This document shows, one piece after another, positions 1 to 36,978 of a stretch of DNA of 36,978 bases. The DNA comes from Candidatus Omnitrophota bacterium. GTDB taxonomy: Bacteria > Omnitrophota > Gorgyraeia > JAHJTE01. How positions within the stretch are numbered: position 1 is the first letter of the stretch; every line of letters starts with the position of its first letter. The notes under the pieces were generated by a model. It made no database searches, had not been told where the DNA came from, and saw only the letters and a program-made list of their open reading frames with translations. A program made the position numbers and the translations under genes. The stretch covers positions 265,674-302,651 of the forward strand of contig JAHJTE010000003.1 of the NCBI GenBank assembly GCA_018830005.1, given 5' to 3'.

Positions 1-740
1 TCAAATACCATTTCTGGCTTCTCATCAGTGTTGTATCTTCCCAAAAAGTCATATTTTCTCGTCACGTGGCCGCTAGGCTTCAAGGAAGAGGCAAAGAAAT
101 TCAGATACGCATAAGACTTAATATCCATATCGCCCCAGGCCGCAGTCTTTTTAGCCAGAATACAGTTATGCCGTTTGTCAAACCAGACGCGATTGTATAA
201 ATTCATAATATTGCGATAGCGAAGCTCTAAATGATAATCGCCGAGCAGCCATTCGCAATAAGGAAATAGCTCTAAGCTCCTTTTTTTCTTGCTTTCGTTT
301 TTTATATTTACCAGCCAGATCTCGCAGGTGTCTTTGGTGGGCACAAAATAAGTCACCTTAGAGGAAATACCATTAAATTTAGAATAAATCTGGGTATATC
401 CTAAGCCGTGACGGCACTCGTAGTTATCAAGTTTTTGTTTTACCGGCTGATAAGTCAAGCTCCAGATTTTCGTCGTGTGTCGTGTGTCGTGTGTCGTGTG
501 TTTATTATCCTGGGATTTGACATATATATAACGGCCGGGCCTGTCAACCTGCCAGTTTTCCGGAAGCCAGCGCAATAGGCGGTCAGTACGGCAATCCTTA
601 TAAAAACTATAGCCACCACCAGTATGAGAAGAAATCGCGCAATAATCTTCATTAGTCAGATAATTAATCCAAGGCCGGGGGGTATTAGGGTTGGTAATTA
701 TGAATTCTGTTGCGTCCTTGCTGAAATGGCCATATTTCAT
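1..740 (-). CDS. GH94 glycoside phosphorylase (cellobiose/chitobiose phosphorylase-like), 5' part; runs off the window start
   Basis: Manual translation from ATG at 738-740 has no stop to position 1: MKYGHFSKDATEFIITNPNTPRPWINYLTNEDYCAISSHTGGGYSFYKDC...YECRHGLGYT...FLGRYNT. This matches the typical GH94 N-terminus. SD AGAAAGGA lies 8 nt upstream. Absent from the ORF track because the stop is outside the window. Confidence 0.88.
   Translation of the reverse strand, partial: MKYGHFSKDATEFIITNPNTPRPWINYLTNEDYCAISSHTGGGYSFYKDCRTDRLLRWLPENWQVDRPGRYIYVKSQDNKHTTHDTRHTTKIWSLTYQPVKQKLDNYECRHGLGYTQIYSKFNGISSKVTYFVPTKDTCEIWLVNIKNESKKKRSLELFPYCEWLLGDYHLELRYRNIMNLYNRVWFDKRHNCILAKKTAAWGDMDIKSYAYLNFFASSLKPSGHVTRKYDFLGRYNTDEKPEMVF
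474..501. repeat. Heptanucleotide tandem repeat (CGTGTGT)x4 inside the GH94 coding region
   Basis: Four perfect copies at 474-480, 481-487, 488-494, 495-501 plus a partial CGT at 471-473. Encodes HTTHDTRHTT in the GH94 frame. Confidence 0.95.
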
Positions 741-811
741 ATTTGATATCCTTTCTAAATTTTAGTGAGTTAAGGTAATAAGGGAAATTTCTCAAGCAAT
801 CATAAGAATTT

Positions 812-840
812 AAAATAACACAAATAGATAGGCGGGTCAA
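812..840 (-). promoter_or_regulatory. Putative sigma-70 promoter for the GH94 gene
   Basis: Minus strand TTGACC (835-840), 17 nt spacer, TATTTT (812-817) with an extended TG. The -10 is weak. Confidence 0.4.
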
Positions 841-991
841 GCCTTTTATCTTAATTGATCTGAGTTTGTAAGAACTGATTTTGCAAGAAGATCTCAAAAA
901 TCGGTCATCCTTTACTCCAGTTAAGTTCGGCCCTCTCTAACATTGTAATTGTCTACACTGACTAATATTGATAACCGCTATAAAAAGGAAA

Positions 992-2155
992 CTAAAGTAC
1001 CTTACCTTGCCATAATTCACTCAAAAAGTTACCCCACGGTAATATCTCTATTTTACCATGAAGCCTCTTTTCCTTCTCATTACAAATAATAATGCTTCTT
1101 TTTGGAGAATGTTCTTCCATAAAAGCTGTTAGCCCGTTTAAATCCCTTTTGTCCAGGCGACCTGACCCTTTGATCTCTATGGCAATCTTTCCCCCTCCCA
1201 GCACTAAATCTACTTCCATACCTGACTTTGTTCTCCAGAAATTTATTTCAAATTCCCGCGAACAATATGCACGGTAAGCAACTATTTCCATAAGTAAAAA
1301 ATGTTCAAGCGCTTTCCCAAATTCCACGCCTCTCTCATTCTCCAGATGCCGCTTTGTCAAACAGCCGGCAACACCTACATCAAACAGGTAATATTTCGAG
1401 GCCTTAGTAATAACCTGTCGTGATTGCCTCTTTTTGAAAGGCTCAATCCTAATAGCCAACAACGTATCAATAAGAATCTGATAGTATTCTTTTACAGTCT
1501 TTGAATCTACCCCGCAATCACGAGCGATATTGTAATAGTTTGTAAGCTCACCATGTGAATAACCAAAGGCATCAATAAATCTTGAAAATGCAGGAATGTT
1601 TCGCGTTAACCCTTCGGCAAAAATTTCCTCTCTCAAATAATCCTGTACATATGCTTTCAAAGATTTCCTGCATTCGTTATCGTCTTGTAAATAGTGCACT
1701 GGTATCATTCCGTGATTTAAGATATGTAAGAGATTTGGGGCTTTAAGTTCAGCCGTAACCAGCGGAAACATTTCAAAACGCCATGCTCTTCCCCCTAAAA
1801 GATTAACGTGTCCTCTCCTTAATTTTCTAGCACTTGATCCACAAAGAATAAAACGTAATCCTTTGTTCTCGATCAACCAATGCACTTCATCAAGAATCTG
1901 TGGAATCTTCTGCACTTCATCAAGTACTATTGGATGCTTTATGTCACTCTTATCCTTTGCAAGTAGTCTTTCTCGTAATAGTGCTGGATTCTTAGATACT
2001 TCAATAAAAAAGTCTGTCTTTAAAAAATCATATATCAGACTATTTGGAAAATGTTTTCTCAAATAGGTAGTCTTGCCTACTTTTCTAGGCCCCCATAAAA
2101 ACGCGGATTGTCGCTTAGGAAGCCTTATATTCAGGATTCTCTCTATATTTCTCAT
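992..2155 (-). CDS. AAA+ ATPase, AAA_14 + DUF4143 type
   Basis: Walker A GPRKVGKT, Walker B IVLDEVQK, GRA motif, KxYxxDxG, and a C-terminal PD-(D/E)xK-like EVDLV...IAIEIK. 387 aa. Confidence 0.88.
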   Translation of the reverse strand: MRNIERILNIRLPKRQSAFLWGPRKVGKTTYLRKHFPNSLIYDFLKTDFFIEVSKNPALLRERLLAKDKSDIKHPIVLDEVQKIPQILDEVHWLIENKGLRFILCGSSARKLRRGHVNLLGGRAWRFEMFPLVTAELKAPNLLHILNHGMIPVHYLQDDNECRKSLKAYVQDYLREEIFAEGLTRNIPAFSRFIDAFGYSHGELTNYYNIARDCGVDSKTVKEYYQILIDTLLAIRIEPFKKRQSRQVITKASKYYLFDVGVAGCLTKRHLENERGVEFGKALEHFLLMEIVAYRAYCSREFEINFWRTKSGMEVDLVLGGGKIAIEIKGSGRLDKRDLNGLTAFMEEHSPKRSIIICNEKEKRLHGKIEILPWGNFLSELWQGKVL

Positions 2156-2162
2156 TTTGTAT

Positions 2163-2220
2163 TATACTCCATATTAGCCTTACTAATTTGGAGTATATTC
2201 CATTTTTGGAAAATAGTCAA
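2163..2220 (-). promoter_or_regulatory. Sigma-70 promoter of the ATPase gene overlapped by a 35-bp inverted repeat (probable operator)
   Basis: Minus strand TTGACT (2215-2220), 17 nt, TATACT (2192-2197). Inverted repeat TATACTCCA-t-ATTAG-cctta-CTAAT-t-TGGAGTATA at 2163-2197. Confidence 0.65.
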
Positions 2221-2315
2221 GTCTTTTCTTTTGCTCCTTTTGTAGAATTACGATGATCAAAACCTCTAGTCTCTACTTGTAATTTTGCATTCCAATTGCA
2301 AATATGCCATATAAT

Positions 2316-2441
2316 TTATCGCCTGGCAAGCCCTTGCTCTCCGGCTCCCGCAATCCACTTTCCTTTTAGCTCATCCATCTGGGCAATCTTTGACCAGATC
2401 TCAGAAGAGATATTTTGCAGCCTTTCTCTAAATTTACTCCT
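2316..2441 (-). pseudogene. Probable remnant of the N-terminus of a Fic-family gene
   Basis: Frame reads RSKFRERLQNISSEIWSKIAQMDELKGKWIAGAGEQGLARR-stop. This resembles, from memory, the N-terminus of a Fic/DOC subfamily (IWxKIxxIDELKGxWIxGA). No start codon (AGG where ATG might have been) and an early stop. Confidence 0.45.
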
Positions 2442-2511
2442 ATTCCCAGGAAAATGGTTATCTTATATTTTAACTATATAAGATTACAATTGTATGTCGA
2501 GTATTTTCTTG

Positions 2512-2564
2512 TTGACAAACGATAGAAATATGTTACACTTGTAACAGATATGTTACATAAGGAG
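2512..2564 (+). promoter_or_regulatory. Promoter/operator and RBS of the HTH-MNT/HEPN operon
   Basis: TTGACA (2512-2517), 16 nt, extended TGn-TACACT (2531-2539). Three TGTTACA half-sites at 2531-2537, 2540-2546 (inverted) and 2551-2557. SD AAGGAG at 2559-2564. Confidence 0.75.
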
Positions 2565-2569
2565 TAGGT

Positions 2570-3169
2570 ATGAAATTCCACATCCCATTATTAGATGTGC
2601 TAAACTCAAGGACAAAAGTAAAGATTATGAAGTTCTTATTAACCCATGAGGCCTCTATGAGTGAAAGGGAAATAGCCTCGATTTTAAAAGTCTCACATAT
2701 GAGTATAAACAGGACTATGAGAGAACTTGCGGATTTTAATTTCGTAAACTTTATCAACGTTGGAAAAGCACATCTATGGAAGATAAATCGTAAAAGTTAT
2801 GCTTTTAAAATCCTATCGGAATTAATTCAGGGGGTTTCAATTATCAAAGAACCTTTAGGACAACTAAAAATCACTCTCTTGCGAAATTTACCTAAAACCC
2901 TAGTTAAAAAAGTTGTTCTTTTTGGTTCGGTGGCAAAGGGATTAGAAAAACCAAATAGTGACATAGATCTATTTATTTTGGTTAAAGATAAACAAACTAA
3001 GATAAAACTTGAACCTGCAATTGAAAAGCTATCAAATTTATGTTTCGAAATATTCGGAAATAGATTATTCCCTTACATCCTTACAGACCAAGAACTAAAA
3101 CAGAAGGAAAAATTAAAACTTATCTCTGAAATTGAAAAGGGTATTCAATTATTCCCGAAAAGGAAATAA
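2570..3169 (+). CDS. Winged-HTH fused to minimal nucleotidyltransferase (MNT), putative antitoxin
   Basis: N-terminal HTH (MSEREIASILKVSHMSINRTMREL). C-terminal polB-type NTase motif VVLFGSVAKG...SDIDLFILV. Confidence 0.85.
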   Translation: MKFHIPLLDVLNSRTKVKIMKFLLTHEASMSEREIASILKVSHMSINRTMRELADFNFVNFINVGKAHLWKINRKSYAFKILSELIQGVSIIKEPLGQLKITLLRNLPKTLVKKVVLFGSVAKGLEKPNSDIDLFILVKDKQTKIKLEPAIEKLSNLCFEIFGNRLFPYILTDQELKQKEKLKLISEIEKGIQLFPKRK

Positions 3170-3175
3170 TAAATA

Positions 3176-3583
3176 ATGGTCTCTAAAGTAAAAACTAAAG
3201 ACGTTTCAAAATCGCTATATGTTAATTTTCTTAAACGTGCCGAAGAATGTTTTCATGCAGCACAAAGTTCTTCCTCTGTCCAAGAGTGGAATGCTGCAAC
3301 AATTAATGCTATTCACTGTTGCATTGCGGCTTGCGATGCTATGTGTGTATATTATTTAGGCAAGCGCTTTACCGGTGAAAAGCATCAGAATGCAGTTGAT
3401 CTTTTTAAGGTAGTCAAAAGTGGCGATGAAAACTTAAACACAAATGCAAATAGAATCCTAAGAATTCTTCGCATTAAAAATATGGCAGAATATGAAGAAA
3501 GGCTGGTTTATAGATCTGAAGCAGAGAAAGTGTTAAAAGACTCTCAAAGGTTGCTTGAATATGTTAAAAAAGAACTACCATAA
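3176..3583 (+). CDS. HEPN-domain protein, partner of the MNT gene
   Basis: 135 aa, all-helical. FLKRAEEC..A, WNAATINAIHCCI.ACDA and RIKNMAEY motifs. Starts 6 nt after the MNT stop. Confidence 0.8.
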   Translation: MVSKVKTKDVSKSLYVNFLKRAEECFHAAQSSSSVQEWNAATINAIHCCIAACDAMCVYYLGKRFTGEKHQNAVDLFKVVKSGDENLNTNANRILRILRIKNMAEYEERLVYRSEAEKVLKDSQRLLEYVKKELP

Positions 3584-3675
3584 GTTGTATTTTTAACTCT
3601 CCTTCTTTAAATCTTCTAGACGCTTAAAAACATTATCTATGTTGTATCCCCTTCGACTTTCCTATGCACCATTTT

Positions 3676-4005
3676 TTAGCGATTAAGCATATCCTGCAAT
3701 ACTGAAAATGCTACTAAATTCACAGACTGTTCTCTTAAGGCAATGCCAGCGCGCCAGCCCTCAGGAAAATACTCCCTTGACCAGATAACGTTCCCGGCAA
3801 GAGTGAGAAAATCTCCTTTCTTTGGAACCTTAACCTTTAAGTCAACATCGCCTTCTAATGGCAGTCTATCCTTGCTGAATATACCCAATCCCTTTGCGCC
3901 CAAATCTCTTACCTCTGCCTCTAGCTCTGTATTAACCTTTTTTGAGCTAAGAAACAAAGGGAGTTTCAGCCCAGTCCTGTCAAAGTAACGACGTTCTTCC
4001 TGCAT
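3676..4005 (-). CDS. PilZ-domain protein (c-di-GMP receptor)
   Basis: RxxxR (RRYFDR) and DxGxxG (DLGAKG) motifs. Start moved to ATG 4003-4005 because AGGAGG lies upstream and the 4080 start overlaps the next gene. Confidence 0.82.
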   Translation of the reverse strand: MQEERRYFDRTGLKLPLFLSSKKVNTELEAEVRDLGAKGLGIFSKDRLPLEGDVDLKVKVPKKGDFLTLAGNVIWSREYFPEGWRAGIALREQSVNLVAFSVLQDMLNR

Positions 4006-4058
4006 GTTCCCTACACCTCCTTTTATATACAGACGATCTCGAAATGCTAAGTTGTGAC

Positions 4059-4439
4059 TTAATTCAAACCTTCCCACCACTTCTTCGTAAGTTCATGCTT
4101 ACAAAAATTATATGAATAGTTGAAAATTCTCTCTTTATCAATATCCCTTAAGCTATCAAACCTTACGCCTGTCTTAACATATAACTCTCTGGCCTCTGAA
4201 AATATATCTTTCTGCCAGAGAATCTTAGCTTTCGCACATATGTAGCGGTCTTCATCAGAGACATCAATAACTAATTCCAATTCTGCGTCTGGTGGATGTC
4301 TCTTCTCAGAAAGAAAACTCAAGCCACCAATGCTGATGTCACTTGCCTTGGCCTGATTTTCAGCTTCTTCTATTCCGGCCTGCTTAACACCTACACCTGT
4401 CTCTAGATTCCAGCGAGCATTCTGCCTTCTTTCCTGCAT
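4059..4439 (-). CDS. PilZ-domain protein (c-di-GMP receptor)
   Basis: MQERRQNAR (RxxxR) and DISIGG (DxSxxG), ending in GVRF. Start region resembles that of the neighbouring PilZ gene (GGTGTAG...ATGCAGGAA). Confidence 0.87.
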   Translation of the reverse strand: MQERRQNARWNLETGVGVKQAGIEEAENQAKASDISIGGLSFLSEKRHPPDAELELVIDVSDEDRYICAKAKILWQKDIFSEARELYVKTGVRFDSLRDIDKERIFNYSYNFCKHELTKKWWEGLN

Positions 4440-4497
4440 AGTCTACACCCCCTCAGCTATATTTTACACCCAAATAATGTTTTTTTGGGAATTTTTA

Positions 4498-5814
4498 TCA
4501 ACAAATTCCCACGAATACCTCCTTCATAACCACACTTATTGCACCAAGTGCAACTGCTTTTTTCTCGTCAATATCGCTAATTAACACCTTGATTGTCTCT
4601 GTCTCTTTAATATCAGCCAGCTTCAGTTTCTCTTGAAGCATATGTTTTAATTGCGGTAGTTCTTTCTGGACTCTTTTTGCGATATAGATAACATCCGGAC
4701 CTAACAGCTCTATCAATGCCAAGGCCCTATCTTGTAACTCTAATGTAACTAATTCTACCTTGCCTTCAATTTCCTTCTCAGGCTTATAGATATCCCCTGC
4801 TAATATCAGACTTAACAGATGCCTTGAGTGTATATAGAGAATATTCTTATTAGACAATTCGCGCAGCATCCACATCTGGGCATAAGACTCTAAATGGAAA
4901 TTCTCTTCAATAACTACCGGTAAGCTAAATTCTCGAAAGATGTAATCTTCAAAACCTGTATGTTGCTGCATATCAGCTAAGCCAATGCCAATACCTAAAA
5001 CCTGGCTTGCCTTTGAGCCTAACTTACCTATAATACTGCTGATAAGGCTCCTAAGCTCTGTCTCTATATCGTTTTTATCTCTAATCGGCTTTTTATCTTC
5101 TAAAATTATATCAAATGCCATATTTGCTACTAATGCCAGCATGTATCCAGCCTCAGCATTTACTTCTATACCCAAAATCAAACCAAAGTCCTTATTAAGC
5201 TCTAATAACTGGGCACGTCTGCCGCCGCTGGATAAATCCAGGCCACAATCAAAAACCAAACCTGCTCTCAAAAAGTCTTCAATAAACTTACCCACGCTTA
5301 CGACGTTCAGGTCTACTTGTTTAGATATATCTGCCTTGGTTACCGGGCCAAATCTTCTGATATAATCAAGTATCGCAAAACTCCTGCGTTCTTTATCCGC
5401 TAACTCAACAAGAGGCTGCTTTAGGAATTTTATCTTGCGAGTCTCTTTCTTCTCTGGAGTTACCTTTTGATAGATATATGTCAGATAAGTTTGTTTCTGT
5501 TTTTCATCAATCTGTATTATCTCCAAACCCACACCGCTTATTGAGTCCTGCTTTCTCTTAACCCAGGCAACCTGACAGATAAGGCGCATAGGCTTGCCTT
5601 CTCTATGAAGCTGTAAATCAAGATGCACTATATTGCCGATTGACTCTAAAGAAAGATTGTGGGAAACAAACAGACCGCCCTCAGAGATATTTAAGCTCTT
5701 AGCCTCGCTCCAGGCAGACTCGGTCCTATCCGAGAACCTGAATCTTACTGGCAGGGTCTCAGGCAAGCGCTGGAATCTTCTCTTTTCGTTGTGGGCTAAC
5801 GTATTATTAAACAT
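4498..5814 (-). CDS. PilZ-winged HTH-ROK (NagC/XylR-like) fusion regulator
   Basis: N-terminal PilZ (KRRFQR, NISEGG). wHTH GPVTKADISKQVDLNVVSVGKFIEDFLRAGLV followed by SSGGRR. ROK-like ILGIEV, GIGIG and LPVVIEEN, with a shortened C-terminus. Confidence 0.8.
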   Translation of the reverse strand: MFNNTLAHNEKRRFQRLPETLPVRFRFSDRTESAWSEAKSLNISEGGLFVSHNLSLESIGNIVHLDLQLHREGKPMRLICQVAWVKRKQDSISGVGLEIIQIDEKQKQTYLTYIYQKVTPEKKETRKIKFLKQPLVELADKERRSFAILDYIRRFGPVTKADISKQVDLNVVSVGKFIEDFLRAGLVFDCGLDLSSGGRRAQLLELNKDFGLILGIEVNAEAGYMLALVANMAFDIILEDKKPIRDKNDIETELRSLISSIIGKLGSKASQVLGIGIGLADMQQHTGFEDYIFREFSLPVVIEENFHLESYAQMWMLRELSNKNILYIHSRHLLSLILAGDIYKPEKEIEGKVELVTLELQDRALALIELLGPDVIYIAKRVQKELPQLKHMLQEKLKLADIKETETIKVLISDIDEKKAVALGAISVVMKEVFVGIC

Positions 5815-5826
5815 CTCTATTCATTA

Positions 5827-8800
5827 TTAGAGCAATCGTCCTAGGTAAAAATCTTCGATTATCGCAACAGCCTCCTGGTATGTGTCAACTATTCTATAAC
5901 GATTTAAATCCTCCTCAACTATAACTCCGGCAGGCAAAAGAGTCTTTTTAAACCAAGTATGCCAGGGCTGCCAGAAATCTCTTCCAAGTAAAACTACGGG
6001 AACCTGTTCTATCTTTTCCAGTTGCATCAAACATAATACTTCAAATAAAATATCCAATGTGCCTGTTCCACCCTGCAAGAAAACAAAACCCAAGCTACTA
6101 TGTCTGATAAGGGCCATCTTCTGTTCAAACGTATAGCTAAAGCCCAAGTTCATGCTCGCATGATTAGAATGATCTCTATTGCCTTTAAGCAATAAAGATA
6201 TGCATTGTGAATTAGTCCCTTTTACATCCTTATAACCCTGAGCGGCTGCAGCAGAAATACCCCTATGGCCTTTATAGATTACAGATATGTCACTATTGGC
6301 TAAACCTTTAGTTACCTGCCTTGCCTGTTCATACTCCGGACTAGTCTCGGAAACAAGTTCTGAACCTACAATACCAAAGGCAGGAACAACCTTCTCAATT
6401 CTCTTCAAAGTCCGATATAGATCTCTAATTACCTGCTCAATGTCAACATTATTATTAGCATTTAACTTCTCTAAACAAGCCTCATCTTCTAAATATCTAA
6501 GTATTCTCTGACTAGAATCTAAAACAACGAATAAATCTTTCGGCCTCTTTCTCAATAAACCCCGTTCAGACAAATCTCTCATTCGCTCTTCTAATCCTTG
6601 ATAGAATTTTCTACTAACATTATCAAACAAGACCAAGGGAAAATCATTGATATGGCCTTGATCCTTTAAGCTAGCTATTTCAAAAAATTCATCTAAGGTT
6701 CCAAAACCACCCGGCATACATAACGCGCCAACGCTTAAATCAATGAACGCTCTTTTGCGGGCGAATAAATACTTAAACATTAAACCTATATCAACAAATT
6801 CATTGCCTTCCTCCTTCGGGCATTGTATTTGCAAACCAACAGATGGCCGAGAAGTCGCAACACTGTTAGCCGCCCGCATCACTCCCGGGCCTCCGCCAGT
6901 AACTATAGAGTAGCCATTACCATCTAACTTCCTTACTAAATCTTGAGTATCATTATAAATCGAATCAGCCTCACCAACACTAGCTGAACCAAAAATAGAT
7001 AATGCTGGATGTATTCTTCTAATTTGATTTTCATACTGCCTTAATTCTCTAACAATATCCTGGATAAGTCTTGAAAGTTTAGCATCATTTAACTGCCCTA
7101 AAAACTGAACTAAACTTCCAGGCATATCTACACTTGGCCTGATAAATATCCACAATGTATCATATTTATCTTTGACAGTGAGTCTTATAACTCTCCAGCC
7201 GCGCTGGGCCATAAGTTTATATACCCGGCTAATCTCCTCATATCTTTTATCATCCAGAACCGCAGGAAAGAGATGAAAATGTACATCAATGCCGGGATAA
7301 CTATCAAAAACTTCAGCCAGTAACTCTGCGCGCTGCCTCTCTGACTCTGAATTTCCTAACTTAAAGCCCATATCCTCAGGATAAAGGTATCTAATAGCTG
7401 CATCCGAGACTATGATTGTTGGAGATTTGCTGCCTTCAATAACTTTATGCATAAAATCGATATCATAAATATCACCAGGTCCATCAGGTGGGAAATAATT
7501 AAAACCCTCATCAGAATAATCAGCGATGTTCCCCGCTAAATCTATTGCTATATATTCTCCAGCATAATCCTCTTTTCTTAGCGCCTCATATAACCTAAAT
7601 CTAGTTTCCGGACCGAGTTCAATTATAGTAGCTGCGTAAGCCATAGCCTTAATTAAATCTTTAGACAAAATCTCCCAAGTCAACGGGTCTGCCACATCAG
7701 TTATGCTGTTAAGTGTATATGTCTCAATATCAGCGGGTTTTTCTGATACCCCGCCGTTGCGGGGGTCGGAAGGCTGAAATACCCTAATTATTCTGCGGAT
7801 CTCTTCAGGTGTAATAAGTCTGTCTCTTCCTTTTCTTAATTTTTCTGACATCTCTGAAACTACAGGATCGAGCTCCTCGCTTGGACCCGCAATTTCCTGG
7901 CCGTATTGCCTTAACAACTCTAAGACAAAAATGCTGAATCTCATCCAAGGCCCCTTTTTAACAATCATTAGTGCCAATCGAAAAAGCCTAGTGTAGTCAA
8001 CCGACTCTAATTGCTCTATAATCCACTGTAATTGAGTTCGTGCGCAATAGTGGTGCTCTCTTGTGCGTAAAACTAGAGCAAAATCCTTTTTGAAACGACC
8101 ATATTCTAGTATGACTTGAGACTCTTCGATATCTTCGCTCCAACCTATTTGTTCAAGAATAGAAAAGCCTCCCAAATCGCTTATAATTTCACTAATGAAG
8201 CAGTCACCAGAAAAAATATTATGGTCAAGTTCATGGGCGCATGTACTTACAAAATAACTAGTAGCAAAACTTGTACCCTTAATATAGGGAATGCCAAATA
8301 TAAAATAAGAAGACGCGTTATCATACTTCTCACTAAAACAAGCTTGAATTAGAATTTTATATACTAAAAGCCTATATTCTTCTTTACTAATTAAAGAGAT
8401 TAGAAGGTTCTGACGAAATAGTAATATTGATAGCAGAACTTTCGTAAGTATCTTATCTCTGTCTTTACTAGCTAAAATAGCATCCATCTTGCCTAAGCCT
8501 ACTAATGTTTGTCTTGCTCTTTCTAAGTATCCATCTATATTAGTTCCTTCCATATTGATAAGATAAGAGCATTCTTCCTCTAAATCCTTAAGCCAAACTA
8601 AATCTCTTTCATTAGCTATCAAGATATTTAAAGAATTAATGAACCATTCTTCATTATTTTCAAAACCTTTCCCTACTATCTCTAGGTCAATATGCCTGGC
8701 TAATCTTTCAAATTCATCTATGCCGAACTTATAAATACGCACTAAATTATGAGAAAAAGCGGCATTATTTCTACTAAATGCGTAACGCATCCTATCTCTT

Positions 8801-11800
8801 CCAAAAAAGTTAATCAATCTAGCACATGTCTCTTTAAACTCTTCTTCAGTCATCTCTGAATAAACCCATCTGAATGTATAAGCACTCATAAAGTAATCCA
8901 AAGAGCCTTGCTGTGGTAAATATATTTCTGTATCATTCCCACTCCTATACAACCCCAACCCTGCATCATGCAGCATCATCCTTATTCTCTTACCCACCGG
9001 TGACTCTCCCACCGGCTCTTGGTAGTAGAATACGTGGCCGTCGGTGGAGCCGGGAATATCGCCGTCACGAGAATCAAGAAGTGAGTCTTCATAAGTCTTA
9101 ATTATCTCTAACTGTCGCGAGAGGAGCCAATGCTCGCAGATATCGTATTTATCAGTATCCATTAGCCTTAGATCTCTGATTTCTGTCTCAATCCTTGCCT
9201 TTAGCTGACTTAAGGCATTTGGCGTCTTTCGTCTTCTTCCTCTTGGGGTGAAAACTTCCTTTTCAAGCAACTCTCCTACAATCTTGCGTTCATCGCTATT
9301 AAGTTTCCTGCACGCTAATGCTCTATGATTAAGCTTCCTGCGAGAAATTTTACCATCGCTATTTGTTAAAAATAAAAAACCGGTTACATTATTGTCTCCT
9401 TGAGTATACACTCCCAATAAACCCCAATTCAATCCAGCAGCCCTTGCTTGAATCTTTATCATTTGACCGTCAAGTTTATATGATATAGACAAATAGGACG
9501 TTATTGTAGATTTGCTGAATAATCTTACAAGGCAAGCCCCAATTCTTTGGTGGGAAGTAGCCTTTCTTTCGATATAACCTTCGGGAAGCTTACTTGTAAA
9601 TCTGGAATTAAACCAATCATTCAATTGTTCCTCGGTACTTAATCGCTTCTTCAGCTCAAGTATTGTCTCACCAGGTTGCATTTTCTCTATACTTTTAACT
9701 TTTCCATTTTCTAATTCCACAAATTCTCTTCCTATTGGTACTTCACTTTCGTTAAAAACAACAATAACGCAATAATTATCTCCTCTCTCATCAATCCCAG
9801 TGTAGCCTTTTCTATTAGCATATTTTTTGTAACCACTTAGAGCGTTCATCGTTGGAATAATATAGATAGCTCCATTCTTATCAATCCAGATAGGCAGCCA
9901 TTGCGGAACCCTGCCTTTGACATTTGAAGCAACAAAAGCCTGCCAGTCTTTTCTTGCCTTTTTAACATTCTTATTATCTTCTTTTTCTATTTCAAGAATT
10001 TTCTTTGCTTCTCCTACGTCGAATTCTCTCTTCAGTAAATACTCTCTTGCCTTCTTAATCCAATTTCCGATAGTTAGATCTGAGTATTTTTCTCCATCCT
10101 GATTTCTTATACCCATATCATAAAGTATGTATGTGATCTCCTCTTTTGTGTGAGGATTTCCATCTTCTAAACCACAAAAGAAACTAAAGGCCAAAGCCTT
10201 ATTCGGCTCTATAAGAGCATAATCACCTAAATATTCTATTAATCTAGCTCCTCTTTCAGTCACATCCTGATCCCCATCTTCCTTAGCTTCCTTTAATTTA
10301 TATGCCTCTAGAGAAATTTCGCTTAAGAACATCTCTCCAGCTAGTAGCTCTCCTCCCTCAACTCGTCTCTCATCATCAAGACTTACTTTATCCCGCTCTA
10401 TACTCTTACCAATAAACGCAGTATATATGCCGTCTTTAATCATAGGGGCTAGAAATGTGCTTAATTTTGTATCCTGGGTGAAGTCATACCTTTTCTTGCC
10501 CTTTAAAATTTCTGTCAGGCAACAAATTCCTGCAACAAGTAATTCCTCTTCATCATAGAGGCCTAAAAGAAACCCAATTCTGGGGGTTGAATGAATTATA
10601 TTCTGAATAAGCCCTTTATTTTCCTCCACAAATTGCACTAAAGCCTCCTGGTTGCCGATTTCGATTTCTCTATACAAACGTCTCCTTCTCTGTTCTCCTG
10701 GCTCTATATATCTCAGAAGTAGCTCTCCTGCATCTCTGACTCTTAAAGGAGATTGGTTAAGTAACCAAACAAAAGCATTCTCTGCTTTCTCTACTTTATA
10801 CTTGCCTGCCAACTCTCTAAAAACATCTTTCAGCGTGCTTACATAATGGCGTCTCTTCTTGCTAGGCAACTTGCTTTGCCTGATAATCTTCTCTAAAGTC
10901 CTAAATAGATAAGAGTATTTTGCTCCTCGGCTCATCTCTGGAGTTTGATCCTGCTCTCCTTCAACATCAATCTCATAGTTCAAAACCCAGTCAATATATC
11001 TATCTATAGCTCTTACCAGCGCCTCCAGATCGCCCCTTCTAAGCCACTCTTGCAGCATCCCTCCTGATACCCCGCCGTTTTTGGAGGCAATCGCTGCCTT
11101 TCCTTCTTTCATATTTTTCCTATACTCTTCAATAATCTCCTCCTGTGAATCAGGAATACCTAAATCGCTCAAGAAACTTTCGTCTAATTCCTCAGATCTT
11201 TTTTCGTAATACAACTGAATAAATCTCTCAGTCAAATATAGTCTGCGCGCTGGACTCTTTAATATTTCATACATAATGTCATCAGGATGAGGGCATTGTT
11301 TGGCGATAGCAATAAAATCTGGCTCTATCTCTAATGTTAGCTGATAGAGTAAATAAGGCTCGAATGCCAGAAAATAAATCAAAGGATCATTTTTTGAAAT
11401 ATCAATGATAGTGGTAATATCTTCATCGTAAACATTTCCAAAACAAGGAATTGCCGTGCAGTAATAATATACATTTCCGTCACAATTTACAGTCACTGTC
11501 TGTGGTAAATAACAATAATCTACGTCTTGTCCATAATAATCTGTTCTTTTTCCATTAATAAAATTTTCTGTTGTGCCATAATCCCCGAGATAACATTCCT
11601 CATTTAAAAGTTCAGCGAATCCTAACCTGCTAACAAAATCTACACCTACAATAAATCTATACTCTCTACGATTTTTAATTAGGGTCCAGTAGATAGTTCT
11701 AACTACTTTCTGTTTTTTTCCATTTCGGCCTCTTATAGATATCTTCTCTTCTACTTTAGTTTTAACAGCAAAACCTCTCCTTTTTAATTCAGACTTCAAA

Positions 11801-14800
11801 ACACCTAGGCGTTTATGAACATCAGGTTCATGAAGAGAACGTATTACTAAAGAAATTTCTGGAAAATCTTCTGCAATTACTTGAACTAAATTGGCAATAT
11901 TAGAAATAGGTATTGTTCTCTGATGAAAGCTATCTAAGGAGGTATTTAAAATAAAGTAATAATCTGAAGTGGCATCTGTTTTAGCTTTTATAATTTTATA
12001 TACTTCGGATAAACTATCCCTTGCAGACCCTGGTGTACTCGCAAACTTAGCATTTGTTTGTAAGATATTGGGTTTTCTGCTATTTTCTAACAAAAATAAA
12101 ACATCCTCTTTAGCGAATGATAAAGGCTCTCCACCGCCAATACATATCTCTTTGAACCTGGGATCATTTTCTGCAAATTCCAATAAGTCTCTATACATCT
12201 TCTCTTTTTGCTTCCAATTTAATTTTCTCTGTGGTTTGCAATAAACAAACAGGCAATGAGGACACCAGGTATTACATTCTCTAGTAACCTGAAATGTAAA
12301 CATGTGCTTTAGAAATGCCAAAGGGCCTACTAAATCAACTTTGGCGGAAAACCTTTTTACAACTTCTCTTCTTTCTAAATCTACGCCTTTGCCAGTGAGG
12401 CAGTAAAAATACTTTTCTCTCCTCATTAATGCCTTTAATCTTCTTGGGTAATCATTACTACCATCCTCAGTATTCTCATTATCTGCACTATACCCCGGCC
12501 AGTGCGCCTTACGAATTGGACCAAAGAAGATATCGGTTGTAGTGGGTGTTTCTTGAGAGTGGTGATGTCTTTTATTTTGTGGGTCTTCTGCATCTTCTTC
12601 GTCATTATCTTTTTCGGAATAAACTAATTTCGCATCTGTAGCCATTAAGATATGTCCATTAAATATATTGCAATCGTAATGGCCTTTTTCATCAAAGATA
12701 TATTTAATACTTTCGGGAATTTCAATTGACTTCTCAAACGTCCTGGTACTGATGAAGGTACCATTAACATAAACAAAGCTATCATCTTCTGCAAAAACAA
12801 CACACATAAGCTCTCTGTCCTCCATATTTCTTTCATTCATGTAATAAAGAAGTGTCCAGAGAAGCAGTGCCTTATCTCTGTGACTTCCAGTTACAAAGGC
12901 CAAGACCTCATCCGGCAACATAATCCTATCAAGGCTGCCAAATACAGACTTAAATCCTTGGATATTTCTGACAAATCTTATCGCATCATCTAAGCTGTAC
13001 ATAAATCTCGCATTATCTTTTGTGTGTGTTTCTTCTAAGGCCTTGGCTGCGTAAACTTCAGGGTATTTAACCTTAAGGCTTCTAAATGCATACAATGCAG
13101 CTTCATACTCAAAATATTCTTCGGCAAGATTAAATGCGTATTTTTGCAAAGTTTCTGCTGAATCAAAATCTTGAATATTGATTGGTGCGCCTCTTCTATC
13201 AATAAATCTTATCCCAGACAAATCTGGTATATTAAATTCTGCTCCAAAGAATTCGCTTAATCTTTTATAAAACTTAACTACTGTATCTTTGGACATAGTT
13301 GAAATGCCTAATACAGAATTAAAAATGCCGCTAAAGGAAACGAAACTGTCAGTACATGGAGCTGCAAATTCTCTATACCAATCTATATTCTCGCTTAATT
13401 CTTTAAACTTCTTCTTAGAATACCAATATAAATTAGAAAATACGTATCCTTCATCTATATCTATGAAGACCGCAAAATGTATTTGTGTGCCAAATATAAA
13501 TATTTTTTCAAATGGAACCTGAGTAAATATCGATATTAATGATAAAAATGCTGCATCTAATGTGGCAAATGATGCACATTTACCTTCTGCCTTATTATCA
13601 TGCCGTATCCTTCTATAAGCATGCATTAATTCAATAATTTCATTCTTCATGCGTGCCCTATAGCCCTGCCTATAGGCTGTTGTTGTACTGAATCCTCCGT
13701 AGCCTCCTTCATCAACAGAGAAAAACTGGTCTAATCTATCTATGATTTGCCCCACTACTTCATCACCTAAAGCGGCCTTTTTAAAATCAATAGTAGTCCA
13801 ACCCCACCTACATCCTTCAGGCCGGTCAGATGTTGAGAAAGTATTTACATAATAATGTTTTAAATGTCCTTCTAGACTTCTTAATGATTGCGCTGTACTC
13901 CTGCCTTTAGTCTTTCTTTTTATTATCTTCCAGGCCAGAGGCGACATCATATTAGCTAGCCAAGCTGAAAGCAATAGCTCAGGATGTGCAGCAATCTCAA
14001 AATAATCCCATGTAACTGCCCAAGATAATCTTTGCTTATAGATATCTGACATTAATACTTCTCCTAAACGCAGAATCTCATGTGATTCATATTCAAAAAA
14101 CAACTCAAATATCAAATGTCTATCCTGAACATTGTAATCCTCCAAAAGAATCTCAAAGGCCTTTTTTAGTATAGGCAATAATACTGGTTTGCTATCAATT
14201 ATTGATACTAAACTTGAAACTAAACATGGAAAATCCAACTCAATGATTCCAAACTTGCATTCCCTAATCTGCTGTAAATGGTATTCAAGATACGCCTTCA
14301 TAATCCTTGCCAACTCATTAGCATTTCCCTGCTTCGCCAACCTGTATAGCATCCCTCCTGACACCCCACCGTTTTGAGGAGAATTACCGCAGACTTGCTC
14401 AGAAAGTAATCTTTTCTTCAATTCTAAAGCTAGTTTATCTTTAATAGCTCCTCTAGTGGCATTCTCTTTTTTTATTTTCTTAATTGCTAACTGCAGCTCT
14501 TTTCTAAAAATAGCGACTTTTTTATTGTCTCCTCTAATCTTATCCGCTAGGGCACCTAAAGTATTTCCTTCTTTAAGAATATTAAACAATTCCTCATTTG
14601 AAAGAGTTAACCCTTTTTCTAAAATTATATCTTCTTCCCAAGACCACTGACCTCTCTTTTTAATCTCTCGTATCAAGATTTCATCTACTTCTAAAATAAT
14701 TATCCACTTTAAAAGAGTATCATAGTAAGGATGTAATTCTGAATCTCTCTTTCTTATCATCCCCTTGTTTACCTTTGTAATCTCAGAATCCTCAAGGTCT

Positions 14801-17800
14801 TTGCTAGATAGCTTGCCTTTATAAACATGCCCGGTATTCCCATCTAGAATTAACCAACTTCCTATCTTTACCTCTGCATTTGTTCTAGAAAATTTAACTG
14901 TGTTACTATGTATTTGTAAATTGATCCGTGTAAGATGAGGAATAATTTTTTGTGCACCACGCATTCGCACAACAATGTAGTCTGCAAATCCGCCTCCATA
15001 TGAAATTGCTCCTGAGATACGTCTTTCTATTGCCTCAGGAGTAATAGTTTGTAATCTCTCAAATTCCATAACATTAAATATTACAGCTATGCCTTTACGG
15101 CCTTTTGGATTAGTACAATCAGTAATAATCGGTCCGCTAACAATACCAGGCAAGACTATAATTCCGCTGGCTATTGGTTTTCTTTCAAGGTCTTTTCGCA
15201 GAACAGGAGATTCTAGATATGTTTTTGTCCACCATAGGTGTTCAAGACGCACTGAGGAGGGTACATCAAAATTAGAACAATCTTCATACTCTTCCTCTCT
15301 AAACCTACCTAAAGCATCCTCTTCGGATATAAGGCCTTCTTTCACAAAGTCCAATAAAATCCTTACCCTTGCAAGCGGGGTAGAAAATTTCTCGTTTCCT
15401 CTTGTTTGCAATATAAACAGTTTTCCATTTTGAATAGTAAATTCTATATCCTGAATCTCATAAAAATGCTTTTCAAGCAACAAGGCAAATTCCTCTAATT
15501 CAAGATATTGTTGAGGTAAATACTTTTGCAAAGCATCAAGTCCCTCTGGTCTATCCCATTTACATAATATGTTATCTACTATTTTTAACCTGCCTACGAC
15601 CTCTGAACCTTCTGCATTAAACTTAAAACTTCCGTAAATTCCTTTTTCTCCGTTTAGAGGATTCCTTGTAAAAATTACCCCACTGCCCGACTTTTCATCT
15701 CCTATATTACCAAAAACATAGGCCTGGATATTACATGCAGCGCCACAAACAAAATAAGAGGATTGTATAACCGACTTTACCGCTAGCATAAGCTGTCTTT
15801 TGGGGGTAGGGAATTTCTTACCTGTCTTTTGCTCAAAAAGTCTCTCTGCTTTTAAAACCATCTCTTTAAGCTTATCTAGAGAAATAAGTTTGGGTAGTAT
15901 GTCATACCTATCCATATAATAATTTTCCCGTAGCGAAGGTATCTCATCCACAATCTTATTTACCCCCTCATCAAACCCAGCATCATCTTGGCTGACACAT
16001 TCTGCAATATAAGACATAAAATATAACAAAAAGTCTAAATACGCCCTATGCATATCACCTATTTCTCTTCCGTAAGCATCCAATGTTATTCTGTGTAACC
16101 CTATCTTTGTATACGTTTTATATCTACCTGGCTCGCTTTCTTCGGCACCACTTCTAACAGAAAGGAAAAGCGGATTCTTCAAATCCCCAAATTTCTTTAC
16201 ATGCCCAAAAACCTTTTTCGTTCGCCTTTCTATTTCTGAAACACCTTGAAATATCAATTCACTCACTCCTTTTGGTAAGCTATTTCTATTTTCATCGTAT
16301 CTTCTGACAATCTTATTTGGTATGGTAAATCCCGGTGGCACTGGCAAATCTAATCTTGCCATTTCTGCCAAGTTTGCACCCTTTCCTCCCAAGGCTGATC
16401 TCATGCTTGCCCTACCACATGCTTTACCCCCGCCAAAATAATATAGGGCTCCTGAAGTCTTTTTTCTACTGGATTCTCGCCGCAAATGCGCCACACGGAC
16501 TGGACCAAAGAACATATCAGCTGCAGTAGGTGCTTCTGGGAAGTGATGATGTCTTTTAATTTGAGGACTTTCTACATCTTCATGTGTTGATCTAGCAAGA
16601 TGGGAGTTATTGGAAATAAGTCCAAGCTTACGTGTAATACTCTTATAATTACGGCTAATATTACTAGGAGAACAGTTAAACTGCCTGGCTATCTCTTCTT
16701 GATTCATATTGATTATCCCTGACCTGTGTAAGGCAGCTAGGATAAACATCTGTTTATTCCTTTCAGAGGCATTTATAGGCTTTAATAGTTCTTTTAGCCT
16801 TGTTTCTGCTTCTTGTTGGGTTAATTCAGGTAGTTGTTCTTCTGGGATTAGTTTATCTAATAAAGTCTGTGGCCTTCTTCCACGTTCATCTTTCTCGTTT
16901 AGGGATCTATCTAAAGAACTAGTATTTTCTCGCTTTTCCCTCCTTAGCTCAGATCTTGCCTTATCATCTATAGAGCCCATGAATCTTTTATAGGCATAGG
17001 CACCAATTGTCTTATCCCATTTCTCTGGATCAAAGCGTGCCACAATACCCGGGATAGCCTTAAGGCAGGCAGAGAGACGCTGATCAGAATCTAGGTTGAA
17101 GTATTTTAATCTATACTCTTTGGATATTTTCTTTGCAAGCCATTCCAGAGAATACATAAGTGCCTGGTAAGCTGCTAGGTTTCCTTTCTGAACCTCTTTG
17201 GCTAATTTAACCTGTTGTTCTAGACTCATATCTTCGCTTTTTACCTTTGTCTTTCCATTTAAAATATCCTTGACTACCTTAGGATTATCATAATGCTGTG
17301 TGAATTTCTGATATACACAGCTTTCACAACACGGCTTCATGCCTTGGCTCTTAACGAAATCAAGCCAGCTGCCGTAGATTCTACGGACTGCCTCTACCAT
17401 GCCGCCATAACCAGCCTCTTGCCATTGACTGCTGCTTCTTACGTCTTTGATCTCTGTAGGGGGATTCCTAAAGGCCTCAGAGAGGGTTTGTTCGGTCCAT
17501 TTGGGAATACGGCCTTTTTTCTCAATCGGCTGTATGTCTTGGCTCTTAACGAAATCAAGCCAGCTGCCGTAGATTCTAAAGGTCACCTTTACCATGCCCC
17601 TATAACCAGCCTCTTGCCATTGACTGCTGCTTCTTACGTCTTTGATCTCTGTAGGGGGATTCCTAAAGGCCTCAGAGAGGGTTTGTTCGGTCCATTCCTT
17701 TCGCTCAATTGGCTTTATACCTTGACTTTCAAGGAACTTATGCCAGCTGCCGTAGATTCTAATAGCTACCTTTATTATGCCCCTATAACCAGCATCTTCC

Positions 17801-20800
17801 CATTGACTGCTGCTTCTTACGTCTTTGATCTCTGTAGGGGGATTCCTAAAGGCTTCAGAGAGGATTTGTCTGGTCCATTTGACAGGAGGGCCTTTTCTTT
17901 TATTTTCTGAAGATCTTTCTTCTTTCCGATAATGCGCCTTACGAATTGAACCAAAGAACATATCAGCTGTACTAGGATCTTCTGGAAAGTACTGGCGACT
18001 ATTTCCTTTTACTTTGCCGGATGTTTTCTTCGGGCCGACTGATAAAGAATTATTATTTTTAGAATTCTGTATAAAGTAATTTAATAAGGCACGCCACCGC
18101 TCTATATCTAATCTACCTACCAAAGATCTAGGTAATGGTTTTTTCGCGTAATGACTGATCACGCACTTGCTAACTTGGGAATATTGAATACAAACTGAGG
18201 ACTTCTCTAGGTTAAAATGTACACCGATTTCCCTGTAGCTCACTTCTTTTCCACAGAGTCGTCCCATAATACGAATTTTGAAGATTAATCTGTCTCTACC
18301 AGGATTCCCGCCACGTATTTTTACGGGTCTTAATAATTCATCTAAAATATATTCAAGTTCTTCCTCACACATAGCAAGAGAAGGTTGTTCTAGGCTTTCG
18401 TCTAAAGGACTCTCTCTTCTTCTGGAAGCCTTCCTCCATAAATCAATTCTTATCTGTCCAAATTTTTTATAAGCAAGGCTCTTAAGATTTGAGCCGTTAG
18501 GTCTATCAGGATTGTAATTCGTAATTATTTTTGGAATTGCTTTATCAAAAGCTCCAAGAATATCCTTACAGCTAAATGTCCATTGCCACTTATATGCTAA
18601 TGTTTCTGCGTAGAAGTAAAGCAATTGCCTTAAGGCATCTTGCGCTTGTCCATCGCCCTCATGAGCTGCTCTAGCCAGGGCATTCTGCTCTTCTAGTTTT
18701 AATTTATGAATCGTTATCTTACTGCCTGGTTTAAGGATAGCCTCTGCCAGACGGGCTGCTTGTTTTCTAGAACGTCTTCTTTCCCTTTCCTCTTCTTTCC
18801 AAACTGACAAGACTTGTTCTGCCAGCCTTTCTGACCGATGCTTATTTTCTTTCTTGCCTTTTAAGTTATCTAATTCATGCTTTAGTATTTCCTTTAAAAG
18901 CCCTACTCTCTTAAATTTAACAAGAAGCAATATCAAGGTAAGGGGTATATAAATACCACTTTTGACCTTGCCCTTTGACTTTTTAATTGTTACTGCTGCT
19001 AAAAATATCTTTAATGACTTATACCATACAGATGGCATCTCTCTAGGGTCTTTTTTAGGATCAGGGAGCACGATAAATACTCCTCTTTTCTCCAACGCCT
19101 TTAGAATCTCTTGATAAGGCTCTATTTGAACGAAAAAGTTGCTGTAGAGATTGCGCACGCCAACTACACGCCCATCATCCCAGGCTGTTTCTAGCTCCTC
19201 ATAAGTCCTGTCTTCATACTCCTTATACATCTGGCCGTCTGCTTTAAGCACACCCATGCCGCAGGGTCGGGGGACTGAATGGCCATTGGAAGCTTTATAA
19301 ATTTTGATTATTTCTAATTGTCTCAATAAGAGCCAATGTTGGCAGATATCATATCCATTGCCTATGCTTTGTCTTAAATCGCCAACTTCCCCTTCAATCG
19401 TTGATTGCAATTTTTCTAAGGCCTTTATACCTTTGCTTCTCCTTCCCCTTACAGCTAAAACTTCATCCTCAAATAAAGCAAGTATATTATTCCGTTCTTC
19501 CTTATTAAGCCTACTAAGAATTAACAAGTTATTATTAAGTTTATTATGAATAAGTCCTCCTTTATTATTGTCTTTCCGGATTATGCCCCCCACGACTACC
19601 ACATCTCTTAGAGTAGCCACTCTCCATAAGTGCCAATTAAAACCACTTCCCTTTACCTCTACCTTGAGTTCTTGGCCTATTAATTCAGGGGGTAGCGAAA
19701 TATGTACCGAACTATTATTTGGAACTGGCACTGCTATGCCGGCACCTCTTCGGCGGCCACCACTATAAACAATCCTTACCAGTGCCTCTTCCGGAGGTTT
19801 CCTTTCAAAAGGCAATTGCATCCAATTAGCCCACTTATCCCTCACTCTCAACCTTTCTTTAAAATCAGCTATTCTCTGGCTGATTTGCATATCTAAACAT
19901 TTAATAACCTTACCTTTTTTGACTTCAACATAATGCCTACCTATGGACGTGCCTCTACCATTAAAAACATTAACAGCACAACATCCTTCGCTAATATCAT
20001 TTTTATCAATATCCACAAACACCTCTGCACCAGCATGTTCTTTATAATCAGTTATTTGCAGGTTTTTAGATATCCAAATGTATCCTGCTACGCCAACTAA
20101 GATATATAGCCCCAACGGCGGATCTCCCTTCATGTTAGACTTAAAATAGCTATCCCATTCCCGCGCTATTTCTTTCTTGTTATCTCGCCGCTTTTTATCT
20201 TTTTCGATAGTCTTCTTTGCTTGTGCATTGCCGCATAATTTGATAAGCAGCTTTTCTTTCACAAAGTTAAACCACAACCTGATAGTCTCTCCTGTAAATT
20301 GATCTCCATTTTCTCCTTTTACGCCTAATCCAAAAAGGTAAGCAGCGATTTCCCCGTATGAATAAACTACATCGTCTTCTAAGCCAAGTTTCATGTTAAA
20401 GGCCATAACACGATAAGGAAATTCAATAGATAAATCTGCTAAACATTCTCTTGCCTTGGCTACAATTGAATCATTTCCTCTATCTAGCATACTTTCTAAT
20501 TGGTTATGTCGGGCTAGCGAAGCTCTTTCTACTTCAAACTTAGACAACGAACAAAAAGCTCTTGATTGCCACCGGTCTGTTTTCTTAAAGCTCGCCTCAG
20601 CATTAAAGTCTAGAGAATATTGCTCCTTTAATCCGTTCAAAATCAAACCTCGTAAAGCTGGAACAGCATATGAGCTAAAATTAAAACCGGCATCAAAAGC
20701 ATATCTTTCATCTGTTATTATGTATTGCAAAAAATATCTCCCCATCTGAAGTATATCTTCCATAGTAGTAAACTTTAGAAACGCTTTAATGGCAGGAGAC

Positions 20801-23800
20801 CTTTTGACTATCCAACGAATAAGTGGATCATTTTCTTCGCAAAACTGTGCTGAGGCCGCTTTATCACCTCTTCTTACCTTTCTAATTAACATCCTCCTTC
20901 TCAGCTCATTAGTATCAATATTTGCTATTATGGTTGCCAAGTTAGGGTATTTCTTAAAAACCTCTTTAATTGAATAGCTCGAAAGTCTCAATAATATCCT
21001 TTCGTTTCGCTCAAAGGCTAACCTAATAGTTATTGCCAAAAGAATATCTTCCTTTAGAAAAGTCCTGAGCCTTTGCGCTTCTACTAACCCCTTGCTATCC
21101 TTGACGCTTAATTTGTATACTGTCGTATTAAAATTTGCGCTTCTTAAGTCCTTTAGCTTGACTGCTAATACAGGCAGGCCTGATAATTTATCAAACCAAA
21201 GCGCCAAAGGTTCATTCTTTATGCCGATATTGCGGTGAAAATTGCAATCTACGCCATCAACGCGGTGCTGTCTTCTTAAATGCCCTCTTGAATTAGTGTA
21301 TGCGCCTTCGGATCGGATATACTTTGCGCCGTATTTATTAAACATCTCTTTTATCTCATCGGGACTCGGAAAGCCTTTCTTGGTGCTATTTAGAACATTC
21401 CCATGTTCATCAAAAGTAACAGCATACTCAAATACATCTATATCTGGCCGCAATACTAAATAGTCTTTAAGTTTCTGGCAATATAATAGCCAAAATTCTC
21501 CATTTACTTTTTCAAACCAAGCAACCATTCTATCGCCTTCTTCAAATTTATCTCTATCCAAGATATAAAAAACGAAATTAAACCATATTCCGACCATTCC
21601 TTTTCTTTCCTTAGCCTTTAAGTTCATATGCCTGACTACAGAATGGTCATCAAGCTCTCTATAGACTTCGGTCTTTCTATCGCCAATACATATTAACTTA
21701 TCTTCTTCTGTAATGTTTCTCTGCAAATATGTAAGCCTATGGCTTTCTAGACTTGTTTCAAATTTATCTATATTGCTTACGGCAATGAACTCTAAGGGAG
21801 CTGTATCTACATTAAATACCAGAATTAAATCATCGACGGTACCAGTTTTTCTCAATTGCTCATTGCAAGGAAAATTAAATCTGCCTTGGTTATCAGTAGA
21901 TGTTATTACAACATTTTTAGTTAATTTTATGTTCTTAGGGAACTGAGCCCTATATACGGAAATTAAGTTTCCATCTATATCAAATATCTCGCTGTAAATT
22001 TCTCCTTGCCTAAGGTAATCCTGAAACAGACCCTTAAGTTCACTGAATTGTATTGTTTGGTTCTTCCATTTAACATTTCCTTCTCTATCTAGGCTAAATC
22101 TTTCATTGACGCATAGATTACCTAAGATACGCGCATAGCCCTTTAGATATTTAGTTGCGATGTTTCCTTTCCCCCTTAAATCCTCAACCGCTTTTAAACA
22201 TTTATCGATATACTCAGAGTCTTCAGAGCAGTCTTCAAGTATTAAAGTTTTGCGAATCAATTTTTCTCCAGCTGAATTCTTAGTAATCAATATAGCTGTC
22301 TTGGCATGCGCAAATAGTACGGATGGACTTTTGCCTAAGACTCTTAGTAGTCTACCATGTCTATTTACAGTCACGCCTAAGACATATAAACCGCTATGGC
22401 CTTCATCATCCATAAGCCTATTTATCATTTCGTCTCTTGATTCAGGATATTTTTTGAACTTGTTACCTGCTCTTAATGCAGGAAGCTTTCCTAATTTTTT
22501 CCCTGTTTCTGCATCAATAAAGACTAACTTGTCGTCCTCGGCCAATTCAATCAGATCCTCTCTTGTTAATCCTGCTCTTAAAGATCGAGGCTGGACATCT
22601 GCCAGCTGTCTGTAAAATCTTGGTTTTAAGCCTAACAATATCTTCCTGGCAAACCTATCTATCTCATAATTGCTGCCGTCAAGGAATGATTTTAATATTG
22701 GTATGAATTCCTTCATTCGGTCGTCTCTTTGGGCTTGAATTAGGGCGTTTTGGATAAGGTGTTTGAGGGGTGGGTTTGCTTTTTGGGTATGCTGGGTGTC
22801 TCCCAGACAGGTTAGGCGCTTGAGGGAAGCTATGTGGTCTGACTGCCATGCCTCTTGGACCTCTTTAGCCAGGGCTTCTGATTCGGTTTTATCTTCTTTT
22901 GCGCCTTGTAGGTGGCTTAATTCGTAGTTTATGACTTTCTCGGATACCGAGAGTCCTAATAAGGTTACGGGTATATAGGCGCCTGCTTTGACTTTGCCCT
23001 TTGCCTTGTGAATTGTAACGGCATTTAAGAATATATCCTGGGTAAAATACCAGATGTTTGGTTCTGTTGTGCCTAATATAAAGTAGAAATTCTCTTGTTC
23101 TAGTGTCCTAGCTATCTCAGGGTCTATCCGGTCTTTTACCTTTTTGGGAAGGTCTTTGTATCTAACTACATGTCCTCCGGCCCATGCTTTCCCTAGCTCA
23201 TAATAAGTCCTGTCTTCATACTCCTTATACATCTGGCCGTTGGCTTTGAGTACCCCCATGGCGCAAGGTTCCAGAATAGTAGCGGTATCCATATCCTTAA
23301 ATCTCAAACTAGCAAAATTGGAACCCTTCTCCCTGGCCATATTAATCTGTATACACGCAGCAAGCAGTCGTAATTCTGGAATATAATACGTACGATTACT
23401 CTGATAACTATCAAAGTCGTCCTCTAATCTGCCTAAGGTTAAGATTTTATTGGCAATTACTTTTAGAATTATCTTGAATAAATTATAACTGTTGCCATTT
23501 AGGCAGCCATTATCAACTAAGGCGAAGGCACGGCTTAAATCATATTTTATTTCACTTCTTAAGCTTTCTATTCCTGCTGGAATTGTTCCCTTCTTTCTTC
23601 TAATCTCTTTCTTAATTAAGGCTAATCTATTCTCTAGCCTATGAATGGTTCCGTAATCTAATACATTGGCTAAATTAAATGTAAATTCTACCTCCCCGAC
23701 TATTTTTAGAGCTCGTTCGAATTCAGTAGGATCTGCTTTTCTTAATATAGCTTCAATCTGTTTCAAATGTAATTCTATGTCTCCTAATAAACCTTGTTTC

Positions 23801-26800
23801 CAGAGCCTAACCTGTACAGGCTCTATAATTTTTAGTTTATCGTAGAGTCTATCTAAGAGCTGCAAAATAACTATCCTTGAACCAACCGTATTTGAGCCCT
23901 GACTGACAAAATTTCGCTGATAAACATCAAAAGCCTCTTGGGCCAAATCTAACTCAGAAAGCCCAAAACCTTCTGATACCTTGCTAACATTATTTGTTTT
24001 TTCCAAGAGTCTTAAGACTCTACGGCTATATTTTATAAGCCTTACACCTCTGCCATTACCATTGCCCATATATCCATTACCATTGCTTAATGGTAACTCA
24101 TAGCCTATCTGCATAGCTCTCTTTCTTAGAATTTCAATACAGCTTATATTTAACGCCTTCTCAACATCTGCCTTATATCCGTCATTCTCGGCCAATCTCT
24201 TAAAGATAATACTAAGGCCTTCTATTACAGAATCCTTGAAAAATCCTGAATCCTTCATAAGCTTACTCACTACCAGATTGATTCTATCCATTATTGCGCG
24301 TTGACTGAGACCAAAAATACGGGCTAATTCCTTATATTCAAAGTTAAATGCAAAGCGTAGATATAGAGTCCTTAAATCTTCAGTTCGAAAATCAAGTAGA
24401 CTCCTGCTACAGGACTCTGCCAAAGGTCTAAGCAAATGGTCTGCCATGGTCTTATCAAACGGCGTATTACTGTTTCGCCCTTGTGCTACCTGTCTAATTC
24501 TTACAAGCAATAATCTTCTTTGCCTACGTACTTCTTTGACTACCTGATTTACTAAACAATTGTGTCTGGGTGTGAAATATTTTTTAGCCCCTTTAAACAA
24601 TCTATCTATCTGCTCTTCTTTATACTCATACAGAAAATCTCTGTAAATATTCCTTAGGTAATCATCGTCTAAATCAGAACAAACTTCACTTAACACCTCT
24701 TTAAAGTCTCTCCTCAATTGAGGAGTAATATTTTCTGCATATGTCAAGCCTCTTATAGTTTCACCTAATCTTTTGCTAATCGATGTAAAAGTAGCATTAA
24801 ATAAACTACCAGTTACCACAATTGGAACCCTTTCTTTTATCCTGACGTAGAAAATAGCCTGCCATTTAGATGGTAATTCCATAAATGCATGGCGCACTTT
24901 ATTCTTATTGTATATTTCTATTCTTGCTGCTAACCAGAAACATGCATCTATTCGCCTCTCAAGCCTTTTTGCCCTGACTATACTATTCTCTCCCACTGCT
25001 ACGAAAAGTTCTTTACTGAATGTTTTAATTATTTTTCTAATGCCGTCTGTTGTATTGTATTTAAAAGCCCTCTCTGGAAGAGCTGCCTCGATCTCTTGTA
25101 AATGATCTATATTAGGTAGATAGATATCTCCTTTTAACAAGCTAATATTAATATCTACTACTCTTTTCAAATACATATATTTTGCAGTCAGAGCTAAAAC
25201 CTTATTCCAAGAATTTGCATTTGCTAATAAAGAATTGACCTCAACAAATTTCTTCTCTATCAGGCACGAAAACATTCGTTCGAACCTAGTCTGATTATGT
25301 CCTTCTTTTTTGACGTCAGAGCTAGCTAACAGCAATCGATTTTCTAAAGATGAAAATATAACAAGTTTTGTCTGTAGGTCTTTTTCTTCTTCGCAAAGAC
25401 TAGCCAAGATGGGCAGCCAAAGCAAATCTCTATCAATGACCTTATTAAAACTCTCTGCTAGTACTTCAATGCTGTCTAATGTTGTTGCATCCCTAAGCTC
25501 AAAGATTAATTTAGTTAAATTTGCAACTCTCCTATCCCAATCTGAGTCTGGTATTAATTGATAATAAATTTCTAATATTTCCTTTTTCGAAGAGGCAGTA
25601 TATTCTAGGGTCTTATCGCAAATTGCAGATCCTATTTCCTCTATCTCTTTGCTATTTCTATAGTTAAATAAGCCCTTACGAAACTCTATGTCTATTTGTT
25701 CTGCCATCATTAATTGACTATATCTAATTATCAAGTCAACAACTTCTCTGTAGTCTACTACCTTTTCTAATAATATCTTAATATTATTAATTTCACTCTC
25801 TATGGCCTCATGCATATCTATTCTTAAATTGACAATTTCATCTGAATGATTGCCAAATTTAAGTAAGTCTAGCTGGTTACGCAAGAGTATGAATATTATA
25901 AGCTTGATTGATAAGTCTTTTTCTGCCCCATAGACTTCTTTCAATATCGAAATTGACTCACAACCTAAATCCTCACTGAGCCTGTTAAAAATTTCCCGAA
26001 TCCTACCTAAATCATTAACTCCTCTAAGTGAATCAAGCGGACCCAATCTCTCTTTAAGGTTATTAGATAAAGTTCCTATATCGCCAATATCATCAATCCT
26101 TCCTAATGGGGTGAACAAATCCAAGGCCACCTTTATTAAGTGGGGGTATTTACTTAAGACTTCCTCTATAGGTGAGACTAACAACCTTCCTAATAATTCC
26201 CCTCTTCGCTTTAGCTCTAATCTGACATGCTTGGCTAAAGGAATCTCTTCAACTAAGAACTCTTTCAAGGTTACCTTTTGGACAAGACCCCTGCCTTCTT
26301 TAACACTTAACTTGTATGCTGTCGCATCATAATTGGCAGCTCTTAAGTCTTTTAATCTCATAGCTAATTGTGGTAGACCGCTATATTTATCCATCCAAAC
26401 AGCTAATGGTTCTTTTTTAAGCCCAATCCAATAATCAATATAATCCCCACTTCCTTTCGATGTACATATTTTCAATGTTCCTTCCAAAGTAGTAAGGCGA
26501 TTTTCAATTCTAAGTTCATCTGTATTGTATTGTTTAAACATTGTCTGTATCTGAGCAGGCGTCGGGAAACGATGATAAAATGTCTCAAATACATTGCCTC
26601 CGCTACAAGCTGATACATACTCTCCTACATAAGCATCAAAATGACATGCTTCATAATCTTCAAGCTTCATATAATATAAAAGTAATAATCTGCCATTTGA
26701 CTTTACAAACCAAGCTACTGCAGAATCTCCATATTTGAATTTATTGCTATCTAAATTATACATTTCATAATTAAAATGTATCCTGGCAGGCTTTTTAACC

Positions 26801-29800
26801 TCTAAATTCTTGGCTCTAATAATACTGCCATCGTCAAGCTCTTTAAATACTTCGCTCCATTCAATGCCTTCATCTCTCCAGATTAGATTATCTTGCTCGC
26901 CTAAATTCTTCTGTAGATAAACTGCCGCACGCCTTCTGCCAGATACGCTTAAATTACTTATCTCAATAGTCTCTTTCGGGATCAATCCTTCACTAAAAAC
27001 TAGGATTAGACCATTAATAATGTGTGTAAAATAGTACTTTCTTTTAGCGCCAAAGATGAATTGCCCGTTATTGCCAGTAGAGATAATTGCACTATTCTCG
27101 CTTAATTTGATATCTTCCGGAAATTTATAAAGGTATGTTGCAATTATTGATCCTTGCATATCAAATATCTCATTATAAACAAACTCACTTTCAAGGCATG
27201 CAGTTAGTATTTCTTCAAGTTCTCCAGCTGATATTGTTCTAGCTTTACCTCTAATGTTGCCTTTTTTATCTATGTTAAGTCTTTCTCTGTAAAAGATATT
27301 CCTTAGAATAATTGGATAACCGCTCAAGCTTTTAAGCTTAATCTCTATTTGTTTTGGCAAATTATTTATTGCCGTCGCACATAGTTTAATATATGCCTGG
27401 TCCTCAATTATCGATGCGCTACGAATCAACTTCGTACTATCAAAACCTCTGGTTATCATTAGGCTTGTCCTTGCCGAAGCAAAGTAAACACTCGAATTGT
27501 AATCCCAAAGCCGAATCTTTCCATCTTCATCTGTAATCACGCCGTTTATTAAAAGATTATTGTAACCTTTCTCATCCATAAGTTCATCTATCTTATCCTC
27601 TATCATCTTTTTAGGCCGCTTGAAACCACCAGGGAGAGATATCTCTCCAACTTCTGCACCGGTTAGAGTATCAATAAAGATTATATGATCATTTCTTAGC
27701 CTGCGCTTGTATTCTTCAAGTTCTTCTTCTGTTGGCAGCAGCCTTTCAGGAATATCCTCTATAAAGTCGGGGAATGCCTTACTTAATTCTCTTAACTTAG
27801 CCCTCACAAACCTATCTATCTGGTAATTACTACCACCCAGGTAGAGTTTTAAGATTTTGATAAGTTCTTTCATCTTCACAGTATCTGTCTCTGCTACAGC
27901 TAGGGCATTTCGGATAAGGCGTTTGAGGGAAGGGTTTGCTTTTTGAGTGTGTTTGGTATCAGCTAGGCAGGTTAATCGCTTAAGGTTAACTCCTCCAGCC
28001 AGCATGCCGGCGATTAGCGTGTTGTGTGCTACGAAGTCCTGAGTGGTTCGACAGAACTCACCATAAACGAGCGAAGCGAGTCGAAGGATGAGTTCTGAGT
28101 TCTGGGCTAAAAGCGCAAGACCCAAAGCGCAAAGCGCAACAGCTAACATTAAAAACATTGTGCCAAAAAGCATGGAACTACGCTTTCTCTCAGCTTGGGT
28201 GTTATTGCGCAAATACGCATCAAATTGGCCTGAAGCGGACATGGCTTTAACATCACTCCAGAAATAAACCCGAATTTGCTCATCTTTAAAATCACAATTA
28301 GAACCATTTCTTAACCTTGTAGAGCCGTCAAAATAGAAGGAATATTTAAGGTTGAACTCTTCCCTATCTAAATATTCTCTTTGATCTTTAGAGATTGTTT
28401 GTGCTAACAACTCTAGATCTGCCCTCTTCACAATACCTTTATTCTGAAATGCAAGATCACGTATACAGTAGAGCAATGAATCTGGCCAAGGTCGGCTTAT
28501 ATCAAGATAAAATGGGATGTGAATTTCGCAAATATCTTTCTCTGAAGAGAATATTCTATTAAAGGCTTTTGAAATATGTTTAAATGTTGTAAGTAAACAA
28601 TATTCTATAGCTCCGCCAATAAGGACAAAATTATTCTGATGACTCTTCTTGAACACTTTGTCTAACCATCTTAAATCCAGCCACTTTAGTAGTAGCAATT
28701 TATTAACATCTGTAAATTCAAATTGTTTTCCCAGCGCTTCTGCGCTATCGCTAATATCATGAACCTGAACTAAATGTAATGGATGCATGGCTGTCCTTAT
28801 ATGATCATAAGCCTTATTAGATATTAATATCCCACCCAGGCCGGCGGTTAATGGGCTGTCTGTCCCGAGTGGCTGTAAGGAGTCTAGAGATGGTAGGTCC
28901 TGAGTCGCTTTTTGGCTCTGTATCTCTATTAATTTTTTATTTGTAATCCGTTGTGAAGGTGTTTGTAAATCTTCAGAGTAACTATAAAATCCAAAACAGT
29001 ACACTGCGCTACTATTTTTTGTATCAAAGGTGATGTCGGTAAAGGTGGTACATAAAGAAGGAAATAACAATCTTATATTTTTATAGCCCTTACTGGCTAA
29101 ATGATTAATTATTCTTCCTCGAAATGCAAATAATTGCCTATTGTGTTCTAATTGGAAATCATCGAATAATGCCAAGCCGCCAGCATGAACTTCTATTTCC
29201 TCGCCGTTGCCCATATCCTCATATGCAATATCTATCAATCTAATTGCCTCGTCTAATTCTACCCTCCTTTTATGGATAGGATATGTCCTCTTATTCTTAT
29301 GATTATGAATAATAACGAACACACATGGCCCTACGGAGAACCTAAAAGGTTCTTGATCGTCTATTAAGTATTTATCCGTGGCTAACGGCATTGTAACATC
29401 TGCAATTGCATCATAAGTCCTCCCTAAGCCAGTCCCACCTATACCAACAAACTCTCTGTCCTTTTCTTTATCAAGCATAATTTCAGTATTATCAACCACT
29501 AAGATTACTTTTTGAGAGTCATCAAGACTTCTATGAGTACAAACAGCAATGCAGGTAAAGACCAATAGCTCTAAAGCAATTATAATCAGAGCAGTATGAA
29601 AACTCCCTGGGCCGGCTAAATTCAAAGTCTGCGCCTGGCCTGATGCGCTAGAGAATAAATCGACAATCCCTATAGTTAACCAGAAAGACAATATCAACCC
29701 ATGTATTAAGTCATTATCGAGTTTTTTAATTTGGGTAATCGCTACTATTCTAAACACCTTATTAATTACTAAAGACTTATTACCAAGCAGCATTTGTATA

Positions 29801-32800
29801 TAATCTCTTAACTCCTTCCTTGTCTCATTATTACCTTTACCTAAAATCTCTGAGAGAAATGCCTTACAGTATCTATAAGCAAGGGCTTGAAAACCTCCAT
29901 CAATAGCTAAGGCTAAAAGTATTGCCTTTAAACGATGCAGACTATTTATATCTTTAAGCATAGCCAAGGCCTGATCATAGTTTTGCCTCTTGGCTTCTCT
30001 GGTAAAAGGAAGACTCGGCATAACTCTATTATTGGTTGACTTTCTCTCATATATTGCTAAGTCCTCAACAATCTCAGGATAAATTGATACTCTTCTTAAA
30101 TTTTTAAAGTGAATCTTATCCAGGCAAGGCATGTATATGACTAATATTGATTCCTGGCCTAAGCCGGACACAGCATCTACCTTATTCAATAAATTATCTT
30201 GACGCTCTGACCTATCATAATAATAGAATATTAGTCTGAATCCGCTAATATCAAAACTCATATCCGTAAGGTTTGCCAAATCCAATATCCGTACCTCTTC
30301 TTTTGGCGAAAATTTTGGCAAGACGGTTTTAACAACACCTTTGTTAAGAATGCTTCGGATATGATTAGGGGGTACGTCGTAAGTTTCTAATAAATTACGT
30401 GGTAGCTGTCGAGGTGAAATCTTCTGGCGATTATCATTCATCGCCGCTAGAAAAACAACCCCAGTGCTACTTGTGTCCCAGTTAGGCAGGATATCAAATA
30501 CAAGATTCCAGATAGTAGGCACTAAGATAAGACCTACAGCAATTATCAAAAACAGGCTGCCGAGAGTGATGAAACCCCTGTTGCCATCTTTATGTTTTGA
30601 CTTATTTTTTAAAGGTGGTATTATTTCTTCATAGCTGTAATGTCGGACATTGGGATGACCTTTTCTACCGGTCCAACCAACGCCTATTTCACATGGGTAT
30701 CCTTTATATATACTGCTGCGATAATCACTGCCAATGGTATATGTCTTCTGGTCATTAGGATGTTCTTCGTTCCACTTCTCTATAAGAGCCAGAAGATGAA
30801 TTCTGTCTCTGGTTCTGTACAATTTATGGTCAATTTCCAGACCGTCAAGCCCCCTCTTAAATAATTCAAATATTTTTTCATCGCTAGCATCTTCCTTCTT
30901 CTTGCCGAAAGCTCCCGGATGCGCATAAATAACAACACCACCAAATCTATGGGCCCAATCTATTACTTCTTGGACAGATGAATAACGCTTAGGTTGTGTC
31001 TGAATTAAATCTTGCATATTCTCTTTAAATTCTTGCAAATCAGGAAAATAAACTAGCATATCTCTCATAGAATCTTGATCCTTGGTTCTGATTTCAAGGC
31101 CTGGTATAATTTCCAGACTCGTGCCTTTTACTGCTTTTAGAGCTTCTCTAAAAGCAGTAAAACTAAATCCGTCCTTGAGATGGTCAACAATAGCGATGGC
31201 TTTTAATCCCTTTTTCAAGGCTTGGCTAACAATATCTATAGGGCTCAAATCACCGTTGTCAAAGCTTGAGTGTATATGCAAATCTACTTCATTTACTGAA
31301 GCAATGCGTTTTTCCTCTACCCCAGATACAAGTAGCCGGTCCATGCTTGTAGAATTCGTATCTGTCTTTTCATCAAAGACGCCGGCAAATGACTGCCACT
31401 TTCCTGTTCTCAGATAAATTGCATACTCAGTTAAGCGGATCAAGAGATCCTTTAGCAGGCCTTCAAGTTCATTTAATTTAAGGTCTACCTCTCCTTCACG
31501 CACATGCGTATTCTTACTAATAAAGCTCTTTAATTGCTTAAGCGAACTCTTTAGGTCAGTAACTATTTCAGAAACAGATGGTTTTTGCTTTGCTACCTTA
31601 TTTATTTTCTTGCTTATTTTATGTTTTCTGATTAGTTTGAAGCTCTGCCTTAAGGCTCCTATCCAATCATATTCTTTAGGAAAGATACGTTTCTTTTTAA
31701 TAAAAGTCTCTTTTCTTAAGTCTTGGATATGCTGATTTGCCCCATCTATATATTTATAGATTTTTTTCAATACAAGAATCGTCTTTTCTGACTCAGGTAT
31801 CTCACCAAATATATCTTCAAATATTTTCTTAGCTCGGTACTCTGGATTATGCCTGCGTTTCTCTAAAATTGGTTGACGTATTCCACATACAACTATTGCA
31901 ATACATGCTAACCCAAATGCTATGAGTAATATATTTTCAAAAATAGATAAAGGGAAAAAATTAAACATCACACCCGAAATTATAACAGCGGTAACAAAAC
32001 ATATGCTGAAGTGTGTTGAAATTAATCTGCCAAAATTCTTTAGGAATAAACGTATTGAAAATCGTTGGCCTGCTTTTTTATCAGATGCAGAGAAAGTATC
32101 ATATACTGCAAATAGCAGGTTAAGAATAGCCCAAGCGCCTAGATAAGGAGAGATATGTTGCAAAAATCCTTTCATAGCAGGACTTAGCGCCAGCGGCAAG
32201 CTGTCTAATAATCTGCTTAATAATAAATCTACGTCCTTAAGACTAGAGAGAATAGATAGGGTAGGCGTAAGGTAAGAGATGAAAGATAAGGGAACAAAAC
32301 TATGAACTATGGTATTGACTAGATAAAGTGGCGGTGCCTGCGGCTGCAGTATGTCTGTAAGTATTTCCTGCGTATGGCCAGTCTCAAAGCTAAATAACCA
32401 CGCCACTAAAACCGTACACAATATTAATGCCAATTTAGCAAGGCTAATAAGCTGCTTGGGATTTGTAGTTTGCGTTTCTTTAGAAGCAGGTAAAGGCCTG
32501 GGGTTGAACTTGTCCCTGTCCAAAGGAAGCCCTGAGAAAACCTTAATAAGGCAATCAATGTGAGAACCGCAAAAATATGGTGCTTTTCTGTCATCTCTTG
32601 CACTGCTTAATCCTAAGACCTCAAAGTGGGCGCTGCTAATTTGGTAGATCCACTGCATTAATATACTCTTCTCTTCTTCTGAGAGTCTGCTAAGATTATC
32701 ATAAGCTTCAATGATATGAGGTGTTTCCCTACTGAGTACCTCCCGAACATTGCCTATGCCTTGCGCAATTCCATCTTTCCATCCATATCTTTTAATCCAA

Positions 32801-35800
32801 TTATTTCTTCTAAAATCCTCGAAATCTTTCCTGGTTAAACCTAATTTATAAAATACTGCTACTAAGGCATCTATGTAGGAACCATTAAAGCAAGAGACAG
32901 TATCTTTATCCATCACGCTAGCTAATTCCCAAATTAGGAAATGGCCTCCTGTTATATACAGGATACTGGTCTTTAAGACCTCTTTTTCTCTATCTGATAA
33001 GTTCTTCAGATTATCATATCTATCTATAATATCCGGCCTATATTTGCCAAGAAAATGTCTCGCATTCTCTATGGATTTCTCAAGAGTTGACCAGTCCAAA
33101 GGAAAATCAAATCTAGTTAAGTTAAGTTCAGGGAATAAATCAATAAGAACACCAATGTGAGAATTGTATTCAAGGTTAGTCCTCTGATCCCTGGCACCAG
33201 AAAGTCTCCAATTATCAAAGCAACGCTTGGTTATTCTGCAGACGTCGTATCTTAAAGCCGCCTGTTCCTGAATCGACAGATTCTTAAAGTTAGTATATCT
33301 TTCTATAATGTCAGGTCTGTATTTGCCAATAATATCCCGTGCGTGCTTTAGTGTGTTTTGCGCAATTCTATAAGGCCATGCATCTGAATCAGGCAATTCT
33401 AGCTCTAGGCCTTGTTCAGTTAGAAGATGCGATACAGAGGCAACATTGCCTTCATTATCAAGGACTAGTTTATTTTCACCAATTTTTTCTCTGATTTTTT
33501 TACCCTCTCTTAAATACACACCAACAATTACTTCATTATTGCTGCTCTTTAATACCCCCCAATATACTTCTTGCAGTGCATAAGGCAGATAGCCGCCCAG
33601 GACCTTGCCAGCAAAAATCATATATATGTTTCCTAAGGCATCCACCCGAGCCGGAACAAGCCGTGGATAAGGTCTTCGACGTATACTCTTAAACCACTTA
33701 CTGCATCTAGACCCAAGCTCTATGCGCATAATATATTCTTGAGGGCTTTCATAAACTCGTGGTCGATCAGTACCATTTTTCACTGAAATTTCAGAGCCGT
33801 TGCGTCTAATTCTATAGTAGCGCTGATATGCTAACTCTGCTCCCCTTGTACTTAATCTATAGAATCTTAATATAAACCAGTCTCTGCCTCTCTGGCCCGC
33901 AGCAATCCTTATCTTTTGGCCTCTTGAGTGCTCTGGTATTTCAAGTCTAAAATTATCATTTATTTTTATGTCAGAATTAAAAATGTCCTCGATTGGTTCT
34001 GGCTGTTCTACTTTAGCACCTCCTAAGATGAAGGCCCATAATTGTTTAGTGAATCTTTTCCTGAGTGCCTTTTTGATTTTTCTGGCTTGTTTTTCTTTCT
34101 CTCTTCTACTTAAAAATTCACTATACCCGTCTTCCCCATAAAGATATCTTGCAACTCTATCTATTGCCTTCTCTATAAGTATCCGGATATCTTCGCGGCT
34201 ACGACCACCCATTTCTCTTCCAATCTCAACAAGGCTATTATCTTTAGACTCTAGCTTCTTAGAAAGGGCACATCTTTGAAGTTCCGTAAGTTTGGCCTTT
34301 GATAAAATCTCTGCTAATTTTCCCTCACGCTGCATAACTTGAAGACTAGCCCATGGATCTTTAGCACTAGGATCTTGAACTTCGTCTATATCGCCTGTTC
34401 TGTAATATCGCTTTATATTGGAAGAGGCTATACAGGAGGAAACATCTGAAAGCCTAAGTAGTCCAGAAGCGGTCTTAGCGTCCACTCTCAGATAATCCAT
34501 GATTTCTAATTGCGTTGGTTCTTCTAAGCCTTCCTCTAAGCCCAGCATTACTTTAAGTTTTATAACAGCTCTTTTTAGATTGAGCTCTCTATAAGGAGTA
34601 AATCCTAGAAAATCATATACTTGCCCTAGAGTCTGATACCTTGCATAATCAATGAAACTTTTGCCTTTGCTGTAATCAAAATATTTAAATGCTACTAATC
34701 TTAAGGCCTCACGTATAAAGTCCTCAAATCTCCCCTGGGTTATTCCTAAGGAGTATATTCTACTTTGAACCAACTTATACCCGAATTTAAAATAAATAAA
34801 TCCTTCTGCGTCTCTAAGATATAAATTACCCAACTCCTCTAATGCCTGCTCATCAGCGTCTCTTTTATAACGCCTAAGTAAGATCTGTGCCTGAATGGTT
34901 TTGTTGTCTATGCGACATACCAAACCATCATAAGTCCAGCTGCTATTCGGATGAAGTGCTGAATGTAAATTTAGCCGTCTAAAGCATGCACCCTTTAAGT
35001 AATGCGCAAGGGGATGTCTCATCTTTTGAGCGTTGCCATTACCATTAATCTCATCTAAAACATTGGGCTTAAAATATAAGCTGTTTATTTTAAACTTCTG
35101 CTCTAAGATAGCTTTCAAATTTAGCAATGTTGCTATTTGCCAAGATGCCTCTACTTCAGCAACAGCCTTAGAATCACTCCTTCTATATCCATTAGTCTTA
35201 ATATCAGAGACTAAAAATGAACTGGCTTCTTTGCCTTCAATATTTACAAACATACCAGTAATGCGCCCATATGAACCATTGCCATTAGAATGTGCCAAGG
35301 CTTTATTATCTTGAAAAGGATAGACGTCAATATATATTTTACCATTAGCATTTCCAGGCTGAGTTGCCTTAAGTCTTGCCTCTGTTCTTATATCTCCATA
35401 ACCCCATTCCAATGCGGGGTTTGCCTTTATTGCTGCTCTTAAGGTCTGTAGGGAATTTCTCATACCTTTCTTAGCATTTAAACTAGCAAGCACCCCAGCA
35501 AGAAACACCTGTTGGCTGGAAAAATAACCAGAAACAAAAGACTGAATATCAGGATTAAGTGAGAAAATGATTGATGCTTGATGGTTGATATTTGAGAAGA
35601 AAGGAAGAACTTGCGAGAGGTAATTTGTTACCGATGAGAAGAATTGACCGATAACTAATGCTGGTGGTGCCTGGGGCTGCAGTGTGTCTGTAAGTATTCC
35701 CTGCGTATGGCTGATTTCAAAACTAAATAAACACGTCAATAAAAGCAAAGATAATATTAATGGCGATTTAACAACCAGACCAAGACGTTGGGTATTTTTG

Positions 35801-36978
35801 GATTTTGTTGCTTTGGAACCAGGTGAAGATTTGACAAGGGCCTTAGTTTTTCTTGAGGGCCCATCTCTGCCATATTTATTTCTATATGTAGTATCTCTCC
35901 TGTTGAAGACTGTAATTTCTCCTTCTCCCCTAAATTCAACTTCATTTTCGCCTATCTTAGTTCCTCTTCTTATACAGGTTCCTGCAAGGGAATAATCTTT
36001 CCTAAGATAAACTCCAAAGATTACTCTAGCCTTATCGCTATACAAAGGCCTATAAACAACATCTGCAAACAAATAGCGCTTATATCCACGCAGGAATTTC
36101 ATAGAGCCCTTCCATTCAAAAAGAGGGATACTACACCAAACACCTATTACTCCAGGCACATCTTCAAGACAGGGTTTTGTTCGTTTTCCTTTAAACCATT
36201 CAAAAACAGCTCTCCTTGCCTTAATTCGGCTACGATATTCTTCTCCAGTCTCCCAGATTCTAGGACTTTTACCTGGCAGAAAACAACGCAATTTTACTTG
36301 TTTCTTAGCTTTCCTTTCAATAATATAGTATTGACGATATAATATCTCTTCTGTCTTCGGATCAAGAAATCTCACCATTAAGTAGTTAGTATCCCTCTCC
36401 TCAGCAATAATGCGAATATGCCTGCCTTGAAGATATTCTGGTACTCCAATAAAGAGACCTTTACCTAAATATAAACTTGTATTAAAATAACCTTCGATTG
36501 GCACTAAATCTTCTTGAGCGTCATTTATGATAATTGATGCCCACCGCAGAGCCTCTTCTCTGATTGACCTCTTGAGCATACGAGCTTTCTCTTCATTTTC
36601 AGAAAAGGCATTAAACCATCTCCTTCCATAGAGTGAAATTAGGACTCTTTTCCTTGCTTTATTTCTAATCTGCCGTACTCCTTCTGAGGTATTGATATCA
36701 ATTTGCTCTATAATTTCCCGATATTTTCTACCTGCCAGATATGCCTCTAGAACAATTATTTCTCTCTCAGTTAAATCAGCTATTGAGAGGGCCTGTTGTA
36801 ATTGACCTCTCTCATATTTATCTCTAAGTATAGTATTTGCGTCCACTGCATTTGGATCAGGAAATGCATCTATTGAACCTGTAGCGTGATATTCTTTGAT
36901 TGCTGCATTAAGTATATTATTGCCAGGCTCTCCAATGCCAAGTAGACGACAGGCAATATCCCATCCTACATCTAAATA
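5827..36978 (-). CDS. Giant multidomain membrane-anchored protein (at least 10,383 aa; likely 5'-truncated by the window)
   Basis: ORF track gives 10,339 aa from a GTG at 36844-36846. My reading of the 44 codons 36847-36978 finds no in-frame stop. Ends in TAA TAA TGA at 5821-5829. Recognisable domains along its length argue that it is real. Confidence 0.95.
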   Translation of the reverse strand, partial: YLDVGWDIACRLLGIGEPGNNILNAAIKEYHATGSIDAFPDPNAVDANTILRDKYERGQLQQALSIADLTEREIIVLEAYLAGRKYREIIEQIDINTSEGVRQIRNKARKRVLISLYGRRWFNAFSENEEKARMLKRSIREEALRWASIIINDAQEDLVPIEGYFNTSLYLGKGLFIGVPEYLQGRHIRIIAEERDTNYLMVRFLDPKTEEILYRQYYIIERKAKKQVKLRCFLPGKSPRIWETGEEYRSRIKARRAVFEWFKGKRTKPCLEDVPGVIGVWCSIPLFEWKGSMKFLRGYKRYLFADVVYRPLYSDKARVIFGVYLRKDYSLAGTCIRRGTKIGENEVEFRGEGEITVFNRRDTTYRNKYGRDGPSRKTKALVKSSPGSKATKSKNTQRLGLVVKSPLILSLLLLTCLFSFEISHTQGILTDTLQPQAPPALVIGQFFSSVTNYLSQVLPFFSNINHQASIIFSLNPDIQSFVSGYFSSQQVFLAGVLASLNAKKGMRNSLQTLRAAIKANPALEWGYGDIRTEARLKATQPGNANGKIYIDVYPFQDNKALAHSNGNGSYGRITGMFVNIEGKEASSFLVSDIKTNGYRRSDSKAVAEVEASWQIATLLNLKAILEQKFKINSLYFKPNVLDEINGNGNAQKMRHPLAHYLKGACFRRLNLHSALHPNSSWTYDGLVCRIDNKTIQAQILLRRYKRDADEQALEELGNLYLRDAEGFIYFKFGYKLVQSRIYSLGITQGRFEDFIREALRLVAFKYFDYSKGKSFIDYARYQTLGQVYDFLGFTPYRELNLKRAVIKLKVMLGLEEGLEEPTQLEIMDYLRVDAKTASGLLRLSDVSSCIASSNIKRYYRTGDIDEVQDPSAKDPWASLQVMQREGKLAEILSKAKLTELQRCALSKKLESKDNSLVEIGREMGGRSREDIRILIEKAIDRVARYLYGEDGYSEFLSRREKEKQARKIKKALRKRFTKQLWAFILGGAKVEQPEPIEDIFNSDIKINDNFRLEIPEHSRGQKIRIAAGQRGRDWFILRFYRLSTRGAELAYQRYYRIRRNGSEISVKNGTDRPRVYESPQEYIMRIELGSRCSKWFKSIRRRPYPRLVPARVDALGNIYMIFAGKVLGGYLPYALQEVYWGVLKSSNNEVIVGVYLREGKKIREKIGENKLVLDNEGNVASVSHLLTEQGLELELPDSDAWPYRIAQNTLKHARDIIGKYRPDIIERYTNFKNLSIQEQAALRYDVCRITKRCFDNWRLSGARDQRTNLEYNSHIGVLIDLFPELNLTRFDFPLDWSTLEKSIENARHFLGKYRPDIIDRYDNLKNLSDREKEVLKTSILYITGGHFLIWELASVMDKDTVSCFNGSYIDALVAVFYKLGLTRKDFEDFRRNNWIKRYGWKDGIAQGIGNVREVLSRETPHIIEAYDNLSRLSEEEKSILMQWIYQISSAHFEVLGLSSARDDRKAPYFCGSHIDCLIKVFSGLPLDRDKFNPRPLPASKETQTTNPKQLISLAKLALILCTVLVAWLFSFETGHTQEILTDILQPQAPPLYLVNTIVHSFVPLSFISYLTPTLSILSSLKDVDLLLSRLLDSLPLALSPAMKGFLQHISPYLGAWAILNLLFAVYDTFSASDKKAGQRFSIRLFLKNFGRLISTHFSICFVTAVIISGVMFNFFPLSIFENILLIAFGLACIAIVVCGIRQPILEKRRHNPEYRAKKIFEDIFGEIPESEKTILVLKKIYKYIDGANQHIQDLRKETFIKKKRIFPKEYDWIGALRQSFKLIRKHKISKKINKVAKQKPSVSEIVTDLKSSLKQLKSFISKNTHVREGEVDLKLNELEGLLKDLLIRLTEYAIYLRTGKWQSFAGVFDEKTDTNSTSMDRLLVSGVEEKRIASVNEVDLHIHSSFDNGDLSPIDIVSQALKKGLKAIAIVDHLKDGFSFTAFREALKAVKGTSLEIIPGLEIRTKDQDSMRDMLVYFPDLQEFKENMQDLIQTQPKRYSSVQEVIDWAHRFGGVVIYAHPGAFGKKKEDASDEKIFELFKRGLDGLEIDHKLYRTRDRIHLLALIEKWNEEHPNDQKTYTIGSDYRSSIYKGYPCEIGVGWTGRKGHPNVRHYSYEEIIPPLKNKSKHKDGNRGFITLGSLFLIIAVGLILVPTIWNLVFDILPNWDTSSTGVVFLAAMNDNRQKISPRQLPRNLLETYDVPPNHIRSILNKGVVKTVLPKFSPKEEVRILDLANLTDMSFDISGFRLIFYYYDRSERQDNLLNKVDAVSGLGQESILVIYMPCLDKIHFKNLRRVSIYPEIVEDLAIYERKSTNNRVMPSLPFTREAKRQNYDQALAMLKDINSLHRLKAILLALAIDGGFQALAYRYCKAFLSEILGKGNNETRKELRDYIQMLLGNKSLVINKVFRIVAITQIKKLDNDLIHGLILSFWLTIGIVDLFSSASGQAQTLNLAGPGSFHTALIIIALELLVFTCIAVCTHRSLDDSQKVILVVDNTEIMLDKEKDREFVGIGGTGLGRTYDAIADVTMPLATDKYLIDDQEPFRFSVGPCVFVIIHNHKNKRTYPIHKRRVELDEAIRLIDIAYEDMGNGEEIEVHAGGLALFDDFQLEHNRQLFAFRGRIINHLASKGYKNIRLLFPSLCTTFTDITFDTKNSSAVYCFGFYSYSEDLQTPSQRITNKKLIEIQSQKATQDLPSLDSLQPLGTDSPLTAGLGGILISNKAYDHIRTAMHPLHLVQVHDISDSAEALGKQFEFTDVNKLLLLKWLDLRWLDKVFKKSHQNNFVLIGGAIEYCLLTTFKHISKAFNRIFSSEKDICEIHIPFYLDISRPWPDSLLYCIRDLAFQNKGIVKRADLELLAQTISKDQREYLDREEFNLKYSFYFDGSTRLRNGSNCDFKDEQIRVYFWSDVKAMSASGQFDAYLRNNTQAERKRSSMLFGTMFLMLAVALCALGLALLAQNSELILRLASLVYGEFCRTTQDFVAHNTLIAGMLAGGVNLKRLTCLADTKHTQKANPSLKRLIRNALAVAETDTVKMKELIKILKLYLGGSNYQIDRFVRAKLRELSKAFPDFIEDIPERLLPTEEELEEYKRRLRNDHIIFIDTLTGAEVGEISLPGGFKRPKKMIEDKIDELMDEKGYNNLLINGVITDEDGKIRLWDYNSSVYFASARTSLMITRGFDSTKLIRSASIIEDQAYIKLCATAINNLPKQIEIKLKSLSGYPIILRNIFYRERLNIDKKGNIRGKARTISAGELEEILTACLESEFVYNEIFDMQGSIIATYLYKFPEDIKLSENSAIISTGNNGQFIFGAKRKYYFTHIINGLILVFSEGLIPKETIEISNLSVSGRRRAAVYLQKNLGEQDNLIWRDEGIEWSEVFKELDDGSIIRAKNLEVKKPARIHFNYEMYNLDSNKFKYGDSAVAWFVKSNGRLLLLYYMKLEDYEACHFDAYVGEYVSACSGGNVFETFYHRFPTPAQIQTMFKQYNTDELRIENRLTTLEGTLKICTSKGSGDYIDYWIGLKKEPLAVWMDKYSGLPQLAMRLKDLRAANYDATAYKLSVKEGRGLVQKVTLKEFLVEEIPLAKHVRLELKRRGELLGRLLVSPIEEVLSKYPHLIKVALDLFTPLGRIDDIGDIGTLSNNLKERLGPLDSLRGVNDLGRIREIFNRLSEDLGCESISILKEVYGAEKDLSIKLIIFILLRNQLDLLKFGNHSDEIVNLRIDMHEAIESEINNIKILLEKVVDYREVVDLIIRYSQLMMAEQIDIEFRKGLFNYRNSKEIEEIGSAICDKTLEYTASSKKEILEIYYQLIPDSDWDRRVANLTKLIFELRDATTLDSIEVLAESFNKVIDRDLLWLPILASLCEEEKDLQTKLVIFSSLENRLLLASSDVKKEGHNQTRFERMFSCLIEKKFVEVNSLLANANSWNKVLALTAKYMYLKRVVDINISLLKGDIYLPNIDHLQEIEAALPERAFKYNTTDGIRKIIKTFSKELFVAVGENSIVRAKRLERRIDACFWLAARIEIYNKNKVRHAFMELPSKWQAIFYVRIKERVPIVVTGSLFNATFTSISKRLGETIRGLTYAENITPQLRRDFKEVLSEVCSDLDDDYLRNIYRDFLYEYKEEQIDRLFKGAKKYFTPRHNCLVNQVVKEVRRQRRLLLVRIRQVAQGRNSNTPFDKTMADHLLRPLAESCSRSLLDFRTEDLRTLYLRFAFNFEYKELARIFGLSQRAIMDRINLVVSKLMKDSGFFKDSVIEGLSIIFKRLAENDGYKADVEKALNISCIEILRKRAMQIGYELPLSNGNGYMGNGNGRGVRLIKYSRRVLRLLEKTNNVSKVSEGFGLSELDLAQEAFDVYQRNFVSQGSNTVGSRIVILQLLDRLYDKLKIIEPVQVRLWKQGLLGDIELHLKQIEAILRKADPTEFERALKIVGEVEFTFNLANVLDYGTIHRLENRLALIKKEIRRKKGTIPAGIESLRSEIKYDLSRAFALVDNGCLNGNSYNLFKIILKVIANKILTLGRLEDDFDSYQSNRTYYIPELRLLAACIQINMAREKGSNFASLRFKDMDTATILEPCAMGVLKANGQMYKEYEDRTYYELGKAWAGGHVVRYKDLPKKVKDRIDPEIARTLEQENFYFILGTTEPNIWYFTQDIFLNAVTIHKAKGKVKAGAYIPVTLLGLSVSEKVINYELSHLQGAKEDKTESEALAKEVQEAWQSDHIASLKRLTCLGDTQHTQKANPPLKHLIQNALIQAQRDDRMKEFIPILKSFLDGSNYEIDRFARKILLGLKPRFYRQLADVQPRSLRAGLTREDLIELAEDDKLVFIDAETGKKLGKLPALRAGNKFKKYPESRDEMINRLMDDEGHSGLYVLGVTVNRHGRLLRVLGKSPSVLFAHAKTAILITKNSAGEKLIRKTLILEDCSEDSEYIDKCLKAVEDLRGKGNIATKYLKGYARILGNLCVNERFSLDREGNVKWKNQTIQFSELKGLFQDYLRQGEIYSEIFDIDGNLISVYRAQFPKNIKLTKNVVITSTDNQGRFNFPCNEQLRKTGTVDDLILVFNVDTAPLEFIAVSNIDKFETSLESHRLTYLQRNITEEDKLICIGDRKTEVYRELDDHSVVRHMNLKAKERKGMVGIWFNFVFYILDRDKFEEGDRMVAWFEKVNGEFWLLYCQKLKDYLVLRPDIDVFEYAVTFDEHGNVLNSTKKGFPSPDEIKEMFNKYGAKYIRSEGAYTNSRGHLRRQHRVDGVDCNFHRNIGIKNEPLALWFDKLSGLPVLAVKLKDLRSANFNTTVYKLSVKDSKGLVEAQRLRTFLKEDILLAITIRLAFERNERILLRLSSYSIKEVFKKYPNLATIIANIDTNELRRRMLIRKVRRGDKAASAQFCEENDPLIRWIVKRSPAIKAFLKFTTMEDILQMGRYFLQYIITDERYAFDAGFNFSSYAVPALRGLILNGLKEQYSLDFNAEASFKKTDRWQSRAFCSLSKFEVERASLARHNQLESMLDRGNDSIVAKARECLADLSIEFPYRVMAFNMKLGLEDDVVYSYGEIAAYLFGLGVKGENGDQFTGETIRLWFNFVKEKLLIKLCGNAQAKKTIEKDKKRRDNKKEIAREWDSYFKSNMKGDPPLGLYILVGVAGYIWISKNLQITDYKEHAGAEVFVDIDKNDISEGCCAVNVFNGRGTSIGRHYVEVKKGKVIKCLDMQISQRIADFKERLRVRDKWANWMQLPFERKPPEEALVRIVYSGGRRRGAGIAVPVPNNSSVHISLPPELIGQELKVEVKGSGFNWHLWRVATLRDVVVVGGIIRKDNNKGGLIHNKLNNNLLILSRLNKEERNNILALFEDEVLAVRGRRSKGIKALEKLQSTIEGEVGDLRQSIGNGYDICQHWLLLRQLEIIKIYKASNGHSVPRPCGMGVLKADGQMYKEYEDRTYEELETAWDDGRVVGVRNLYSNFFVQIEPYQEILKALEKRGVFIVLPDPKKDPREMPSVWYKSLKIFLAAVTIKKSKGKVKSGIYIPLTLILLLVKFKRVGLLKEILKHELDNLKGKKENKHRSERLAEQVLSVWKEEERERRRSRKQAARLAEAILKPGSKITIHKLKLEEQNALARAAHEGDGQAQDALRQLLYFYAETLAYKWQWTFSCKDILGAFDKAIPKIITNYNPDRPNGSNLKSLAYKKFGQIRIDLWRKASRRRESPLDESLEQPSLAMCEEELEYILDELLRPVKIRGGNPGRDRLIFKIRIMGRLCGKEVSYREIGVHFNLEKSSVCIQYSQVSKCVISHYAKKPLPRSLVGRLDIERWRALLNYFIQNSKNNNSLSVGPKKTSGKVKGNSRQYFPEDPSTADMFFGSIRKAHYRKEERSSENKRKGPPVKWTRQILSEAFRNPPTEIKDVRSSSQWEDAGYRGIIKVAIRIYGSWHKFLESQGIKPIERKEWTEQTLSEAFRNPPTEIKDVRSSSQWQEAGYRGMVKVTFRIYGSWLDFVKSQDIQPIEKKGRIPKWTEQTLSEAFRNPPTEIKDVRSSSQWQEAGYGGMVEAVRRIYGSWLDFVKSQGMKPCCESCVYQKFTQHYDNPKVVKDILNGKTKVKSEDMSLEQQVKLAKEVQKGNLAAYQALMYSLEWLAKKISKEYRLKYFNLDSDQRLSACLKAIPGIVARFDPEKWDKTIGAYAYKRFMGSIDDKARSELRREKRENTSSLDRSLNEKDERGRRPQTLLDKLIPEEQLPELTQQEAETRLKELLKPINASERNKQMFILAALHRSGIINMNQEEIARQFNCSPSNISRNYKSITRKLGLISNNSHLARSTHEDVESPQIKRHHHFPEAPTAADMFFGPVRVAHLRRESSRKKTSGALYYFGGGKACGRASMRSALGGKGANLAEMARLDLPVPPGFTIPNKIVRRYDENRNSLPKGVSELIFQGVSEIERRTKKVFGHVKKFGDLKNPLFLSVRSGAEESEPGRYKTYTKIGLHRITLDAYGREIGDMHRAYLDFLLYFMSYIAECVSQDDAGFDEGVNKIVDEIPSLRENYYMDRYDILPKLISLDKLKEMVLKAERLFEQKTGKKFPTPKRQLMLAVKSVIQSSYFVCGAACNIQAYVFGNIGDEKSGSGVIFTRNPLNGEKGIYGSFKFNAEGSEVVGRLKIVDNILCKWDRPEGLDALQKYLPQQYLELEEFALLLEKHFYEIQDIEFTIQNGKLFILQTRGNEKFSTPLARVRILLDFVKEGLISEEDALGRFREEEYEDCSNFDVPSSVRLEHLWWTKTYLESPVLRKDLERKPIASGIIVLPGIVSGPIITDCTNPKGRKGIAVIFNVMEFERLQTITPEAIERRISGAISYGGGFADYIVVRMRGAQKIIPHLTRINLQIHSNTVKFSRTNAEVKIGSWLILDGNTGHVYKGKLSSKDLEDSEITKVNKGMIRKRDSELHPYYDTLLKWIIILEVDEILIREIKKRGQWSWEEDIILEKGLTLSNEELFNILKEGNTLGALADKIRGDNKKVAIFRKELQLAIKKIKKENATRGAIKDKLALELKKRLLSEQVCGNSPQNGGVSGGMLYRLAKQGNANELARIMKAYLEYHLQQIRECKFGIIELDFPCLVSSLVSIIDSKPVLLPILKKAFEILLEDYNVQDRHLIFELFFEYESHEILRLGEVLMSDIYKQRLSWAVTWDYFEIAAHPELLLSAWLANMMSPLAWKIIKRKTKGRSTAQSLRSLEGHLKHYYVNTFSTSDRPEGCRWGWTTIDFKKAALGDEVVGQIIDRLDQFFSVDEGGYGGFSTTTAYRQGYRARMKNEIIELMHAYRRIRHDNKAEGKCASFATLDAAFLSLISIFTQVPFEKIFIFGTQIHFAVFIDIDEGYVFSNLYWYSKKKFKELSENIDWYREFAAPCTDSFVSFSGIFNSVLGISTMSKDTVVKFYKRLSEFFGAEFNIPDLSGIRFIDRRGAPINIQDFDSAETLQKYAFNLAEEYFEYEAALYAFRSLKVKYPEVYAAKALEETHTKDNARFMYSLDDAIRFVRNIQGFKSVFGSLDRIMLPDEVLAFVTGSHRDKALLLWTLLYYMNERNMEDRELMCVVFAEDDSFVYVNGTFISTRTFEKSIEIPESIKYIFDEKGHYDCNIFNGHILMATDAKLVYSEKDNDEEDAEDPQNKRHHHSQETPTTTDIFFGPIRKAHWPGYSADNENTEDGSNDYPRRLKALMRREKYFYCLTGKGVDLERREVVKRFSAKVDLVGPLAFLKHMFTFQVTRECNTWCPHCLFVYCKPQRKLNWKQKEKMYRDLLEFAENDPRFKEICIGGGEPLSFAKEDVLFLLENSRKPNILQTNAKFASTPGSARDSLSEVYKIIKAKTDATSDYYFILNTSLDSFHQRTIPISNIANLVQVIAEDFPEISLVIRSLHEPDVHKRLGVLKSELKRRGFAVKTKVEEKISIRGRNGKKQKVVRTIYWTLIKNRREYRFIVGVDFVSRLGFAELLNEECYLGDYGTTENFINGKRTDYYGQDVDYCYLPQTVTVNCDGNVYYYCTAIPCFGNVYDEDITTIIDISKNDPLIYFLAFEPYLLYQLTLEIEPDFIAIAKQCPHPDDIMYEILKSPARRLYLTERFIQLYYEKRSEELDESFLSDLGIPDSQEEIIEEYRKNMKEGKAAIASKNGGVSGGMLQEWLRRGDLEALVRAIDRYIDWVLNYEIDVEGEQDQTPEMSRGAKYSYLFRTLEKIIRQSKLPSKKRRHYVSTLKDVFRELAGKYKVEKAENAFVWLLNQSPLRVRDAGELLLRYIEPGEQRRRRLYREIEIGNQEALVQFVEENKGLIQNIIHSTPRIGFLLGLYDEEELLVAGICCLTEILKGKKRYDFTQDTKLSTFLAPMIKDGIYTAFIGKSIERDKVSLDDERRVEGGELLAGEMFLSEISLEAYKLKEAKEDGDQDVTERGARLIEYLGDYALIEPNKALAFSFFCGLEDGNPHTKEEITYILYDMGIRNQDGEKYSDLTIGNWIKKAREYLLKREFDVGEAKKILEIEKEDNKNVKKARKDWQAFVASNVKGRVPQWLPIWIDKNGAIYIIPTMNALSGYKKYANRKGYTGIDERGDNYCVIVVFNESEVPIGREFVELENGKVKSIEKMQPGETILELKKRLSTEEQLNDWFNSRFTSKLPEGYIERKATSHQRIGACLVRLFSKSTITSYLSISYKLDGQMIKIQARAAGLNWGLLGVYTQGDNNVTGFLFLTNSDGKISRRKLNHRALACRKLNSDERKIVGELLEKEVFTPRGRRRKTPNALSQLKARIETEIRDLRLMDTDKYDICEHWLLSRQLEIIKTYEDSLLDSRDGDIPGSTDGHVFYYQEPVGESPVGKRIRMMLHDAGLGLYRSGNDTEIYLPQQGSLDYFMSAYTFRWVYSEMTEEEFKETCARLINFFGRDRMRYAFSRNNAAFSHNLVRIYKFGIDEFERLARHIDLEIVGKGFENNEEWFINSLNILIANERDLVWLKDLEEECSYLINMEGTNIDGYLERARQTLVGLGKMDAILASKDRDKILTKVLLSILLFRQNLLISLISKEEYRLLVYKILIQACFSEKYDNASSYFIFGIPYIKGTSFATSYFVSTCAHELDHNIFSGDCFISEIISDLGGFSILEQIGWSEDIEESQVILEYGRFKKDFALVLRTREHHYCARTQLQWIIEQLESVDYTRLFRLALMIVKKGPWMRFSIFVLELLRQYGQEIAGPSEELDPVVSEMSEKLRKGRDRLITPEEIRRIIRVFQPSDPRNGGVSEKPADIETYTLNSITDVADPLTWEILSKDLIKAMAYAATIIELGPETRFRLYEALRKEDYAGEYIAIDLAGNIADYSDEGFNYFPPDGPGDIYDIDFMHKVIEGSKSPTIIVSDAAIRYLYPEDMGFKLGNSESERQRAELLAEVFDSYPGIDVHFHLFPAVLDDKRYEEISRVYKLMAQRGWRVIRLTVKDKYDTLWIFIRPSVDMPGSLVQFLGQLNDAKLSRLIQDIVRELRQYENQIRRIHPALSIFGSASVGEADSIYNDTQDLVRKLDGNGYSIVTGGGPGVMRAANSVATSRPSVGLQIQCPKEEGNEFVDIGLMFKYLFARKRAFIDLSVGALCMPGGFGTLDEFFEIASLKDQGHINDFPLVLFDNVSRKFYQGLEERMRDLSERGLLRKRPKDLFVVLDSSQRILRYLEDEACLEKLNANNNVDIEQVIRDLYRTLKRIEKVVPAFGIVGSELVSETSPEYEQARQVTKGLANSDISVIYKGHRGISAAAAQGYKDVKGTNSQCISLLLKGNRDHSNHASMNLGFSYTFEQKMALIRHSSLGFVFLQGGTGTLDILFEVLCLMQLEKIEQVPVVLLGRDFWQPWHTWFKKTLLPAGVIVEEDLNRYRIVDTYQEAVAIIEDFYLGRLL
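5830..7030 (-). other. Tandem LOG-family (TIGR00730-like Rossmann) domains at the giant protein C-terminus
   Basis: Copy 1: SIFGSA, TGGGPGVM, FARKR, PGGFGTLDE (6688-6714). Copy 2: QGGTGTLDI (6049-6075), degenerate. Confidence 0.85.
7140..7740 (-). other. Class I SAM-methyltransferase-like domain
   Basis: IIELGPET, YIAIDL and GDIYD spaced like motifs I-III. The glycine-rich motif is imperfect. Confidence 0.4.
7790..8700 (-). other. HExxH zincin-like metallopeptidase domain
   Basis: AHELDH at 8221-8235 with a downstream Glu (ISEIISD, 8188-8190) as candidate third zinc ligand. Confidence 0.5.
9088..10692 (-). other. Sigma-70-like domain plus beta-rich domain, copy 2 (535 aa)
   Basis: GNQEALVQFVEENKGLI...YDFTQDTKLSTF (region 2), GLEDGNPHTKEEI (region 4), then a domain ending YDICEHWLLSRQLEIIK. 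Paralogous to 19294-20904. Confidence 0.75.
11400..12312 (-). other. Radical SAM domain with Twitch/SPASM-like tail
   Basis: CNTWCPHC (CxxxCxxC, 12253-12276), GGGEPL, LQTNA, SLDSFH, and C-terminal YC...VNCDGNVYYYC...FGNV. Confidence 0.88.
12650..13700 (-). other. Transglutaminase/papain-like Cys-His domain followed by a degenerate second copy
   Basis: GKCASFATL (Cys 13576-13578) and IHFAVFI (His 13477-13479). Second motif PDEVL...GSHRDKALLL resembles GDCxDxAxLL with the Cys lost. Confidence 0.5.
14700..16455 (-). other. Truncated pyruvate phosphate dikinase-like module (ATP-grasp plus phospho-His swivel domain, no PEP-binding barrel)
   Basis: LGGKGANLAEM, LPVPPGFTI, LSVRSGA, VFGN...SGSGVIFTRNP, QDIEFTIQNGKLFILQTR, LDGNTGHVY. 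Confidence 0.9.
16624..17232 (-). other. Sigma-70-like domain (regions 1.2-4)
   Basis: LEQQVKLAKEVQKGNLAAYQAL, ARFDPEK...IGAYAYKRFMGSI, SSLDRSL, NQEEIARQFNCSPSNISR. Confidence 0.82.
17332..17877 (-). repeat. Three tandem in-frame repeats (183-195 nt; 61-65 aa) resembling homing-endonuclease-associated repeats
   Basis: Units start at Trp codons 17875, 17692 and 17497. Consensus WTxQxLSEAFRNPPTEIKDVRSSSQWxxAGYxGxxxxxxRIYGSWxxFxxSQ. Near-identical DNA. Confidence 0.92.
18160..18702 (-). other. Sigma-70-like domain (regions 1.2-4)
   Basis: LEEQNALARAAHEGDGQAQDAL, NYNPDR...NLKSLAY, SPLDESL, VSYREIGVHFNLEKSSV. Confidence 0.78.
18799..19263 (-). repeat. Unknown module C, copy 2 (paralog at 22846-23265)
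   Basis: PCGMGVLKADGQMYKEYEDRTY...IFLAAVTIKKSKGKVKSGIYIPLTL...LKHELDNLKG. DNA 19201-19238 is identical to 23203-23240. Confidence 0.9.
19294..20904 (-). other. Sigma-70-like domain plus beta-rich domain, copy 1 (537 aa)
   Basis: GDKAASAQFCEENDPLI...FDAGFNFSSYA, GLEDDVVYSYGEIA, ending YDICQHWLLLRQLEIIK. Confidence 0.75.
20938..22824 (-). repeat. Unknown module B, copy 2 (629 aa)
   Basis: Begins LKRLTCLGDTQHTQKANP and ends LAVKLKDLRSANF...YKLSVKDSKGLV...KYPNL. Collinear with 26137-27984. Confidence 0.9.
22846..23265 (-). repeat. Unknown module C, copy 1
   Basis: PCAMGVLKANGQMYKEYEDRTY...IFLNAVTIHKAKGKVKAGAYIPVTL...INYELSHLQG. Confidence 0.9.
24259..24390 (-). other. Isolated sigma-70 region-4-like HTH
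   Basis: EDLRTLYLRFAFNFEYKELARIFGLSQRAIMDRINLVVSKL. Confidence 0.7.
26137..27984 (-). repeat. Unknown module B, copy 1 (616 aa)
   Basis: Begins LKRLTCLADTKHTQKANP and ends LAMRLKDLRAANY...YKLSVKEGRGLV...KYPHL. Confidence 0.9.
28950..29420 (-). other. CheD/deamidase-like Cys-His domain
   Basis: SVGPCVFVIIHN...YPIH (Cys 29323-29325, His 29272-29274) and EIEVHAGG resemble the CheD pattern GLGSCVxxxxxD...H...xxFGG. Confidence 0.45.
30600..31295 (-). other. PHP-family phosphoesterase domain (TrpH/YciV-like)
   Basis: DLHIHS, AIVDH, IPGLE, YAHP, LDGLEI, GSDYR. Confidence 0.88.
32329..32450 (-). repeat. Linker motif A, copy 2: hydrophobic helix + LFSFExxHTQxILTDxLQPQAPP
   Basis: 56/64 nt identical (hand count) to 35667-35730. 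Confidence 0.9.
32506..33369 (-). repeat. Three diverged tandem repeats of 93-105 aa
   Basis: KYRPDIIERY (33324), KYRPDIIDRY (33045), RETPHIIEAY (32730). Each is followed by NLS..E...L...I....F...L and ends Y/FxxSxIxxLxxxFxxLxLxRxxF. Confidence 0.85.
34150..34882 (-). other. Sigma-70-like domain with regions 2, 3 and 4
   Basis: DEQALEELGNLY, FDYSKGKSFIDYA, EEPTQLEIMDYL, LTELQRCAL...SLVEIGREMG.RSREDIRILIEKAIDRV. Confidence 0.85.
35662..35766 (-). repeat. Linker motif A, copy 1
   Basis: SPLILSLLLLTCLFSFEISHTQGILTDTLQPQAPP. Confidence 0.9.
36643..36774 (-). other. Sigma-70 region-4-like HTH
   Basis: LTEREIIVLEAYLAGRKYREIIEQIDINTSEGVRQIRNKARKRV. Regions 2-3 may lie upstream of the window. Confidence 0.75.

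Follow-up and report, generated by a model that had tools for sequence, protein, structure and literature searches.

A PilZ cassette led by a PilZ-ROK-like fusion, between a giant gene and a glycan locus in an Omnitrophota bacterium

In a genome from Candidatus Omnitrophota bacterium (GCA_018830005.1), three genes for putative c-di-GMP receptors lie directly behind a giant gene. Do these genes form an operon with the giant gene and link it to c-di-GMP signaling, or do they belong with the sugar genes on their other side? Most giant genes of the Omnitrophota are reported to immediately precede small pilZ homologs, which are followed by carbohydrate-import genes (West-Roberts et al. 2023, bioRxiv 10.1101/2023.11.21.568195). 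The link between giant genes and PilZ is stated there and is not itself new. We analyzed a stretch of 36,978 nucleotides (the window), whose relevant features are:

3..740, minus strand: 5' part of a GH94 phosphorylase (818 amino acids in the genome), the first gene of the sugar locus
811..840, minus strand: promoter-like TTGACC-N17-TAAAnT upstream of GH94, conserved in three genera
992..2155, minus strand: AAA_14/DUF4143 ATPase, part of an insertion between PilZ3 and GH94
2570..3583, plus strand: nucleotidyltransferase and HEPN (MNT/HEPN) pair, an insertion relative to the relatives G001 and G002
3676..4005, minus strand: PilZ3 (ATG at 4005), 109 amino acids, single-domain PilZ, "type B" (FPxGWRAG)
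4059..4439, minus strand: PilZ2, 126 amino acids, single-domain PilZ, "type A"
4440..4497, minus strand: spacer of 58 nt between PilZ-ROK and PilZ2, with GAGGGGG ahead of the PilZ2 ATG
4498..5814, minus strand: PilZ-wHTH-ROK-like gene (ATG at 5814), 438 amino acids
5815..5826, minus strand: spacer of 12 nt, TAATGAATAGAG, from the giant's TAA to the PilZ-ROK ATG
5827..36978, minus strand: 3' part of the giant ORF (ORF listing), over 10,383 codons, open at the end of the window and of the contig

The preliminary description of this DNA had placed three PilZ genes directly behind the giant gene, with gaps of 12, 58, and 53 nt, and had seen no terminator between them. The ORF listing and the sequence bear out this layout, with all of the genes on the minus strand and the giant's TAA stop at 5829-5827. 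A terminator scan of 2400-7000 gave no minus-strand terminator-like site. Folding of the spacers gave a single hairpin (z = -2.8), which has 8 base pairs and spans the PilZ-ROK stop at about 4487-4510; the run behind it is A7 and not a U-run. There is no well-placed Shine-Dalgarno sequence in the 12-nt spacer before PilZ-ROK, and AGGAGG lies 8 nt ahead of the PilZ3 ATG, within the 53-nt gap. We rejected the listed GTG at 4080 as the start of PilZ3: it would overlap PilZ2, and the orthologs begin at the ATG.

All three are genuine PilZ-domain genes that run in the same direction as the giant gene and follow it at short distances. They score 52.6 bits (PilZ-ROK), 39.1 bits (PilZ2), and 30.6 bits (PilZ3) against the Pfam PilZ model (PF07238), whose cut-off is 22.5 bits; the match of PilZ3 is partial (profile positions 1-75). 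Both c-di-GMP motifs, RxxxR and D/NxS/GxxG, had been reported for all three proteins, and we find them in the translations: RRFQR and NISEGG in PilZ-ROK, RQNAR and DISIGG in PilZ2, and RYFDR and DLGAKG in PilZ3. The form in PilZ3 is relaxed, with glycine instead of the motif's serine, and type B proteins of its family have alanine or glycine at this position. R12, R16, and G47 are invariant among 19 giant-associated PilZ sequences. PilZ2 and the other type A proteins have a conserved C-terminal KKWWxG tail, which is common to giant-associated PilZ genes of other families. A word-based homolog search with PilZ2 matched PilZ2 itself and one relative. Single-domain PilZ adaptors include MapZ, DgrA, and the PilZ of the PilZ-FimX-PilB system of Xanthomonas. 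Like these, PilZ2 and PilZ3 have about 110-125 amino acids and one PilZ barrel with c-di-GMP motifs. The lineage-specific tail of type A, and alanine or glycine in place of the motif's serine in type B, set them apart from adaptors such as MapZ and DgrA.

What is new relative to the published layout is the first sensor, a PilZ domain fused to a pared-down DNA-binding regulator of the ROK type. The fusion has a PilZ domain at amino acids 10-116, a winged helix at about 140-185, and a ROK/ASKHA-like body at about 200-438. By sequence, its ROK identity is weak. The fusion has no match to Pfam's ROK model (PF00480), even at E = 0.1 on amino acids 129-438; its matches to NagC and Mlc are weak (1e-6); and phmmer relates it to Lmo0178 over the winged helix and the first lobe (E = 2.3e-13). 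More distant PilZ-ROK fusions do match PF00480 (for instance, 43.3 bits in the genome G246). The predicted fold confirms the ROK identity. In the AF2 model, the winged-helix and ASKHA parts (amino acids 130-438) have pLDDT of 80-95, and the PilZ barrel has low confidence. The best Foldseek matches of this model are the ROK repressors Lmo0178, MecR2, and Mlc (E = 1e-17 to 1e-14), led by Lmo0178 in complex with its operator (E = 1.4e-17).

The fusion has the N-terminal winged helix and the two-lobed ASKHA body of the ROK repressors Lmo0178 (PDB 5f7p/5f7q), Mlc (1z6r), and NagC, and of the anti-repressor MecR2 (4ija). Unlike any of these, it has an additional N-terminal PilZ domain and lacks a Pfam ROK match. 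Also, its ROK body lacks about 80 residues, including the ligand-binding GxxGxAGE segment. The ROK signature (the GxxGxAGExGH region) is absent from the fusion, with no ExGH, and so is the Cys/His zinc cluster: the only cysteines are at positions 80, 190, and 438. Because of this deletion and the missing zinc cluster, the fusion is unlikely to sense a sugar. The PilZ motifs are kept across 12 PilZ-ROK homologs. MrkH of Klebsiella is a PilZ-domain transcription factor that lacks a wHTH-ROK body. Like MrkH, a PilZ domain joined to DNA-binding regulation would convert c-di-GMP into a transcriptional output, although the two architectures are unrelated and DNA binding by the fusion is a prediction.

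Are the giant gene and the trio transcribed together? The proposal that the giant gene heads an operon agrees with the shared strand, the short gaps, and the lack of a terminator-like site, but relatives separate the trio from the giant gene, and the operon is unproven. In G001, G002, L090, and L096, PilZ-ROK is preceded by a spacer of 64-108 nt with two conserved boxes. The large ORF is separated from the trio by a gene of 219 amino acids in L096 and by three small genes, one of them antisense, in L097. Because of these spacers and inserted genes, the trio must be able to fire independently, and the two-box spacer makes it likely, from sequence, that the trio has its own promoter in the relatives. 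In this genome, such a promoter may lie inside the giant's last codons. A MAFFT alignment with the relatives' spacers had suggested that the last 60 nt of the giant gene are a decayed spacer. We rejected this idea because homology to LOG extends to 1-3 residues before the stop. A 15-nt box, ATCTGYGWTYATCTG, occurs as a pair ahead of PilZ-ROK in four relatives, with repeats within the G002 locus. We considered it as an operator for the fusion protein and rejected it, as it is absent from the window and is scattered at unrelated intergenic sites in the genome. Finally, a single metatranscriptome (X6) contains the locus. Its contigs, which are 156-281 nt long and 100% identical, lie in PilZ3 and along the giant gene, and none of them crosses a gene junction; the contigs are short, and carry-over of DNA is possible.

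A comparison with relatives was positive: giant genes of other genera and families are also followed by PilZ genes. The trio is intact in 6 of 6 family-level loci, and the gene order is the same in G001, G002, and a JGI contig. Among 20 sampled giants of other families, six (from four families) are accompanied by PilZ genes at their stop or close to it, and these PilZ genes are followed by GH94 or by sugar ABC-import genes. The PilZ genes follow the giant in G199, G125, G225, and G151, and one or two genes intervene in G376 and G093. We do not count G093 as a direct case: its giant is separated from the PilZ pair by two subtilase-like genes of about 1,350 amino acids, and the ORF immediately ahead of that pair is a different one. 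Could a PilZ cluster have landed beside the giant gene by chance? In its 1.65 Mb, the genome has about 10 PilZ loci with 14 PilZ domains in total, including two other tandem pairs, so a PilZ locus would be expected directly after a given gene about 0.7% of the time (this rests on an estimate of roughly 1,500 genes in the genome). Since the same adjacency recurs among metagenome relatives, across three genera of this family, and in four families beyond it, and was published independently (West-Roberts et al. 2023), chance is effectively refuted.

The suggested link between the giant gene and c-di-GMP signaling holds up in part. The PilZ genes are genuine, their neighborhood is conserved, and the genome encodes seven GGDEF domains, so it can make c-di-GMP. 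On the other hand, none of these domains is in the giant ORF: a domain search of the more than 10,383 codons present identified PHP, PPDK_N, sigma-70 r4-like, and radical SAM domains and C-terminal tandem LOG/SLOG domains, but not GGDEF. Also, for 8 of 20 sampled giants with the same tandem-LOG module, there is no PilZ at a compatible place. Other giants carry the tandem-LOG module internally, at 7-38 kb from the stop; the adjacency of LOG and PilZ is thus not conserved, and we rejected a functional pairing of the two. The contig (C3) ends inside the giant ORF, and we did not find a contig end that overlaps it. Another contig, C4, has a compatible orientation, but it shares no sequence overlap and its ORF resembles an Rhs/YD-repeat protein, so we rejected it as the missing 5' part.

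The trio is linked to the downstream GH94/ABC sugar locus as strongly as to the giant gene. In this genome, the sugar locus includes GH94, a solute-binding protein (SBP), two BPD_transp_1 permeases, an MFS protein, a GH2-like protein, a wHTH-ROK protein, and a LacI protein. The overall order, with the giant gene, small pilZ genes, and then SBP, permeases, and glycoside hydrolases, matches the super-locus of West-Roberts et al. (2023), both here and in the relatives. The locus departs from that layout in its first gene, the 438-amino-acid fusion of PilZ to a wHTH-ROK-like body, and in the MNT/HEPN pair and the ATPase that part the trio from the sugar genes.

We think it slightly more probable than not (roughly 55%) that the trio is a c-di-GMP receptor cassette situated between an Omnitrophota giant gene and a locus for the import and phosphorolysis of glycans. 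A less probable but serious alternative is that the trio is an autonomous unit of the glycan locus, through which c-di-GMP would govern sugar import and phosphorolysis via a ROK-type regulator; the giant gene would be a mere conserved neighbor, and the 12-nt gap a local accident. ROK regulators such as NagC and Mlc classically control sugar loci, and the fusion's matches to these two, if weak, fit that role. PilZ-ROK homologs in other families (G145 and G246) close the same super-locus on its far side, at the end of the sugar genes and 14 kb from the giant's stop. GH94 directly follows the trio in G001, G002, and L097, and the boxed spacers and inserted genes of the relatives also point to a separate unit. 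But in this genome, an insertion of 2.9 kb, in which two genes lie on the opposite strand, cuts the trio off from GH94, and the trio touches only the giant gene. Furthermore, GH94 has its own promoter-like site, the sugar locus already has intact ROK and LacI regulators, and small PilZ pairs lie behind giants even where there is no PilZ-ROK nearby.

It seems unlikely that the small PilZ proteins instead serve as dedicated partners of the giant protein, or of the machinery that exports it, and gate the giant's secretion or deployment by c-di-GMP, by analogy to the control of the ATPases of type IV pili by PilZ-FimX-PilB. Orthologous type A genes (with the WWxG tail) and type B genes do recur behind giants with differing modules. 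Also, a T2SS/T4P-like locus was reported upstream of giants, and a link of PilZ to GGDEF domains within giants was proposed (West-Roberts et al. 2023). However, the giant here lacks a GGDEF for the PilZ proteins to pair with, its upstream side is beyond the end of the contig, and many giants have no adjacent PilZ genes.

If the trio is a receptor cassette, then it comprises one PilZ-wHTH-ROK-like regulator and two single-domain PilZ adaptors. c-di-GMP from the genome's GGDEF cyclases would bind the PilZ domains. In the fusion, c-di-GMP, in place of a sugar, would be the signal to which the winged-helix/ROK scaffold responds, and the scaffold's targets might be local promoters (those of the cassette itself or of the sugar locus that begins with GH94) or the canonical ROK repressor encoded in that locus. 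PilZ2 and PilZ3 would act on protein partners. Given the 12-nt gap, the lack of a terminator, and the lack of a usable Shine-Dalgarno sequence for the first gene, read-through and re-initiation from the giant's mRNA probably account for at least part of the cassette's expression in this genome. In the relatives, where the cassette keeps its own spacer, it could be expressed independently.

More speculatively, the fusion might represent a new type of c-di-GMP-gated regulator, in which PilZ replaced a lost sugar and zinc sensor. It would bind local operators, or act on the intact ROK protein as a MecR2-like anti-repressor, and it would tie the expression of uptake genes for prey glycans to the c-di-GMP state in which the giant "attack" protein is produced. 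We consider this idea improbable. If it is true, the tie would be literal in this genome, because the regulator would be translated from the tail of the giant's mRNA.

The giant genes of Omnitrophota rank with the longest known genes. The one obvious handle on their regulation is the pilZ genes behind them, a link that was already in the literature. To this, the locus adds a testable candidate for converting c-di-GMP into transcription, with PilZ on a DNA-binding ROK scaffold that has no sugar site, and two recognizable ortholog types among the small PilZ proteins associated with giants. It also adds evidence that the PilZ cassette is separable from its surroundings, since the cassette is preserved as a unit where the terminal modules of the giant and the insertions on either side differ.

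Directly behind the giant ORF, on the same strand, are three PilZ genes (the trio), with the following window coordinates:

36978 to 5827, minus strand: giant ORF, more than 10,383 codons in the ORF listing; it enters the window at 36978 (the end of contig C3) and has its TAA at 5829-5827
5814-4498, minus strand: PilZ-ROK gene, 438 aa, starting 12 nt past the giant's stop
4439-4059, minus strand: PilZ2 gene, 126 aa, 58-nt gap from PilZ-ROK
4005 (ATG) to 3676, minus strand: PilZ3 gene, 109 aa, 53-nt gap from PilZ2

Against a Pfam PilZ cut-off of 22.5 bits, PilZ-ROK scores 52.6, PilZ2 39.1, and PilZ3 30.6 bits. All three proteins have RxxxR and D/NxS/GxxG, with a DLGAKG variant in PilZ3, which covers the PilZ profile just partially. 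Owing to this variant, PilZ3 is the doubtful candidate among the three for c-di-GMP binding. A terminator scan of the minus strand from 2400 to 7000 found no terminator-like sites. The ORF coordinates, the profile scores and motifs, and the empty scan therefore confirm in all details what the preliminary description had observed: three PilZ genes behind the giant, with that spacing, those motifs, and no terminator. The sole notable hairpin in the trio's spacers (8 bp, GGGAAUUU...AAAUUCCC, 4487-4510, minus strand; z = -2.8 versus shuffles) lies over the PilZ-ROK stop codon. It is followed by A7 instead of a U-run, so it is not a canonical terminator; a role in RNA processing or stability is possible.

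Across 19 aligned PilZ sequences associated with giants, both arginines of RxxxR are invariant, and two orthologue types can be distinguished: type A, with a KKWWxG tail (e.g., PilZ2), and type B (e.g., PilZ3). The source genome (1.65 Mb in four contigs) encodes 14 PilZ and 7 GGDEF domains in total, which is dense for such a small genome. Two more tandem PilZ pairs are at C2:49795-50941 and C1:425172-425845, on other contigs.

Pfam domains in the giant include PHP, PPDK_N, a sigma-70 region-4-like piece, radical SAM, and two C-terminal LOG/SLOG domains, but no GGDEF in the part within the window (more than 10,383 codons). An interaction of PilZ with GGDEF domains inside giants has been suggested (West-Roberts et al. 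2023, bioRxiv 10.1101/2023.11.21.568195). The tandem LOG/SLOG module lies at window 5830-7060. This module is widespread, in giant frames of 12,696 to 82,151 codons from at least 12 Omnitrophota families, where it is mostly internal. Contig C4 carries a minus-strand ORF at 1-5450 (more than 1,815 aa, truncated by the contig start) with a signal peptide and Rhs/YD-repeat-like sequence. Its orientation is compatible with continuing into the giant ORF at the C3 end, and this join is an unproven candidate; we found no overlap between the two contig ends.

On sequence grounds, the ROK label is weak. PilZ-ROK has no Pfam ROK match, its sequence matches to NagC/Mlc are at 1e-6, and its match to the Listeria ROK repressor Lmo0178 (E = 2e-13) covers the winged helix and first lobe only. 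In an AlphaFold2 model based on 16 homologues, residues 130-438 are confident. The closest structures to the model are ROK repressors and ROK kinases, led by the Lmo0178-operator complex (E = 1.4e-17) and then MecR2 and Mlc. Aligned with intact Omnitrophota ROK proteins, the PilZ-ROK family lacks ~80 residues, including the GxxGxAGE segment, and the Cys/His cluster is absent. We therefore describe PilZ-ROK as a PilZ-wHTH-ROK-like protein that has lost the sugar/zinc site. The PilZ motifs are kept in all 12 aligned homologues. An intact wHTH-ROK regulator (C3:252616-253857; Pfam ROK, 133.9 bits) is encoded at the distal end of the sugar locus, 11.8 kb outside the window on the side of its start. 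This paralogue of the degenerate PilZ-ROK may be its hetero-oligomer partner.

The order of the source organism is represented by just three species genomes. The other two contain PilZ-ROK orthologues (65% and 62% identity) behind ORFs of more than 10,298 and more than 18,318 codons, respectively. In both, PilZ-ROK is followed by two PilZ genes, GH94, a solute-binding protein (SBP), two permeases, MFS, a GH2-like gene, and an intact wHTH-ROK regulator. Beyond the window start, the source genome has GH94, SBP, two permeases, MFS, GH2-like, ROK, and LacI. A JGI metagenome contig (57% identity) encodes a giant of at least 9,215 aa, then PilZ-ROK, PilZ, PilZ, a PDDEXK gene, GH94, and SBP. The trio is unchanged among family members while the terminal modules of the giants vary: tandem LOG here, LysM and YkuD in G002 (another genus), and an alginate-export-like barrel in the JGI contig. 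Nothing in the G002 giant corresponds to the last 1,200 residues of the giant in the window.

To look beyond the family, PilZ domains were mapped in 20 genomes with tandem-LOG giants, and candidates were then fetched.

PilZ genes relative to tandem-LOG giants in 20 Omnitrophota genomes (f, family)
G199 (f13): PilZ is the first gene downstream; giant frame of 57,099 codons; three PilZ domains, then SBP and permeases
G125, G225, G151 (f21): PilZ is the first gene downstream; two PilZ genes, next GH94 (G125, G225) or an unscanned 811-aa gene (G151)
G376 (f14): PilZ after one gene, an alpha/beta-hydrolase
G093 (f19): PilZ after two subtilase-like genes
G301: PilZ on the same contig as the giant, unconnected
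8 genomes (f27, f32, f30, f12): PilZ not found at a compatible place
5 genomes: uninformative (contig ends)

The giant-PilZ association, though not universal, greatly exceeds the ~0.7% expected by chance. Other families encode full-length PilZ-ROK homologues (~30% identity) at the distal end of a sugar locus of the same type. This locus immediately follows a giant (17,254 codons or more) in G145; in G246, large ORFs and a pair of small PilZ genes precede it. Thus, the fusion belongs to the super-locus of giant, pilZ genes, and sugar uptake, and only in the source organism's family does it lie beside the giant.

The preliminary description went further and proposed that the giant and the three PilZ genes form an operon, which would link the giant to c-di-GMP signalling. 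The shared strand, the 12-nt gap, and the lack of a terminator favour a giant-headed operon. Also, PilZ2 and PilZ3 have Shine-Dalgarno sequences (GAGGGGG and AGGAGG) and the PilZ-ROK ATG has no well-placed one in front, which fits re-initiation: PilZ-ROK would be translated by ribosomes re-initiating after the giant's stop. On the other hand, four relatives have spacers of 64-108 nt before PilZ-ROK with two conserved copies of a 15-nt box (ATCTGYGWTYATCTG), paired 10 nt apart and directly upstream of the gene. In one relative, the large ORF and the trio are separated by a 219-aa gene, and in another by three small genes, of which one is antisense. In three genera, GH94 is preceded by a conserved promoter-like TTGACC-N17-TAAAnT of its own, located 70-100 nt before the gene and with a TG upstream. 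Relative to G001 and G002 (other genera of the family), the window carries an insertion between PilZ3 and GH94 (992-3583), consisting of a plus-strand nucleotidyltransferase/HEPN pair and an AAA_14/DUF4143 ATPase. Because insertions occur on either flank of the trio and none within it, the trio behaves as its own unit. In the single RNA run with the locus, isolated contigs of 100% identity match PilZ3 and some ten sites along the giant; no contig spans a junction. The proposal holds in part: PilZ genes do follow giants in other genera and families, although 8 of the 20 genomes lack a compatible PilZ, but in relatives the trio behaves as a unit of its own, and the giant-headed operon is a candidate.

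Sites of the intergenic elements (L, fetched loci of relatives)
GH94 promoter-like motif: window 811-840 (minus strand); L011 ~14800-14860; L016 ~17230-17290
15-nt box: L011 17189-17228; L016 14965-15004, 16358-16372, 17328-17342; L017 7956-8066; L096 1424-1467; L090 ~9932-9985
palindrome CCTGCCTGCCGGCAGGCAGG: L011 ~14750-14775; L090 ~9945-9965 and ~13760-13785

Further copies of the box are at intergenic sites of the G002 locus. The box is absent from the window and is scattered in the source genome (e.g., C1:290030-290059 and C1:782429-782467). The perfect palindrome CCTGCCTGCCGGCAGGCAGG, which is GC-rich, recurs exactly or nearly so in AT-rich spacers of two relatives, interrupting the box pair in L090; a small mobile palindromic element is a possible explanation. 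In relatives, the edges of the trio also carry small cassettes, namely PDDEXK_3 (L090) and an NTP_transf_2 gene (L097). Insertion hot spots seem to lie at the seams of the super-locus.

According to West-Roberts et al. (2023), small pilZ homologues come right after most Omnitrophota giant genes, with SBPs, transporters, and glycosyl hydrolases lying farther along; the pilZ section of that paper does not mention a PilZ-ROK fusion. A full-text literature search combining PilZ with "ROK family" gave no relevant hits. The arrangement of giant, pilZ, and sugar uptake was thus already known, and the PilZ-ROK fusion is one modestly novel component of it.

Follow-up and report, generated by a model that had tools for sequence, protein, structure and literature searches.

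The window analyzed here, i.e., the entire stretch of 36,978 nucleotides, harbors an exceptionally long open reading frame (ORF) in which sigma factor-like units and enzyme-like modules alternate with recurring motifs. It raises the question of whether the product of such a giant gene acts as one chain or is cut into pieces, which has been left open by both preprints on giant proteins of the Omnitrophota (West-Roberts et al. 2023, bioRxiv 10.1101/2023.11.21.568195; Nielsen & Lui 2026, bioRxiv 10.64898/2026.06.07.730766).

A single reading frame of 31 kb

The giant ORF on the minus strand comprises 10,339 aa, counted from the first in-frame GTG (Table 1), and the identical 10,339-aa call is found on the NCBI metagenome-assembled genome (MAG) contig JBDRIX010000012.1. 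The >10,000-aa single frame of the original prediction was hence borne out by the agreement of two assemblies, and so was its guess of an Omnitrophota origin, because a protein from the same contig is identical to MFH1492445.1/MBU2541822.1, deposited as "[Candidatus Omnitrophota bacterium]". The only relative of the radical-SAM module among GTDB representatives also stems from an Omnitrophota MAG. Fragments of the giant gene were recovered from three further groundwater metagenomes, and near-identical sequence is thus present in four independent ones. The giant gene is real and belongs to the chromosome of an uncultivated Omnitrophota bacterium from groundwater.

A chimera of several misjoined genes would be the trivial explanation of such an ORF. 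All assemblies are based on short reads, and internal repeats interrupt the Logan contigs (run X1). The 5' ~1.3 kb of the gene shows about twice the depth plus a variant contig, and this region has a second copy elsewhere in the genome. However, the two independent assemblies are concordant over the gene, positions 17001-36978 are tiled at an even ~80x by Logan contigs that break only at these repeats and overlap across the breaks, and the frame is uninterrupted over 31 kb. Moreover, the DNA of the internal paralogues is too divergent to mislead an assembler, with the exception of a 195-nt tandem repeat, and we regard an artefact as scarcely credible.

No Shine-Dalgarno sequence was found upstream of the annotated GTG, and the stop-free frame is still open at the edge of the window (position 36978). 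Since the 44 upstream codons match the segment preceding the orphan domain N2 (39% identity, ungapped, E=8e-8), the ORF probably extends 5' beyond the window. At the other end, only 12 nt separate the stop codon from the first of three PilZ-domain genes, and because no terminator-like site was found in this gap, cotranscription of the four genes is probable. Other neighbors of the giant gene are a toxin-antitoxin pair, sugar-uptake genes, and an AAA_14/DUF4143 gene.

Table 1. Features of the giant gene and its surroundings, in the order of the encoded protein (window coordinates; all on the minus strand)
Feature	Residues (aa)	Position	Strand	Remarks
Giant ORF	1-10,339	5827..36846	(-)	equal product length on JBDRIX010000012.1
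Upstream in-frame codons		36847..36978	(-)	44 open codons; homologous to segment preceding N2
S1	1-75	36622..36846	(-)	partial unit, sigma region-4-like HTH; TIGR02937 positions 103-161, E=1.5e-4, below cutoff
N1	72-312	35911..36633	(-)	orphan domain, N2 paralogue; self-BLAST ~30% identity, E=6e-23
TM junction 1	352-396	35659..35793	(-)	K-rich flank, TM helix, then FSFExxHTQxILTDxLQPQAPP
S2	706-900	34147..34731	(-)	weak sigma-like unit; region-2.3-like stretch + region-4 HTH
N2	902-1136	33439-34143	(-)	orphan domain, N1 paralogue
Three tandem ~95-aa repeats	1156-1447	32506..33381	(-)	orphan; self-BLAST 35-40% identity; no family match
TM junction, second copy	1462-1507	32326-32463	(-)	self-comparison, hydropathy scan
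Hydrophobic block	1505-1664	31855..32334	(-)	2-3 strong + several weaker TM-like segments (hydropathy scans)
PHP module	~1850-2040	30727..31299	(-)	metal-dependent phosphoesterase family; PF02811 E=1e-8; HxH motif intact
Further TM segments	2087-2124, 2376-2443, 2888-2925	30475-30588, 29518-29721, 28072-28185	(-)	hydropathy scans
C1	2953-3579	26110..27990	(-)	orphan module, ~630 aa; ~40% identity to C2 over full length (self-BLAST)
S3	~4100-4200	24247..24549	(-)	weak region-4-like HTH; Pfam Sigma70_ECF E=0.0043, r4_2 E=0.0071
M1	4516-4672	22831..23301	(-)	M module copy; YELSH in place of family HExxH
C2	4673-5312	20911-22830	(-)	C1 paralogue
S4	5310-5853	19288..20919	(-)	sigma-70 region-2-like domain, putative region 4, ~300-aa orphan C-domain; S7 paralogue
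M2	5850-6030	18757..19299	(-)	second M module; motif HELDN
S5	~6045-6260	18067..18714	(-)	sigma-70-like, regions 2 + 4; S6 paralogue
FPExPxxADMFFGxxRxAH, copy 1	6284-6306	17929..17997	(-)	precedes repeats
Three 61-65-aa repeats	6316-6530	17257..17901	(-)	weakly PF18780 "HNH_repeat"-like
S6	6536-6765	16552..17241	(-)	best-supported sigma-70 unit, regions 2 + 4 (TIGR02937, AF2)
FPExPxxADMFFGxxRxAH, copy 2	6766-6788	16483-16551	(-)	precedes PPDK-like module
PPDK-like module	~6800-7350	14797..16449	(-)	ATP-grasp + swivel domain only; TIGR01828 E=5.5e-76
NGGVSGGML, copy 1	7489-7503	14338..14382	(-)	motif recurrence
F	7504-8090	12577..14337	(-)	orphan module; no match in Pfam, NCBIfam, PADLOC, PDB sequences
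FPExPxxADMFFGxxRxAH, copy 3	8094-8116	12499-12567	(-)	precedes radical SAM
Radical-SAM cassette	8125-8587	11086..12474	(-)	PF04055 E=7.6e-6; CxxxCxxC intact
NGGVSGGML, copy 2	8587-8601	11044-11088	(-)	motif recurrence
S7	8714-9255	9082..10707	(-)	sigma region 2 + orphan C-domain; S4 paralogue
H	9255-9690	7777..9084	(-)	orphan module; sole intact HExxH of the protein (HELDH at aa 9538)
NGGVS, degenerate copy 3	9694-9701	7744-7767	(-)	motif recurrence
LOG1	~9920-10121	6484..7089	(-)	LOG/TIGR00730 Rossmann domain; PF03641 E=5e-40; motifs intact
LOG2	~10132-10332	5851..6453	(-)	second LOG-like domain; motifs degenerate
Three PilZ-domain genes		3676..5814 (4498-5814, 4059-4439, 3676-4080)	(-)	directly downstream, same strand as giant gene

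Sigma factor-like units

Seven sigma-70-like units had been proposed, four of which (S4-S7) proved robust in HMM, profile, or structure comparisons, whereas S1 is a fragment and S2 and S3 are short, weak matches. The best-supported unit, S6, reaches 58.6 bits with TIGR02937 (cutoff 42.9; model positions 8-161 of 165). It is also the one unit among S1-S7 whose fold was checked with an AF2 model: all top 50 PDB matches are sigma factors, and the sigma-2 domain superimposes on region 2 of RpoS with a TM score of 0.86-0.90 and an RMSD of 1.4-1.5 Å. S5 was aligned with the sigma profile A7 over 182 columns (hhalign 95.3%, E=2.3e-8). The paralogous units S4 and S7 reach 91% in the hhalign comparison with sigma factors, and the profile A2 matches SigF (PDB 1l0o_C, E=3.6e-7) in region 2 only, and S4 hits the NCBIfam SigF/G model with E=2.9e-5; relatives of S4 were found neither among 1.84 billion representatives nor in metagenome contigs. 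Judged by these comparisons, S4-S7 are bona fide sigma-70-family domains, although their midchain position makes binding to core RNA polymerase and promoter-specific initiation doubtful unless the units are released. The weak units may be plain HTH domains. S1 is paralogous to the C-terminal region-4 part of S2, and the matches of S2 (Pfam Sigma70_r4 E=0.064; hhalign E=0.012) and S3 (hhalign E=0.009) cover just 29 and 30 hhalign columns, respectively.

Enzyme-like and orphan modules

As originally proposed, the giant protein has modules of a cytoplasmic type, with genuine sigma-70-family domains among them. Fewer than the about nine enzyme folds of the original proposal could be recognized with HMMs, namely, PHP, the ATP-grasp/swivel part of pyruvate phosphate dikinase (PPDK), radical SAM, and two LOG domains, whereas ten other modules have no family match. 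The PHP module additionally matches the CehA/McbA, pAp phosphatase, and RNase RNM models as well as PDB 3e0f (E=8e-9), and it is shared with the Omnitrophota protein P0001. LOG1 clearly exceeds the cutoff of TIGR00730 (152 versus 96 bits, E=1e-44), and matches LOG structures in the PDB with E=1e-35; the motifs GGGxGxM and PGGxGTxxE are intact in LOG1 but degenerate in LOG2. The radical-SAM cassette, with the motif CNTWCPHC at aa 8191, scores 26.6 bits with PF04055, which is below the GA threshold of 29.5, matches the YydG and viperin models weakly, and shares 39% identity with a module of P0001.

The PPDK-like module spans positions 4-509 of the 865 positions of TIGR01828 and also matches PPDK in the PDB. 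A full three-domain PPDK was rejected, since the PEP/pyruvate domain is absent and a Tyr stands in place of the catalytic His in the alignment of the GGMTSH motif; by this alignment the module is catalytically crippled. The label "nucleotide-handling effectors" can consequently be based on PHP and LOG, but not on the PPDK-like module. Intact zincin metallopeptidases were likewise considered for M1 and M2 and discarded, because their HExxH motifs are degenerate and the match to the zincin fold is not significant. The AF2 model of M2 (pLDDT 92) has no significant fold match in the PDB, with BlaR1 (E=0.96) and selecase (E=3.8) being hints only. Other long proteins, including P0001, also contain the M module. 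Neither the giant protein nor its neighbors yielded an intact protease domain. Altogether, the M1/M2, LOG2, and PPDK-like modules look catalytically dead.

The predicted modular architecture with duplicated domains was verified by self-BLAST, which revealed old internal duplications with 25-54% identity. About three quarters of the giant protein have no detectable relatives; N1 has no match in Pfam, and no relatives of C1 were found. The 61-65-aa repeats correspond to a near-identical tandem repeat at the DNA level (195 nt x 2.9).

Membrane segments

About nine TM-like segments stood out as strong in the hydropathy scan, and aa 350-2925 contain every one of them. They are confined to the N-terminal 28% of the protein, and the last ~7,400 aa are TM-free and predicted to be cytoplasmic; the best-supported sigma units S4-S7 are all distant from any TM segment. 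Several strong segments have a K/R-rich N-flank and a neutral C-flank, which resembles repeated signal-anchor sequences. An N-terminal signal peptide is missing, and the protein starts with an HTH. Membrane anchoring, a further element of the original prediction, is supported by these N-terminal segments, and we infer that the protein resides in the inner membrane with the string of modules on the cytoplasmic face. The scan is crude and leaves the orientation between TM1 and TM2 ambiguous; taken literally, the TM1-TM2 segment, which holds S2, would be located outside the membrane.

Junction motifs and mobile cassettes

Four linker families had been proposed. Three families of recurrent motifs separate unrelated modules, whereas two other linkers, LKRLTCL..HTQKANP and CxMGVLKA, turned out to be the N-terminal ends of C1/C2 and M1/M2. 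The three DMFFG junctions use the same codon in all copies at 7 of 9 conserved columns (2.6 expected), and the two TM junctions do so in 15 of 19 columns with identical residues. Instead of function, a recent duplication or gene conversion could underlie this excess of codon identity. Clear punctuation is limited to some of the relatives: protein P0053 contains NGVSGGM, which is similar to the NGGVSGGML junction, and others have junction motifs of their own, i.e., SASG x12 and LALG x6, far above the shuffled expectation, with twelve occurrences of R-x-SASG in one relative.

P0001 contains PHP, radical SAM, repeats, and the M module in an order that differs from that of the giant protein, and the radical-SAM cassette is flanked in each host protein by that protein's own junction elements. 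P0001 and P0052 are both Omnitrophota proteins. Long relatives, Omnitrophota proteins among them, embed sigma-70 modules with scores above the curated cutoff, and PF18780-like repeats precede the sigma modules in relatives. The same arrangement, repeats followed by sigma-70 regions 2 and 4 as in aa ~6316-6765 of the giant protein, is found in the stand-alone proteins P0038 (410 aa), P0005, and P0002 (797 aa), but these are encoded by independent genes of 400-800 aa, whereas the unit of the giant protein is part of a longer chain, in which a junction motif comes after it. The C-terminal end of P0038 coincides with the point at which the giant protein has its DMFFG junction. By this comparison, the modules of the giant protein behave as cassettes that move between giant genes.

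Relation to known systems

The designation as a candidate new system was too strong, because TM-anchored multienzyme and regulatory giants have already been described for Omnitrophota (West-Roberts et al. 2023; Nielsen & Lui 2026). The giant protein appears to belong to their "TM-only, cytoplasmic-domain" class, with which it shares the phylum, the groundwater habitat, a size of at least 10 kaa, the absence of a signal peptide, TM helices combined with a heterogeneous string of cytoplasmic-type domains including radical SAM, repeats from old duplications, and a mostly unique sequence. Differences are that SecA-DEAD, C39, S8, dockerin, and CAZyme domains of Omnitrophota giants were not found here, and that TM segments are evenly spread in those proteins but restricted to the N-terminal 28% in ours, which is also distinguished by its sigma-70-family modules and recurrent junction motifs. 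The terms "sigma," "linker," "junction," and "transcription" do not occur in either preprint. The TM-only class was regarded as membrane-anchored proteins with cytoplasmic domains without invoking cleavage (Nielsen & Lui 2026; zero occurrences of "polyprotein" and "cleav"), whereas a possible cleavage of giants by C39/S8 peptidases was raised by West-Roberts et al. (2023).

Membrane-tethered sigma factors are exemplified by the ECF52 type, e.g., SCO4117 of Streptomyces coelicolor, in which a sigma domain, a regulatory domain after it, a TM region, and another domain share one polypeptide; a protease has been proposed to set the sigma domain free (PMC5826349). The N-terminal units of the giant protein show the same order of sigma-HTH, orphan domain, TM helix, and conserved motif twice. 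However, ECF52 proteins occur exclusively in Actinobacteria and have a few hundred residues with one sigma domain and a zinc-finger anti-sigma domain, whereas the giant protein of 10 kaa has at least four midchain sigma domains, an orphan domain after the sigma part, and its best-supported units (S4-S7) far from the TM segments. In viral and eukaryotic polyproteins, unrelated modules of one chain are separated by a short, recurring, lineage-specific cleavage motif. The giant protein likewise strings unrelated modules along a single translated chain, with recurring motifs between them that differ from lineage to lineage, but it is cellular and membrane-anchored, and the searches did not turn up a cognate protease.

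Precursor or scaffold

In the explanation that we tentatively prefer, while giving it somewhat less than an even chance, the giant gene would have been built by fusion and shuffling of once-independent genes, among them those for sigma factors and the domains that partner them. Its product would be a membrane-tethered precursor whose modules face the cytoplasm, and cuts at the junction motifs would set sigma-like regulators and enzymes free in a fixed ratio. That the chain is processed into separate proteins is plausible, and it is indirectly supported by the boundary motifs, stand-alone homologues that end at junctions, the cassette behavior, and a steric argument: it is preferred because a midchain sigma domain in a tethered protein of 10 kaa would hardly be able to assemble with RNA polymerase into a holoenzyme. 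Nearly as likely, and to be taken seriously, is an uncut scaffold, i.e., one membrane-anchored chain whose modules bind or organize, e.g., tether RNA polymerase, DNA, or nucleotides, and whose junction motifs are structural linkers or scars of duplication and recombination. The degenerate catalytic motifs in PPDK-like, LOG2, and M1/M2 modules fit this view, as do the failure of domain searches to find a protease and a literature on the TM-only class that invokes no cleavage (Nielsen & Lui 2026), and the junction codon identity together with the near-identical tandem repeat points to ongoing intragenic duplication or conversion. However, passive linkers are normally neither conserved in sequence nor recurrent between unrelated modules, stand-alone homologues stop at the junctions, sigma domains flanked by kilo-residues on both sides are unlikely to function as sigma factors, and the intact motifs of radical SAM, PHP, and LOG1 argue for real enzymes. 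The dead-looking modules are as compatible with a precursor as with a scaffold or relaxed selection.

Two further readings are improbable. A decaying fusion, i.e., a passenger of a variable region, with many relic modules and a frame that chance or weak selection has left open, would account for the large proportion of orphan sequence, several degenerate catalytic motifs, the nearby toxin-antitoxin pair and AAA_14/DUF4143 gene, and the 5' region duplicated elsewhere, and passenger genes of integrative elements are one surviving hypothesis of the 2026 preprint (Nielsen & Lui 2026). But 10,339 stop-free codons are impossible to keep by chance in DNA of ~38% GC, and paralogues that diverged to 25-45% identity and yet keep the frame and can be aligned over their entire length indicate long-term purifying selection; the key motifs of radical SAM, PHP, and LOG1 are intact, and near-identical sequence occurs in four independent groundwater metagenomes. 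The delivery to a host or prey cell that had originally been envisaged, with the precursor or its pieces reprogramming transcription there, has a very small chance. Omnitrophota comprise host-dependent or predatory forms, giant proteins of the phylum have been linked to prey interaction (West-Roberts et al. 2023), and several of the strong TM segments resemble repeated signal-anchors. However, the claim finds no support in a signal peptide, secretion-related domain, or toxin-like module: the N-terminus is an HTH, HMM searches detected no SecA-like, C39, dockerin, adhesin, or toxin domains, PADLOC or effector-like matches are lacking, the C-terminal 7,400 aa are TM-free, and the neighbors encode cytoplasmic PilZ proteins, a toxin-antitoxin pair, and sugar uptake, with no secretion machinery. 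Export is thus unlikely.

The functional argument for cutting the tethered precursor is that midchain sigma domains should require release to work, and DMFFGxxRxAH, NGGVSGGM, and R-x-SASG are sequence-defined candidate cleavage sites, each of which predicts specific neo-termini. If processing is true, the polyprotein strategy of viruses would have a rare counterpart in a cellular organism. A more far-reaching and rather doubtful generalization is that such Omnitrophota ORFs would be bacterial polyproteins, with lineage-specific motifs, conserved in their amino acids and partly in their codons, marking either the sites at which a cognate activity cuts or the places at which recombination swaps cassettes, and that one 31-kb gene would represent a stoichiometric, posttranslationally controlled regulon. 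Sigma-70-family regulators, including proteins of the [repeat]n-sigma type, have been recruited into giant genes.

The giant gene and its 5' end

The prediction of one reading frame of more than 10,000 amino acids was borne out: the minus strand has a frame without stops from position 36846 to the stop codon at 5827-5829, which encodes 10,339 aa if counted from its first GTG. An open frame of this length cannot have arisen by chance in DNA with a G+C content of ~38%, and the publicly annotated gene of NCBI contig JBDRIX010000012.1 (96 kb, GCA_043815545.1) likewise has a product of 10,339 aa. Independent Logan contigs of a 2018 groundwater metagenome tile positions 17001-36978 at an even depth of ~80x and break at internal repeats only, and fragments of the gene with at least 99% identity are present in three other groundwater metagenomes. 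Its assignment to Omnitrophota was correct, since the ABC substrate-binding protein of the same contig has been deposited as '[Candidatus Omnitrophota bacterium]' (MFH1492445.1, MBU2541822.1).

We regard the giant gene as real. Upstream of the GTG, 44 further in-frame codons are open up to the window edge, and a Shine-Dalgarno-like sequence was not found at this GTG, in contrast to the neighboring genes. The 44 codons match the segment preceding the internal paralogue N2 (39% identity, ungapped, E=8e-8), and this homology is colinear across the annotated start. Together with the missing Shine-Dalgarno sequence, it suggests that the coding region probably continues past the window edge.

The 5' region (35650-36978, i.e., aa ~1-400 plus the upstream frame) has a Logan depth of 112-169x, about twice the 80x of the gene body. 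Variant contigs carry half-depth SNPs at 35950, 35979, and 36502-36519. In addition, 36550-36820 is missing from one contig, and divergent loose ends were seen at 35906 and 36644. There seems to be a near-identical second copy of the 5' region, either at another site of this genome or in a strain that co-occurs with it.

Modules of the giant protein

The original prediction of about 30 modules is reasonable, and family searches assign about a quarter of the protein only. Self-comparison revealed internal duplications that are old (25-54% identity; see the table). The array of 61-65-aa repeats, unlike the other duplications, has recently been expanded or homogenized, as reflected by identical codons at 37 of 45 conserved residues. 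Strong TM-like segments are confined to aa 350-2925, and the last ~7,400 aa contain none.

Features of the giant protein and its vicinity (amino acids counted from the first GTG)
Feature	Amino acids	Window position	Basis or remark
N1 / N2	14-312 and 842-1136		self-comparison
~95-aa repeats, three	1156-1447		self-comparison
C1 / C2, ~630 aa	2953-3579 and 4673-5312		self-comparison
M1 / M2 (copies of the M module)	4516-4650 and 5850-5999	22831-23301 and 18757-19299	self-comparison
S4 / S7, ~540 aa	5310-5853 and 8714-9255		self-comparison
S5 / S6	~6032-6319 and ~6523-6799		self-comparison
61-65-aa repeats, three	6316-6530	17332-17881	self-comparison; DNA tandem repeat of 195 nt, 2.9 copies, 86% matches
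LOG domains, two	C-terminal end		self-comparison
FPExPxxADMFFGxxRxAH, three copies			junction motif before the 61-65-aa repeats, the PPDK-like module, and the radical-SAM module
NGGVSGGML, two copies and one degenerate			junction motif after the PPDK-like module, the radical-SAM module, and the orphan module H
TM helix + FSFExxHTQxILTDxLQPQAPP, two copies			junction motif
PilZ-domain genes, three		3676-5814	minus strand, directly 3' of the giant gene
MNT/HEPN pair		2570-3583	plus strand

Four of the seven sigma-70-like units (S1 to S7, from the N to the C terminus) are robust, namely, S4 to S7, whereas S1 to S3 are partial or doubtful. Pfam alone gave sub-threshold signals only. S6 (aa 6536-6765) reached 58.6 bits (cutoff, 42.9) in an end-to-end match to the NCBIfam sigma-70 superfamily model, and the top 50 PDB matches of its AlphaFold model built with relatives (pLDDT 77) were all sigma factors; the sigma-2 domain superimposes on region 2 of RpoS with a TM score of 0.86-0.90 and an RMSD of 1.4-1.5 A. 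S5 was recovered with a profile of S6-type modules (95% probability, 182 columns), and the S4/S7 pair matched region 2 of solved sigma factors (SigF, E=3.6e-7) and a sigma profile (91%). S1 is a region-4 fragment (E=1.5e-4), probably cut off by the window edge, and the matches of S2 and S3 comprise only 29-30 columns with E values around 0.01.

The count of about nine enzyme folds is too high by present evidence, as a PHP phosphoesterase, a PPDK-like, a probable radical-SAM, and two LOG modules could be assigned. The HxH motif of the PHP module and the CxxxCxxC motif of the radical-SAM module are intact, as is one of the LOG domains, while the other is degenerate. A dikinase function of the PPDK-like module was ruled out, because it covers only positions 4-509 of the 865 positions of the dikinase model and the catalytic His aligns to a Tyr. 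The sole PADLOC match was a weak one of the LOG type, and a role of the giant protein as a defense system was rejected. Ten further modules had no Pfam match even at lenient thresholds, and PDB sequence searches with them returned none. No match was obtained with the N1/N2 alignment in the genome collection, with N1 or S4/S7 in the metagenome collection, or with S4 among viral contigs, and a search for relatives of the C1/C2 module found none.

The M module (~160 aa; CGxGV ... RxPPxxW ... RFLxAV ... IYLP ... HExxHLxG ... ExLA) is also present in further long proteins (2-7 kaa, as many as four copies each), e.g., P0011 with four copies, P0031 with two, and P0001 from Omnitrophota. Its structural model is confident (pLDDT 92) and has a zincin-like topology, with BlaR1 and selecase as weak top PDB matches, none of them significant; no Pfam family covers it. 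Many relatives have an intact HExxH-like motif, which is degenerate in both copies of the giant protein (YELSH, HELDN). An active zincin protease in the giant protein was rejected on account of these two sequences and of the fold search without a significant match, but in the wider class the M module is still a candidate processing protease.

Relatives and cassettes

An exhaustive HMMER search of aa 5300-6499 against 1.84 billion representatives recovered relatives of the M module and the 61-65-aa repeats only. The absence of relatives of S4, its C-domain, and S5 from this library is a lower bound, because the giant protein itself was not returned either; the library apparently lacks the very longest proteins.

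P0001, a 4,754-aa protein of an Omnitrophota MAG (locus L004, 93-14357), has four module types in common with the giant protein (PHP, radical SAM, repeats, and M), arranged in a different order, and the radical-SAM modules are 39% identical over ~500 aa. Embedded sigma-70 modules above the curated cutoff occur in P0010, P0052, and P0059, where the 61-65-aa repeats precede them just as they do in the giant protein. P0052 (MDO8536491.1; locus L005, 5001-19619) is an Omnitrophota protein of 4,872 aa with two sigma-70 modules, an MTHFS domain, and a PALP domain that is annotated only as '5-formyltetrahydrofolate cyclo-ligase,' and its gene is flanked by the housekeeping genes for FtsK, MiaB, RecA, RecX, and AlaS. 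Stand-alone proteins of 400-800 aa composed of repeats and a sigma module exist as well, and one of them, P0038, ends at the position of the DMFFG junction in the giant protein. The reshuffled order in P0001, the embedded sigma modules, and the stand-alone forms show that the modules behave as cassettes, present both as free genes and as parts of giant genes.

Junctions between modules

Three families of motifs recur between unrelated modules and uphold this part of the proposed linker set, whereas the other two proved to be the N-terminal ends of C1/C2 and M1/M2. Some relatives have junctions of their own, i.e., R-x-SASG (12 copies) in P0052 and GA[AGS]SP (six copies) in P0010. Hydrophobic, TM-like junction elements are found in P0050 (6,885 aa; e.g., 'DPL[FL][AT]LG..ALGM'), P0059 (2,827 aa), and P0001, where TM helices themselves may serve as module separators. 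The radical-SAM cassette common to the giant protein and P0001 is bounded by the own junction elements of each host protein, in P0001 by 'GVVL[AG]C.LP.DLFLL.P..GMI'. Junction motif counts are far above the shuffled expectation in some relatives, not in all.

The SASG junctions of P0052 follow the codon pattern CGY NNN AGC GCR AGY GGN, with AGY at 24 of 24 Ser codons (40% gene-wide) and CGY at 11 of 12 Arg codons (28% gene-wide). In the giant gene, codons at conserved residues are identical in 67% of cases at junctions and in ~48% in paralogous module bodies, compared to an expectation of 40%; the LOG-domain control pair, which overlapped itself, was left out. This bias points to either recent homogenization or a constraint at the nucleotide level. 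An internal ribosome-binding site at NGGVSGGM was rejected, because just 1 nt separates AGGAGGG from the ATG and neither element occurs in the third copy.

Processing or scaffold

The giant gene is of a known kind, namely, an Omnitrophota giant gene, and new in content and internal organization. The proposed candidate new system is not a new kind of system, since the protein appears to fit both the 'TM-only, membrane-anchored, cytoplasmic-domain' class, which accounts for 46% of a catalogue of 916 Omnitrophota giant proteins, and the 'many distinct domains' architecture of that catalogue (bioRxiv 10.64898/2026.06.07.730766). The sigma-70 module content appears to be undescribed for Omnitrophota giants in this preprint and a second one (bioRxiv 10.1101/2023.11.21.568195), and so do the junction-motif punctuation and the cassette shuffling.

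Our tentatively favored reading, to which we give somewhat less than an even chance, is that the giant protein would be a precursor tethered to the membrane and cut at its junctions. It draws on conserved motifs that recur between unrelated modules, on stand-alone homologues that end at junctions, and on the consideration that a sigma domain in the middle of the chain would hardly be able to associate with RNA polymerase. ECF52 sigma factors, which are membrane tethered and for which a proteolytic release has been proposed (PMC5826349), provide a small-scale precedent. We consider an uncut scaffold almost as probable, as catalytic sites are dead in modules of the giant protein and no protease has been identified. 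Delivery to a host or prey cell, as originally envisaged, has no support here, and secretion machinery was not found near the gene. Processing is a hypothesis for which the junction motifs provide testable candidate sites.

Genomic neighborhood

The first of the three PilZ-domain genes starts 12 nt past the stop codon of the giant gene, and no terminator-like site was seen in between. Its product comprises 438 aa, and the long C-terminal part looks ROK/HTH-like by eye only. A tRNA and Rfam family search of the window gave no match. A perfect 7-nt tandem repeat (GTCGTGT x 4.3) is located at 472-501, and the surrounding ~1 kb (1-990) contains no ORF of at least 100 aa, no Rfam family, and no tRNA. 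The MNT-type nucleotidyltransferase with an N-terminal HTH and the HEPN protein encoded behind it represent a typical HEPN/MNT toxin-antitoxin pair. Further along the contig lies a gene for an AAA_14/DUF4143 ATPase, and genes for GH94, an ABC sugar transporter, MFS, and GH2 are located on the same contig outside the window.

What the first reader, a model, noticed from the sequence alone, without database searches (positions are those of the whole stretch)
5830..31295. Repeated loss of catalytic residues across the enzyme modules
PPDK His to Tyr, LOG copy 2 Glu to Ile and Arg to Gln, PHP terminal His to Arg, and second transglutaminase-like Cys to His. The ORF is intact and the folds are still recognisable. 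By contrast the radical SAM, LOG copy 1 and HExxH motifs are intact. The pattern suggests pseudo-enzymes kept as ligand sensors or scaffolds; relaxed selection is the alternative.
Basis: partly seen in the sequence, partly recalled or inferred. Interest (0 to 1): 0.68.

Follow-up and report, generated by a model that had tools for sequence, protein, structure and literature searches.

The report
Dead enzyme sites in giant protein
A bacterial protein of more than 10,000 residues carries several enzyme-like modules with missing catalytic residues; these have different histories, and the clearest is an ancient, conserved "dead" twin of a nucleotide-cleaving domain that most likely serves as its built-in partner.

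Summary
The region is the C-terminal 8,500 residues of a giant ORF (5827-36978, minus strand, cut by the contig end) in a 1.65-Mb Candidatus Omnitrophota genome.

Three of the four claimed substitutions are real:
- PPDK-like phospho-His to Tyr (TAC, 14977-14979).
- LOG copy 2 Glu to Ile and Arg to Gln, plus loss of its glycine loop.
- PHP terminal DxH to DYR.

The "second transglutaminase-like Cys to His" is not supported. Pfam, a profile-profile comparison and a fold search all fail to show a domain there.

The losses are not one phenomenon:
- **LOG.** LOG-LOG' is an ancient tandem module found in at least 10 Omnitrophota giant ORFs. All copy-2 domains form one clade, all lack the Glu and the glycine loop, and they evolve only about 1.3 times faster than copy 1. 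AlphaFold gives a compact two-domain unit (pTM 0.91). This is a conserved pseudoenzyme, most likely an intramolecular pseudo-dimer partner.
- **PPDK-like.** The module belongs to a barrel-less family in which the His is kept in 23 of 23 relatives. Only this copy has Tyr, with no rate acceleration and no other decay.
- **PHP.** The module belongs to a small subfamily without the insertion domain, with variable loss of metal ligands.

Neutral decay is rejected for LOG' and not supported for the PPDK-like module. A ligand-sensor role is untested.

The parts
5827..36978 (-). Giant ORF, 10,383 codons in the window. It is open at its 5' end because the window ends at the end of contig C3. Stop codon at 5827-5829.
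30604..31296 (-). PHP-like module (P1895-2125) without the insertion domain. HxH 31270-31278, DH 31180-31185, Glu 31093-31095, Asp in place of a His ligand 31060-31062, AHP His 30919-30921, terminal D-Y-R 30718-30726 (Arg replaces His).
14656..16446 (-). PPDK-like module (P6845-7441): ATP-grasp (15289-16446), swivel domain (14788-15204) and a conserved C-terminal helix. There is no PEP/pyruvate barrel. Tyr in place of the phospho-His at 14977-14979 (TAC).
12673..14049 (-). Module shared with the giant ORFs of G001 and G144 (P7644-8102). The first unit has conserved Cys (13576-13578) and His (13477-13479) and is weakly transglutaminase-like. The 'second unit' has His at 12880-12882, with no support as a transglutaminase fold. 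The DDSFVYVNGxFIST block after it is the best conserved part of the pairwise alignment with G001.
11389..12306 (-). Radical SAM-like module: CxxxCxxC at 12253-12276, GGE at 12127-12135, and a Cys-rich SPASM-like tail.
8221..8235 (-). Lone HELDH motif (P9582-9586). No family assigned and no homologue found.
6481..7047 (-). LOG copy 1 (P9978-10166), all motifs intact: GGGPGVM 6877-6897, RK 6754-6759, PGGFGTLDE 6688-6714.
5845..6438 (-). LOG copy 2 = LOG' (P10181-10378), a conserved pseudo-LOG. Degenerate loop YKGHRGIS 6253-6276; Gln-Lys 6118-6123 (Arg to Gln); QGGTGTLDI 6049-6075 (Glu to Ile). Conserved Glu 6040-6042 and invariant Leu 6028-6030 lie in the helix that, in LOG dimers, reaches the partner's pocket.
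   Evidence: PMC4979012

Best explanation
The ORF is one of the giant mosaic proteins of Candidatus Omnitrophota. It is built from modules that are duplicated inside the gene and shared between genomes. Its 'dead' catalytic sites have three separate histories.

(1) LOG tandem. The C-terminal LOG-LOG' pair is an old, fixed two-domain module. One duplication happened before the giant-protein modules diverged. Copy 1 kept every catalytic and nucleotide-binding motif of a type-II LOG nucleotide phosphoribohydrolase. Copy 2 lost its glycine loop and catalytic Glu in all members, and its Arg in most. It kept the LOG fold and the helix after the GGxGT motif. In solved LOG dimers, residues at the positions of this helix are supplied to the partner's substrate pocket. 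LOG enzymes work as dimers, so the most likely mechanism is that LOG' is the built-in, non-catalytic dimer partner of copy 1 (an intramolecular pseudo-dimer with one working site). Shown: conservation, single origin, fold, compact two-domain model. Inferred: the pseudo-dimer geometry and the one-site activity.

(2) PPDK-like module. It belongs to a family with an ATP-grasp and a phospho-His swivel domain but no acceptor barrel. The family occurs alone or fused in Omnitrophota and Elusimicrobiota, and its His is otherwise invariant. This copy alone has Tyr, through one C-to-T transition. The ATP-grasp residues and all other family-invariant positions are kept, and the evolutionary rate is normal. 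It cannot run a phospho-His relay. It is either kept for ATP binding or a structural role, or the knock-out is recent.

(3) PHP module. It belongs to a small subfamily of giant-protein PHP domains without the insertion domain, in which metal ligands are lost to different degrees. This copy keeps 7 of 9, has one His to Asp and one His to Arg, and may still bind two metals.

The fourth claimed case (a second transglutaminase-like unit) is not a demonstrable domain.
For: LOG'
- Tandem modules covering both copies occur in giant open frames of 3,484-44,856 aa in 9 other genomes.
- In the 10-sequence alignment, copy 1 keeps GGGPGxM, Arg and PGGxGTxxE-Glu in 10/10. Copy 2 has I/V/M/T/L at the Glu position in 10/10, no glycine loop in 10/10, and Gln at the Arg position in 7/10.
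- Mean pairwise identity is 0.41 for copy 1, 0.32 for copy 2 and 0.18 for the linker. The C-terminal half of copy 2 (0.39) is better kept than that of copy 1 (0.30).
- dN is similar in the two copies and dS is saturated.
- In the tree, copy 2 is a clade (support 0.96), copy 1 is a clade (0.97), and the two are sisters (0.96). The tree-length ratio copy 2 / copy 1 is about 1.27.
- AlphaFold2 gives pLDDT 89.6 and pTM 0.91. Foldseek hits type-II LOG structures with target-normalised TM-scores of 0.83-0.90.
- In CgLOG, Arg99 and Glu122 are catalytic, PGGxGTxxE binds the phosphate, and Glu125 and Trp129 come from the neighbouring monomer (PMC4979012). The equivalents in LOG' (E338 and L342 in A2 numbering) are nearly invariant and invariant.

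PPDK-like
- The search of 1.84 billion representatives gives closer relatives than any true PPDK (P0001 and P0002 at 52-53% identity).
- The His is present in 17/17 of these and in 6/6 class-level modules.
- Our copy deviates at only 2 family-invariant sites (Y to F, H to Y), against 0-8 for the others.
- Its terminal branch is 0.61, against 0.55 and 0.67 for its sisters. Swivel-domain identities are alike.
- GGKG, SVRSGA, QDIEF and LQTRG are kept.
- A normal 918-aa PPDK with His exists elsewhere in the genome.
- The codon is verified in independent DNA and RNA contigs.

PHP
- Alignment with 12 TrpH-type proteins and two G102 modules.

Context
- PPDK_N, Lysine_decarbox and Radical_SAM are listed among the commonest Pfam domains of Omnitrophota giant proteins (bioRxiv 10.1101/2023.11.21.568195).
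Against: - pTM 0.91 shows a defined arrangement, not which one.
- Copy 2 keeps GGxGT in about 7 of 10 members, so a phosphate or nucleotide site, and hence a sensor role, cannot be excluded.
- For the PPDK-like module, no relative closer than 52% identity exists. The age of the His to Tyr change is therefore unknown, and a recent inactivating mutation fits equally well.
- No activity, binding or protein-level expression data exist. The RNA evidence rests on short contigs, and DNA carry-over is possible.
- The PHP subfamily has only three members.
- dN/dS could not be estimated properly.
Confidence: 0.6

Rival explanations
1. Relaxed selection. The modules are decaying neutrally, and the ORF stays open only because downstream modules must be translated.
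For: Copy 2 of LOG evolves somewhat faster than copy 1 (tree-length ratio about 1.27), and its N-terminal half is the least conserved part (identity 0.26). The His to Tyr change is a single transition seen only here. The two PHP relatives in G102 have lost different ligands.
Against: LOG' has been kept as a recognisable clade, with invariant positions, across about 8 families. It folds confidently and is much better conserved than the linker. In this genome its branch (0.47) is shorter than that of copy 1 (0.86). The PPDK-like module shows no rate acceleration and only one further, conservative change at 34 family-invariant sites.
Confidence: 0.1
2. LOG' is a regulatory ligand sensor. It still binds a nucleotide or phosphate ligand through its GGxGT turn and gates copy 1 or a neighbouring module allosterically. 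It is not a purely structural partner.
For: GGxGT is retained in about 7 of 10 copy-2 sequences, and the following helix is strongly conserved. In CgLOG the main chain of this motif holds the phosphate (PMC4979012). Foldseek also finds PpnN, a LOG-family nucleosidase solved in (p)ppGpp-bound forms. PilZ genes follow the ORF.
Against: The glycine loop GGGxGxM is gone in 10/10. Both residues that contact the ribose and the scissile bond are replaced. In two members even GGxGT is broken (PRDAQT, PADFRT). No ligand is predicted by any tool used here.
Confidence: 0.25
3. The PPDK-like His to Tyr change is a recent loss-of-function mutation, fixed by drift or hitch-hiking in a clonal population. The module is newly dead, not a maintained pseudoenzyme.
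For: It is unique among 23 relatives and needs one transition. The population is essentially clonal across five runs from several studies. Absence of further decay is what a young lesion predicts.
Against: The change is fixed in samples dated 2018 (X1 DNA) and 2025 (X6 RNA), and the region is represented in RNA. Otherwise nothing argues against it. The data cannot separate 'recent' from 'tolerated'.
Confidence: 0.35
4. The substitutions are sequencing or assembly artefacts of a metagenome-assembled genome.
For: The genome is a MAG in four contigs, and the ORF is cut by a contig end.
Against: Independent Logan assemblies of five DNA runs and one RNA run reproduce the sequence. One differing letter was seen in one of the contig pieces listed. 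The Tyr-codon region is covered at ~80x word depth.
Confidence: 0.02

Closest known systems
Type-II LOG / LOG-family nucleotide 5'-monophosphate phosphoribohydrolases (Pfam Lysine_decarbox PF03641; PDB 5zi9, 5wq3, 1wek, 9us2; PpnN 6gfl)
   Same: Copy 1 has the fold and all family motifs. Copy 2 has the fold (target-normalised TM-scores 0.83-0.90) and the post-motif helix.
   Different: Here two LOG domains are fused in one chain inside a giant protein. The second lacks the glycine loop, the catalytic Glu and (mostly) the Arg. Known LOGs are homo-oligomers of identical active subunits.
Pyruvate phosphate dikinase and other PEP-utilising enzymes; architecturally closer, from my own knowledge, are ATP-grasp + swivel-His phosphotransferases without the barrel, such as rifampicin phosphotransferase
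   Same: The ATP-grasp with GGKG, SVRSGA, QD.EF and LQTR motifs and the swivel-domain fold align to PPDK residues 7-545.
   Different: There is no PEP/pyruvate TIM barrel. The family motif is GG(F/Y)(A/S)DH instead of GGMTSH, and there is a conserved extra C-terminal helix. In this copy the phospho-His is Tyr.
TrpH/YciV-type PHP phosphoesterases (PDB 3e0f, 2yb1, 7ug9); also, from my own knowledge, the degenerate PHP domain of E. coli DNA polymerase III alpha as a precedent for non-catalytic PHP
   Same: The HxH, DH, Glu and AHP ligands and the overall order of motifs.
   Different: The ~85-aa insertion domain is absent. The terminal DxH is DYR, and one His ligand is Asp. It is embedded in a giant protein. 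The two G102 relatives have lost more ligands.
Giant proteins of Omnitrophota (West-Roberts et al. 2023, bioRxiv 10.1101/2023.11.21.568195; bioRxiv 10.64898/2026.06.07.730766)
   Same: Same phylum, same size class, and the same recurrent Pfam domains (PPDK_N, Lysine_decarbox, Radical_SAM).
   Different: Term searches of those two papers found no discussion of whether these domains keep their catalytic residues. 'Catalytic' does not occur in the first; 'pseudoenzyme' does not occur in the second, whose four uses of 'catalytic' concern other things.
Tandem active/dead enzyme pairs in one chain, from my own knowledge: mammalian hexokinase I halves, receptor tyrosine phosphatase D1/D2, JAK kinase/pseudokinase
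   Same: Duplication and fusion of an enzyme domain, loss of catalysis in one half, and long-term conservation of the dead half.
   Different: A different fold and chemistry. Here the parent enzyme is an obligate dimer, so the dead half can simply replace the second subunit.

Membership tests
LOG family (PF03641), copy 1 | Pfam/PDB sequence match over the whole domain | tested here: met
   Lysine_decarbox E 1.7e-38; 9us2 aligned 29-217 to 16-205
LOG family (PF03641), copy 1 | GGGxGxM loop, catalytic Arg, PGGxGTxxE with catalytic Glu | tested here: met
   TGGGPGVM, ARK, PGGFGTLDE; invariant in 10/10 tandem modules
LOG family (PF03641), copy 2 | LOG fold | tested here: met
   BLASTP copy 1 vs copy 2 E 1e-17; AlphaFold pLDDT 89.6 with the same alpha/beta pattern in both halves; Foldseek hits to LOG chains
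LOG family (PF03641), copy 2 | Catalytic Arg and Glu; glycine loop | tested here: not met
   FEQK, QGGTGTLDI, YKGHRGIS. Glu absent in 10/10, loop absent in 10/10, Arg absent in 8/10 of the homologous copies
LOG family | Phosphoribohydrolase activity; dimeric active unit | not testable with these tools
   Needs an enzyme assay and an experimental or inspectable structure
Pyruvate phosphate dikinase | N-terminal ATP-grasp (PPDK_N) | tested here: met
   PF01326 E 1.3e-20; PDB 2x0s E 5e-66
Pyruvate phosphate dikinase | Phospho-carrier His in the swivel domain (GGMTSH) | tested here: not met
   GGFADY, Tyr P7334
Pyruvate phosphate dikinase | C-terminal PEP/pyruvate-binding TIM barrel | tested here: not met
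   The alignment ends at PPDK residue ~545. The closest relatives also lack the barrel
Barrel-less PPDK-like module family (defined here from P0001-P0017) | ATP-grasp + swivel + conserved DSE(V/I)T..V...YY..L..WI tail | tested here: met
   52-53% identity to P0001/P0002 over 595-604 residues; tail aligned
Barrel-less PPDK-like module family (defined here from P0001-P0017) | Invariant His in GG(F/Y)(A/S)DH | tested here: not met
   17/17 relatives have His; this copy has Tyr
PHP domain (PF02811), TrpH type | Pfam match above the gathering score | tested here: met
   36.5 bits against a cut-off of 26.4, but only profile positions 1-77 of 164
PHP domain (PF02811), TrpH type | Nine metal ligands (HxH, D, H, E, H, H, DxH) | tested here: not met
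   7 kept, His to Asp at P1973, terminal His to Arg at P2087. Which metal each ligand binds comes from my own knowledge of Cv1693-type structures
PHP domain (PF02811), TrpH type | Insertion domain between strands 3 and 4 | tested here: not met
   An ~85-residue gap relative to 12 TrpH-type proteins
Transglutaminase-like core (PF01841), unit 1 | Profile match with Cys-His-Asp | tested here: inconclusive
   No Pfam hit. hhalign probability 38%, E 3e-4, over the Cys helix only. Cys and His are conserved in G001
Transglutaminase-like core (PF01841), unit 2 | Profile match / fold | tested here: not met
   hhalign probability 0.5%; no similarity to unit 1; model pLDDT 50; Foldseek found no hit with E below 0.001
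Radical SAM (PF04055) | CxxxCxxC and GGE motif; Pfam match | tested here: inconclusive
   Both motifs are present. The Pfam score of 24-26 bits is below the cut-off of 29.5
Zincin metallopeptidases | HExxH within a recognisable peptidase fold | tested here: not met
   The motif is present once (about 0.2 expected by chance). No family hit and no homologue

The most novel reading that the evidence does not exclude
The LOG-LOG' pair is a signature regulatory cassette of Omnitrophota giant proteins. The dead half would be a nucleotide-signal receptor (for example for an alarmone or cyclic nucleotide, in line with the PilZ genes downstream) that switches the live half, coupling the giant protein's action to second-messenger state. 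In the same spirit, the barrel-less PPDK-like family would be a new ATP-driven phospho-relay built into these proteins, silenced by one mutation in this lineage.
Probability: 0.15. Interest if true: 0.65.

Novelty: new member of a known kind. Interest (0 to 1): 0.4.

Why it matters
How Omnitrophota giant proteins work is not known. Their domain lists are published, but whether the listed enzyme domains can work has not been examined. This analysis shows that a Pfam label is not enough. One recurrent 'Lysine_decarbox' pair is really one live and one conserved dead domain. The 'PPDK_N' hits belong to a distinct barrel-less family. Individual copies can be silenced by one base change.

The LOG-LOG' module is small (about 420 residues), folds confidently and recurs in many giants. 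That makes it a practical entry point for biochemistry on proteins that are otherwise too large to handle. It also adds a clean example of how an obligate homodimeric enzyme becomes a single-chain pseudo-dimer.

Tried and rejected
- **Homologue search with the giant protein.** A search with 9,999 residues and region 5400-9999 found nothing.
- **Back-translated pattern scans.** Scans of genome contigs with the transglutaminase-like region and of metagenome contigs with the radical SAM region found no relatives.
- **G001 as an orthologue.** The 10,297-aa ORF of G001 (same family) was tested as an orthologue. Only two module types are shared, so the giants are mosaics, not orthologues.
- **Other modules in LOG-tandem genomes.** The 20 genomes holding LOG tandems or other module relatives were searched with P7400-10383. 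Only the LOG pair, the G001/G144 module and one weak radical-SAM-region match recur.
- **pN/pS from public reads.** Four other DNA runs and one RNA run carry the ORF with one differing letter in one of the contig pieces listed, so no polymorphism is available.
- **Pairwise dN/dS (NG86) on the LOG modules.** dS is saturated or not computable; only dN is usable.
- **AlphaFold on the transglutaminase-like region.** A 4-sequence alignment gave pLDDT 50, and Foldseek found nothing significant.
- **Pfam at E up to 1 on 1,000-residue tiles in two registers.** No transglutaminase, peptidase or further enzyme domain appeared.
- **The 'regulatory Thr to Ala' of the PPDK motif as a further loss.** Considered and rejected: the whole barrel-less family has A/S-D/S at these positions.
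- **Sequencing error for the Tyr codon.** Considered and rejected.

Full report
**What the region is.**
- The window holds one open reading frame of 10,383 codons on the minus strand, 5827-36978.
- The window ends exactly at the end of contig C3 of a 1.65-Mb, four-contig genome (95% complete). The gene is therefore cut at its 5' end.
- The genome's ordinary PPDK gene has its closest relatives in MAGs titled Candidatus Omnitrophota.
- This phylum is known for giant genes. PPDK_N, Lysine_decarbox and Radical_SAM are listed among the commonest Pfam domains of those proteins (bioRxiv 10.1101/2023.11.21.568195). In that paper the word 'catalytic' does not occur.
- I number residues P1 from window position 36978 downward.
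- Pfam and PDB sequence searches recognise only a small part of the protein:
  - PHP, from P1899;
  - a PPDK-like stretch, P6845-7397;
  - a sub-threshold radical SAM, P8231-8324;
  - two LOG domains at the C-terminus.

**LOG pair: the observation.**
- Copy 1 (P9978-10166) carries TGGGPGVM, ARK and PGGFGTLDE.
- Copy 2 (P10181-10378) carries YKGHRGIS, EQK and QGGTGTLDI.
In addition, the glycine loop is gone.
- In Corynebacterium LOG, Arg99 and Glu122 are the proposed catalytic residues. The PGGxGTxxE motif holds the phosphate. Glu125 and Trp129 of the neighbouring monomer line the substrate pocket at the dimer interface (PMC4979012).

**LOG pair: comparative evidence.**
- A six-frame search of 300 genomes of the same class found the whole two-domain module (28-44% identity) inside open frames of 808 to 44,856 residues in 14 other genomes of 12 further families. 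The nine best, all in frames of 3,484-44,856 residues, were aligned.
- In the alignment of ten modules, copy 1 keeps the glycine loop, the Arg and the Glu in 10/10.
- Copy 2 has a hydrophobic residue or Thr at the Glu position in 10/10 and no glycine loop in 10/10. At the Arg position it has Gln in 7/10, Glu in 1 and Arg in 2.
- Copy 2 keeps a nearly invariant Glu and an invariant Leu three and seven residues after the lost Glu. These are the positions that in CgLOG are supplied to the partner subunit.
- Mean pairwise identity is 0.41 for copy 1, 0.32 for copy 2 and 0.18 for the linker. The two copies are complementary: the N-terminal half is best kept in copy 1, the C-terminal half in copy 2.
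- In a tree with 16 stand-alone LOGs, all copy-2 domains form one clade (support 0.96), all copy-1 domains another (0.97), and the two are sisters (0.96). This means one duplication, then co-inheritance.
- Summed branch lengths give a copy-2 / copy-1 ratio of about 1.27. In this genome the copy-2 branch (0.47) is shorter than the copy-1 branch (0.86).
- Synonymous sites are saturated, so omega cannot be estimated. dN is similar in both copies.
- AlphaFold2 on the 10-sequence alignment gives pLDDT 89.6 and pTM 0.91 for the 408-residue pair. Both halves have the same alpha/beta pattern. Foldseek matches type-II LOG structures with target-normalised TM-scores of 0.83-0.90.
- Conclusion: LOG' is an ancient, selectively maintained pseudoenzyme.
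- The most economical mechanism, inferred and not shown, is that it replaces the second subunit of the obligate LOG dimer. That would give a single-chain pseudo-dimer with one active site.
- A regulatory ligand site in LOG' remains possible, because GGxGT survives in most members.

**PPDK-like module: the observation.**
- The module aligns to PPDK residues 7-545. This covers the ATP-grasp and the swivel domain but not the PEP/pyruvate barrel.
- GGMTSHAAVVARG reads GGFADYIVVRMRG. The Tyr codon is TAC at 14977-14979.
- The ATP-grasp signature residues (GGKG, SVRSGA, QDIEF, LQTRG) are present. Their roles come from my own knowledge of Clostridium symbiosum PPDK.
- The genome has a separate normal PPDK with His.

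**PPDK-like module: comparative evidence.**
- Six PPDK-like modules inside larger ORFs of other Omnitrophota all keep the His.
- The exhaustive search of 1.84 billion representatives found relatives closer than any true PPDK. P0001 and P0002 are 52-53% identical. P0003 is from an Elusimicrobia MAG. P0008 is a 705-aa protein of an Omnitrophota MAG.
- These define a barrel-less family with the motif GG(F/Y)(A/S)DH and a conserved tail. The His is present in 17/17.
- The 'regulatory Thr to Ala' is a family trait, not a loss in this copy.
- Our module differs from the family at only two otherwise invariant positions: Tyr to Phe at P6983 and the His to Tyr. The other members differ at 0-8 positions.
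- Its terminal branch (0.61) equals those of its sisters (0.55, 0.67). Its swivel domain is as similar to them as they are to each other.
- There is therefore no sign of relaxed constraint on this module.
- The change is either recent or tolerated because the module's retained role does not need the phospho-His. These two cannot be separated without closer relatives.
- The codon is reproduced by an independent contig of run X1 at ~80x word depth and by a metatranscriptome contig of another sample.

**PHP module.**
- I aligned it with 12 stand-alone TrpH-type proteins of the class (consensus DLHvHT, SDG, DHD, PGxE, H.LGyf, AHP, GGSDcH).
- The module keeps HxH, DH, Glu and AHP. It has Asp for the H.LG His. 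It ends in IGSDYR instead of GGSDcH. It lacks the ~85-residue insertion domain.
- Its only close relatives are two adjacent modules in a 9,335-aa ORF of G102 (31-33% identity). They also lack the insertion domain and have lost more ligands (GSNFY, GSGGK, SLS for AHP, HVV for HxH).
- The terminal His to Arg is confirmed. With 7 of 9 ligands kept and one conservative change, this copy may still be a two-metal enzyme.
- The subfamily as a whole looks released from catalytic constraint but kept as a fold.

**Transglutaminase-like units and HExxH.**
- No transglutaminase or peptidase family is detected in the ORF.
- The region P7644-8102 is a genuine conserved module. It recurs in the 10,297-aa ORF of G001 and in fragments of G144.
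- Unit 1. Its Cys and His (GKCASFA...HFAVFID) are conserved. The profile-profile match to 13 real Transglut_core domains is weak (probability 38%, E 3e-4, Cys helix only).
- Unit 2. The segment GSHRDKALLL scores probability 0.5% against the same profile and does not resemble unit 1. The His is Pro in G001.
- The AlphaFold model is poor (pLDDT 50) and Foldseek finds nothing. A Cys to His 'loss' cannot be claimed here.
- The single HExxH (P9582) is expected about 0.2 times by chance and has no family or homologue.
- The radical SAM unit has CxxxCxxC and GGE and is probably real, though below Pfam's cut-off.

**Selection tests that could not be run as proposed.**
- No orthologue of the whole gene exists in the collections searched. 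The giants share modules, not order.
- Four other groundwater DNA runs from other studies carry the ORF with essentially no differences: one differing letter in one of the contig pieces listed. No polymorphism is available.
- Short contigs of one metatranscriptome match the ORF at about twelve places along its length. This is consistent with transcription, though DNA carry-over cannot be excluded.

**Verdict.**
- The 'repeated loss' is a mixture of four things:
  - one ancient conserved pseudo-domain (LOG');
  - one lineage-specific point substitution in an otherwise constrained module (PPDK-like);
  - one partly degenerate subfamily (PHP);
  - one unsupported motif reading (second transglutaminase-like unit).
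- Dead halves of duplicated enzymes are a familiar theme, so this is a new member of a known kind.
- Its value lies in giving the first residue-level functional reading of recurrent modules of Omnitrophota giant proteins, and a tractable module to test.

Noticed in passing
genome contig C4, first ~5.5 kb (minus strand); window 36838-36978: Contig C4 begins with an open frame of 1,822 codons running off its 5' end. The frame has a signal-peptide-like start and SpvB, FG-GAP, TcdB_toxin_midN and RHS-repeat domains (Pfam). It could be the missing N-terminal part of this giant gene, but no overlap joins C4 to C3. Contig word depth in run X1 jumps from ~75 to ~170-240 over the last 140 bases of the window. 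This suggests a collapsed repeat at the break. The stretch occurs only once in the assembly.
   Followed up: partly
window 5827-36978, whole ORF: The ORF contains many internal duplications at 25-70% identity. Examples: P2997-3623 vs P4717-5356, P5507-5897 vs P8911-9299, P1-356 vs P829-1180, and P6367-6497 vs P6428-6562. The protein grows by module duplication.
   Followed up: partly
L113 (G048:C1 38208-41531) and loci L111-L119: In the other giants the LOG-LOG' module is internal, because the frame continues after it. Here it is the C-terminus. G048 carries two LOG-LOG' modules about 800 bases apart in a 21,277-aa frame.
   Followed up: no
proteins P0001, P0002, P0004, P0005, P0008, P0010, P0012, P0017: Most members of the barrel-less PPDK-like family begin with a signal-peptide-like hydrophobic segment, and some are stand-alone proteins of 650-1,070 aa. 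An ATP-grasp behind an export signal is odd. These segments may instead be membrane anchors, like the linkers noted inside this ORF by other readers.
   Followed up: no
L141 (G102:C4 3541-5007): A 9,335-aa ORF of another Omnitrophota genome carries two adjacent PHP-like modules without the insertion domain. Both have several metal ligands replaced.
   Followed up: partly
window 1-36978: The same sequence, with one differing letter in one of the contig pieces listed, is present in groundwater runs of at least four studies dated 2017-2025. This points to a very clonal, widespread population.
   Followed up: partly
window ~34150-34245, ~24280-24520, ~16610-16750 (minus strand): Weak sigma-70 region 4 / LuxR-type helix-turn-helix matches recur inside the ORF, at P912-942, P4162-4240 and P6743-6789. 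All are below Pfam cut-offs.
   Followed up: no
window 4498-5814 (minus strand): The gene just downstream of the giant ORF's stop encodes a PilZ-domain protein (E 6e-14).
   Followed up: no

Follow-up and report, generated by a model that had tools for sequence, protein, structure and literature searches.

In bacteria the transglutaminase-like cysteine proteinase LapG cuts the giant adhesin LapA at a di-alanine motif; the cut falls in the periplasm, at (T/A/P)AA|G. For the papain-fold proteases that cleave viral polyproteins and ubiquitin-like proteins, the P2-P1 pair is Gly-Gly, and autoprocessing has reportedly been proposed for the 'polyvalent proteins' of phages and plasmids. Proteins of at least 10,000 residues are now turning up in many uncultivated bacteria, and interspersed transmembrane helices have been reported for the giant proteins of Omnitrophota (bioRxiv 10.64898/2026.06.07.730766). 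The window analysed here, by which we mean the whole stretch of 36,978 nucleotides from a Candidatus Omnitrophota bacterium, carries on its minus strand (5827..36846) an open reading frame (ORF) of 10,339 aa with a GTG start, in which boundaries are marked by short cassettes conserved to the codon level; all features given below lie on this same strand. The ORF comes from a groundwater metagenome-assembled genome (MAG), stands as a single 10,339-aa gene call in NCBI MAG GCA_043815545.1, and is identical in sequence to an independent Logan contig. Hydrophobic segments of the protein are confined to aa 355-2900 in a Kyte-Doolittle scan, a tandem repeat occupies aa 6317-6522, and the two zincin-like copies read YELSH and HELDN, not HExxH. 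Downstream of the ORF lie PilZ genes, a circumstantial link to c-di-GMP and the sole one.

All three copies of the motif NGGVS(GGML) fall within this ORF, and its translation places them exactly where a preliminary description of this DNA had put them. Copies 1 and 2 consist of NGGVSGGML followed by a 24-aa helix start (cassette 1, 14275..14373, aa 7492-7524, motif proper 14347-14373; cassette 2, 10981..11079, aa 8590-8622, motif proper 11053-11079), while copy 3 is NGGVS only (7744..7758, aa 9697-9701), sharing 16 identical nt with copy 2. The 16-mer CTGATACCCCGCCGTT is likewise exact at 7743 and 11064, as described, and we find it with 2 mismatches at 14358, all three sites being direct repeats on one strand and in one frame. 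This recurrence is far above chance: three matches were reached in 0/100 shuffles (expected 0.01, with 2 mismatches allowed), and NGGVS is expected 0.006 times from protein composition, against 3 observed. In fact, LDFVK aside (3 copies, 2/3 inside the tandem repeat), NGGVS is the only 5-mer with three occurrences outside the tandem repeat. Before the Asn of the motif stands Q, K or R, and after it Gly. Four-glycine runs are otherwise rare in the giant protein, and most of the others belong to recognisable enzyme sequence or to domains that are unannotated.

Each copy had been said to end one module and start another, and for copies 1 and 2 this is borne out by the ends of homologous proteins. 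Copy 1 follows a pyruvate phosphate dikinase-like module (14797..16446, aa 6801-7350, ATP-grasp and swivel domain) and lies ~100 aa upstream of the start of domain X (12667..14034, aa 7605-8060), a member of an uncharacterised family whose cysteine-protease fold is transglutaminase/LapG-like. Free-standing domain-X homologues cover the equivalents of aa 7558/7603 to 8025/8068, except that P0004, a longer outlier, reaches the equivalent of aa 8159; copy 1 and its spacer therefore lie outside X. The radical-SAM module (11101..12444, aa 8135-8582) ends 8 aa before copy 2, its free-standing homologues terminating at equivalents of aa 8564-8616 and so bracketing the motif. Copy 3 lies between the sigma-factor-like module S (9082..10707, aa 8714-9255, paralogous to aa 5310-5853) and two tandem LOG/SLOG domains at the C-terminus (5830..6999, aa 9950-10339), in sequence without homologues. 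The flanks had been called unrelated, which applies to the upstream flanks and to both flanks of copy 3, but not downstream of copies 1 and 2, where the next 24 residues align in register with a score of 25 (p = 6.5e-4 against random in-register pairs). On sequence grounds copies 1 and 2 are one cassette of ~33 aa, repeated within one protein beside unrelated modules; the downstream 24 aa are common to these two copies only, and the helix predicted there had gone unremarked. An AF2 model of aa 7340-7620, built from a single sequence and of low confidence overall (mean pLDDT 48), shows a coil at aa 7481-7496, with pLDDT <50 upstream of it; a helix then begins at GGML, and a helical bundle follows at pLDDT 56-82. 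The spacer after cassette 1 (14035..14358, aa 7497-7604) is predicted to be all helical at pLDDT 56-82, and a search for homologues of it found none.

We also observe a second boundary motif, DMFFGPxRxAH, which the preliminary description did not mention and which likewise occurs in 3 copies, alternating with the NGG motif: at aa 6274-6319 (17890..18027, ...PSTADMFFGSIRKAH...), at aa 6746-6800 directly before the dikinase-like module (16447..16611, ...KRHHHFPEAPTAADMFFGPVRVAH...), and at aa 8076-8130 between domain X and the radical-SAM module (12457..12621, ...KRHHHSQETPTTTDIFFGPIRKAH...), where aa 8076 coincides with the end of X as given by its free-standing homologues. The dikinase-like and radical-SAM modules each have a DMFFG motif on their left and an NGG motif on their right.

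The likeness of the copies extends to synonymous positions, as had been noticed for copies 2 and 3, which use the same codons at 5/5 residues (P = 5e-4 with the ORF's own codon usage). Moreover, minority codons appear in all three copies, namely AAC (20% of Asn), GGG (13% of Gly) and TCA (20% of Ser), and exact DNA identity covers 16 nt between copies 2 and 3 and 24/26 nt between copies 1 and 2. Across the short linker islands of the gene there are 75 same codons at 102 identical residues, with 42 expected, whereas in its old domain duplicates codon sharing is close to random expectation. These observations support the view that amino-acid selection alone does not account for how alike the DNA of the copies is.

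The closest related giant protein, P0001 (4,754 aa, NCBI GCA_043812495.1, with a neighbour gene of 11,221 aa), carries a hydrophobic, transmembrane-like linker after its radical-SAM module, at the position equivalent to copy 2. Both ends of this linker and the helix that follows align with copy 2, the gapped alignment running on from the radical-SAM tail through the motif (KNGGVSG-GMLQEWLRRGDLEALVRAIDRY versus KAGVVLG[CFLPDLFLLLPLV]GMILDGYQNEDLEVLTKAFREAF in P0001) with a 13-residue gap exactly over the hydrophobic core of P0001. The alignment involves one relative and a short stretch, in which the 27 residues after GM[LI] score 24, rank 4 of the 4,727 P0001 positions; this score is reached at 40/88,419 positions across all fetched proteins. 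In P0001 one and the same linker stands before and after the radical-SAM module, its core encoded by identical codons in the two places, and P0001's 11,221-aa neighbour, P0026, P0012 and P0057 each have repeated linker cassettes of their own. A Kyte-Doolittle scan found a hydrophobic segment (~20 residues) at 0/3 NGG copies, the only nearby hydrophobic peak being at aa 7532, in the spacer ~40 residues past copy 1. The motif did not recur in other giant proteins: homologues lack it and have hydrophobic linkers at the equivalent boundaries instead, exact NGGVSGGML was found in none of the others, and no motif-bearing orthologue or related context turned up in any collection searched. The positional homology to hydrophobic linkers had been overlooked before.

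We favour, at a probability of about one half, the reading that NGGVSGGML forms the conserved core of a linker cassette between modules, a flexible hinge plus helix cap that spread within the gene through duplication or recombination. Since copy 2 aligns with the ends of the P0001 linker and with the helix after it, the motif looks like that linker minus its hydrophobic core, and the NGG motif is most likely a reduced form, private to this protein, of the linker cassettes found in related giant proteins. The NGGVS half would serve as a glycine-rich flexible hinge closing one module, and the GGML half would cap and begin the first helix of a ~100-aa helical spacer before the next. As a putative positional homologue of the hydrophobic transmembrane-like linkers that has probably lost their core, the cassette could tether modules in solution instead of anchoring them in the membrane; with the ~13-residue hydrophobic core absent, it cannot cross or enter a membrane. 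The three copies may have arisen from one ancestral cassette by duplication or recombination within the gene, copy 3 perhaps being a remnant truncated after NGGVS, and this history, possibly with short-tract gene conversion, would account for the shared codons. However, a simple hinge needs no nine invariant residues, and the exact NGGVS of copy 3, with identical codons amid unrelated flanks, is left unexplained; the empty search for motif-bearing orthologues, the single relative and short stretch behind the P0001 alignment, and the low mean pLDDT of the single-sequence model also count against this reading.

The preliminary description had itself put forward a proteolytic site, and the motif might mark polyprotein processing at (Q/K/R)-N-G-G|V-S, perhaps also at S-G-G|M-L, by a protease within the protein that would free module-sized enzymes; we regard this as unlikely. 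The element common to all three copies is NGGVS only, the length of a protease recognition site, its Gly-Gly recalls the P2-P1 pair of the papain-fold enzymes, and the bracketing of the dikinase-like and radical-SAM modules by DMFFG and NGG also speaks for it. Candidate proteases are the Cys-His domain X (LapG/CPR-C4-like, aa 7605-8060), which lies between copies 1 and 2, and the zincin-like modules. Cys7757 and His7790 of domain X are invariant in 26 family members, and its confident AF2 model (pLDDT 86) finds its best PDB matches in LapG, CPR-C4 and other transglutaminase-fold cysteine proteases at Foldseek probabilities of 0.97-0.99, although the E-values are weak (0.07) and coverage is only ~135-180 of 486 residues. 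Zincin-like HExxH modules are common to the giant protein, P0001 and P0105, yet the copies here are imperfect matches to HExxH. Further against cleavage, homologous giant proteins have hydrophobic linkers rather than the motif at equivalent boundaries, and amino-acid selection on a cut site does not explain identical codons. Two other processing routes were rejected: intein/HINT Asn autocleavage, there being no HINT/intein Pfam match anywhere in the protein and the Asn being preceded by Q/K/R and then followed by Gly, and double-glycine leader/C39 cleavage, as neither the protein nor its neighbours contain a C39 or ABC domain and the upstream residues are off the leader consensus.

A doubtful alternative starts from the DNA homology point that had also been suggested: the 16-26-nt identical in-frame direct repeats would be recombination points for adding, deleting and swapping modules, occasional gene conversion would keep them alike, and the protein sequence need only be tolerable as a linker. 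The excess of codon identity at the motif and at the gene's other linker islands, its absence from old domain duplicates, the same codon pattern in the two linkers of P0001 and the arrangement of the three copies as direct repeats in the same frame all fit this, as does the finding that modules shared with P0001 (PHP, zincin-like, HNH-repeat, radical SAM) are ordered differently in the two proteins, with the radical-SAM block linker-bounded in both. Efficient homologous recombination usually needs identity at or above the length of these repeats, so that 16 nt and 24/26 nt are at or below that length, and the homology of copy 2 to copy 1, like that to P0001, stops ~25-30 residues past the motif, not at it. 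The deletion or duplication junctions that such exchange would leave at the repeats were absent from four metagenomes carrying the organism, as seen in assembled contigs, which hide rare variants. Nor is there a recombinase with matching inverted or att-like sites, only a sub-threshold PF07508 match at ~aa 5495; a site-specific recombination site (shufflon, invertible or excisable segment) was rejected, given direct repeats only, this sub-threshold match and the junction-free contigs of the four runs. Minority codons (AAC, GGG twice, CTA/CTG) are kept, which would also suit a signal in the RNA, whether ribosome pausing at boundaries for co-translational folding (through rare codons, internal GGAGGG or a local hairpin) or internal starts at the GGML AUG, but we think this very improbable. 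Copies 1 and 2 do have a Shine-Dalgarno-like GGAGGG directly 5' of AUG, with an upstream CUCCU or CCUCC that can pair with GGAGG, and copy 3 has a hairpin, CCCCGC-AACG-GCGGGG; however, copy 3 has neither GGAGG nor AUG, the Shine-Dalgarno-to-start gap is 1 nt here and 5-9 nt in nearby real genes with a recognisable Shine-Dalgarno, the rest of the ORF shows no depletion of GGAGG (32 observed, 40 expected), and folding energies are no better than those of shuffles (z = +0.31, -1.37, -1.25). With these z-scores not significant and no Rfam family matched, a structured RNA element was rejected. Finally, some exact 16-mer pair in 37 kb has an estimated chance of ~0.2, but that the copies are coincidence or an assembly artefact, biologically meaningless, is hardly credible against the expectations given above and the placing of the copies in frame, on one strand and at boundaries; the NCBI MAG and the independent Logan assembly carry identical sequence, and low-coverage contigs from further samples run colinearly through copies 2 and 3.

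At present the finding is a useful anatomical marker, not a new mechanism, and it suggests that a soluble glycine-rich version can stand in for a relative's hydrophobic linker. In a bolder and rather improbable scenario, giant modular genes of these uncultivated groundwater bacteria would grow and reshuffle by in-frame recombination at nucleotide-identical linker cassettes, with NGGVSGGML as the right and DMFFG as the left border of exchangeable enzyme modules, borders that may double as cut sites of the protein's own LapG-like protease and so give a processed polyprotein. If the cassettes were indeed cut or recombination sites, this would explain how such genes are assembled and whether their products act as one chain or many.

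Among known systems, generic Gly/Ser linkers resemble the NGG motif in being Gly/Ser-rich, predicted as coil and placed between independently folding units, but their sequence and codons are not conserved, whereas two copies of the motif agree at all 9 residues. As in viral LXGG polyproteins and polyvalent proteins, a short Gly-Gly motif stands between units of a very long protein with cysteine-protease-fold and zincin-like modules; unlike Gly-Gly polyprotein sites, the motif marks only 3 of many boundaries and homologues of the giant protein lack it, and in contrast to the viral case P4 is not Leu but a polar or basic residue, and domain X is of the LapG/transglutaminase type rather than PLpro. 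LapG is among the best structural matches of the modelled domain X, and here as there a giant protein would be the substrate, but the motif here is NGGVS rather than a periplasmic di-alanine site, and LapG is a protein in its own right, controlled by LapD, which is absent here. Although the NGG cassette lacks the ~13-residue hydrophobic core of the P0001 linker, it is to P0001 and its 11,221-aa neighbour that the arrangement comes closest: a short conserved cassette recurs at boundaries, flanked by modules that are unrelated, the NGG cassette follows a homologous radical-SAM module just as the P0001 linker does, its ends (K-x-G-x-V-x-G ... G-M-[LI]) align with those of P0001 together with the following helix, and in both proteins codons are common to the cassette core.

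The window comes from a groundwater metagenome and carries a single ORF of 10,339 codons with a GTG start (5827-36846, minus strand). Its sequence is identical in the Logan assembly of SRR6514730 and in the NCBI MAG GCA_043815545.1 (contig JBDRIX010000012.1), where the same gene of 10,339 aa is likewise called. When translated, the ORF shows NGGVSGGML twice, at aa 7492 (copy 1) and 8590 (copy 2), and the shorter NGGVS once, at aa 9697 (copy 3), exactly matching the coordinates in the preliminary description (window 14347-14373, 11053-11079 and 7744-7758), and the recurrence claimed there is upheld by the translation as well as by shuffle and composition statistics. The 16-mer underlying the motif occurs twice exactly and once with two mismatches, always on the same strand, with 0.01 matches expected from shuffles. 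From the protein composition NGGVS is expected 0.006 times, and no other 5-mer lying entirely outside the aa 6317-6522 tandem repeat is present three times. Between copies 1 and 2, 24 of 26 nucleotides are identical, and the repeat exceeds chance. Directly downstream of the giant gene (window 2570-5814) follow three genes for PilZ-domain c-di-GMP receptors, together with a nucleotidyltransferase/HEPN pair resembling a toxin-antitoxin module. At window 472-501, beyond an AAA_14/DUF4143 ATPase gene, the heptamer GTCGTGT forms a short tandem array. At window 8556-8589, 34 nt match with 4 mismatches a 1,632-nt contig of the same metagenome at ~9x genome depth; this contig may represent an element present in several copies, or a different abundant organism that shares a short motif.

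Ordinary local alignment of the 120-aa flanks of the NGG copies found no similarity. A fixed-register test revealed 24 residues after the motif common to copies 1 and 2 (score 25, p = 6.5e-4), and no relatedness in the upstream flanks or in either flank of copy 3. The earlier view that the flanks are unrelated hence stands for the upstream flanks and for both sides of copy 3, and fails for the 24 aa downstream of copies 1 and 2. Because only these two copies share the downstream residues, the repeated unit is a cassette of ~33 aa in copies 1 and 2, with a five-residue remnant in copy 3. An HMM search within the giant protein found no additional degenerate copies, and among 5.8 billion proteins none matched a profile built from both 63-aa cassette regions. 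A degenerate DNA pattern matched 4 times in 185,579 species genomes, 11 times in JGI metagenomes and never in viral contigs; every match either was out of frame or fell in an acidobacterial cytochrome family (CHSNGGVSGGMLH) or in a single protein probably of the acetylglutamate-kinase family (assigned by eye, from its motif). This is about the number expected by chance, and none is in a related context.

Short exact DNA repeats led to a second boundary motif, KRHHH..E.PT..D(M/I)FFG(P/S)xRxAH, at aa 6274, 6746 and 8076 (DMFFG-1 to -3; window 17890-18027, 16447-16611 and 12457-12621, minus strand), whose copies share 16-20 nt of exact DNA identity and stand directly upstream of dikinase-like and radical-SAM modules. 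The order along the C-terminal 4,000 residues is DMFFG-1, DMFFG-2, the dikinase-like module (aa 6801-7350, with ATP-grasp and swivel domains like those of pyruvate phosphate dikinase), NGG copy 1, a spacer with domain X (aa 7605-8060), DMFFG-3, the radical-SAM module (~aa 8135-8582), NGG copy 2, a spacer with a sigma-like module (aa 8714-9255, whose paralogue is aa 5310-5853) and an unknown region, NGG copy 3, and finally an unknown region with a pair of LOG domains (aa 9950-10339). Thus the two motifs alternate, and each of the two recognisable enzyme modules is preceded by DMFFG and followed by NGG. A sigma-70/ECF-like domain at aa 6565-6741 scores above the NCBIfam cut-off (TIGR02937, window 16824-17151), the only one to do so among the sigma-70/ECF-like or sigma region-4-like segments of the giant protein (aa 14-160, 842-995, 5310-5853, 6565-6741 and 8714-9255); sigma-factor modules within a multi-enzyme chain are unusual.

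With aa 7441-8640 as query, a full HMMER scan of 1.84 billion representatives returned two families, domain X and the radical-SAM module. Relatives of domain X are mostly free-standing proteins of ~480 aa, and those of the radical-SAM module are free-standing ~600-aa proteins and several other giant proteins. Copy 2 lies at a natural protein end, as the C-termini of free-standing radical-SAM proteins map to aa 8564-8616, on either side of the motif (aa 8590-8598). The N-termini of free-standing domain-X proteins map to aa 7558-7603 and their C-termini to aa 8025-8068, with the exception of the longer homologue P0004 (aa 8159). Copy 1 accordingly lies ~100 aa upstream of domain X, with a putatively helical spacer without homologues in between. 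In the scan aa 7441-7600 were covered by no match, neither aa 7180-7620 nor aa 9256-9960 retrieved homologues when used as queries, and no close relatives of aa 7441-8640 were found in species genomes. A single-sequence AF2 model of aa 7340-7620, of low overall confidence, predicts coil at aa 7481-7496, helix from GGML on and a helical bundle downstream of the motif (pLDDT 56-82). A short resemblance between the helix that follows copy 1 and a helix inside the radical-SAM tail of the homologue P0020 (score 52) was set aside, with a phmmer E of 0.13 even against the 150 fetched proteins. The proposal that each copy sits at a module boundary is therefore borne out for copies 1 and 2 by the ends of free-standing homologues; the sequence around copy 3 lacks homologues for comparison.

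The radical-SAM module has its closest relative in P0001, a giant protein of 4,754 aa from MAG GCA_043812495.1, which also has PHP, zincin-like and HNH-repeat modules in common with ours, in a different order. The zincin-like module is present twice in the giant protein, at window 22924-23298 (aa 4516-4651) and 18847-19296 (aa 5850-6000), linked by a 38-nt exact DNA repeat (19201 and 23203); P0001 and another homologue, P0105, have HELAH/HEVGH where these copies have YELSH/HELDN and may be inactive. P0001 also has the three tandem repeats of ~62 aa (195 nt, near-identical DNA; window 17343-17838, aa 6317-6522), which weakly match the Pfam 'homing endonuclease associated repeat' and are overlain by a probably spurious 205-aa plus-strand ORF (17293-17910). 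One hydrophobic linker is repeated on both sides of the P0001 radical-SAM module, GVVLACALPLDLFLLVPVFGMIIAG and GVVLGCFLPDLFLLLPLVGMILDG. A gapped alignment extends beyond the conserved LGIP..EY..N tail of the radical-SAM module and across the linker, setting KNGGVSG-GMLQEWLRRGDLEALVRAIDRY of the window protein against KAGVVLG[CFLPDLFLLLPLV]GMILDGYQNEDLEVLTKAFREAF of P0001. With the GM[LI] anchor left out, the 27 residues past it score 24; this score stands 4th among the 4,727 positions of P0001, and across all fetched proteins 40 of 88,419 positions reach it. NGGVSGGML therefore aligns with both ends of the P0001 linker, with the hydrophobic core absent.

Taken together, the most economical reading is that the NGG cassette is a linker private to the giant gene, a glycine hinge with a helix cap, which would have derived from the hydrophobic linker type of relatives and might then have been copied within the gene. 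A plain hinge leaves one feature unexplained, the codon-level identity. In copies 2 and 3 the codons agree at 5/5 residues (P = 5e-4 with the ORF's own codon usage; 1.7 expected as the sum of per-residue codon figures), and the minority codons AAC, GGG and TCA are present in all three copies. Codon sharing at identical residues is about at chance in old domain duplicates of the giant gene (19, 107 and 79 same codons vs 17.7, 93.5 and 66 expected) and far above it in short linker islands (23 vs 11.6, 17 vs 10.2 and 13 vs 7.6). The two P0001 linkers likewise share the nucleotides CTTCCC..GATCTCTTC. Either the cassettes are younger than the surrounding modules, or conversion keeps them homogeneous, or selection acts on the nucleotides as such.

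The preliminary description had proposed a proteolytic or autolytic site, or a DNA homology point for module shuffling; cleavage or recombination may still take place there, and a hinge linker would be compatible with either. For shuffling, repeat junctions were sought in four metagenomes with the organism and none was found, the contigs being colinear and identical (assembled contigs hide rare variants). Cleavage stays possible because of domain X (window 12667-14034, minus strand), an uncharacterised family matching nothing in Pfam or PDB by sequence. Its AF2 model (pLDDT 86, pTM 0.90) best matches CPR-C4, LapG and other transglutaminase-fold cysteine proteases in the PDB (probability 0.97-0.99, E ~0.07, partial coverage), and Cys7757 and His7790 are invariant in 26 family members; the domain is thus predicted to be protease-like, with no link to the NGG motif. 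An RNA hairpin was rejected (no Rfam match, folding no better than shuffles), as was an internal start at the motif AUG: a spacing of 1 nt separates the Shine-Dalgarno-like GGAGG from the AUG, compared with 5-9 nt to the start codon in those nearby genes whose Shine-Dalgarno is recognisable, and GGAGG is not depleted in the giant ORF. No Pfam or NCBIfam support was found around the motif for an intein, a C39 leader, a glycine loop of the LOG type (GGxPGxM resemblance) or an LSGGQ-like ABC signature. The linkers matched no NCBIfam sorting-signal models (PEP-CTERM and similar), and PADLOC defence models returned nothing relevant.

Each of the homologues P0026, P0012 and P0057 has its own repeated linker pair; another is found in the 11,221-aa gene that adjoins P0001, and the giant protein itself has, in its N-terminal third, a hydrophobic pair at aa 355 and aa 1466. 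The latter (aa 342-400/1453-1511, window 32506-35820; LFSFE(I/T)(S/G)HTQ(G/E)ILTD(T/I)LQPQA, 23 same codons vs 11.6 expected) is a third linker-cassette family in the gene. The repeated cassettes of the 11,221-aa gene are TM linkers, GD..LGILG..AGLCL and SP.WD...YWDK; the start of this gene overlaps the P0001 end by 89 nt (GCA_043812495.1, JBDRMG010000020.1; 93-24357), and a frameshift or assembly error may have cut a single gene of ~16,000 aa in two. To judge from these sequences, repeated linker cassettes are general in giant proteins of this class. Omnitrophota giant multi-enzyme proteins have been described with many TM helices interspersed (2026 preprint, bioRxiv 10.64898/2026.06.07.730766). 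By module positions and our reading of the sequences, DMFFG-3 stands at the same position as the upstream linker of P0001 and keeps the P..D(L/I)F(L/F) core of that linker.

Follow-up and report, generated by a model that had tools for sequence, protein, structure and literature searches.

The window, the whole stretch of DNA analysed here (36,978 bases), is the terminal part of a 302,651-base contig in the 1.65-Mb, four-contig genome (95% complete) of an uncultured groundwater bacterium of the phylum Omnitrophota. A giant stop-free frame on the minus strand encodes at least 10,383 amino acids; because the window stops at the contig end, the frame is open at its 5' end, and no continuation was found at the other contig ends of the genome. 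Residues are numbered so that amino acid i starts at window nucleotide 36978-3(i-1). Pfam matches along the frame were PHP, PPDK_N, Radical_SAM and two Lysine_decarbox/LOG domains, and strongly hydrophobic segments (KD profile) were confined to amino acids 399-2960. The whole giant protein is basic, with a pI of 8.9, and the genome is AT-rich. Pieces of the frame were 100% identical to contigs assembled in other studies from independent groundwater metagenomes. One metatranscriptome run yielded seven small perfect contigs across positions 10650-36088, two of them within copies C and A (below), and DNA carry-over is a possible source of these.

The frame contains four sigma-like copies, here called A to D, each followed by a beta-rich segment (Table 1). 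A sequence-only reading of the window had proposed that a novel beta-rich domain follows sigma region 4 four times. The peptides quoted in that reading were all found at their minus-strand positions, and the four ends given for region 4 (36643, 34150, 20245 and 10033) coincide with the last helix of the region-4-like stretches. Chunked self-BLASTP of the giant protein recovered the two closer pairs that had been proposed. Amino acids 1-356 aligned with 829-1180 (copies A and B; 29-31% identity, E 1e-19 to 1e-22), and amino acids 5354-5897 aligned with 8758-9299 (copies C and D; 27-36% identity, E 1e-26 to 1e-33). Both repeat pairs span the sigma-like part plus the downstream beta-rich segment, and the helical tails that end copies C and D were 56.5% identical (5852-5897 vs 9254-9299). 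The contig end cuts off the remainder of the copy A sigma module. A profile search of the genome found these four copies only.

Table 1. The giant frame and the features of its four sigma-like copies, in window coordinates and in amino acids of the giant protein.
Feature	Position	Strand	Amino acids	Basis and remarks
Giant stop-free frame	5827..36978	-	at least 10,383 in length	contains all four sigma-like copies and the beta-rich segments
Copy A, sigma region 4-like helix-turn-helix	36625..36789	-	64-118	A/B profile A8 matches 3n97, 1ku3 and 1rio (E 0.004-0.006) along the full length of region 4
Copy A, unit X	36211..36555	-	142-256	A1 vs B1 z 22.6; AB1 vs CD2 hhalign E 0.0023
Copy A, unit Y	35893..36210	-	257-362	A2 vs B2 z 16; AB2 vs CD1 hhalign E 7.8e-5; in alignments A12 and A18
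Copy B, sigma-like module	34135..34881	-	700-948	stretches resembling regions 2, 3 and 4
Copy B, unit X	33709..34053	-	976-1090	B1 vs C2 z 3.6; B1 vs D2 z 3.8
Copy B, unit Y	33424..33708	-	1091-1185	B2 vs D1 score 79, z 10, P 1.5e-6, ~80 residues
Copy C, sigma-70-like module	20230..20919	-	5354-5583	region 2 to region 4, with helix-turn-helix turn insertion; matches of profiles A6 and A17
Copy C, unit Y	19837..20169	-	5604-5714	adjoins region 4; relatives-only profile score 12.5
Copy C, unit X	19504..19836	-	5715-5825	C2 vs D2 z 17.8
Copy C, helical tail	19288..19503	-	5826-5897	common to copy D only
Copy D, sigma-70-like module	10021..10707	-	8758-8986	copy C type; NCBIfam SigF/SigG E 0.0011
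Copy D, unit Y	9628..9957	-	9008-9117	AlphaFold2 mean pLDDT 83, pTM 0.75
Copy D, unit X	9298..9627	-	9118-9227	predicted strands, pLDDT below 50
Copy D, helical tail	9082..9297	-	9228-9299	self-BLASTP

The stretches that precede the beta-rich segments were found to be remote homologues of sigma region 4, as had been proposed. A region 4 profile of the C/D type, made from nine sequences (A17), was compared with the PDB, and its top 15 matches were all sigma region 4, the best being RpoD (E 2.5e-4). The alignment with RpoD follows the classic pattern 'L..RE..vl.LRfGLD....tleEia...g / vsrerIrQi', which is broken by an insertion in the turn. The C/D profile A6 matched sigma region 2 in the PDB, with SigF (1l0o_C, E 3.9e-7) followed by SigA, SigK and SigB. 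For the A/B type, profile A8 matched sigma region 4 in the PDB with E values of 0.004-0.03, and its single best match was a KH-domain protein. Region 4 of copy B contributed to these profile matches and reached an E value of only 0.17 with Pfam Sigma70_r4; regions 2 and 3 of copy B were assigned by eye only, and a phmmer search of the PDB gave no sigma match.

The curated thresholds were not reached in the window. Matches to the NCBIfam models for SigF/G, FliA, RpoD and the sigma-70 superfamily were all sub-threshold, at 13-24 bits against cut-offs of 43-570, and the SigF/SigG match of copy C, with an E value of 2e-5, was under the curated cut-off as well. None of the window copies passed a curated sigma threshold in Pfam or NCBIfam, where the match of copy B was the best to Sigma70_r4. 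The window modules resemble group 3 sigma factors (SigF/SigG, FliA/WhiG) and the region 4 of RpoD through remote, specific profile matches to regions 2 and 4, but they differ from them in scoring far under the cut-offs (24 bits vs 311, for example), in not being stand-alone genes, and in a conserved insertion of 8-14 residues in the turn of the region 4.2 helix-turn-helix, which is found in the C/D type. Judged by their sequences, the window modules are very divergent, remote homologues of sigma-70 that lie outside every curated sigma family. The turn insertion suggests an altered recognition of the -35 element, and the ability to bind RNA polymerase may have been lost.

The internal order of the beta-rich segments was examined by cutting each at an internal helix into two units of ~105 amino acids (A1/A2, B1/B2, C1/C2 and D1/D2) and comparing all pairs of units by Smith-Waterman alignment against 300 composition-preserving shuffles. 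One of the 16 comparisons between the A/B and C/D pairs was strong, that of B2 with D1. BLASTP independently gave the same match (copy B amino acids 1105-1155 vs copy D amino acids 9025-9075, E 1.5e-4). Comparison by hhalign gave its best matches out of register, AB2 vs CD1 with an E value of 7.8e-5 and AB1 vs CD2 with 0.0023; in register, the first units gave 0.1 and the second units 0.033. The out-of-register matches in both kinds of comparison indicate that copies A and B have the order sigma4-X-Y, and copies C and D the order sigma4-Y-X followed by the helical tail. In other words, the two pairs appear from these alignments to have one unit in common, at opposite positions. The idea of one related domain present four times therefore held for a shared unit, out of register, and failed for a single collinear domain.

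The segments quoted as shared fared less well. The match of ERDTNYLMVRF to ERGDNYCVIVVF pairs A1 with D1 and was no better than shuffles (z 0.6), and the 'W..F....P' strings proved to be a loose pattern, with 24 occurrences in the frame vs 17 +/- 4 in shuffles. An in-register alignment of all four segments was rejected, since the plausible-looking MAFFT output was contradicted by the shuffle tests and by hhalign. A single unit type duplicated eight times was not supported either: hhalign comparison of X with Y gave E values of 0.14-0.2 when both came from one copy and 0.012 when the halves were pooled.

Unit Y was also found in other genomes. The first six-frame profile search, of 400 genomes of the phylum, gave one weak match, in genome G183, which proved to be a true relative. 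It lies in a frame of 2,830 amino acids that is open at both ends, shares the turn insertion of the C/D type in its region 4, and passes the Pfam cut-off for Sigma70_r2 (25.2 bits vs 24). The unit after its region 4 reads 'KEWESFF...P...NGIYLT..LLTGYKKWAG', and its BLASTP match to amino acids 5540-5661 of copy C (E 8.4e-7) spans the junction of region 4 and Y. Iteration of the profile added six further genomes (G177, G106, G067, G055, G112 and G197). The E values of the seven relatives before their inclusion in the profile were between 1e-4 and 6e-16, and all seven matches are in open frames, whose lengths range from 1,040 to 12,257 amino acids. In the relatives and in the C/D type, Y begins 15-45 residues past region 4. 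The relatives' frames also carry an SNF2 helicase with a methyltransferase, and parts that resemble HAD proteins and phosphate butyryltransferase. The turn insertion and unit Y occur together in all nine modules of the C/D type, and because of this joint occurrence the insertion could go together with unit Y.

The family was tested independently with a profile built from the seven relatives alone, which was run on the giant protein with 100 shuffles as a control. It scored C1 at 12.5 and D1 at 1.5, and the best of the shuffles reached 0.8. A2 and B2 were not found by this profile, so their membership in the Y family relies on their likeness to C1 and D1 in this genome. That miss leaves room for another view, in which the A/B and C/D segments are unrelated and the match between B2 and D1 reflects convergence or a compositional effect, and the single strong comparison among 16 and an hhalign probability of only 61% fit with it. 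We nevertheless think it unlikely, because the B2-D1 match reached a z of 10 over ~80 residues against shuffles that preserve composition, was given by BLASTP independently, and agrees with the W, P, Y, V, I-G and G columns common to the four-way alignment of Y.

In total, unit Y was present in 8 of the 401 sampled genomes of the phylum. Within the window's own class it was found in none of 400 other genomes; the two further matches in that search were ordinary sigma genes, of 276 and 583 amino acids, which only the region 4 portion of the profile matched. Unit X was searched for in the relatives' loci and was not found outside the giant gene. The presence of Y behind sigma-like modules in seven further genomes indicates a real but rare family. 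The sequence-only reading had suggested searching with a profile of the four copies for co-occurrence with sigma region 4, and such co-occurrence was seen in the seven other genomes after iteration; among PDB sequences the four-copy profile had no match. Fusion directly behind region 4, which had been described as consistent, was borne out for copies C and D and the seven relatives; the position of X between region 4 and Y in copies A and B means that direct adjacency is not universal.

Searches of protein collections added little to this distribution. The four-copy profile, run against 1.84 billion representative proteins, gave one 45-residue fragment, identical to copy C at 41 of 45 positions and from the same organism. 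Neither the family alignment nor the G055 module found anything in word-indexed protein searches. These searches did not return the queries' own giant proteins either, so absence there is weak evidence, and the collections may lack products of such length. A pattern scan of genome contigs with the family alignment gave no match, and a scan of metagenome contigs gave one locus, which is the source contig of G055. An exact look-up of a PilZ protein encoded next to the giant gene gave no record. As far as these searches reach, Y appears to be restricted to giant genes of one phylum, and by sequence it is a lineage-specific domain family.

Structure prediction agreed with the description of the segments as beta-rich. 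AlphaFold2 was run on the two-unit segment of copy D with four sequences, and the pLDDT was about 90 for the first unit and under 50 for the second. Modelled alone, unit Y of copy D is predicted to have a helix at either end; between the two helices come three short strands and then an antiparallel meander of four strands. In the family, the amphipathic helix that opens the unit bears an invariant Trp; a near-invariant Pro comes about a dozen residues later, and about seven strands come after it. No column of the Y alignment (A18, 11 rows) other than this Trp and this Pro is strongly conserved, so that no catalytic site is suggested.

The proposed novelty of the domain stood up to all of the comparisons made. 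No Pfam domain was found in the four beta-rich segments, and there was likewise no match in NCBIfam, PDB sequences, PDB folds or viral folds. Structure prediction and a fold search had also been suggested; the first gave a confident beta-rich model of Y, and the second no significant match: Foldseek comparison of the models with PDB and viral structures found nothing below an E value of 0.02, and all TM-scores were less than 0.4. The top PDB matches for Y were SnoaL-like and NTF2-like proteins, which were insignificant (E 0.3, TM 0.24). Two more specific candidates were considered. Strings of the form 'IPxxLxGxxIxI' in unit X suggested the swapped hairpin of AbrB/SpoVT, for which there was no match in Pfam, in PDB sequences or in the fold search with both units; the fold test is weak because unit X was modelled at a pLDDT below 50. 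Profile A4 weakly matched the N-terminal OB domain of AspRS in two genomes among 400 (per-genome E 3.6e-4 and 0.0027), and no OB structure was among the Foldseek matches to the confident model of Y.

The location of Y raises the question of whether it contacts DNA. In the holoenzyme, the C-terminal end of sigma region 4 is near the upstream DNA, so that a domain attached there would lie near this DNA, and Y, or X and Y together, might serve as an additional DNA-binding head that lets the module also read promoter DNA upstream of the -35 element. Extended DNA recognition had been the first suggestion of the sequence-only reading. The eight X and Y units in the window are all basic (pI 8.5-10.7), which would fit with binding to nucleic acids in this organism, and if the turn insertion alters the reading of the -35 element, a second head could compensate. 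Several observations make this role improbable, however. Five of the seven relatives have Y units with a pI of 4.8-6.5, a mild argument against DNA binding as a conserved function; the units do not stand out by their charge, since the giant protein as a whole is basic and the genome AT-rich; and the comparisons showed neither similarity to a DNA-binding fold nor clear support for the AbrB and OB ideas. Charge that is not conserved, in a protein that is basic throughout, gives no support for conserved DNA binding, and we consider such a role less likely than regulation in cis.

The interpretation that we prefer, while placing it slightly short of an even chance, is that Y serves sigma region 4 in cis, as an accessory or regulatory partner; a built-in anti-sigma or other regulatory module had been the second suggestion of the sequence-only reading. 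Y would act as a non-enzymatic binding domain in cis with sigma region 4, and would dock onto or mask the sigma module, or link it to a partner. Its role would parallel that of the C-terminal extensions of the ECF41, ECF42 and ECF56 groups, which regulate their sigma factors in cis (PMC8999054, PMC7671368). The likeness lies in a non-enzymatic domain directly behind sigma region 4, in a fusion that is conserved among genomes, and these groups offer the best available functional analogy for Y, in which regulation in cis takes the place of a separate anti-sigma factor. There are also clear differences. The extension domains of ECF factors include SnoaL_2 or TPR (PMC8999054, PMC7671368, PMC7730460), neither of which was matched by Pfam in the four segments, and Y has no sequence or fold match to the extensions of ECF41, ECF42 and ECF56. 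In addition, the sigma part here is nearer to group 3 and group 1 (SigF/G, FliA, RpoD) than to ECF factors, and ECF41, ECF42 and ECF56 are free proteins of 200-400 amino acids, whereas the frames around the modules described here span from 1,000 to over 12,000 amino acids.

In another reading, the modules no longer act as sigma factors, and each module with its Y would form a structural or docking cassette by which a giant scaffold protein arranges its enzyme modules. The window copies fall under all curated sigma thresholds and the C/D type has an insertion in the helix-turn-helix turn. The modules share a chain with enzymes and with hydrophobic segments, the latter at amino acids 399-2960 only, and in the relatives the module is joined to the helicase, methyltransferase, HAD-like and butyryltransferase-like parts listed above. 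Published giant proteins of the Omnitrophota include a class of multi-enzyme and regulatory mosaics (10.64898/2026.06.07.730766). A cassette of this kind is conceivable, and we give it a minority chance, because sigma regions 2 and 4 have been retained in distant genomes in the correct order and spacing, which argues for selection on a sigma-like function.

The giant frame itself fits the regulatory and multi-enzyme mosaic class (10.64898/2026.06.07.730766). It resembles the described Omnitrophota giants in its small groundwater genome, in a frame of more than 10,000 amino acids with unrelated Pfam domains tiled along it, in its hydrophobic segments and in its truncation at a contig end. Unlike the described giants, it has no SecA, C39, dockerin or S8 domain by Pfam. 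The two papers on these genes (10.1101/2023.11.21.568195, 10.64898/2026.06.07.730766) describe neither sigma-like modules nor X or Y in Omnitrophota giants, and the word 'sigma' is absent from both, probably because Pfam misses the modules. The accessory domain, the sigma subtype and the confinement to giant genes are new as far as our searches and these two papers go.

Regulation in cis by Y can be extended to the giant gene as a whole. The gene might be a store of alternative sigma factors held in one membrane-associated precursor, each with its own on-board sensor or anti-sigma made of Y or X-Y, and each either released by proteolysis at conserved linkers or able to recruit RNA polymerase. 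This extension is speculative, and we think it improbable as it stands.

To our knowledge, the described cases of regulatory domains fused to sigma factors are all free proteins of ordinary size, nearly all of them ECF factors. The finding made here is of a new domain family joined to a divergent, non-ECF sigma module. As a small unit of ~100 amino acids that is well modelled, Y offers a handle on the role of cytoplasmic-type modules in the giant proteins of the Omnitrophota, and also on the possible processing of these proteins. If the reading of the gene as a precursor store is true, it would represent a previously unknown way to organise and regulate sigma factors in the ultra-small Omnitrophota.

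The C/D-type modules, which make up two of the four sigma-like modules (copies A to D) in the giant stop-free frame, carried an insertion of 8-14 residues (..RG....G..S) within the helix-turn-helix turn of region 4, and this insertion was kept in seven other genomes of the phylum (loci L014 and L019-L024). Copies C and D also had in common an extra helical tail behind the beta-rich unit X, with the pattern …YDICQHWLL.RQLEIIK.Y, that is absent from copies A and B. The final 46 residues of this tail were the best-conserved stretch of the whole C/D repeat (56% identity).

A profile built from the four copies weakly matched the OB fold at the N-terminus of aspartyl-tRNA synthetase (E = 3.6e-4 and 0.0027 per genome; L011 and L013 in G069 and G095), probably through a chance pattern of alternating strands.

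Features of the window and of a related contig
Feature	Position	Strand	Remarks
Region 4 with turn insertion	10021-10230; 20230-20442	-	
Helical tail, copies C / D	19288-19503 / 9082-9297	-	
HExxH motif (CAHELDHN)	8221-8238 (giant frame aa 9581-9586)	-	in module downstream of copy D
Three PilZ-domain genes	3676-5814	-	directly downstream of giant frame, which has the same orientation
HEPN/nucleotidyltransferase pair	2570-3583	+	after the PilZ-domain genes
Small perfect X7 contigs	10650-10800; 17934-18155; 19653-19819; 26163-26318; 28259-28483; 31654-31835; 35872-36088		along giant frame
L014 (G183:C56)	entire 8,491-base contig		2,830-aa frame, both ends open

The spread of small perfect contigs from X7, a groundwater metatranscriptome run, suggests that the giant frame is transcribed over its whole length, with DNA carry-over possible. 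Compared with the window, one low-depth contig from groundwater run X2 had A>G at position 35092 and lacked a single base at 35102. If this is not a sequencing error, the giant frame would be shifted in the population concerned. PilZ domains, encoded by the three genes next to the frame, are c-di-GMP receptors.

In the related frame of G183 (L014), a JAMM/MPN+-like motif (EIHSHPAWSAYPNRPSEGD) was found upstream of the sigma and Y module, and a SNF2-type helicase and a methyltransferase downstream of it. The 3,510-aa frame of L017 (G080:C41) is another mosaic giant gene of the phylum, in which metallophosphoesterase-like, histidine-kinase ATPase-like and carbamate-kinase-like parts were recognized by eye; its weak match to the profile looks spurious. 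In the giant frame itself, the HExxH motif may mark a zinc protease, and such an enzyme could carry out processing of the giant chain.

Follow-up and report, generated by a model that had tools for sequence, protein, structure and literature searches.

Sigma factors are, in the textbook view, small, dissociable and separately regulated subunits, and the question raised by this locus is whether a single very long gene carries several of them and, if so, what they would do there. An earlier note, made from the letters of the 36,978-nucleotide stretch of DNA analysed here (the window), had claimed seven sigma-70-like units in one polypeptide. Profile comparisons show five or more recognisable sigma-factor modules in the gene, with two partial ones, set among enzyme and membrane domains. 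It is unexpected to find five to seven or more sigma modules hard-wired into one membrane-anchored polypeptide of more than a megadalton.

The Giant Gene and Its Surroundings

The giant open reading frame (ORF) occupies 5827..36978 on the minus strand, with a stop codon at 5827-5829, and comprises at least 10,383 codons. Counted from a GTG codon, the ORF has 10,339 codons (5827..36846, minus strand), and 44 further open codons reach the window end; because the frame is still open there, the 5′ end of the gene lies outside the window. It was found that the frame contains no stop codon over 31 kb, that reads of a groundwater metagenome (run X1) cover the gene evenly, at about 80x, and show 0 differences from it, and that small metatranscriptome contigs lie along it. 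Therefore, the ORF was taken to be real, and an assembly or frameshift artefact was ruled out on the grounds of the depth, the absence of differences and the open frame. An exact search with the right-end sequence of the window for an upstream extension of the gene gave no match. A repeat at this end of the window has 2x depth, from which one or more further sigma units are predicted upstream.

The gene is flanked by PilZ genes, an MNT-HEPN pair and an AAA_14/DUF4143 ATPase, the last having its best matches in Omnitrophota metagenome-assembled genomes (MAGs) at up to 81% identity, in a family that is spread over several phyla. No marker gene was present within the window. A phage or defence-island origin was ruled out, as PADLOC gave no matches and there was no IMG/VR or PHROG signal apart from the PHROG sigma family. 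Most of one real gene, longer than 10,383 codons, lies in the window, and the groundwater bacterium from which it comes is probably a member of the Omnitrophota.

Most of the encoded protein is Pfam-dark, and 8 transmembrane (TM) helices are predicted in it. The domains recognised on the minus strand are a PHP phosphoesterase domain at 30667..31299 (PF02811, E 4e-9), a PPDK_N-like (PEP-utilising, ATP-grasp) domain at 15397..16395 (PF01326, E 1.5e-24), a radical SAM-like domain at 11407..12291 with a CxxxCxxC motif and a weak SPASM match (PF04055, 27.7 bits, just below the cut-off of 29.5 bits), and, at the C terminus, two tandem LOG or "lysine decarboxylase-like" domains at 5851..7089 (PF03641, E 1.6e-38, two stretches), a pair that arose by internal duplication. 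A multi-enzyme giant is defined by a single ORF that reaches 10,000 codons or more and encodes many distinct domains, none of which dominates; with its PHP, PPDK_N, Radical_SAM, two LOG and sigma units, the present gene is of this form. The protein is a membrane-anchored mosaic of that kind.

Profile Evidence for the Sigma Units

For every one of the seven claimed stretches (U1 to U7), one or more independent tests gave a match to sigma-70-family profiles that was better than chance. When a curated threshold was applied (the Pfam gathering score or the NCBIfam cut-off), only U6 scored above it, and the other six units fell below every cut-off. Nevertheless, the claim that one polypeptide contains several sigma-70-family units, divergent from each other, is borne out by the profile searches, hhalign and the PHROG sigma family phrog_351, and the HMM check proposed for the sigma fold favours homology (TIGR02937, SigF, hhalign and phrog_351).

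The best unit, U6 (16603..17259, minus strand; aa 6530-6748), extends from sigma2 to sigma4 and matched TIGR02937 over its full length (positions 6-161) with 49.1 bits (cut-off 42.9; E 4.6e-13), as well as phrog_351 (E 9.4e-8). U5 (18133..18729, minus strand; aa 6040-6238) is a divergent sigma2-sigma4 unit with a TIGR02937 E of 2e-3. Jointly, U5 and U6 gave an hhalign probability of 96.8% (E 2.8e-10) over 184 columns from sigma2 to sigma4; the same joint profile matched only ArsR-type helix-turn-helix (HTH) proteins in the PDB, and phmmer searches of the PDB with the single U6 and U4 sequences gave weak results. U2 (34132..34899, minus strand; aa 650-905) is a divergent sigma2-sigma3-sigma4 unit that matched phrog_351 (E 4.4e-6) and sig.hmm positions 69-248 (iE 2e-5). 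In hhalign against 43 true sigma factors (probability 72%, E 3.3e-5, 177 columns), it was co-linear with them from sigma2.2 through sigma4, sigma2 being seen only from region 2.2 onward.

U4 (20197..20934, minus strand; aa 5305-5550) and its paralogue U7 (9982..10722, minus strand; aa 8709-8955) each combine a SigF/G-like sigma2 with a divergent, in U4 helical, C-terminal half. The NCBIfam SigF/G profile matched U4 with E 5e-6 and U7 with E 2.5e-4, and their joint profile matched about 30 solved sigma factors in the PDB, the best being SigF (1l0o_C, E 3.6e-7), with an hhalign probability of 99.3%. In their C-terminal halves, sigma4 was not detected (probability 0.7%). Therefore, of the five sites at which near-complete domains had been described, U2, U5 and U6 do extend from sigma2 to sigma4, whereas U4 and U7 are recognisable in the sigma2 half. 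The statement that canonical motifs are lacking applies to the DLxQxG-type region 2.2 signature, which is lost in U5, U6 and U2, but not to U4, which has EDILQMG and FSSYAVPALRG; these motifs fit the SigF/G type, itself without WW. The near-invariant sigma2 positions are partly kept, 15 of 22 in U4 and 13 of 22 in U7, and the positions conserved among U4, U7 and their distant relative P0002 (described below) are the 2.1, 2.2 and 2.3 positions conserved in true sigma factors.

The two units described as lone region-4 HTHs differ from each other. U1 (36622..36978, minus strand; aa -43..75) consists of the linker between regions 3 and 4 and the region 4 HTH; its aa 8-68 matched region 4 of TIGR02937 (E 3.7e-5) and sig.hmm (iE 1.7e-4). 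The 44 codons that precede the GTG align to the pre-region-4 segment of U2; U1 is therefore a sigma unit truncated by the end of the window, with its sigma2 position outside, and its apparent isolation at 36643-36774 is an artefact of that edge. U3 (24235..24450, minus strand; aa 4133-4204) is indeed only a region-4.2-type HTH, as had been proposed for 24259-24390, but the match is weak: Pfam Sigma70_ECF E 2e-3, r4_2 E 4.6e-3, and an hhalign E of 1.2e-4 over 38 columns only, with no sigma2. Overall, sigma4 is present in U1, U2, U5 and U6 and weak in U3. No further cryptic sigma copies were found when HMMs derived from the units were run over the giant. A global five-way MAFFT alignment of the units was discarded because of visible misalignment.

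Internal Duplication, Extensions and Border Motifs

The seven units are not independent of one another. BLASTP comparisons indicate three paralogous pairs that arose by internal duplication, namely U1 and U2, U4 and U7, and U5 and U6 (E 8.8e-8 for the last). The paralogues are 27-33% identical, and the sigma-specific positions are still conserved at this identity, which argues for long-term purifying selection after duplication.

By their architecture, the units fall into three types. In type A (U1 and U2), sigma2-3-4 is followed by an extension consisting of a charged helix and a beta-domain, and then by a predicted TM helix with a conserved juxtamembrane motif. The first copy of this extension, X1, lies after U1 (35827..36621, minus strand) and is paralogous to aa 905-1136 (E 3e-16); the second lies after U2 (33427..34131, minus strand). 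In type B (U4 and U7), the SigF/G-like sigma2 and the divergent helical half are followed by a possibly related helix and beta-domain tail, termed tail D. It consists of a charged helix, a beta-rich domain and a C-terminal YDIC.HW helix, with copies after U4 (19267..20196, minus strand) and after U7 (9052..9981, minus strand). The first copy is paralogous to aa 8955-9255, with E values down to 9e-31, and is common to P0002. Type C (U5 and U6) is a compact sigma2-sigma4 arrangement, and U3 is a single isolated HTH of region-4 type. The second copy of X1 aligned with tail D in hhalign (probability 65%, E 5.9e-5), so that the helix and beta-domain extensions after the four units U1, U2, U4 and U7 are possibly homologous.

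Structure prediction was of limited confidence. With two-sequence alignments, AlphaFold2 gave a pLDDT of 43.7 (low confidence) for U4 with its tail and 55.2 for U2 with X1, in which the region-4, helix and beta-domain part alone reached 65-83. The predicted fold of the second X1 copy is a long helix followed by a beta-domain. A Foldseek search of the PDB with the low-confidence models returned nothing at E<=0.001.

The first copy of the TM segment (35554..35823, minus strand), with the juxtamembrane motif FSFE.sHTQ.ILTD.LQPQAPP, is 42% identical to aa 1453-1537, with 76% nucleotide identity (direct-repeat family D3). By hydropathy only, TM1 was placed at aa 355-373, after U1 and X1, and TM2 at aa 1466-1484, after U2, X1 and repeats. 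The two helices are homologous, have positive-inside flanks and are better conserved than their surroundings.

Short motifs recur at the borders of domains. Motif L3 (..KRHHH..E.PT..D[MI]FFG[PS].R.AH; direct-repeat family D2) was found at 12498..12597 (minus strand), with other copies at 17928-18027, after U5, and 16482-16581, after U6. A regular expression run on the translation located NGGVSGGML at 14347..14394 (minus strand), with other copies at 11053-11100 and 7732-7779 (NGGVS); these copies mark domain borders, where they follow the PPDK-like, radical SAM and HExxH domains. When a DNA probe for D[MI]FFG..R.AH was searched in other genomes, only an unrelated conserved alphaproteobacterial gene was found.

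Relatives of the Sigma Modules

Among 1.84 billion representatives, the module formed by a sigma unit and its tail has one distant relative, P0002, which passed the Pfam Sigma70_r2 threshold with 45.6 bits, keeps 14 of the 22 near-invariant sigma2 positions and has a signal-peptide-like hydrophobic N terminus. U4, U7 and P0002 are 23-30% identical overall, and P0089, a relative of P0002, comes from an Omnitrophica MAG. Locus searches of GTDB genomes, JGI metagenome contigs and IMG/VR gave no relatives of the module. In a word-indexed protein database, neither a 5000-aa chunk nor an alignment of the three module sequences gave a match, and P0002 was returned only when P0002 itself was the query, so that no deep alignments could be made. 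No related multi-sigma protein was found in the sequence databases searched, and to date the multi-sigma giant stands as one sequence, with a single distant relative.

The literature searched contains no arrangement of several sigma modules in one giant gene. Two preprints on Omnitrophota giant proteins (bioRxiv 10.1101/2023.11.21.568195; 10.64898/2026.06.07.730766) have 0 occurrences of sigma-factor domains, and those supplements of such preprints that were examined list no sigma Pfam entries.

Possible Functions of the Tethered Sigma Modules

The reading that we favour, though only tentatively, is that the units are tethered latent sigma modules that would be made active sigma factors by proteolytic release. 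As long as they belong to the tethered giant, the modules would stay latent, in the manner of pro-sigma factors and sigma/anti-sigma fusions. Type A units would be freed by membrane-proximal cleavage, and for the other types the cuts would fall at the recurrent short border motifs (D[MI]FFGP and NGGVS). Each freed unit would guide RNA polymerase (RNAP) to its own set of promoters, so that one long translation product could deliver enzymes together with a matching transcription programme. This proposal draws support from the reality of the ORF and the homology to sigma factors, including the passing of Sigma70_r2 by P0002; from the purifying selection seen on the canonical sigma2 surface in U4, U7 and P0002; and from the paralogous pairs, the possibly homologous extensions, the conserved TM1 and TM2 and the motifs exactly at domain borders. 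It also has precedents, in that sigma factors with transmembrane extensions, such as IutY/ECF243 and ECF48/52/53, are freed by regulated proteolysis (PMC8999054) and that proteolytic processing has been proposed for Omnitrophota giant proteins (bioRxiv 10.1101/2023.11.21.568195). However, Pfam detected neither a protease nor an anti-sigma domain in the in-window gene, and six of the seven units are below curated thresholds. The lack of a recognisable sigma4 in U4 and U7 would make the usual -35 recognition impossible and so counts against their release as active factors, as do the weakly hydrophobic segment that must also span the membrane if U2 is to be cytoplasmic and the uninformative context of the boundary motifs in other genomes. 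Comparative support is absent, since there is no related multi-sigma protein. A broader version, in which the giant is a sigma-factor polyprotein whose cleavage at border motifs frees distinct sigma factors and enzymes, seems unlikely; its products would serve either the reduced-genome Omnitrophota cell itself, by replacing or supplementing free-standing alternative sigma genes, or the reprogramming of the RNAP of a prey or host.

The pattern in U4 and U7, in which sigma2 (the main core-binding domain) is best conserved and sigma4 is unrecognisable, is what would be expected if core binding matters and promoter recognition does not. It suits modules that are never released and form docking or sequestering sites for RNAP on the membrane-anchored giant, acting as a decoy or sponge or localising transcription beside the enzyme modules, and so do the 8 predicted TM helices that would anchor the protein and the lack of a Pfam protease domain in the in-window gene, which shows no more than an HExxH motif (aa 9538) and a Cys motif (near aa 7745). 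But in U2, U5 and U6 the sigma4 HTH is still present and co-linear, although a pure core-binding decoy would have no need of it; stoichiometric sequestration by such a costly protein would seem inefficient, and the literature searched offers no precedent. We regard permanent docking as improbable. It seems rather unlikely that the domains have been re-used, in the manner of PhyR, as protein-protein or DNA-binding adaptors or as regulators without RNAP. The sigma-like domain of PhyR mimics a sigma factor and binds an anti-sigma factor, and it is a precedent for a degenerate domain of this kind inside a larger protein (Pfam holds PF22233, "PhyR_sigma-like"). The sub-threshold scores of six of the seven units, the loss of the DLxQxG-type signature from U5, U6 and U2, and the reduction of U3 to a mere HTH are consistent with such re-use; the full-length TIGR02937 match of U6 and the near-invariant sigma2 residues, most of which U4, U7 and P0002 keep, are not, and neither a receiver domain (Response_reg, searched over the giant ORF) nor an anti-sigma partner domain was detected.

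Among the Omnitrophota are predatory or episymbiotic nanobacteria, whose giant proteins have been connected with prey interaction (bioRxiv 10.1101/2023.11.21.568195). The giant or its fragments might accordingly be delivered to a prey or host, where the sigma modules would be effectors that redirect the RNAP of the victim, as phage-encoded sigma factors do. The signal-peptide-like N terminus of P0002, the only relative of the sigma and tail module, would agree with delivery, and the best PHROG match of the units is a phage sigma family; this match, however, reflects generic sigma homology, the radical SAM, LOG and PPDK-like domains of the same protein are enzymes typical of the cytoplasm, neither a secretion nor an injection domain appeared within the window, and the Omnitrophota assignment is itself only probable. 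We consider delivery very unlikely. There is equally little to be said for decaying, functionless relics of sigma genes swallowed by gene fusion: the units have diverged strongly, the protein is for the most part Pfam-dark and the sequence is nearly a singleton among the 1.84 billion representatives, yet a frame of 31 kb has been kept open, the paralogues conserve sigma-specific positions despite their low identity, and the same sigma and tail module is conserved in P0002.

Comparison with Known Systems

The units U2, U4 and U7 resemble group 3 sigma factors (SigF, SigG, SigB and FliA). U4 and U7 match regions 1.2-2.4 and share the motifs N..L(I/V)..I(V), EDILQ.G and FS(S/T)YAVP..(R/I)G.I, and U2 is co-linear through region 3 to region 4. 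Group 3 factors, however, are free-standing proteins of about 25-30 kDa, whereas these units form part of a polypeptide longer than 10,383 residues and lie below the curated family cut-offs, U4 and U7 in addition being without detectable sigma4. U3, U5 and U6 resemble ECF (group 4) factors and the TIGR02937 superfamily, whose profile U6 passes at full length; U5 and U3 are ECF-type below threshold, and U5 and U6 have the compact sigma2-sigma4 form. They differ from ECF factors in that U3, U5 and U6 are not stand-alone, that no cognate anti-sigma factor was detected and that the region 2.2 signature is degenerate.

The order of sigma, extension, TM helix and extracytoplasmic segment, which occurs twice (in the U1 and U2 modules), is that of IutY/ECF243 and ECF48/52/53 (e.g., SCO4117), and tethered sigma factors can be activated by cleavage (PMC8999054; PMC5826349). 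These proteins have one sigma factor each, with extensions of up to about 400 residues, and a zinc-finger or anti-sigma domain. In contrast, Pfam gave neither in the X1 or tail-D extensions and no anti-sigma domain elsewhere in the in-window gene, and the type A sigma is group-3-like with region 3 and lies inside a giant mosaic. PhyR is similar in that a degenerate sigma-fold domain within a larger protein need not contact RNAP, but it pairs one such domain with a receiver and acts on the anti-sigma factor NepR; the giant has no detected receiver or NepR-like partner, and its U4, U7 and U6 are less degenerate.

As a whole, the protein resembles the Omnitrophota multi-enzyme giants (bioRxiv 10.1101/2023.11.21.568195; 10.64898/2026.06.07.730766) in its groundwater origin, its ORF of more than 10 kaa, its TM anchors, its many unrelated Pfam domains including radical SAM, its ancient internal duplications, and its largely sequence-unique and Pfam-dark character; it differs in that neither a C39 or S8 peptidase nor a dockerin is seen in the in-window gene. 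The polyvalent proteins of phages and conjugative elements are likewise large mosaics of unrelated domains that may be processed, but the visible flanks show no phage or plasmid context, IMG/VR has no relatives and the PHROG match is to generic sigma only.

If the units are active, transcription programmes could be tied, stoichiometrically and temporally, to the synthesis and processing of one giant, and a concrete, testable function would be available for the first time for a part of the Omnitrophota giants, which are largely unannotated. If they are RNAP decoys or sigma mimics, the PhyR principle would be extended to a new scale. The units also offer a handle on whether the giants are cleaved, being small, assayable and located beside recurrent border motifs.

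Between U5 and U6 there are three tandem 65-codon repeats (17332..17881, minus strand; TRF period 195, 2.9 copies), which resemble an HNH-associated repeat below the cut-off (PF18780, E 1.4e-4). A faint extra HTH was seen at aa 3976-4030 with an independent sigma profile.

The giant open reading frame

It was found that a single minus-strand ORF (5827..36846; 10,339 codons counted from the first GTG) holds the whole span for which seven sigma-70-like units, U1 to U7 in order along the ORF, had been claimed. This first GTG is not the start: 44 more codons without a stop follow up to the window end, and their 44 residues align with the U2 segment preceding region 4 (IK.Y..TG.ID...DP.A.D). The gene is therefore 10,383 codons or longer and begins beyond the window edge. 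U1, read in the earlier note as a lone HTH, is a unit truncated by the window edge, with an upstream frame that aligns with U2.

The giant ORF is no artefact. In a groundwater metagenome (run X1), 98% of sampled words were present, and contigs tiled 17000-36978 at about 80x with zero differences and zero indels, breaking at internal repeats only. The window's final 141 nt (36838-36978) fell on a 930-nt contig of this run at double depth (169 versus about 80), and a variant contig linked 36550 to 36820, with mismatches clustered at 36502-36519. These two contigs suggest that a second, similar module of U1 and its extension (extension X1, a label distinct from the run) may exist elsewhere, possibly farther upstream within the giant gene; the ranges flagged for such a copy are 36838-36978 and 35648-36313. 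A metatranscriptome (run X7) yielded small, low-depth contigs at several sites along the gene, which is compatible with transcription, DNA carry-over being an alternative.

Sigma homology of the units

Translated from the claimed nucleotide ranges on the minus strand, the units correspond to residues 25-68 (U1), 655-899 (U2), 4153-4196 (U3), 5315-5534 (U4), 6049-6229 (U5), 6539-6741 (U6) and 8719-8938 (U7). A Pfam scan of the ORF as 3,500-aa chunks gave next to no sigma-related matches; these emerged once each unit was scanned separately. U6 matched the NCBIfam superfamily model TIGR02937 from end to end and cleared its curated cut-off (49.1 bits versus 42.9, E 4.6e-13), and the best NCBIfam matches of U4, U7, U1, U5 and U3 were sigma factors (E 5e-6 to 3e-3). 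Searched against the PDB, a joint U4/U7 profile matched about 30 sigma-factor structures, in every case across region 2, the best being SigF (1l0o, E 3.6e-7). When the tail that follows these two units (tail D) was included, the profile, run exhaustively with HMMER over 1.84 billion representatives, gave 88 matches, among them P0001 (a fragment of the window protein, 45 residues long) and P0002 (an outside homologue), the others being mostly about 100-350 aa long. Pfam Sigma70_r2 was present in all nine matches that were checked, with r3 and/or r4 as well in most.

Forty-three sigma factors drawn from these matches served as the hhalign reference. U5/U6 aligned from sigma2 to sigma4 (prob 96.8%, 184 columns), and U2 aligned co-linearly from region 2.2 through region 3 to region 4 (prob 72%, E 3.3e-5). 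The phage sigma family phrog_351 (PHROGs) was an independent match to U2 (E 4.4e-6), U6 (9.4e-8) and U4 (1.6e-3). For U4/U7 the alignment was limited to sigma2 (prob 99.3%); a sigma4 was not recognisable in the C-terminal half (prob 0.7%), which by eye is HTH-like with an insertion, so that these units consist of sigma2 and a divergent C-terminal half and are not near-complete. U3 is marginal, matching only the region 4.2 HTH over 38 columns (prob 56%, E 1.2e-4). About 100 residues upstream of it lies a faint extra region-4-like HTH (ELPSKWQAIFYVRIKE...FTSISKRLGETIRGL; 24757-24921, aa 3976-4030), with a non-significant sigma-profile iE of 0.47.

The canonical motifs, claimed to be missing, are indeed far more degenerate in region 2.2 of U2, U5 and U6, but U4 carries EDILQMG and FSSYAVPALRG, close to the SigF/G type (EDLYQIG, FSTYAVPMIMGEI), a type in which the WW found in housekeeping sigma factors is likewise absent. 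Among the reference sigma factors, 22 positions show at least 80% conservation; U4 retains 15 of these residues and U7 13. At the level of profile comparison, the sigma-70-family homology of the units was thus found to be genuine, and the NCBIfam, PDB, hhalign and PHROGs results bear out the sigma-like nature of all seven stretches, with the three corrections given above for U1, U4/U7 and U3.

Duplicated modules and domain borders

Self-comparison of the ORF placed the units in three paralogous pairs inside larger duplicated modules: aa 14-312 with 842-1136 (U1/U2 region 4 and the roughly 250-aa extension X1), aa 5310-5853 with 8714-9255 (U4/U7 and the roughly 300-aa tail D), and aa 6032-6175 with 6523-6691 (U5/U6). 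These alignments demonstrate internal duplication, followed by long divergence with sigma-specific residues retained. Extension X1 and tail D are both predicted to open with a long, charged helix that leads into a beta-rich domain, and may be akin (hhalign prob 65%, E 5.9e-5, 142 columns). Two further duplicated modules had no family match, one of about 620 aa (26122-27999 and 20950-22840; aa 2953-3573 and 4673-5306; 34-48% identity) and one of about 155 aa (22822-23319 and 18800-19300; aa 4516-4668 and 5850-6017; 44% identity), the latter beginning PC.MGVLKA.GQMYKEYEDRTY. Conservation of the first residues of both reaches the nucleotide level (repeats D4-D6).

Downstream of extension X1 is a TM helix with the conserved motif FSFE..HTQ.ILTD.LQPQAPP, in two copies (aa 342-431 and 1453-1537; 42% identity) that are conserved above their surroundings and have positive-inside flanks. 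Hydropathy predicted eight TM helices from aa 355 to 2914 and none downstream, and therefore a single compartment, presumably cytoplasmic, houses the C-terminal 7,400 residues. This C-terminal part contains U3-U7, PPDK_N-like and radical-SAM-like domains, two LOG domains and an HExxH motif; the rest of the protein is mostly Pfam-dark. The sigma units are, then, embedded in a membrane-anchored mosaic giant.

Two short motifs sit exactly at borders between unrelated domains. The first, ..KRHHH..E.PT..D[MI]FFG[PS].R.AH, occurs after U5 (17928-18027), after U6 (16482-16581) and before the radical SAM domain (12498-12597); used as a DNA probe against other genomes (..HHH..E.PT..D[MI]FFGP.R.AH), it returned nothing informative. 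The second, NGGVS(GGML), follows the PPDK-like (14347-14394), radical SAM (11053-11100) and HExxH (7732-7779) domains. Both are candidate processing or docking sites. Between U5 and U6, a tandem repeat (17332-17881; 195 nt, 2.9 copies, 86% match), at which Logan contigs break, encodes three 65-aa units (WTEQTLSEAFRNPPTEIKDVRSSSQW...YGSW..F..SQ) with a weak Pfam HNH_repeat match (E 1.4e-4). Within Pfam-dark domains, the HExxH motif (CAHELDHNIF; 8221-8235, aa 9538-9542) and a cysteine motif of G.C..FA type (EGKCASFATL; about 13560-13620, aa about 7745) are possible peptidase active sites, an identity to which no family match lent support.

Relatives

The sigma+tail module is almost unique: searches of GTDB species representatives, JGI metagenome contigs and IMG/VR turned up no relatives. 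P0002 (2,139 aa, Logan assembly) has one such module, and its sigma2 passes Pfam Sigma70_r2 (45.6 bits). A sigma unit is absent both from the upstream neighbour of P0002 and from the sole relative of P0002, P0089 (2,775 aa, Candidatus Omnitrophica MAG). The groundwater source, size and mosaic make-up speak for an Omnitrophota origin, which is probable, and are shared with the Omnitrophota 'multi-enzyme' giant proteins, described in two preprints that do not mention sigma domains (bioRxiv 10.1101/2023.11.21.568195; 10.64898/2026.06.07.730766). In the literature searched, no report was found of several sigma modules per polypeptide, nor of giant proteins that carry sigma domains. The parts are recognisable as known kinds, namely extended sigma factors and the mosaic giants of Omnitrophota. 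Their arrangement is unexpected and offers assayable handles on giant-protein processing; it rests on one sequence.

Possible modes of action

RNAP takes a single sigma at any moment, and in the tethered chain the units are separated by thousands of residues. For this reason we tentatively regard action after release, in which proteolysis would free the sigma units from the giant, as the likeliest mode. The sigma-extension-TM order in the U1 and U2 modules and the recurring border motifs also favour release, as do precedents among pro-sigma factors and among sigma factors with a fused TM or anti-sigma extension, the latter liberated by regulated proteolysis (PMC8999054), and the published proposal that Omnitrophota giants are processed (bioRxiv 10.1101/2023.11.21.568195). 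Against release, neither a protease domain nor an anti-sigma domain was detected within the window, the topology of U2 hinges on a weak hydrophobic segment, and no related multi-sigma protein was found that could lend comparative support.

The lack of a detectable sigma4 in U4/U7 also counts against release. The same pattern, sigma2 conserved and sigma4 lost, fits unreleased units that dock or sequester RNAP, a reading we consider rather unlikely overall; PhyR-like sigma mimics or adaptors are a slightly better prospect, though a doubtful one. It is improbable that the units are effectors against prey RNAP, and relics are just as improbable, being disfavoured by the conservation between the old paralogues and P0002.

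Neighbouring genes

Directly downstream of the giant gene, three PilZ-domain genes (438, 126 and 134 aa; 3676-5814, minus strand) start 12 nt past its stop on the same strand, an arrangement that points to co-transcription and to a connection with c-di-GMP signalling. They are followed by a plus-strand nucleotidyltransferase gene (NTP_transf_2/Polbeta, N-terminal HTH) with a HEPN-domain gene (2570-3583), which looks like an MNT-HEPN toxin-antitoxin pair, and then by a minus-strand AAA_14 and DUF4143 ATPase (992-2155). The best matches of the ATPase are in Omnitrophota MAGs (up to 81% identity), and the family occurs in other phyla too, with proteins 69-81% identical in MAGs labelled Omnitrophota, Actinomycetota, Clostridia, Planctomycetia, Nitrospirota and others. 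The gene is very widely shared and probably horizontally mobile, and therefore a weak taxonomic marker. The left flank also contains a perfect 7-nt microsatellite (GTCGTGT x 4.3; 472-501).

Follow-up and report, generated by a model that had tools for sequence, protein, structure and literature searches.

In CdiA and in Rhs proteins, variable modules are demarcated by short peptides, the VENN motif and the PxxxxDPxGL motif, respectively; homology between orphan modules has both its beginning and its end at the sequence that encodes VENN (PMC3150448). Both motifs have also been connected with processing at the boundary (PMC3150448, PMC9424206). Arrest peptides, such as SecM and ApdA/ApdP, are another group of short peptide signals, and they work without extra factors (PMC10951233, PMC7897499). 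For the giant proteins of Omnitrophota, one preprint states that the cleavage points are unknown (10.1101/2023.11.21.568195), and term searches of two preprints did not turn up conserved motifs at junctions or in linkers (10.64898/2026.06.07.730766, 10.1101/2023.11.21.568195). The motif family presented here, based on a linker peptide termed motif D, is an addition to the published description of these giants.

Motif D and the modules around it

The window, that is, the whole stretch of DNA analysed (36,978 nucleotides of an Omnitrophota contig), is mostly occupied by one reading frame. The window starts at the end of contig JBDRIX010000012.1. The features discussed below are as follows.

5827..36978, minus strand: giant multi-module ORF, 10339 aa counted from the first GTG
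17995..18753, minus strand: sigma-70-like module 1 (aa 6032-6284), immediately preceding copy 1
17932..17991, minus strand: motif D copy 1 (aa 6286-6305, YFPEDPSTADMFFGSIRKAH; DNA patch 17928-18027)
17263..17901, minus strand: triple repeat of ~61 aa, HNH_repeat-like (homing-endonuclease-associated), downstream of copy 1
16624..17160, minus strand: sigma-70-family module 2 (aa 6563-6741), preceding copy 2
16486..16557, minus strand: motif D copy 2 (aa 6764-6787, KRHHHFPEAPTAADMFFGPVRVAH; DNA patch 16482-16581)
14797..16446, minus strand: PPDK-like module, nucleotide-binding and swivel part only
14347..14376, minus strand: second junction motif NGGVSGGML, C-terminal to the PPDK-like module
12670..13560, minus strand: domain without assigned function, upstream of copy 3
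12502..12573, minus strand: motif D copy 3 (aa 8092-8115, KRHHHSQETPTTTDIFFGPIRKAH; DNA patch 12498-12597)
12490..12573, minus strand: copy 3 extended by WPGY (aa 8092-8119, KRHHHSQETPTTTDIFFGPIRKAHWPGY)
11926..12291, minus strand: radical SAM core, within the module downstream of copy 3

The giant frame stays open for 10383 codons up to window base 36978; since it is open up to the contig end, the N-terminus of the giant is missing. The genes downstream of it encode PilZ proteins. More than 15 modules could be distinguished, and motif D is present at only three of their boundaries, clustered in aa 6286-8115. The strict motif, ..E.P...D[MI]FFG[PS][IV]R[KV]AH, describes three copies, all in the frame of the giant, and a motif profile run across all six frames of the window found exactly these three. 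The positions given in the preliminary description were borne out, on the minus strand and within one ORF, and its nucleotide identities (30/32 between 17933-17964 and 12503-12534; 20/20 between 17950-17969 and 16504-16523) were exact. The HH prefix that it included in the motif held for copies 2 and 3 (HH(H)) and failed for copy 1, which reads RQY. The WPGY that follows copy 3 (12490-12501) belongs to the family-wide motif, and WPG is absent in the other two copies. The core D[MI]FFG..R.AH was expected 5e-7 times per giant and did not occur in 2000 shuffles, and a chance origin is excluded.

Profile matches agreed with the modules proposed to follow the three copies. The triple repeat matched PF18780 just under the cut-off (E 2.8e-5). 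The PPDK-like module matched TIGR01828 at 257.9 bits over profile positions 4-509 of 865, with position 4 lying 14 residues past copy 2. The radical SAM module lies ~70 residues past copy 3, and its core matched PF04055 at 27.8 bits, under the cut-off; the top NCBIfam match, YydG-like, was also far under its cut-off. The enzyme modules begin at the N-termini of their stand-alone equivalents just past the motif. On the upstream side, sigma-70-family module 2 exceeded the curated cut-off of TIGR02937 (48.7 against 42.9 bits), and module 1, with a weak match to the same profile and 23-27% identity to aa 6523-6781, is an ancient paralogue of module 2. The domain upstream of copy 3 had no match in Pfam, NCBIfam or PDB, and an AF2 single-sequence model of aa 7690-8095 was unusable (pLDDT 39.9). 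PDB sequence searches with the motif and two domains of no assigned function were uninformative, and a protein homology search with aa 6250-6830 gave no matches. The second junction motif, NGGVSGGML, has a twin past the radical SAM module (11053-11082), and 26 of 28 nucleotides agree.

The 81-aa windows round the copies had polar-fraction percentiles of 0.93-1.00, and the linkers around motif D are probably disordered. Within them, the motif has a hydrophobic core of 4-5 residues (mean KD -0.2 to 0.4) with polar flanks. Export, one of the roles put forward in the preliminary description, does not fit a motif that is internal, has so short a hydrophobic core and was found in no other protein. 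Several described signals were also rejected. As a Sec/Tat, sortase or exosortase signal, the motif is neither terminal nor hydrophobic enough to span a membrane. Ni-assisted cleavage requires S/T-X-H-Z, which its residues do not fit; nor do they fit 2A NPGP, the intein HN junction or signal-peptidase AXA, and its sequence does not fit an SD-like pause site. The motif might instead be a short linear motif for binding, whether by docking a partner domain or chaperone or by forming a His-rich metal site (HHH...AH). Its hydrophobic and aromatic island amid charged, polar sequence and the His residues conserved in several genomes (HH[HY], A[HN]) are consistent with binding. We consider this improbable: the HHH prefix is missing from copy 1 and from many copies of relatives, His alternates with Asn, and no partner could be identified.

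The motif family in syntenic giants

Giants located upstream of a PilZ-PilZ-PilZ-GH94 gene order were compared over the last ~3300 residues of each. A diverged motif, SEFG..RVA[HN]WPG[YN], often preceded by HH[HY], was found in the syntenic giants on five contigs of related Omnitrophota. It lies at a boundary between modules each time, and the modules concerned are quite different ones. The family consensus covers ~25-30 residues: (HH[HY]).P...[AD].[FE]F[GS]..R[VK]A[HN][WYL][PR]G. The forms are P.PMA.EF..HRVANWPG (twice) and QHHHQPN..RFGRWAFWPG in L081, RDEPQRADGSEFGL[GD]RVAH[YW] in L082, QHHYFP..RRHWPGY and VANWPGY in L083, and ADMLFGPGHVANWSG in L085; L084 has three copies. Relatives have, upstream of the PilZ orthologues, giants that measure 18282 aa, 10268 aa and no less than 9215 aa. 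The neighbouring PilZ orthologues are just 57-73% identical, yet the core is kept in six contigs. The flanking modules vary in the relatives (Tpt1, YkuD/LysM, subtilase and others), and NGGVSGGML is conserved three times in L083. The only block common to the last ~3300 residues of the studied giant and the compared part of L082 is the domain at 12670..13560.

Homology between giants, as aligned here, stops at the motif. Residues 6516-6770 of the studied giant, which include sigma-70-family module 2, align with L081 1518-1770 as far as the motif, there too of the HHH type, and are unrelated beyond it. Conversely, L082 2209-2438 matches L085 455-678 from the motif onward and is unrelated ahead of it. 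The preliminary description had held that the motif was not a passive spacer, and would have given this up had the motif been absent from homologous giants and not enriched at boundaries. The motif was present there in a diverged form between modules, and its occurrence in five contigs, with both peptide and codons constrained, supports that position.

Searches outside the giants gave a different picture. No strict motif was found elsewhere in the public data searched. The three-copy alignment had too few words in common with 5.8 billion proteins to give a match, and when 1.84 billion representatives were searched exhaustively with a profile, the single match was a six-fold repeat protein with SFFGSVRSACH, which was judged spurious. 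Neither the strict nor the relaxed degenerate DNA pattern matched in species-representative genomes, and the strict one did not match in JGI metagenomes. Among the matches listed for the relaxed family pattern in JGI metagenomes, all were due to chance, mostly in GC-rich contigs (L140 included), as were two viral matches. No relatives with the duplicated module or the PPDK module were found in the genome contigs searched. In these protein searches the motif was found in no other protein, so that no stand-alone carrier turned up.

One reading of these data is that motif D is purely a proteolytic site, and that the giant is a polyprotein cut to module-sized products by an embedded or separate protease. 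The motif lies in exposed polar linkers just ahead of full-length enzyme equivalents, and the peptide is kept across genomes with synonymous variation in its 5' half. Moreover, the L083 giant itself contains a subtilase (Peptidase_S8), a related sigma-like module stands alone as an ORF without the motif in L207, and a preprint has put forward that Omnitrophota giants are cleaved after translation (10.1101/2023.11.21.568195). On the other hand, no protease family was found in the studied giant by Pfam or NCBIfam, no known cleavage signal was matched, and the motif is missing from most boundaries. We regard this reading as unlikely.

Conservation at the DNA and codon levels

Within each genome, the copies share near-identical patches of 60-95 nt with sharp edges. 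Two copies in L082 (b and c) share 58 of 61 nt, and copies 2 and 3 of the studied giant show ~80% identity over ~95 nt and random similarity outside the patch. At identical residues of the motif, the codons were the same in 11/12, 10/12 and 17/21 cases, whereas in the adjoining sigma-like paralogues this was found for 22 of 55 (20.8 expected), so that synonymous sites are random. Between genomes, the same codons were used at 41 of 106 identical residues in the 5' half of the motif (46.8 expected) and at 123 of 216 in the 3' half (68.2 expected). On these counts, the 5' half is kept as peptide only and the 3' half keeps its rare G-ending codons too. In the 3' half, GCG encodes Ala in 10/11 cases (P 8e-8) and CGY encodes Arg in 8/10 (P 2e-5), these P values being indicative only because the copies are few and non-independent. 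The preference between genomes is for G-ending codons (GCG, GTG, CCG, GGG) and not for C-ending ones; GC-biased conversion alone fails to account for it, and the true constraint may be a function of the codons or of the RNA. The homogenised patches, the rare codons and the breaks of homology at the motif had not been noticed in the preliminary description.

Such nucleotide-level signals are left unexplained by binding. Proteolysis would treat the DNA likeness as a by-product of recent duplication and does not account for the patches or for rare codons kept between genomes. A relic of module duplication, without its own function and kept alike by chance conversion, is disfavoured and appears very unlikely. 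It is true that copies are most similar inside one genome and that some accompany duplicated sigma-like modules; however, the adjoining duplicated module is only 23-27% identical with saturated synonymous sites whereas the motif is near-identical, and the core persists between unrelated modules in contigs whose PilZ orthologues have diverged.

A nucleic-acid element (RNA structure, internal promoter or terminator, frameshift site, or an in-frame mobile mini-element of the Rickettsia palindromic type) is a weak and highly improbable explanation. The conserved nucleotide core is GC-rich in AT-rich genes, as such an element might be, but folding was no better than for shuffled sequences (z +1.8, +2.1 and -0.2), there was no Rfam match, no promoter- or terminator-like site occurred at the copies, no slippery heptamer was seen when the sequence was read by eye, and in all loci fetched the core lay only inside the reading frame of the giants.

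Alternatively, the motif may cause translational pausing or arrest, in which a peptide in the exit tunnel together with rare codons would slow the ribosome at module boundaries, so that a finished module folds or is targeted before the next one emerges. The motif is as long as the tunnel (~25-30 residues), the 3' half is exactly where codons are conserved between genomes, the mRNA has no local structure, and no added machinery is required, which is consistent with the motif not having been found in any other protein. When codon rarity was scored against the gene's own usage (not tRNA supply, which weakens the argument), RVAHLRR of copy 2 was the rarest of 10333 seven-codon windows in the gene, with copies 3 and 1 ranking 52 and 169. 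Against pausing, the RAPP/RAGP arrest consensus is not matched (PMC10951233, PMC7897499), two of the three studied copies lack WPG, and the homogenised patches are unexplained. Overall, pausing seems quite unlikely as the whole explanation. A stronger version, in which ..FG..R[VK]A[HN]WPG is a combined nascent-peptide and codon signal (core codons CGY-GTG-GCG-MAY-TGG-CCG-GGG) for a self-acting pause or chain break at module boundaries, is doubtful and decidedly unlikely. If true, proteins that fold separately, or are separate altogether, would come from a single ORF of 30-55 kb, and the motif would be a bacterial counterpart of 2A/StopGo or arrest-peptide logic.

Conservation of the motif as a peptide and partly as codons across giants argues for a real module-junction element, and the combination of homogenised patches, rare codons and breaks of homology points to a recombination-joint role, a codon-dependent role, or both. 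Motif D is best explained as a member of a small set of conserved junction elements in lineage-specific giant genes of Omnitrophota. In particular, we tentatively favour, at somewhat less than even confidence, an in-frame junction cassette with two roles: a joint for recombination, comparable to VENN of CdiA, and, through its peptide, probably a signal for processing or pausing. The 60-95 nt patch is the sole DNA homology among otherwise unrelated junctions and is always in one frame; thus, the patches would be homogenised as copies undergo gene conversion and unequal crossing-over with each other, and the giant frame would stay intact while modules are added, removed or replaced by exchange there. 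We infer that such recombination produced the module differences. The encoded peptide may also be under selection as a boundary signal, most likely as a site where it is cleaved or pauses the ribosome. Against this reading, the identical tracts in the studied giant are short (20-32 nt), at the lower limit for RecA-type exchange, and motif D is found at a minority of the module boundaries. Four DNA runs of the same strain contained no variants, joints or recombinant forms in assembled contigs, which drop rare variants, and one metatranscriptome gave few short contigs only.

These results bear on the ways in which bacteria assemble, express and put to use ORFs of 10,000 to more than 100,000 codons, and the motif could help to account for the building or processing of giant genes. 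In-frame recombination at junction patches is a candidate mechanism for the very fast turnover of modules between syntenic giants. As a candidate processing or pause site, motif D is accessible to small reporter constructs, and it offers practical cut points for dividing giants into units for structure prediction.

Comparison with known systems

The host shares its phylum and groundwater habitat with the described multi-enzyme Omnitrophota giants, and has in common with them many unrelated Pfam domains tiled in sequence-unique proteins, radical SAM included (10.64898/2026.06.07.730766, 10.1101/2023.11.21.568195). In contrast with Rickettsia palindromic elements, motif D is neither palindromic nor structured, nor was it found outside giants in the loci fetched. 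Arrest peptides (SecM RAGP, RAPP-type ApdA/ApdP) resemble it in tunnel length and in having critical Arg, Ala and Pro/Gly residues close to the C-terminus, but its core, R-[VK]-A-[HN]-[WYL]-[PR]-G, misses R-A-P-P and R-A-G-P, and they are located in a small ORF upstream of Sec/YidC genes, whereas motif D is repeated inside a giant ORF. Like the cleavage motifs of viral and eukaryotic polyproteins, it is short and recurs in exposed linkers at boundaries between functional units of one product; unlike them, it has no cognate protease found and marks a subset of boundaries only, and its codon-level conservation and concerted DNA evolution are atypical for such sites. CdiA VENN and Rhs PxxxxDPxGL differ in sequence, and neither was present in the sequences read, nor were there DUF638 or Rhs Pfam matches in the giant. 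They belong to proteins with a single C-terminal toxin, whereas motif D, in an Omnitrophota host, has several copies in one ORF with enzyme and DNA-binding-like modules, and neither immunity genes nor orphan cassettes were seen there. What the two have in common is a short conserved peptide with its encoding DNA, in very large proteins, at the sharp limits of exchangeable modules, where homology between loci starts and stops.

The giant gene and its motif D copies

Motif D lies within a strongly modular giant gene with many old internal duplications. No stop interrupts the giant frame across 36847-36978, and contig JBDRIX010000012.1 itself ends at window base 36978; thus, the N-terminus is missing and the gene is longer than 10339 aa.

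Features of the giant gene
5827-36846, minus strand: giant ORF, 10339 aa counted from the first GTG
part of giant: PHP domain (domain searches)
part of giant: sigma-70-like modules, at least six, one above the TIGR02937 cut-off
17343-17829: HNH_repeat-like triple repeat
14797-16446: PPDK-like module, matching TIGR01828 positions 4-509 of 865
part of giant: radical SAM module
C-terminal end of giant: two LOG/TIGR00730 domains
17932-17991, minus strand: motif D copy 1, aa 6286-6305 in the giant frame, YFPEDPSTADMFFGSIRKAH
16486-16557, minus strand: motif D copy 2, aa 6764-6787 in the giant frame, KRHHHFPEAPTAADMFFGPVRVAH
12502-12573, minus strand: motif D copy 3, aa 8092-8115 in the giant frame, KRHHHSQETPTTTDIFFGPIRKAH

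The three copies were found exactly where the preliminary description had placed them, all in the giant frame, and its nucleotide identities (30/32 and 20/20) proved correct. The HH(H) prefix that it included in the motif is present in copies 2 and 3 and missing from copy 1, and copy 3 continues into WPGY. Composition predicts only 5e-7 occurrences of the core D[MI]FFG..R.AH per giant, and a profile of the copies gave exactly three matches over all six frames. A sigma-like module directly precedes copy 1 and another precedes copy 2, with mutual identity of 23-27%, and copy 3 is preceded by a domain without a family match (aa 7690-8095; pLDDT 39.9 in single-sequence structure prediction). The PPDK-like match begins 14 residues past copy 2, the position of the N-terminus in stand-alone PPDKs, and the radical SAM core begins approximately 70 residues past copy 3. 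The 81-residue windows around the copies fall at polar percentiles 0.93-1.00 within the protein, with the motif core forming a small hydrophobic island inside them; motif D therefore sits in linkers, as had been proposed.

Several further properties of the gene were recorded. A single polypeptide with six or more modules of sigma-70-like or HTH type (for example, aa 14-312, 842-1136, 4100-4200, 5310-5853, 6032-6284, 6563-6741 and 8714-9255) is unusual for any protein. The PPDK-like match ends at profile position 509 of 865, so that the C-terminal PEP/pyruvate domain is missing. The phospho-histidine motif of PPDKs is G-G-x-T-S-H, and the module reads GGGFADY (aa ~7280) where it is expected; this module may not be a working dikinase. 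The triple repeat, whose copies are 85-93% identical in DNA, fragments the Logan assembly of the source run (short contigs, uneven depth), so its copy number comes from the MAG assembly only. The contig belongs to a groundwater MAG whose strain was also present, with no variants among the assembled contigs compared, in several groundwater metagenomes. In one groundwater metatranscriptome, several stretches of the gene were matched exactly by short contigs, one of which (17934-18155) spans copy 1, although DNA carry-over is possible there. The neighbouring GH94 gene showed 79-62% identity to genes of many Candidatus Omnitrophota MAGs. Between it and the PilZ genes, a HEPN/nucleotidyltransferase pair and an AAA_14/DUF4143 ATPase gene (992-3600) are absent from the related contigs L081 and L082, and are probably a small insertion.

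Module turnover at a conserved locus

Orthologues of the PilZ gene immediately downstream of the giant are 57-73% identical to it and lie on contigs where different giants occupy the same place.

Giants in related Omnitrophota contigs and their diverged motif D
L081: 18282 aa; FPNPMASEFSSHRVANWPGPEG, GPDPMACEFGPHRVANWPGYNS and QHHHQPNIWESELGPTDGNRFGRWAFWPGSNS
L082: 10268 aa; RDEPQRADGSEFGLGRVAHYRHN and RDEPQRADGSEFGLDRVAHWPGNY
L083: at least 9215 aa; QHHYFPSAADSLLGNLPWQRRHWPGYHN and RIQVANWPGYNS
L084: frame open across the whole 9.8 kb sequence; three copies
L085: last 981 aa; ADMLFGPGHVANWSGD

Compared over approximately 3300 C-terminal residues each, the relatives' modules were almost all unlike ours (Tpt1/KptA; nucleotidyltransferase, EamA, LysM and YkuD; fn3, subtilase and alginate export). 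The few common blocks were a domain without assignment (ours 7763-8059, L082 1-325), a sigma-like module (ours 6516-6770, L081 1518-1770) and the surroundings of a second junction motif, NGGVSG[GA].L. That giants at one genomic position have almost no modules in common over these last ~3300 residues points to very fast module turnover at a conserved locus.

A diverged motif D nevertheless lies between modules in all five related giants (5/5), so that the motif is neither absent from homologous giants nor without association with boundaries, the two observations that the preliminary description had named as speaking against it. The family consensus was (HH[HY]).P...[AD].[FE]F[GS]..R[VK]A[HN][WYL][PR]G[YN]. 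Binding of a metal or a partner by motif D is possible but has poor support, since many copies lack HHH and Asn can stand in place of His; an export role, also suggested earlier, was not supported.

On the basis of sequence comparison, homology between giants ends at motif D. Our giant and that of L081 are homologous upstream of the motif, in the sigma-like module directly followed by QHHHQPNIWESELGPTDGNRFGRWAFWPGSNS in L081, and unrelated downstream; for L082 and L085 the reverse holds, with homology beginning at the motif (HP[HY]WRE.GWKW module) and none upstream of it. In L207, a single short contig with the closest PilZ orthologue (73%), the sigma-like homologue is a separate 219-aa ORF (717-1376) that ends without motif D, and the ORF upstream of it ends early; either the giant has been split here or the short MAG contig contains errors.

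Motif D is not the only junction patch in the gene.

Other junction patches
14347-14376 and 11053-11082: second junction motif, NGGVSGGML plus a ~40-aa helical stretch; also at aa 9697 (NGGVS)
27884-27985 and 22724-22825: duplicated-module starts, LKRLTCL.DT.HTQKANP
35662-35828 and 32329-32495: duplicated-module starts, hydrophobic FSFE..HTQ.ILTD.LQPQAPP
23164-23269 and 19162-19267: duplicated-module starts, PC.MGVLKA.GQMYKEYEDRTY

The NGGVSGGML stretch stands at the end of both the PPDK-like and the radical SAM module, its two copies being identical at 26/28 nt, and the L083 giant carries the second motif three times (GGVSGAQL..WLKQG). The duplicated-module start patches are 75-82% identical in DNA, as against 30-45% protein identity in the module bodies, and some of them coincide with rare-codon clusters.

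A plausible explanation, and a main rival to the junction cassette considered below, is that motif D is a cleavage site serving processing only. Cleavage of Omnitrophota giants has been proposed in general (10.1101/2023.11.21.568195). However, domain searches of our giant found no protease, and motif D occurs at some boundaries only.

Conservation of DNA, codons and peptide

Within each genome, the motif D copies have sharp-edged DNA patches in common, with random identity outside: 58/61 nt for the b/c pair of L082, ~55 nt for that of L081 and ~80% identity across ~95 nt for our copies 2 and 3, with an identity mosaic for our copies 1/2 and 1/3. Identical residues in our copies used the same codon in 11/12, 10/12 and 17/21 cases (expected ~5.5, 5.5 and 10), including codons rare in the giant gene (TTC 23%, CGT 9%, GCG 11%). 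The paired sigma-like modules before copies 1 and 2 had 22 same codons, with 20.8 expected, that is, random synonymous sites. Within genomes, the patches have evolved in concert as DNA.

Between genomes, the 5' half (..SEFG../..MFFG..) is kept as peptide only, with the same codon at 41 of 106 identical residues (46.8 expected). In the 3' half (R-V/K-A-H/N-W-P-G), the same codon was used at 123 of 216 (68.2 expected): Ala was GCG in 10/11 (1.8 expected), Arg was CGY in 8/10 (1.7 expected), and Val GTG, Pro CCG and Gly GGG were likewise enriched. The preference is for G-ending, not C-ending, codons, and these statistics are indicative only since the copies are non-independent. Of the 10333 7-codon windows in the giant, none has rarer codons than the 3' half of copy 2; copies 3 and 1 rank 52 and 169, and further conserved junction patches account for several more windows near the top of the ranking. 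As a group, junction patches had a GC3 of 0.40, compared with 0.32 elsewhere.

The other main rival is that the nascent chain and rare codons of motif D together would pause translation. This would explain the codon conservation, but motif D falls outside the known bacterial arrest-peptide consensus RAPP/RAGP.

Readings at the nucleic-acid level were also considered. Folding of the mRNA at the three copies was no better than shuffled (z +1.8, +2.1 and -0.2), the Rfam search of the region gave no match, and no site resembling a promoter or terminator coincided with the copies. Among the loci examined, the nucleotide core occurred in-frame in giants only.

Motif D as a possible junction cassette

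The patch is the only in-frame DNA homology common to otherwise unrelated junctions. Gene conversion and unequal exchange between motif D copies would homogenise the patches, and exchange at them would allow modules to be gained, lost or swapped with the frame unbroken. We infer that the peptide, together with the codons of the 3' half, would be held by selection for a boundary function. Such a junction cassette covers most of what was observed, and we propose it tentatively, as somewhat short of an even chance. It is not mutually exclusive with processing or pausing.

Outside our giant, the strict motif gave no candidate among 5.8 billion protein clusters, its profile matched only a repeat protein, judged spurious, among 1.84 billion representatives, and degenerate patterns for this strict form matched neither any of 185,579 species genomes nor the JGI metagenomes. 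These searches also yielded no stand-alone protein carrying the motif at one of its ends, although forms that are short and diverged would slip past them. A term search of two preprints on Omnitrophota giants (10.1101/2023.11.21.568195; 10.64898/2026.06.07.730766) returned no mention of junction or linker motifs; to judge from these preprints, the motif D family appears to be undescribed so far.

Motif D does not belong with the pre-toxin demarcation motifs of CdiA and Rhs, as its sequence differs and there are no toxin or immunity genes. VENN in CdiA and PxxxxDPxGL in Rhs nevertheless show the same behaviour as is proposed here for the junction patches (PMC3150448).
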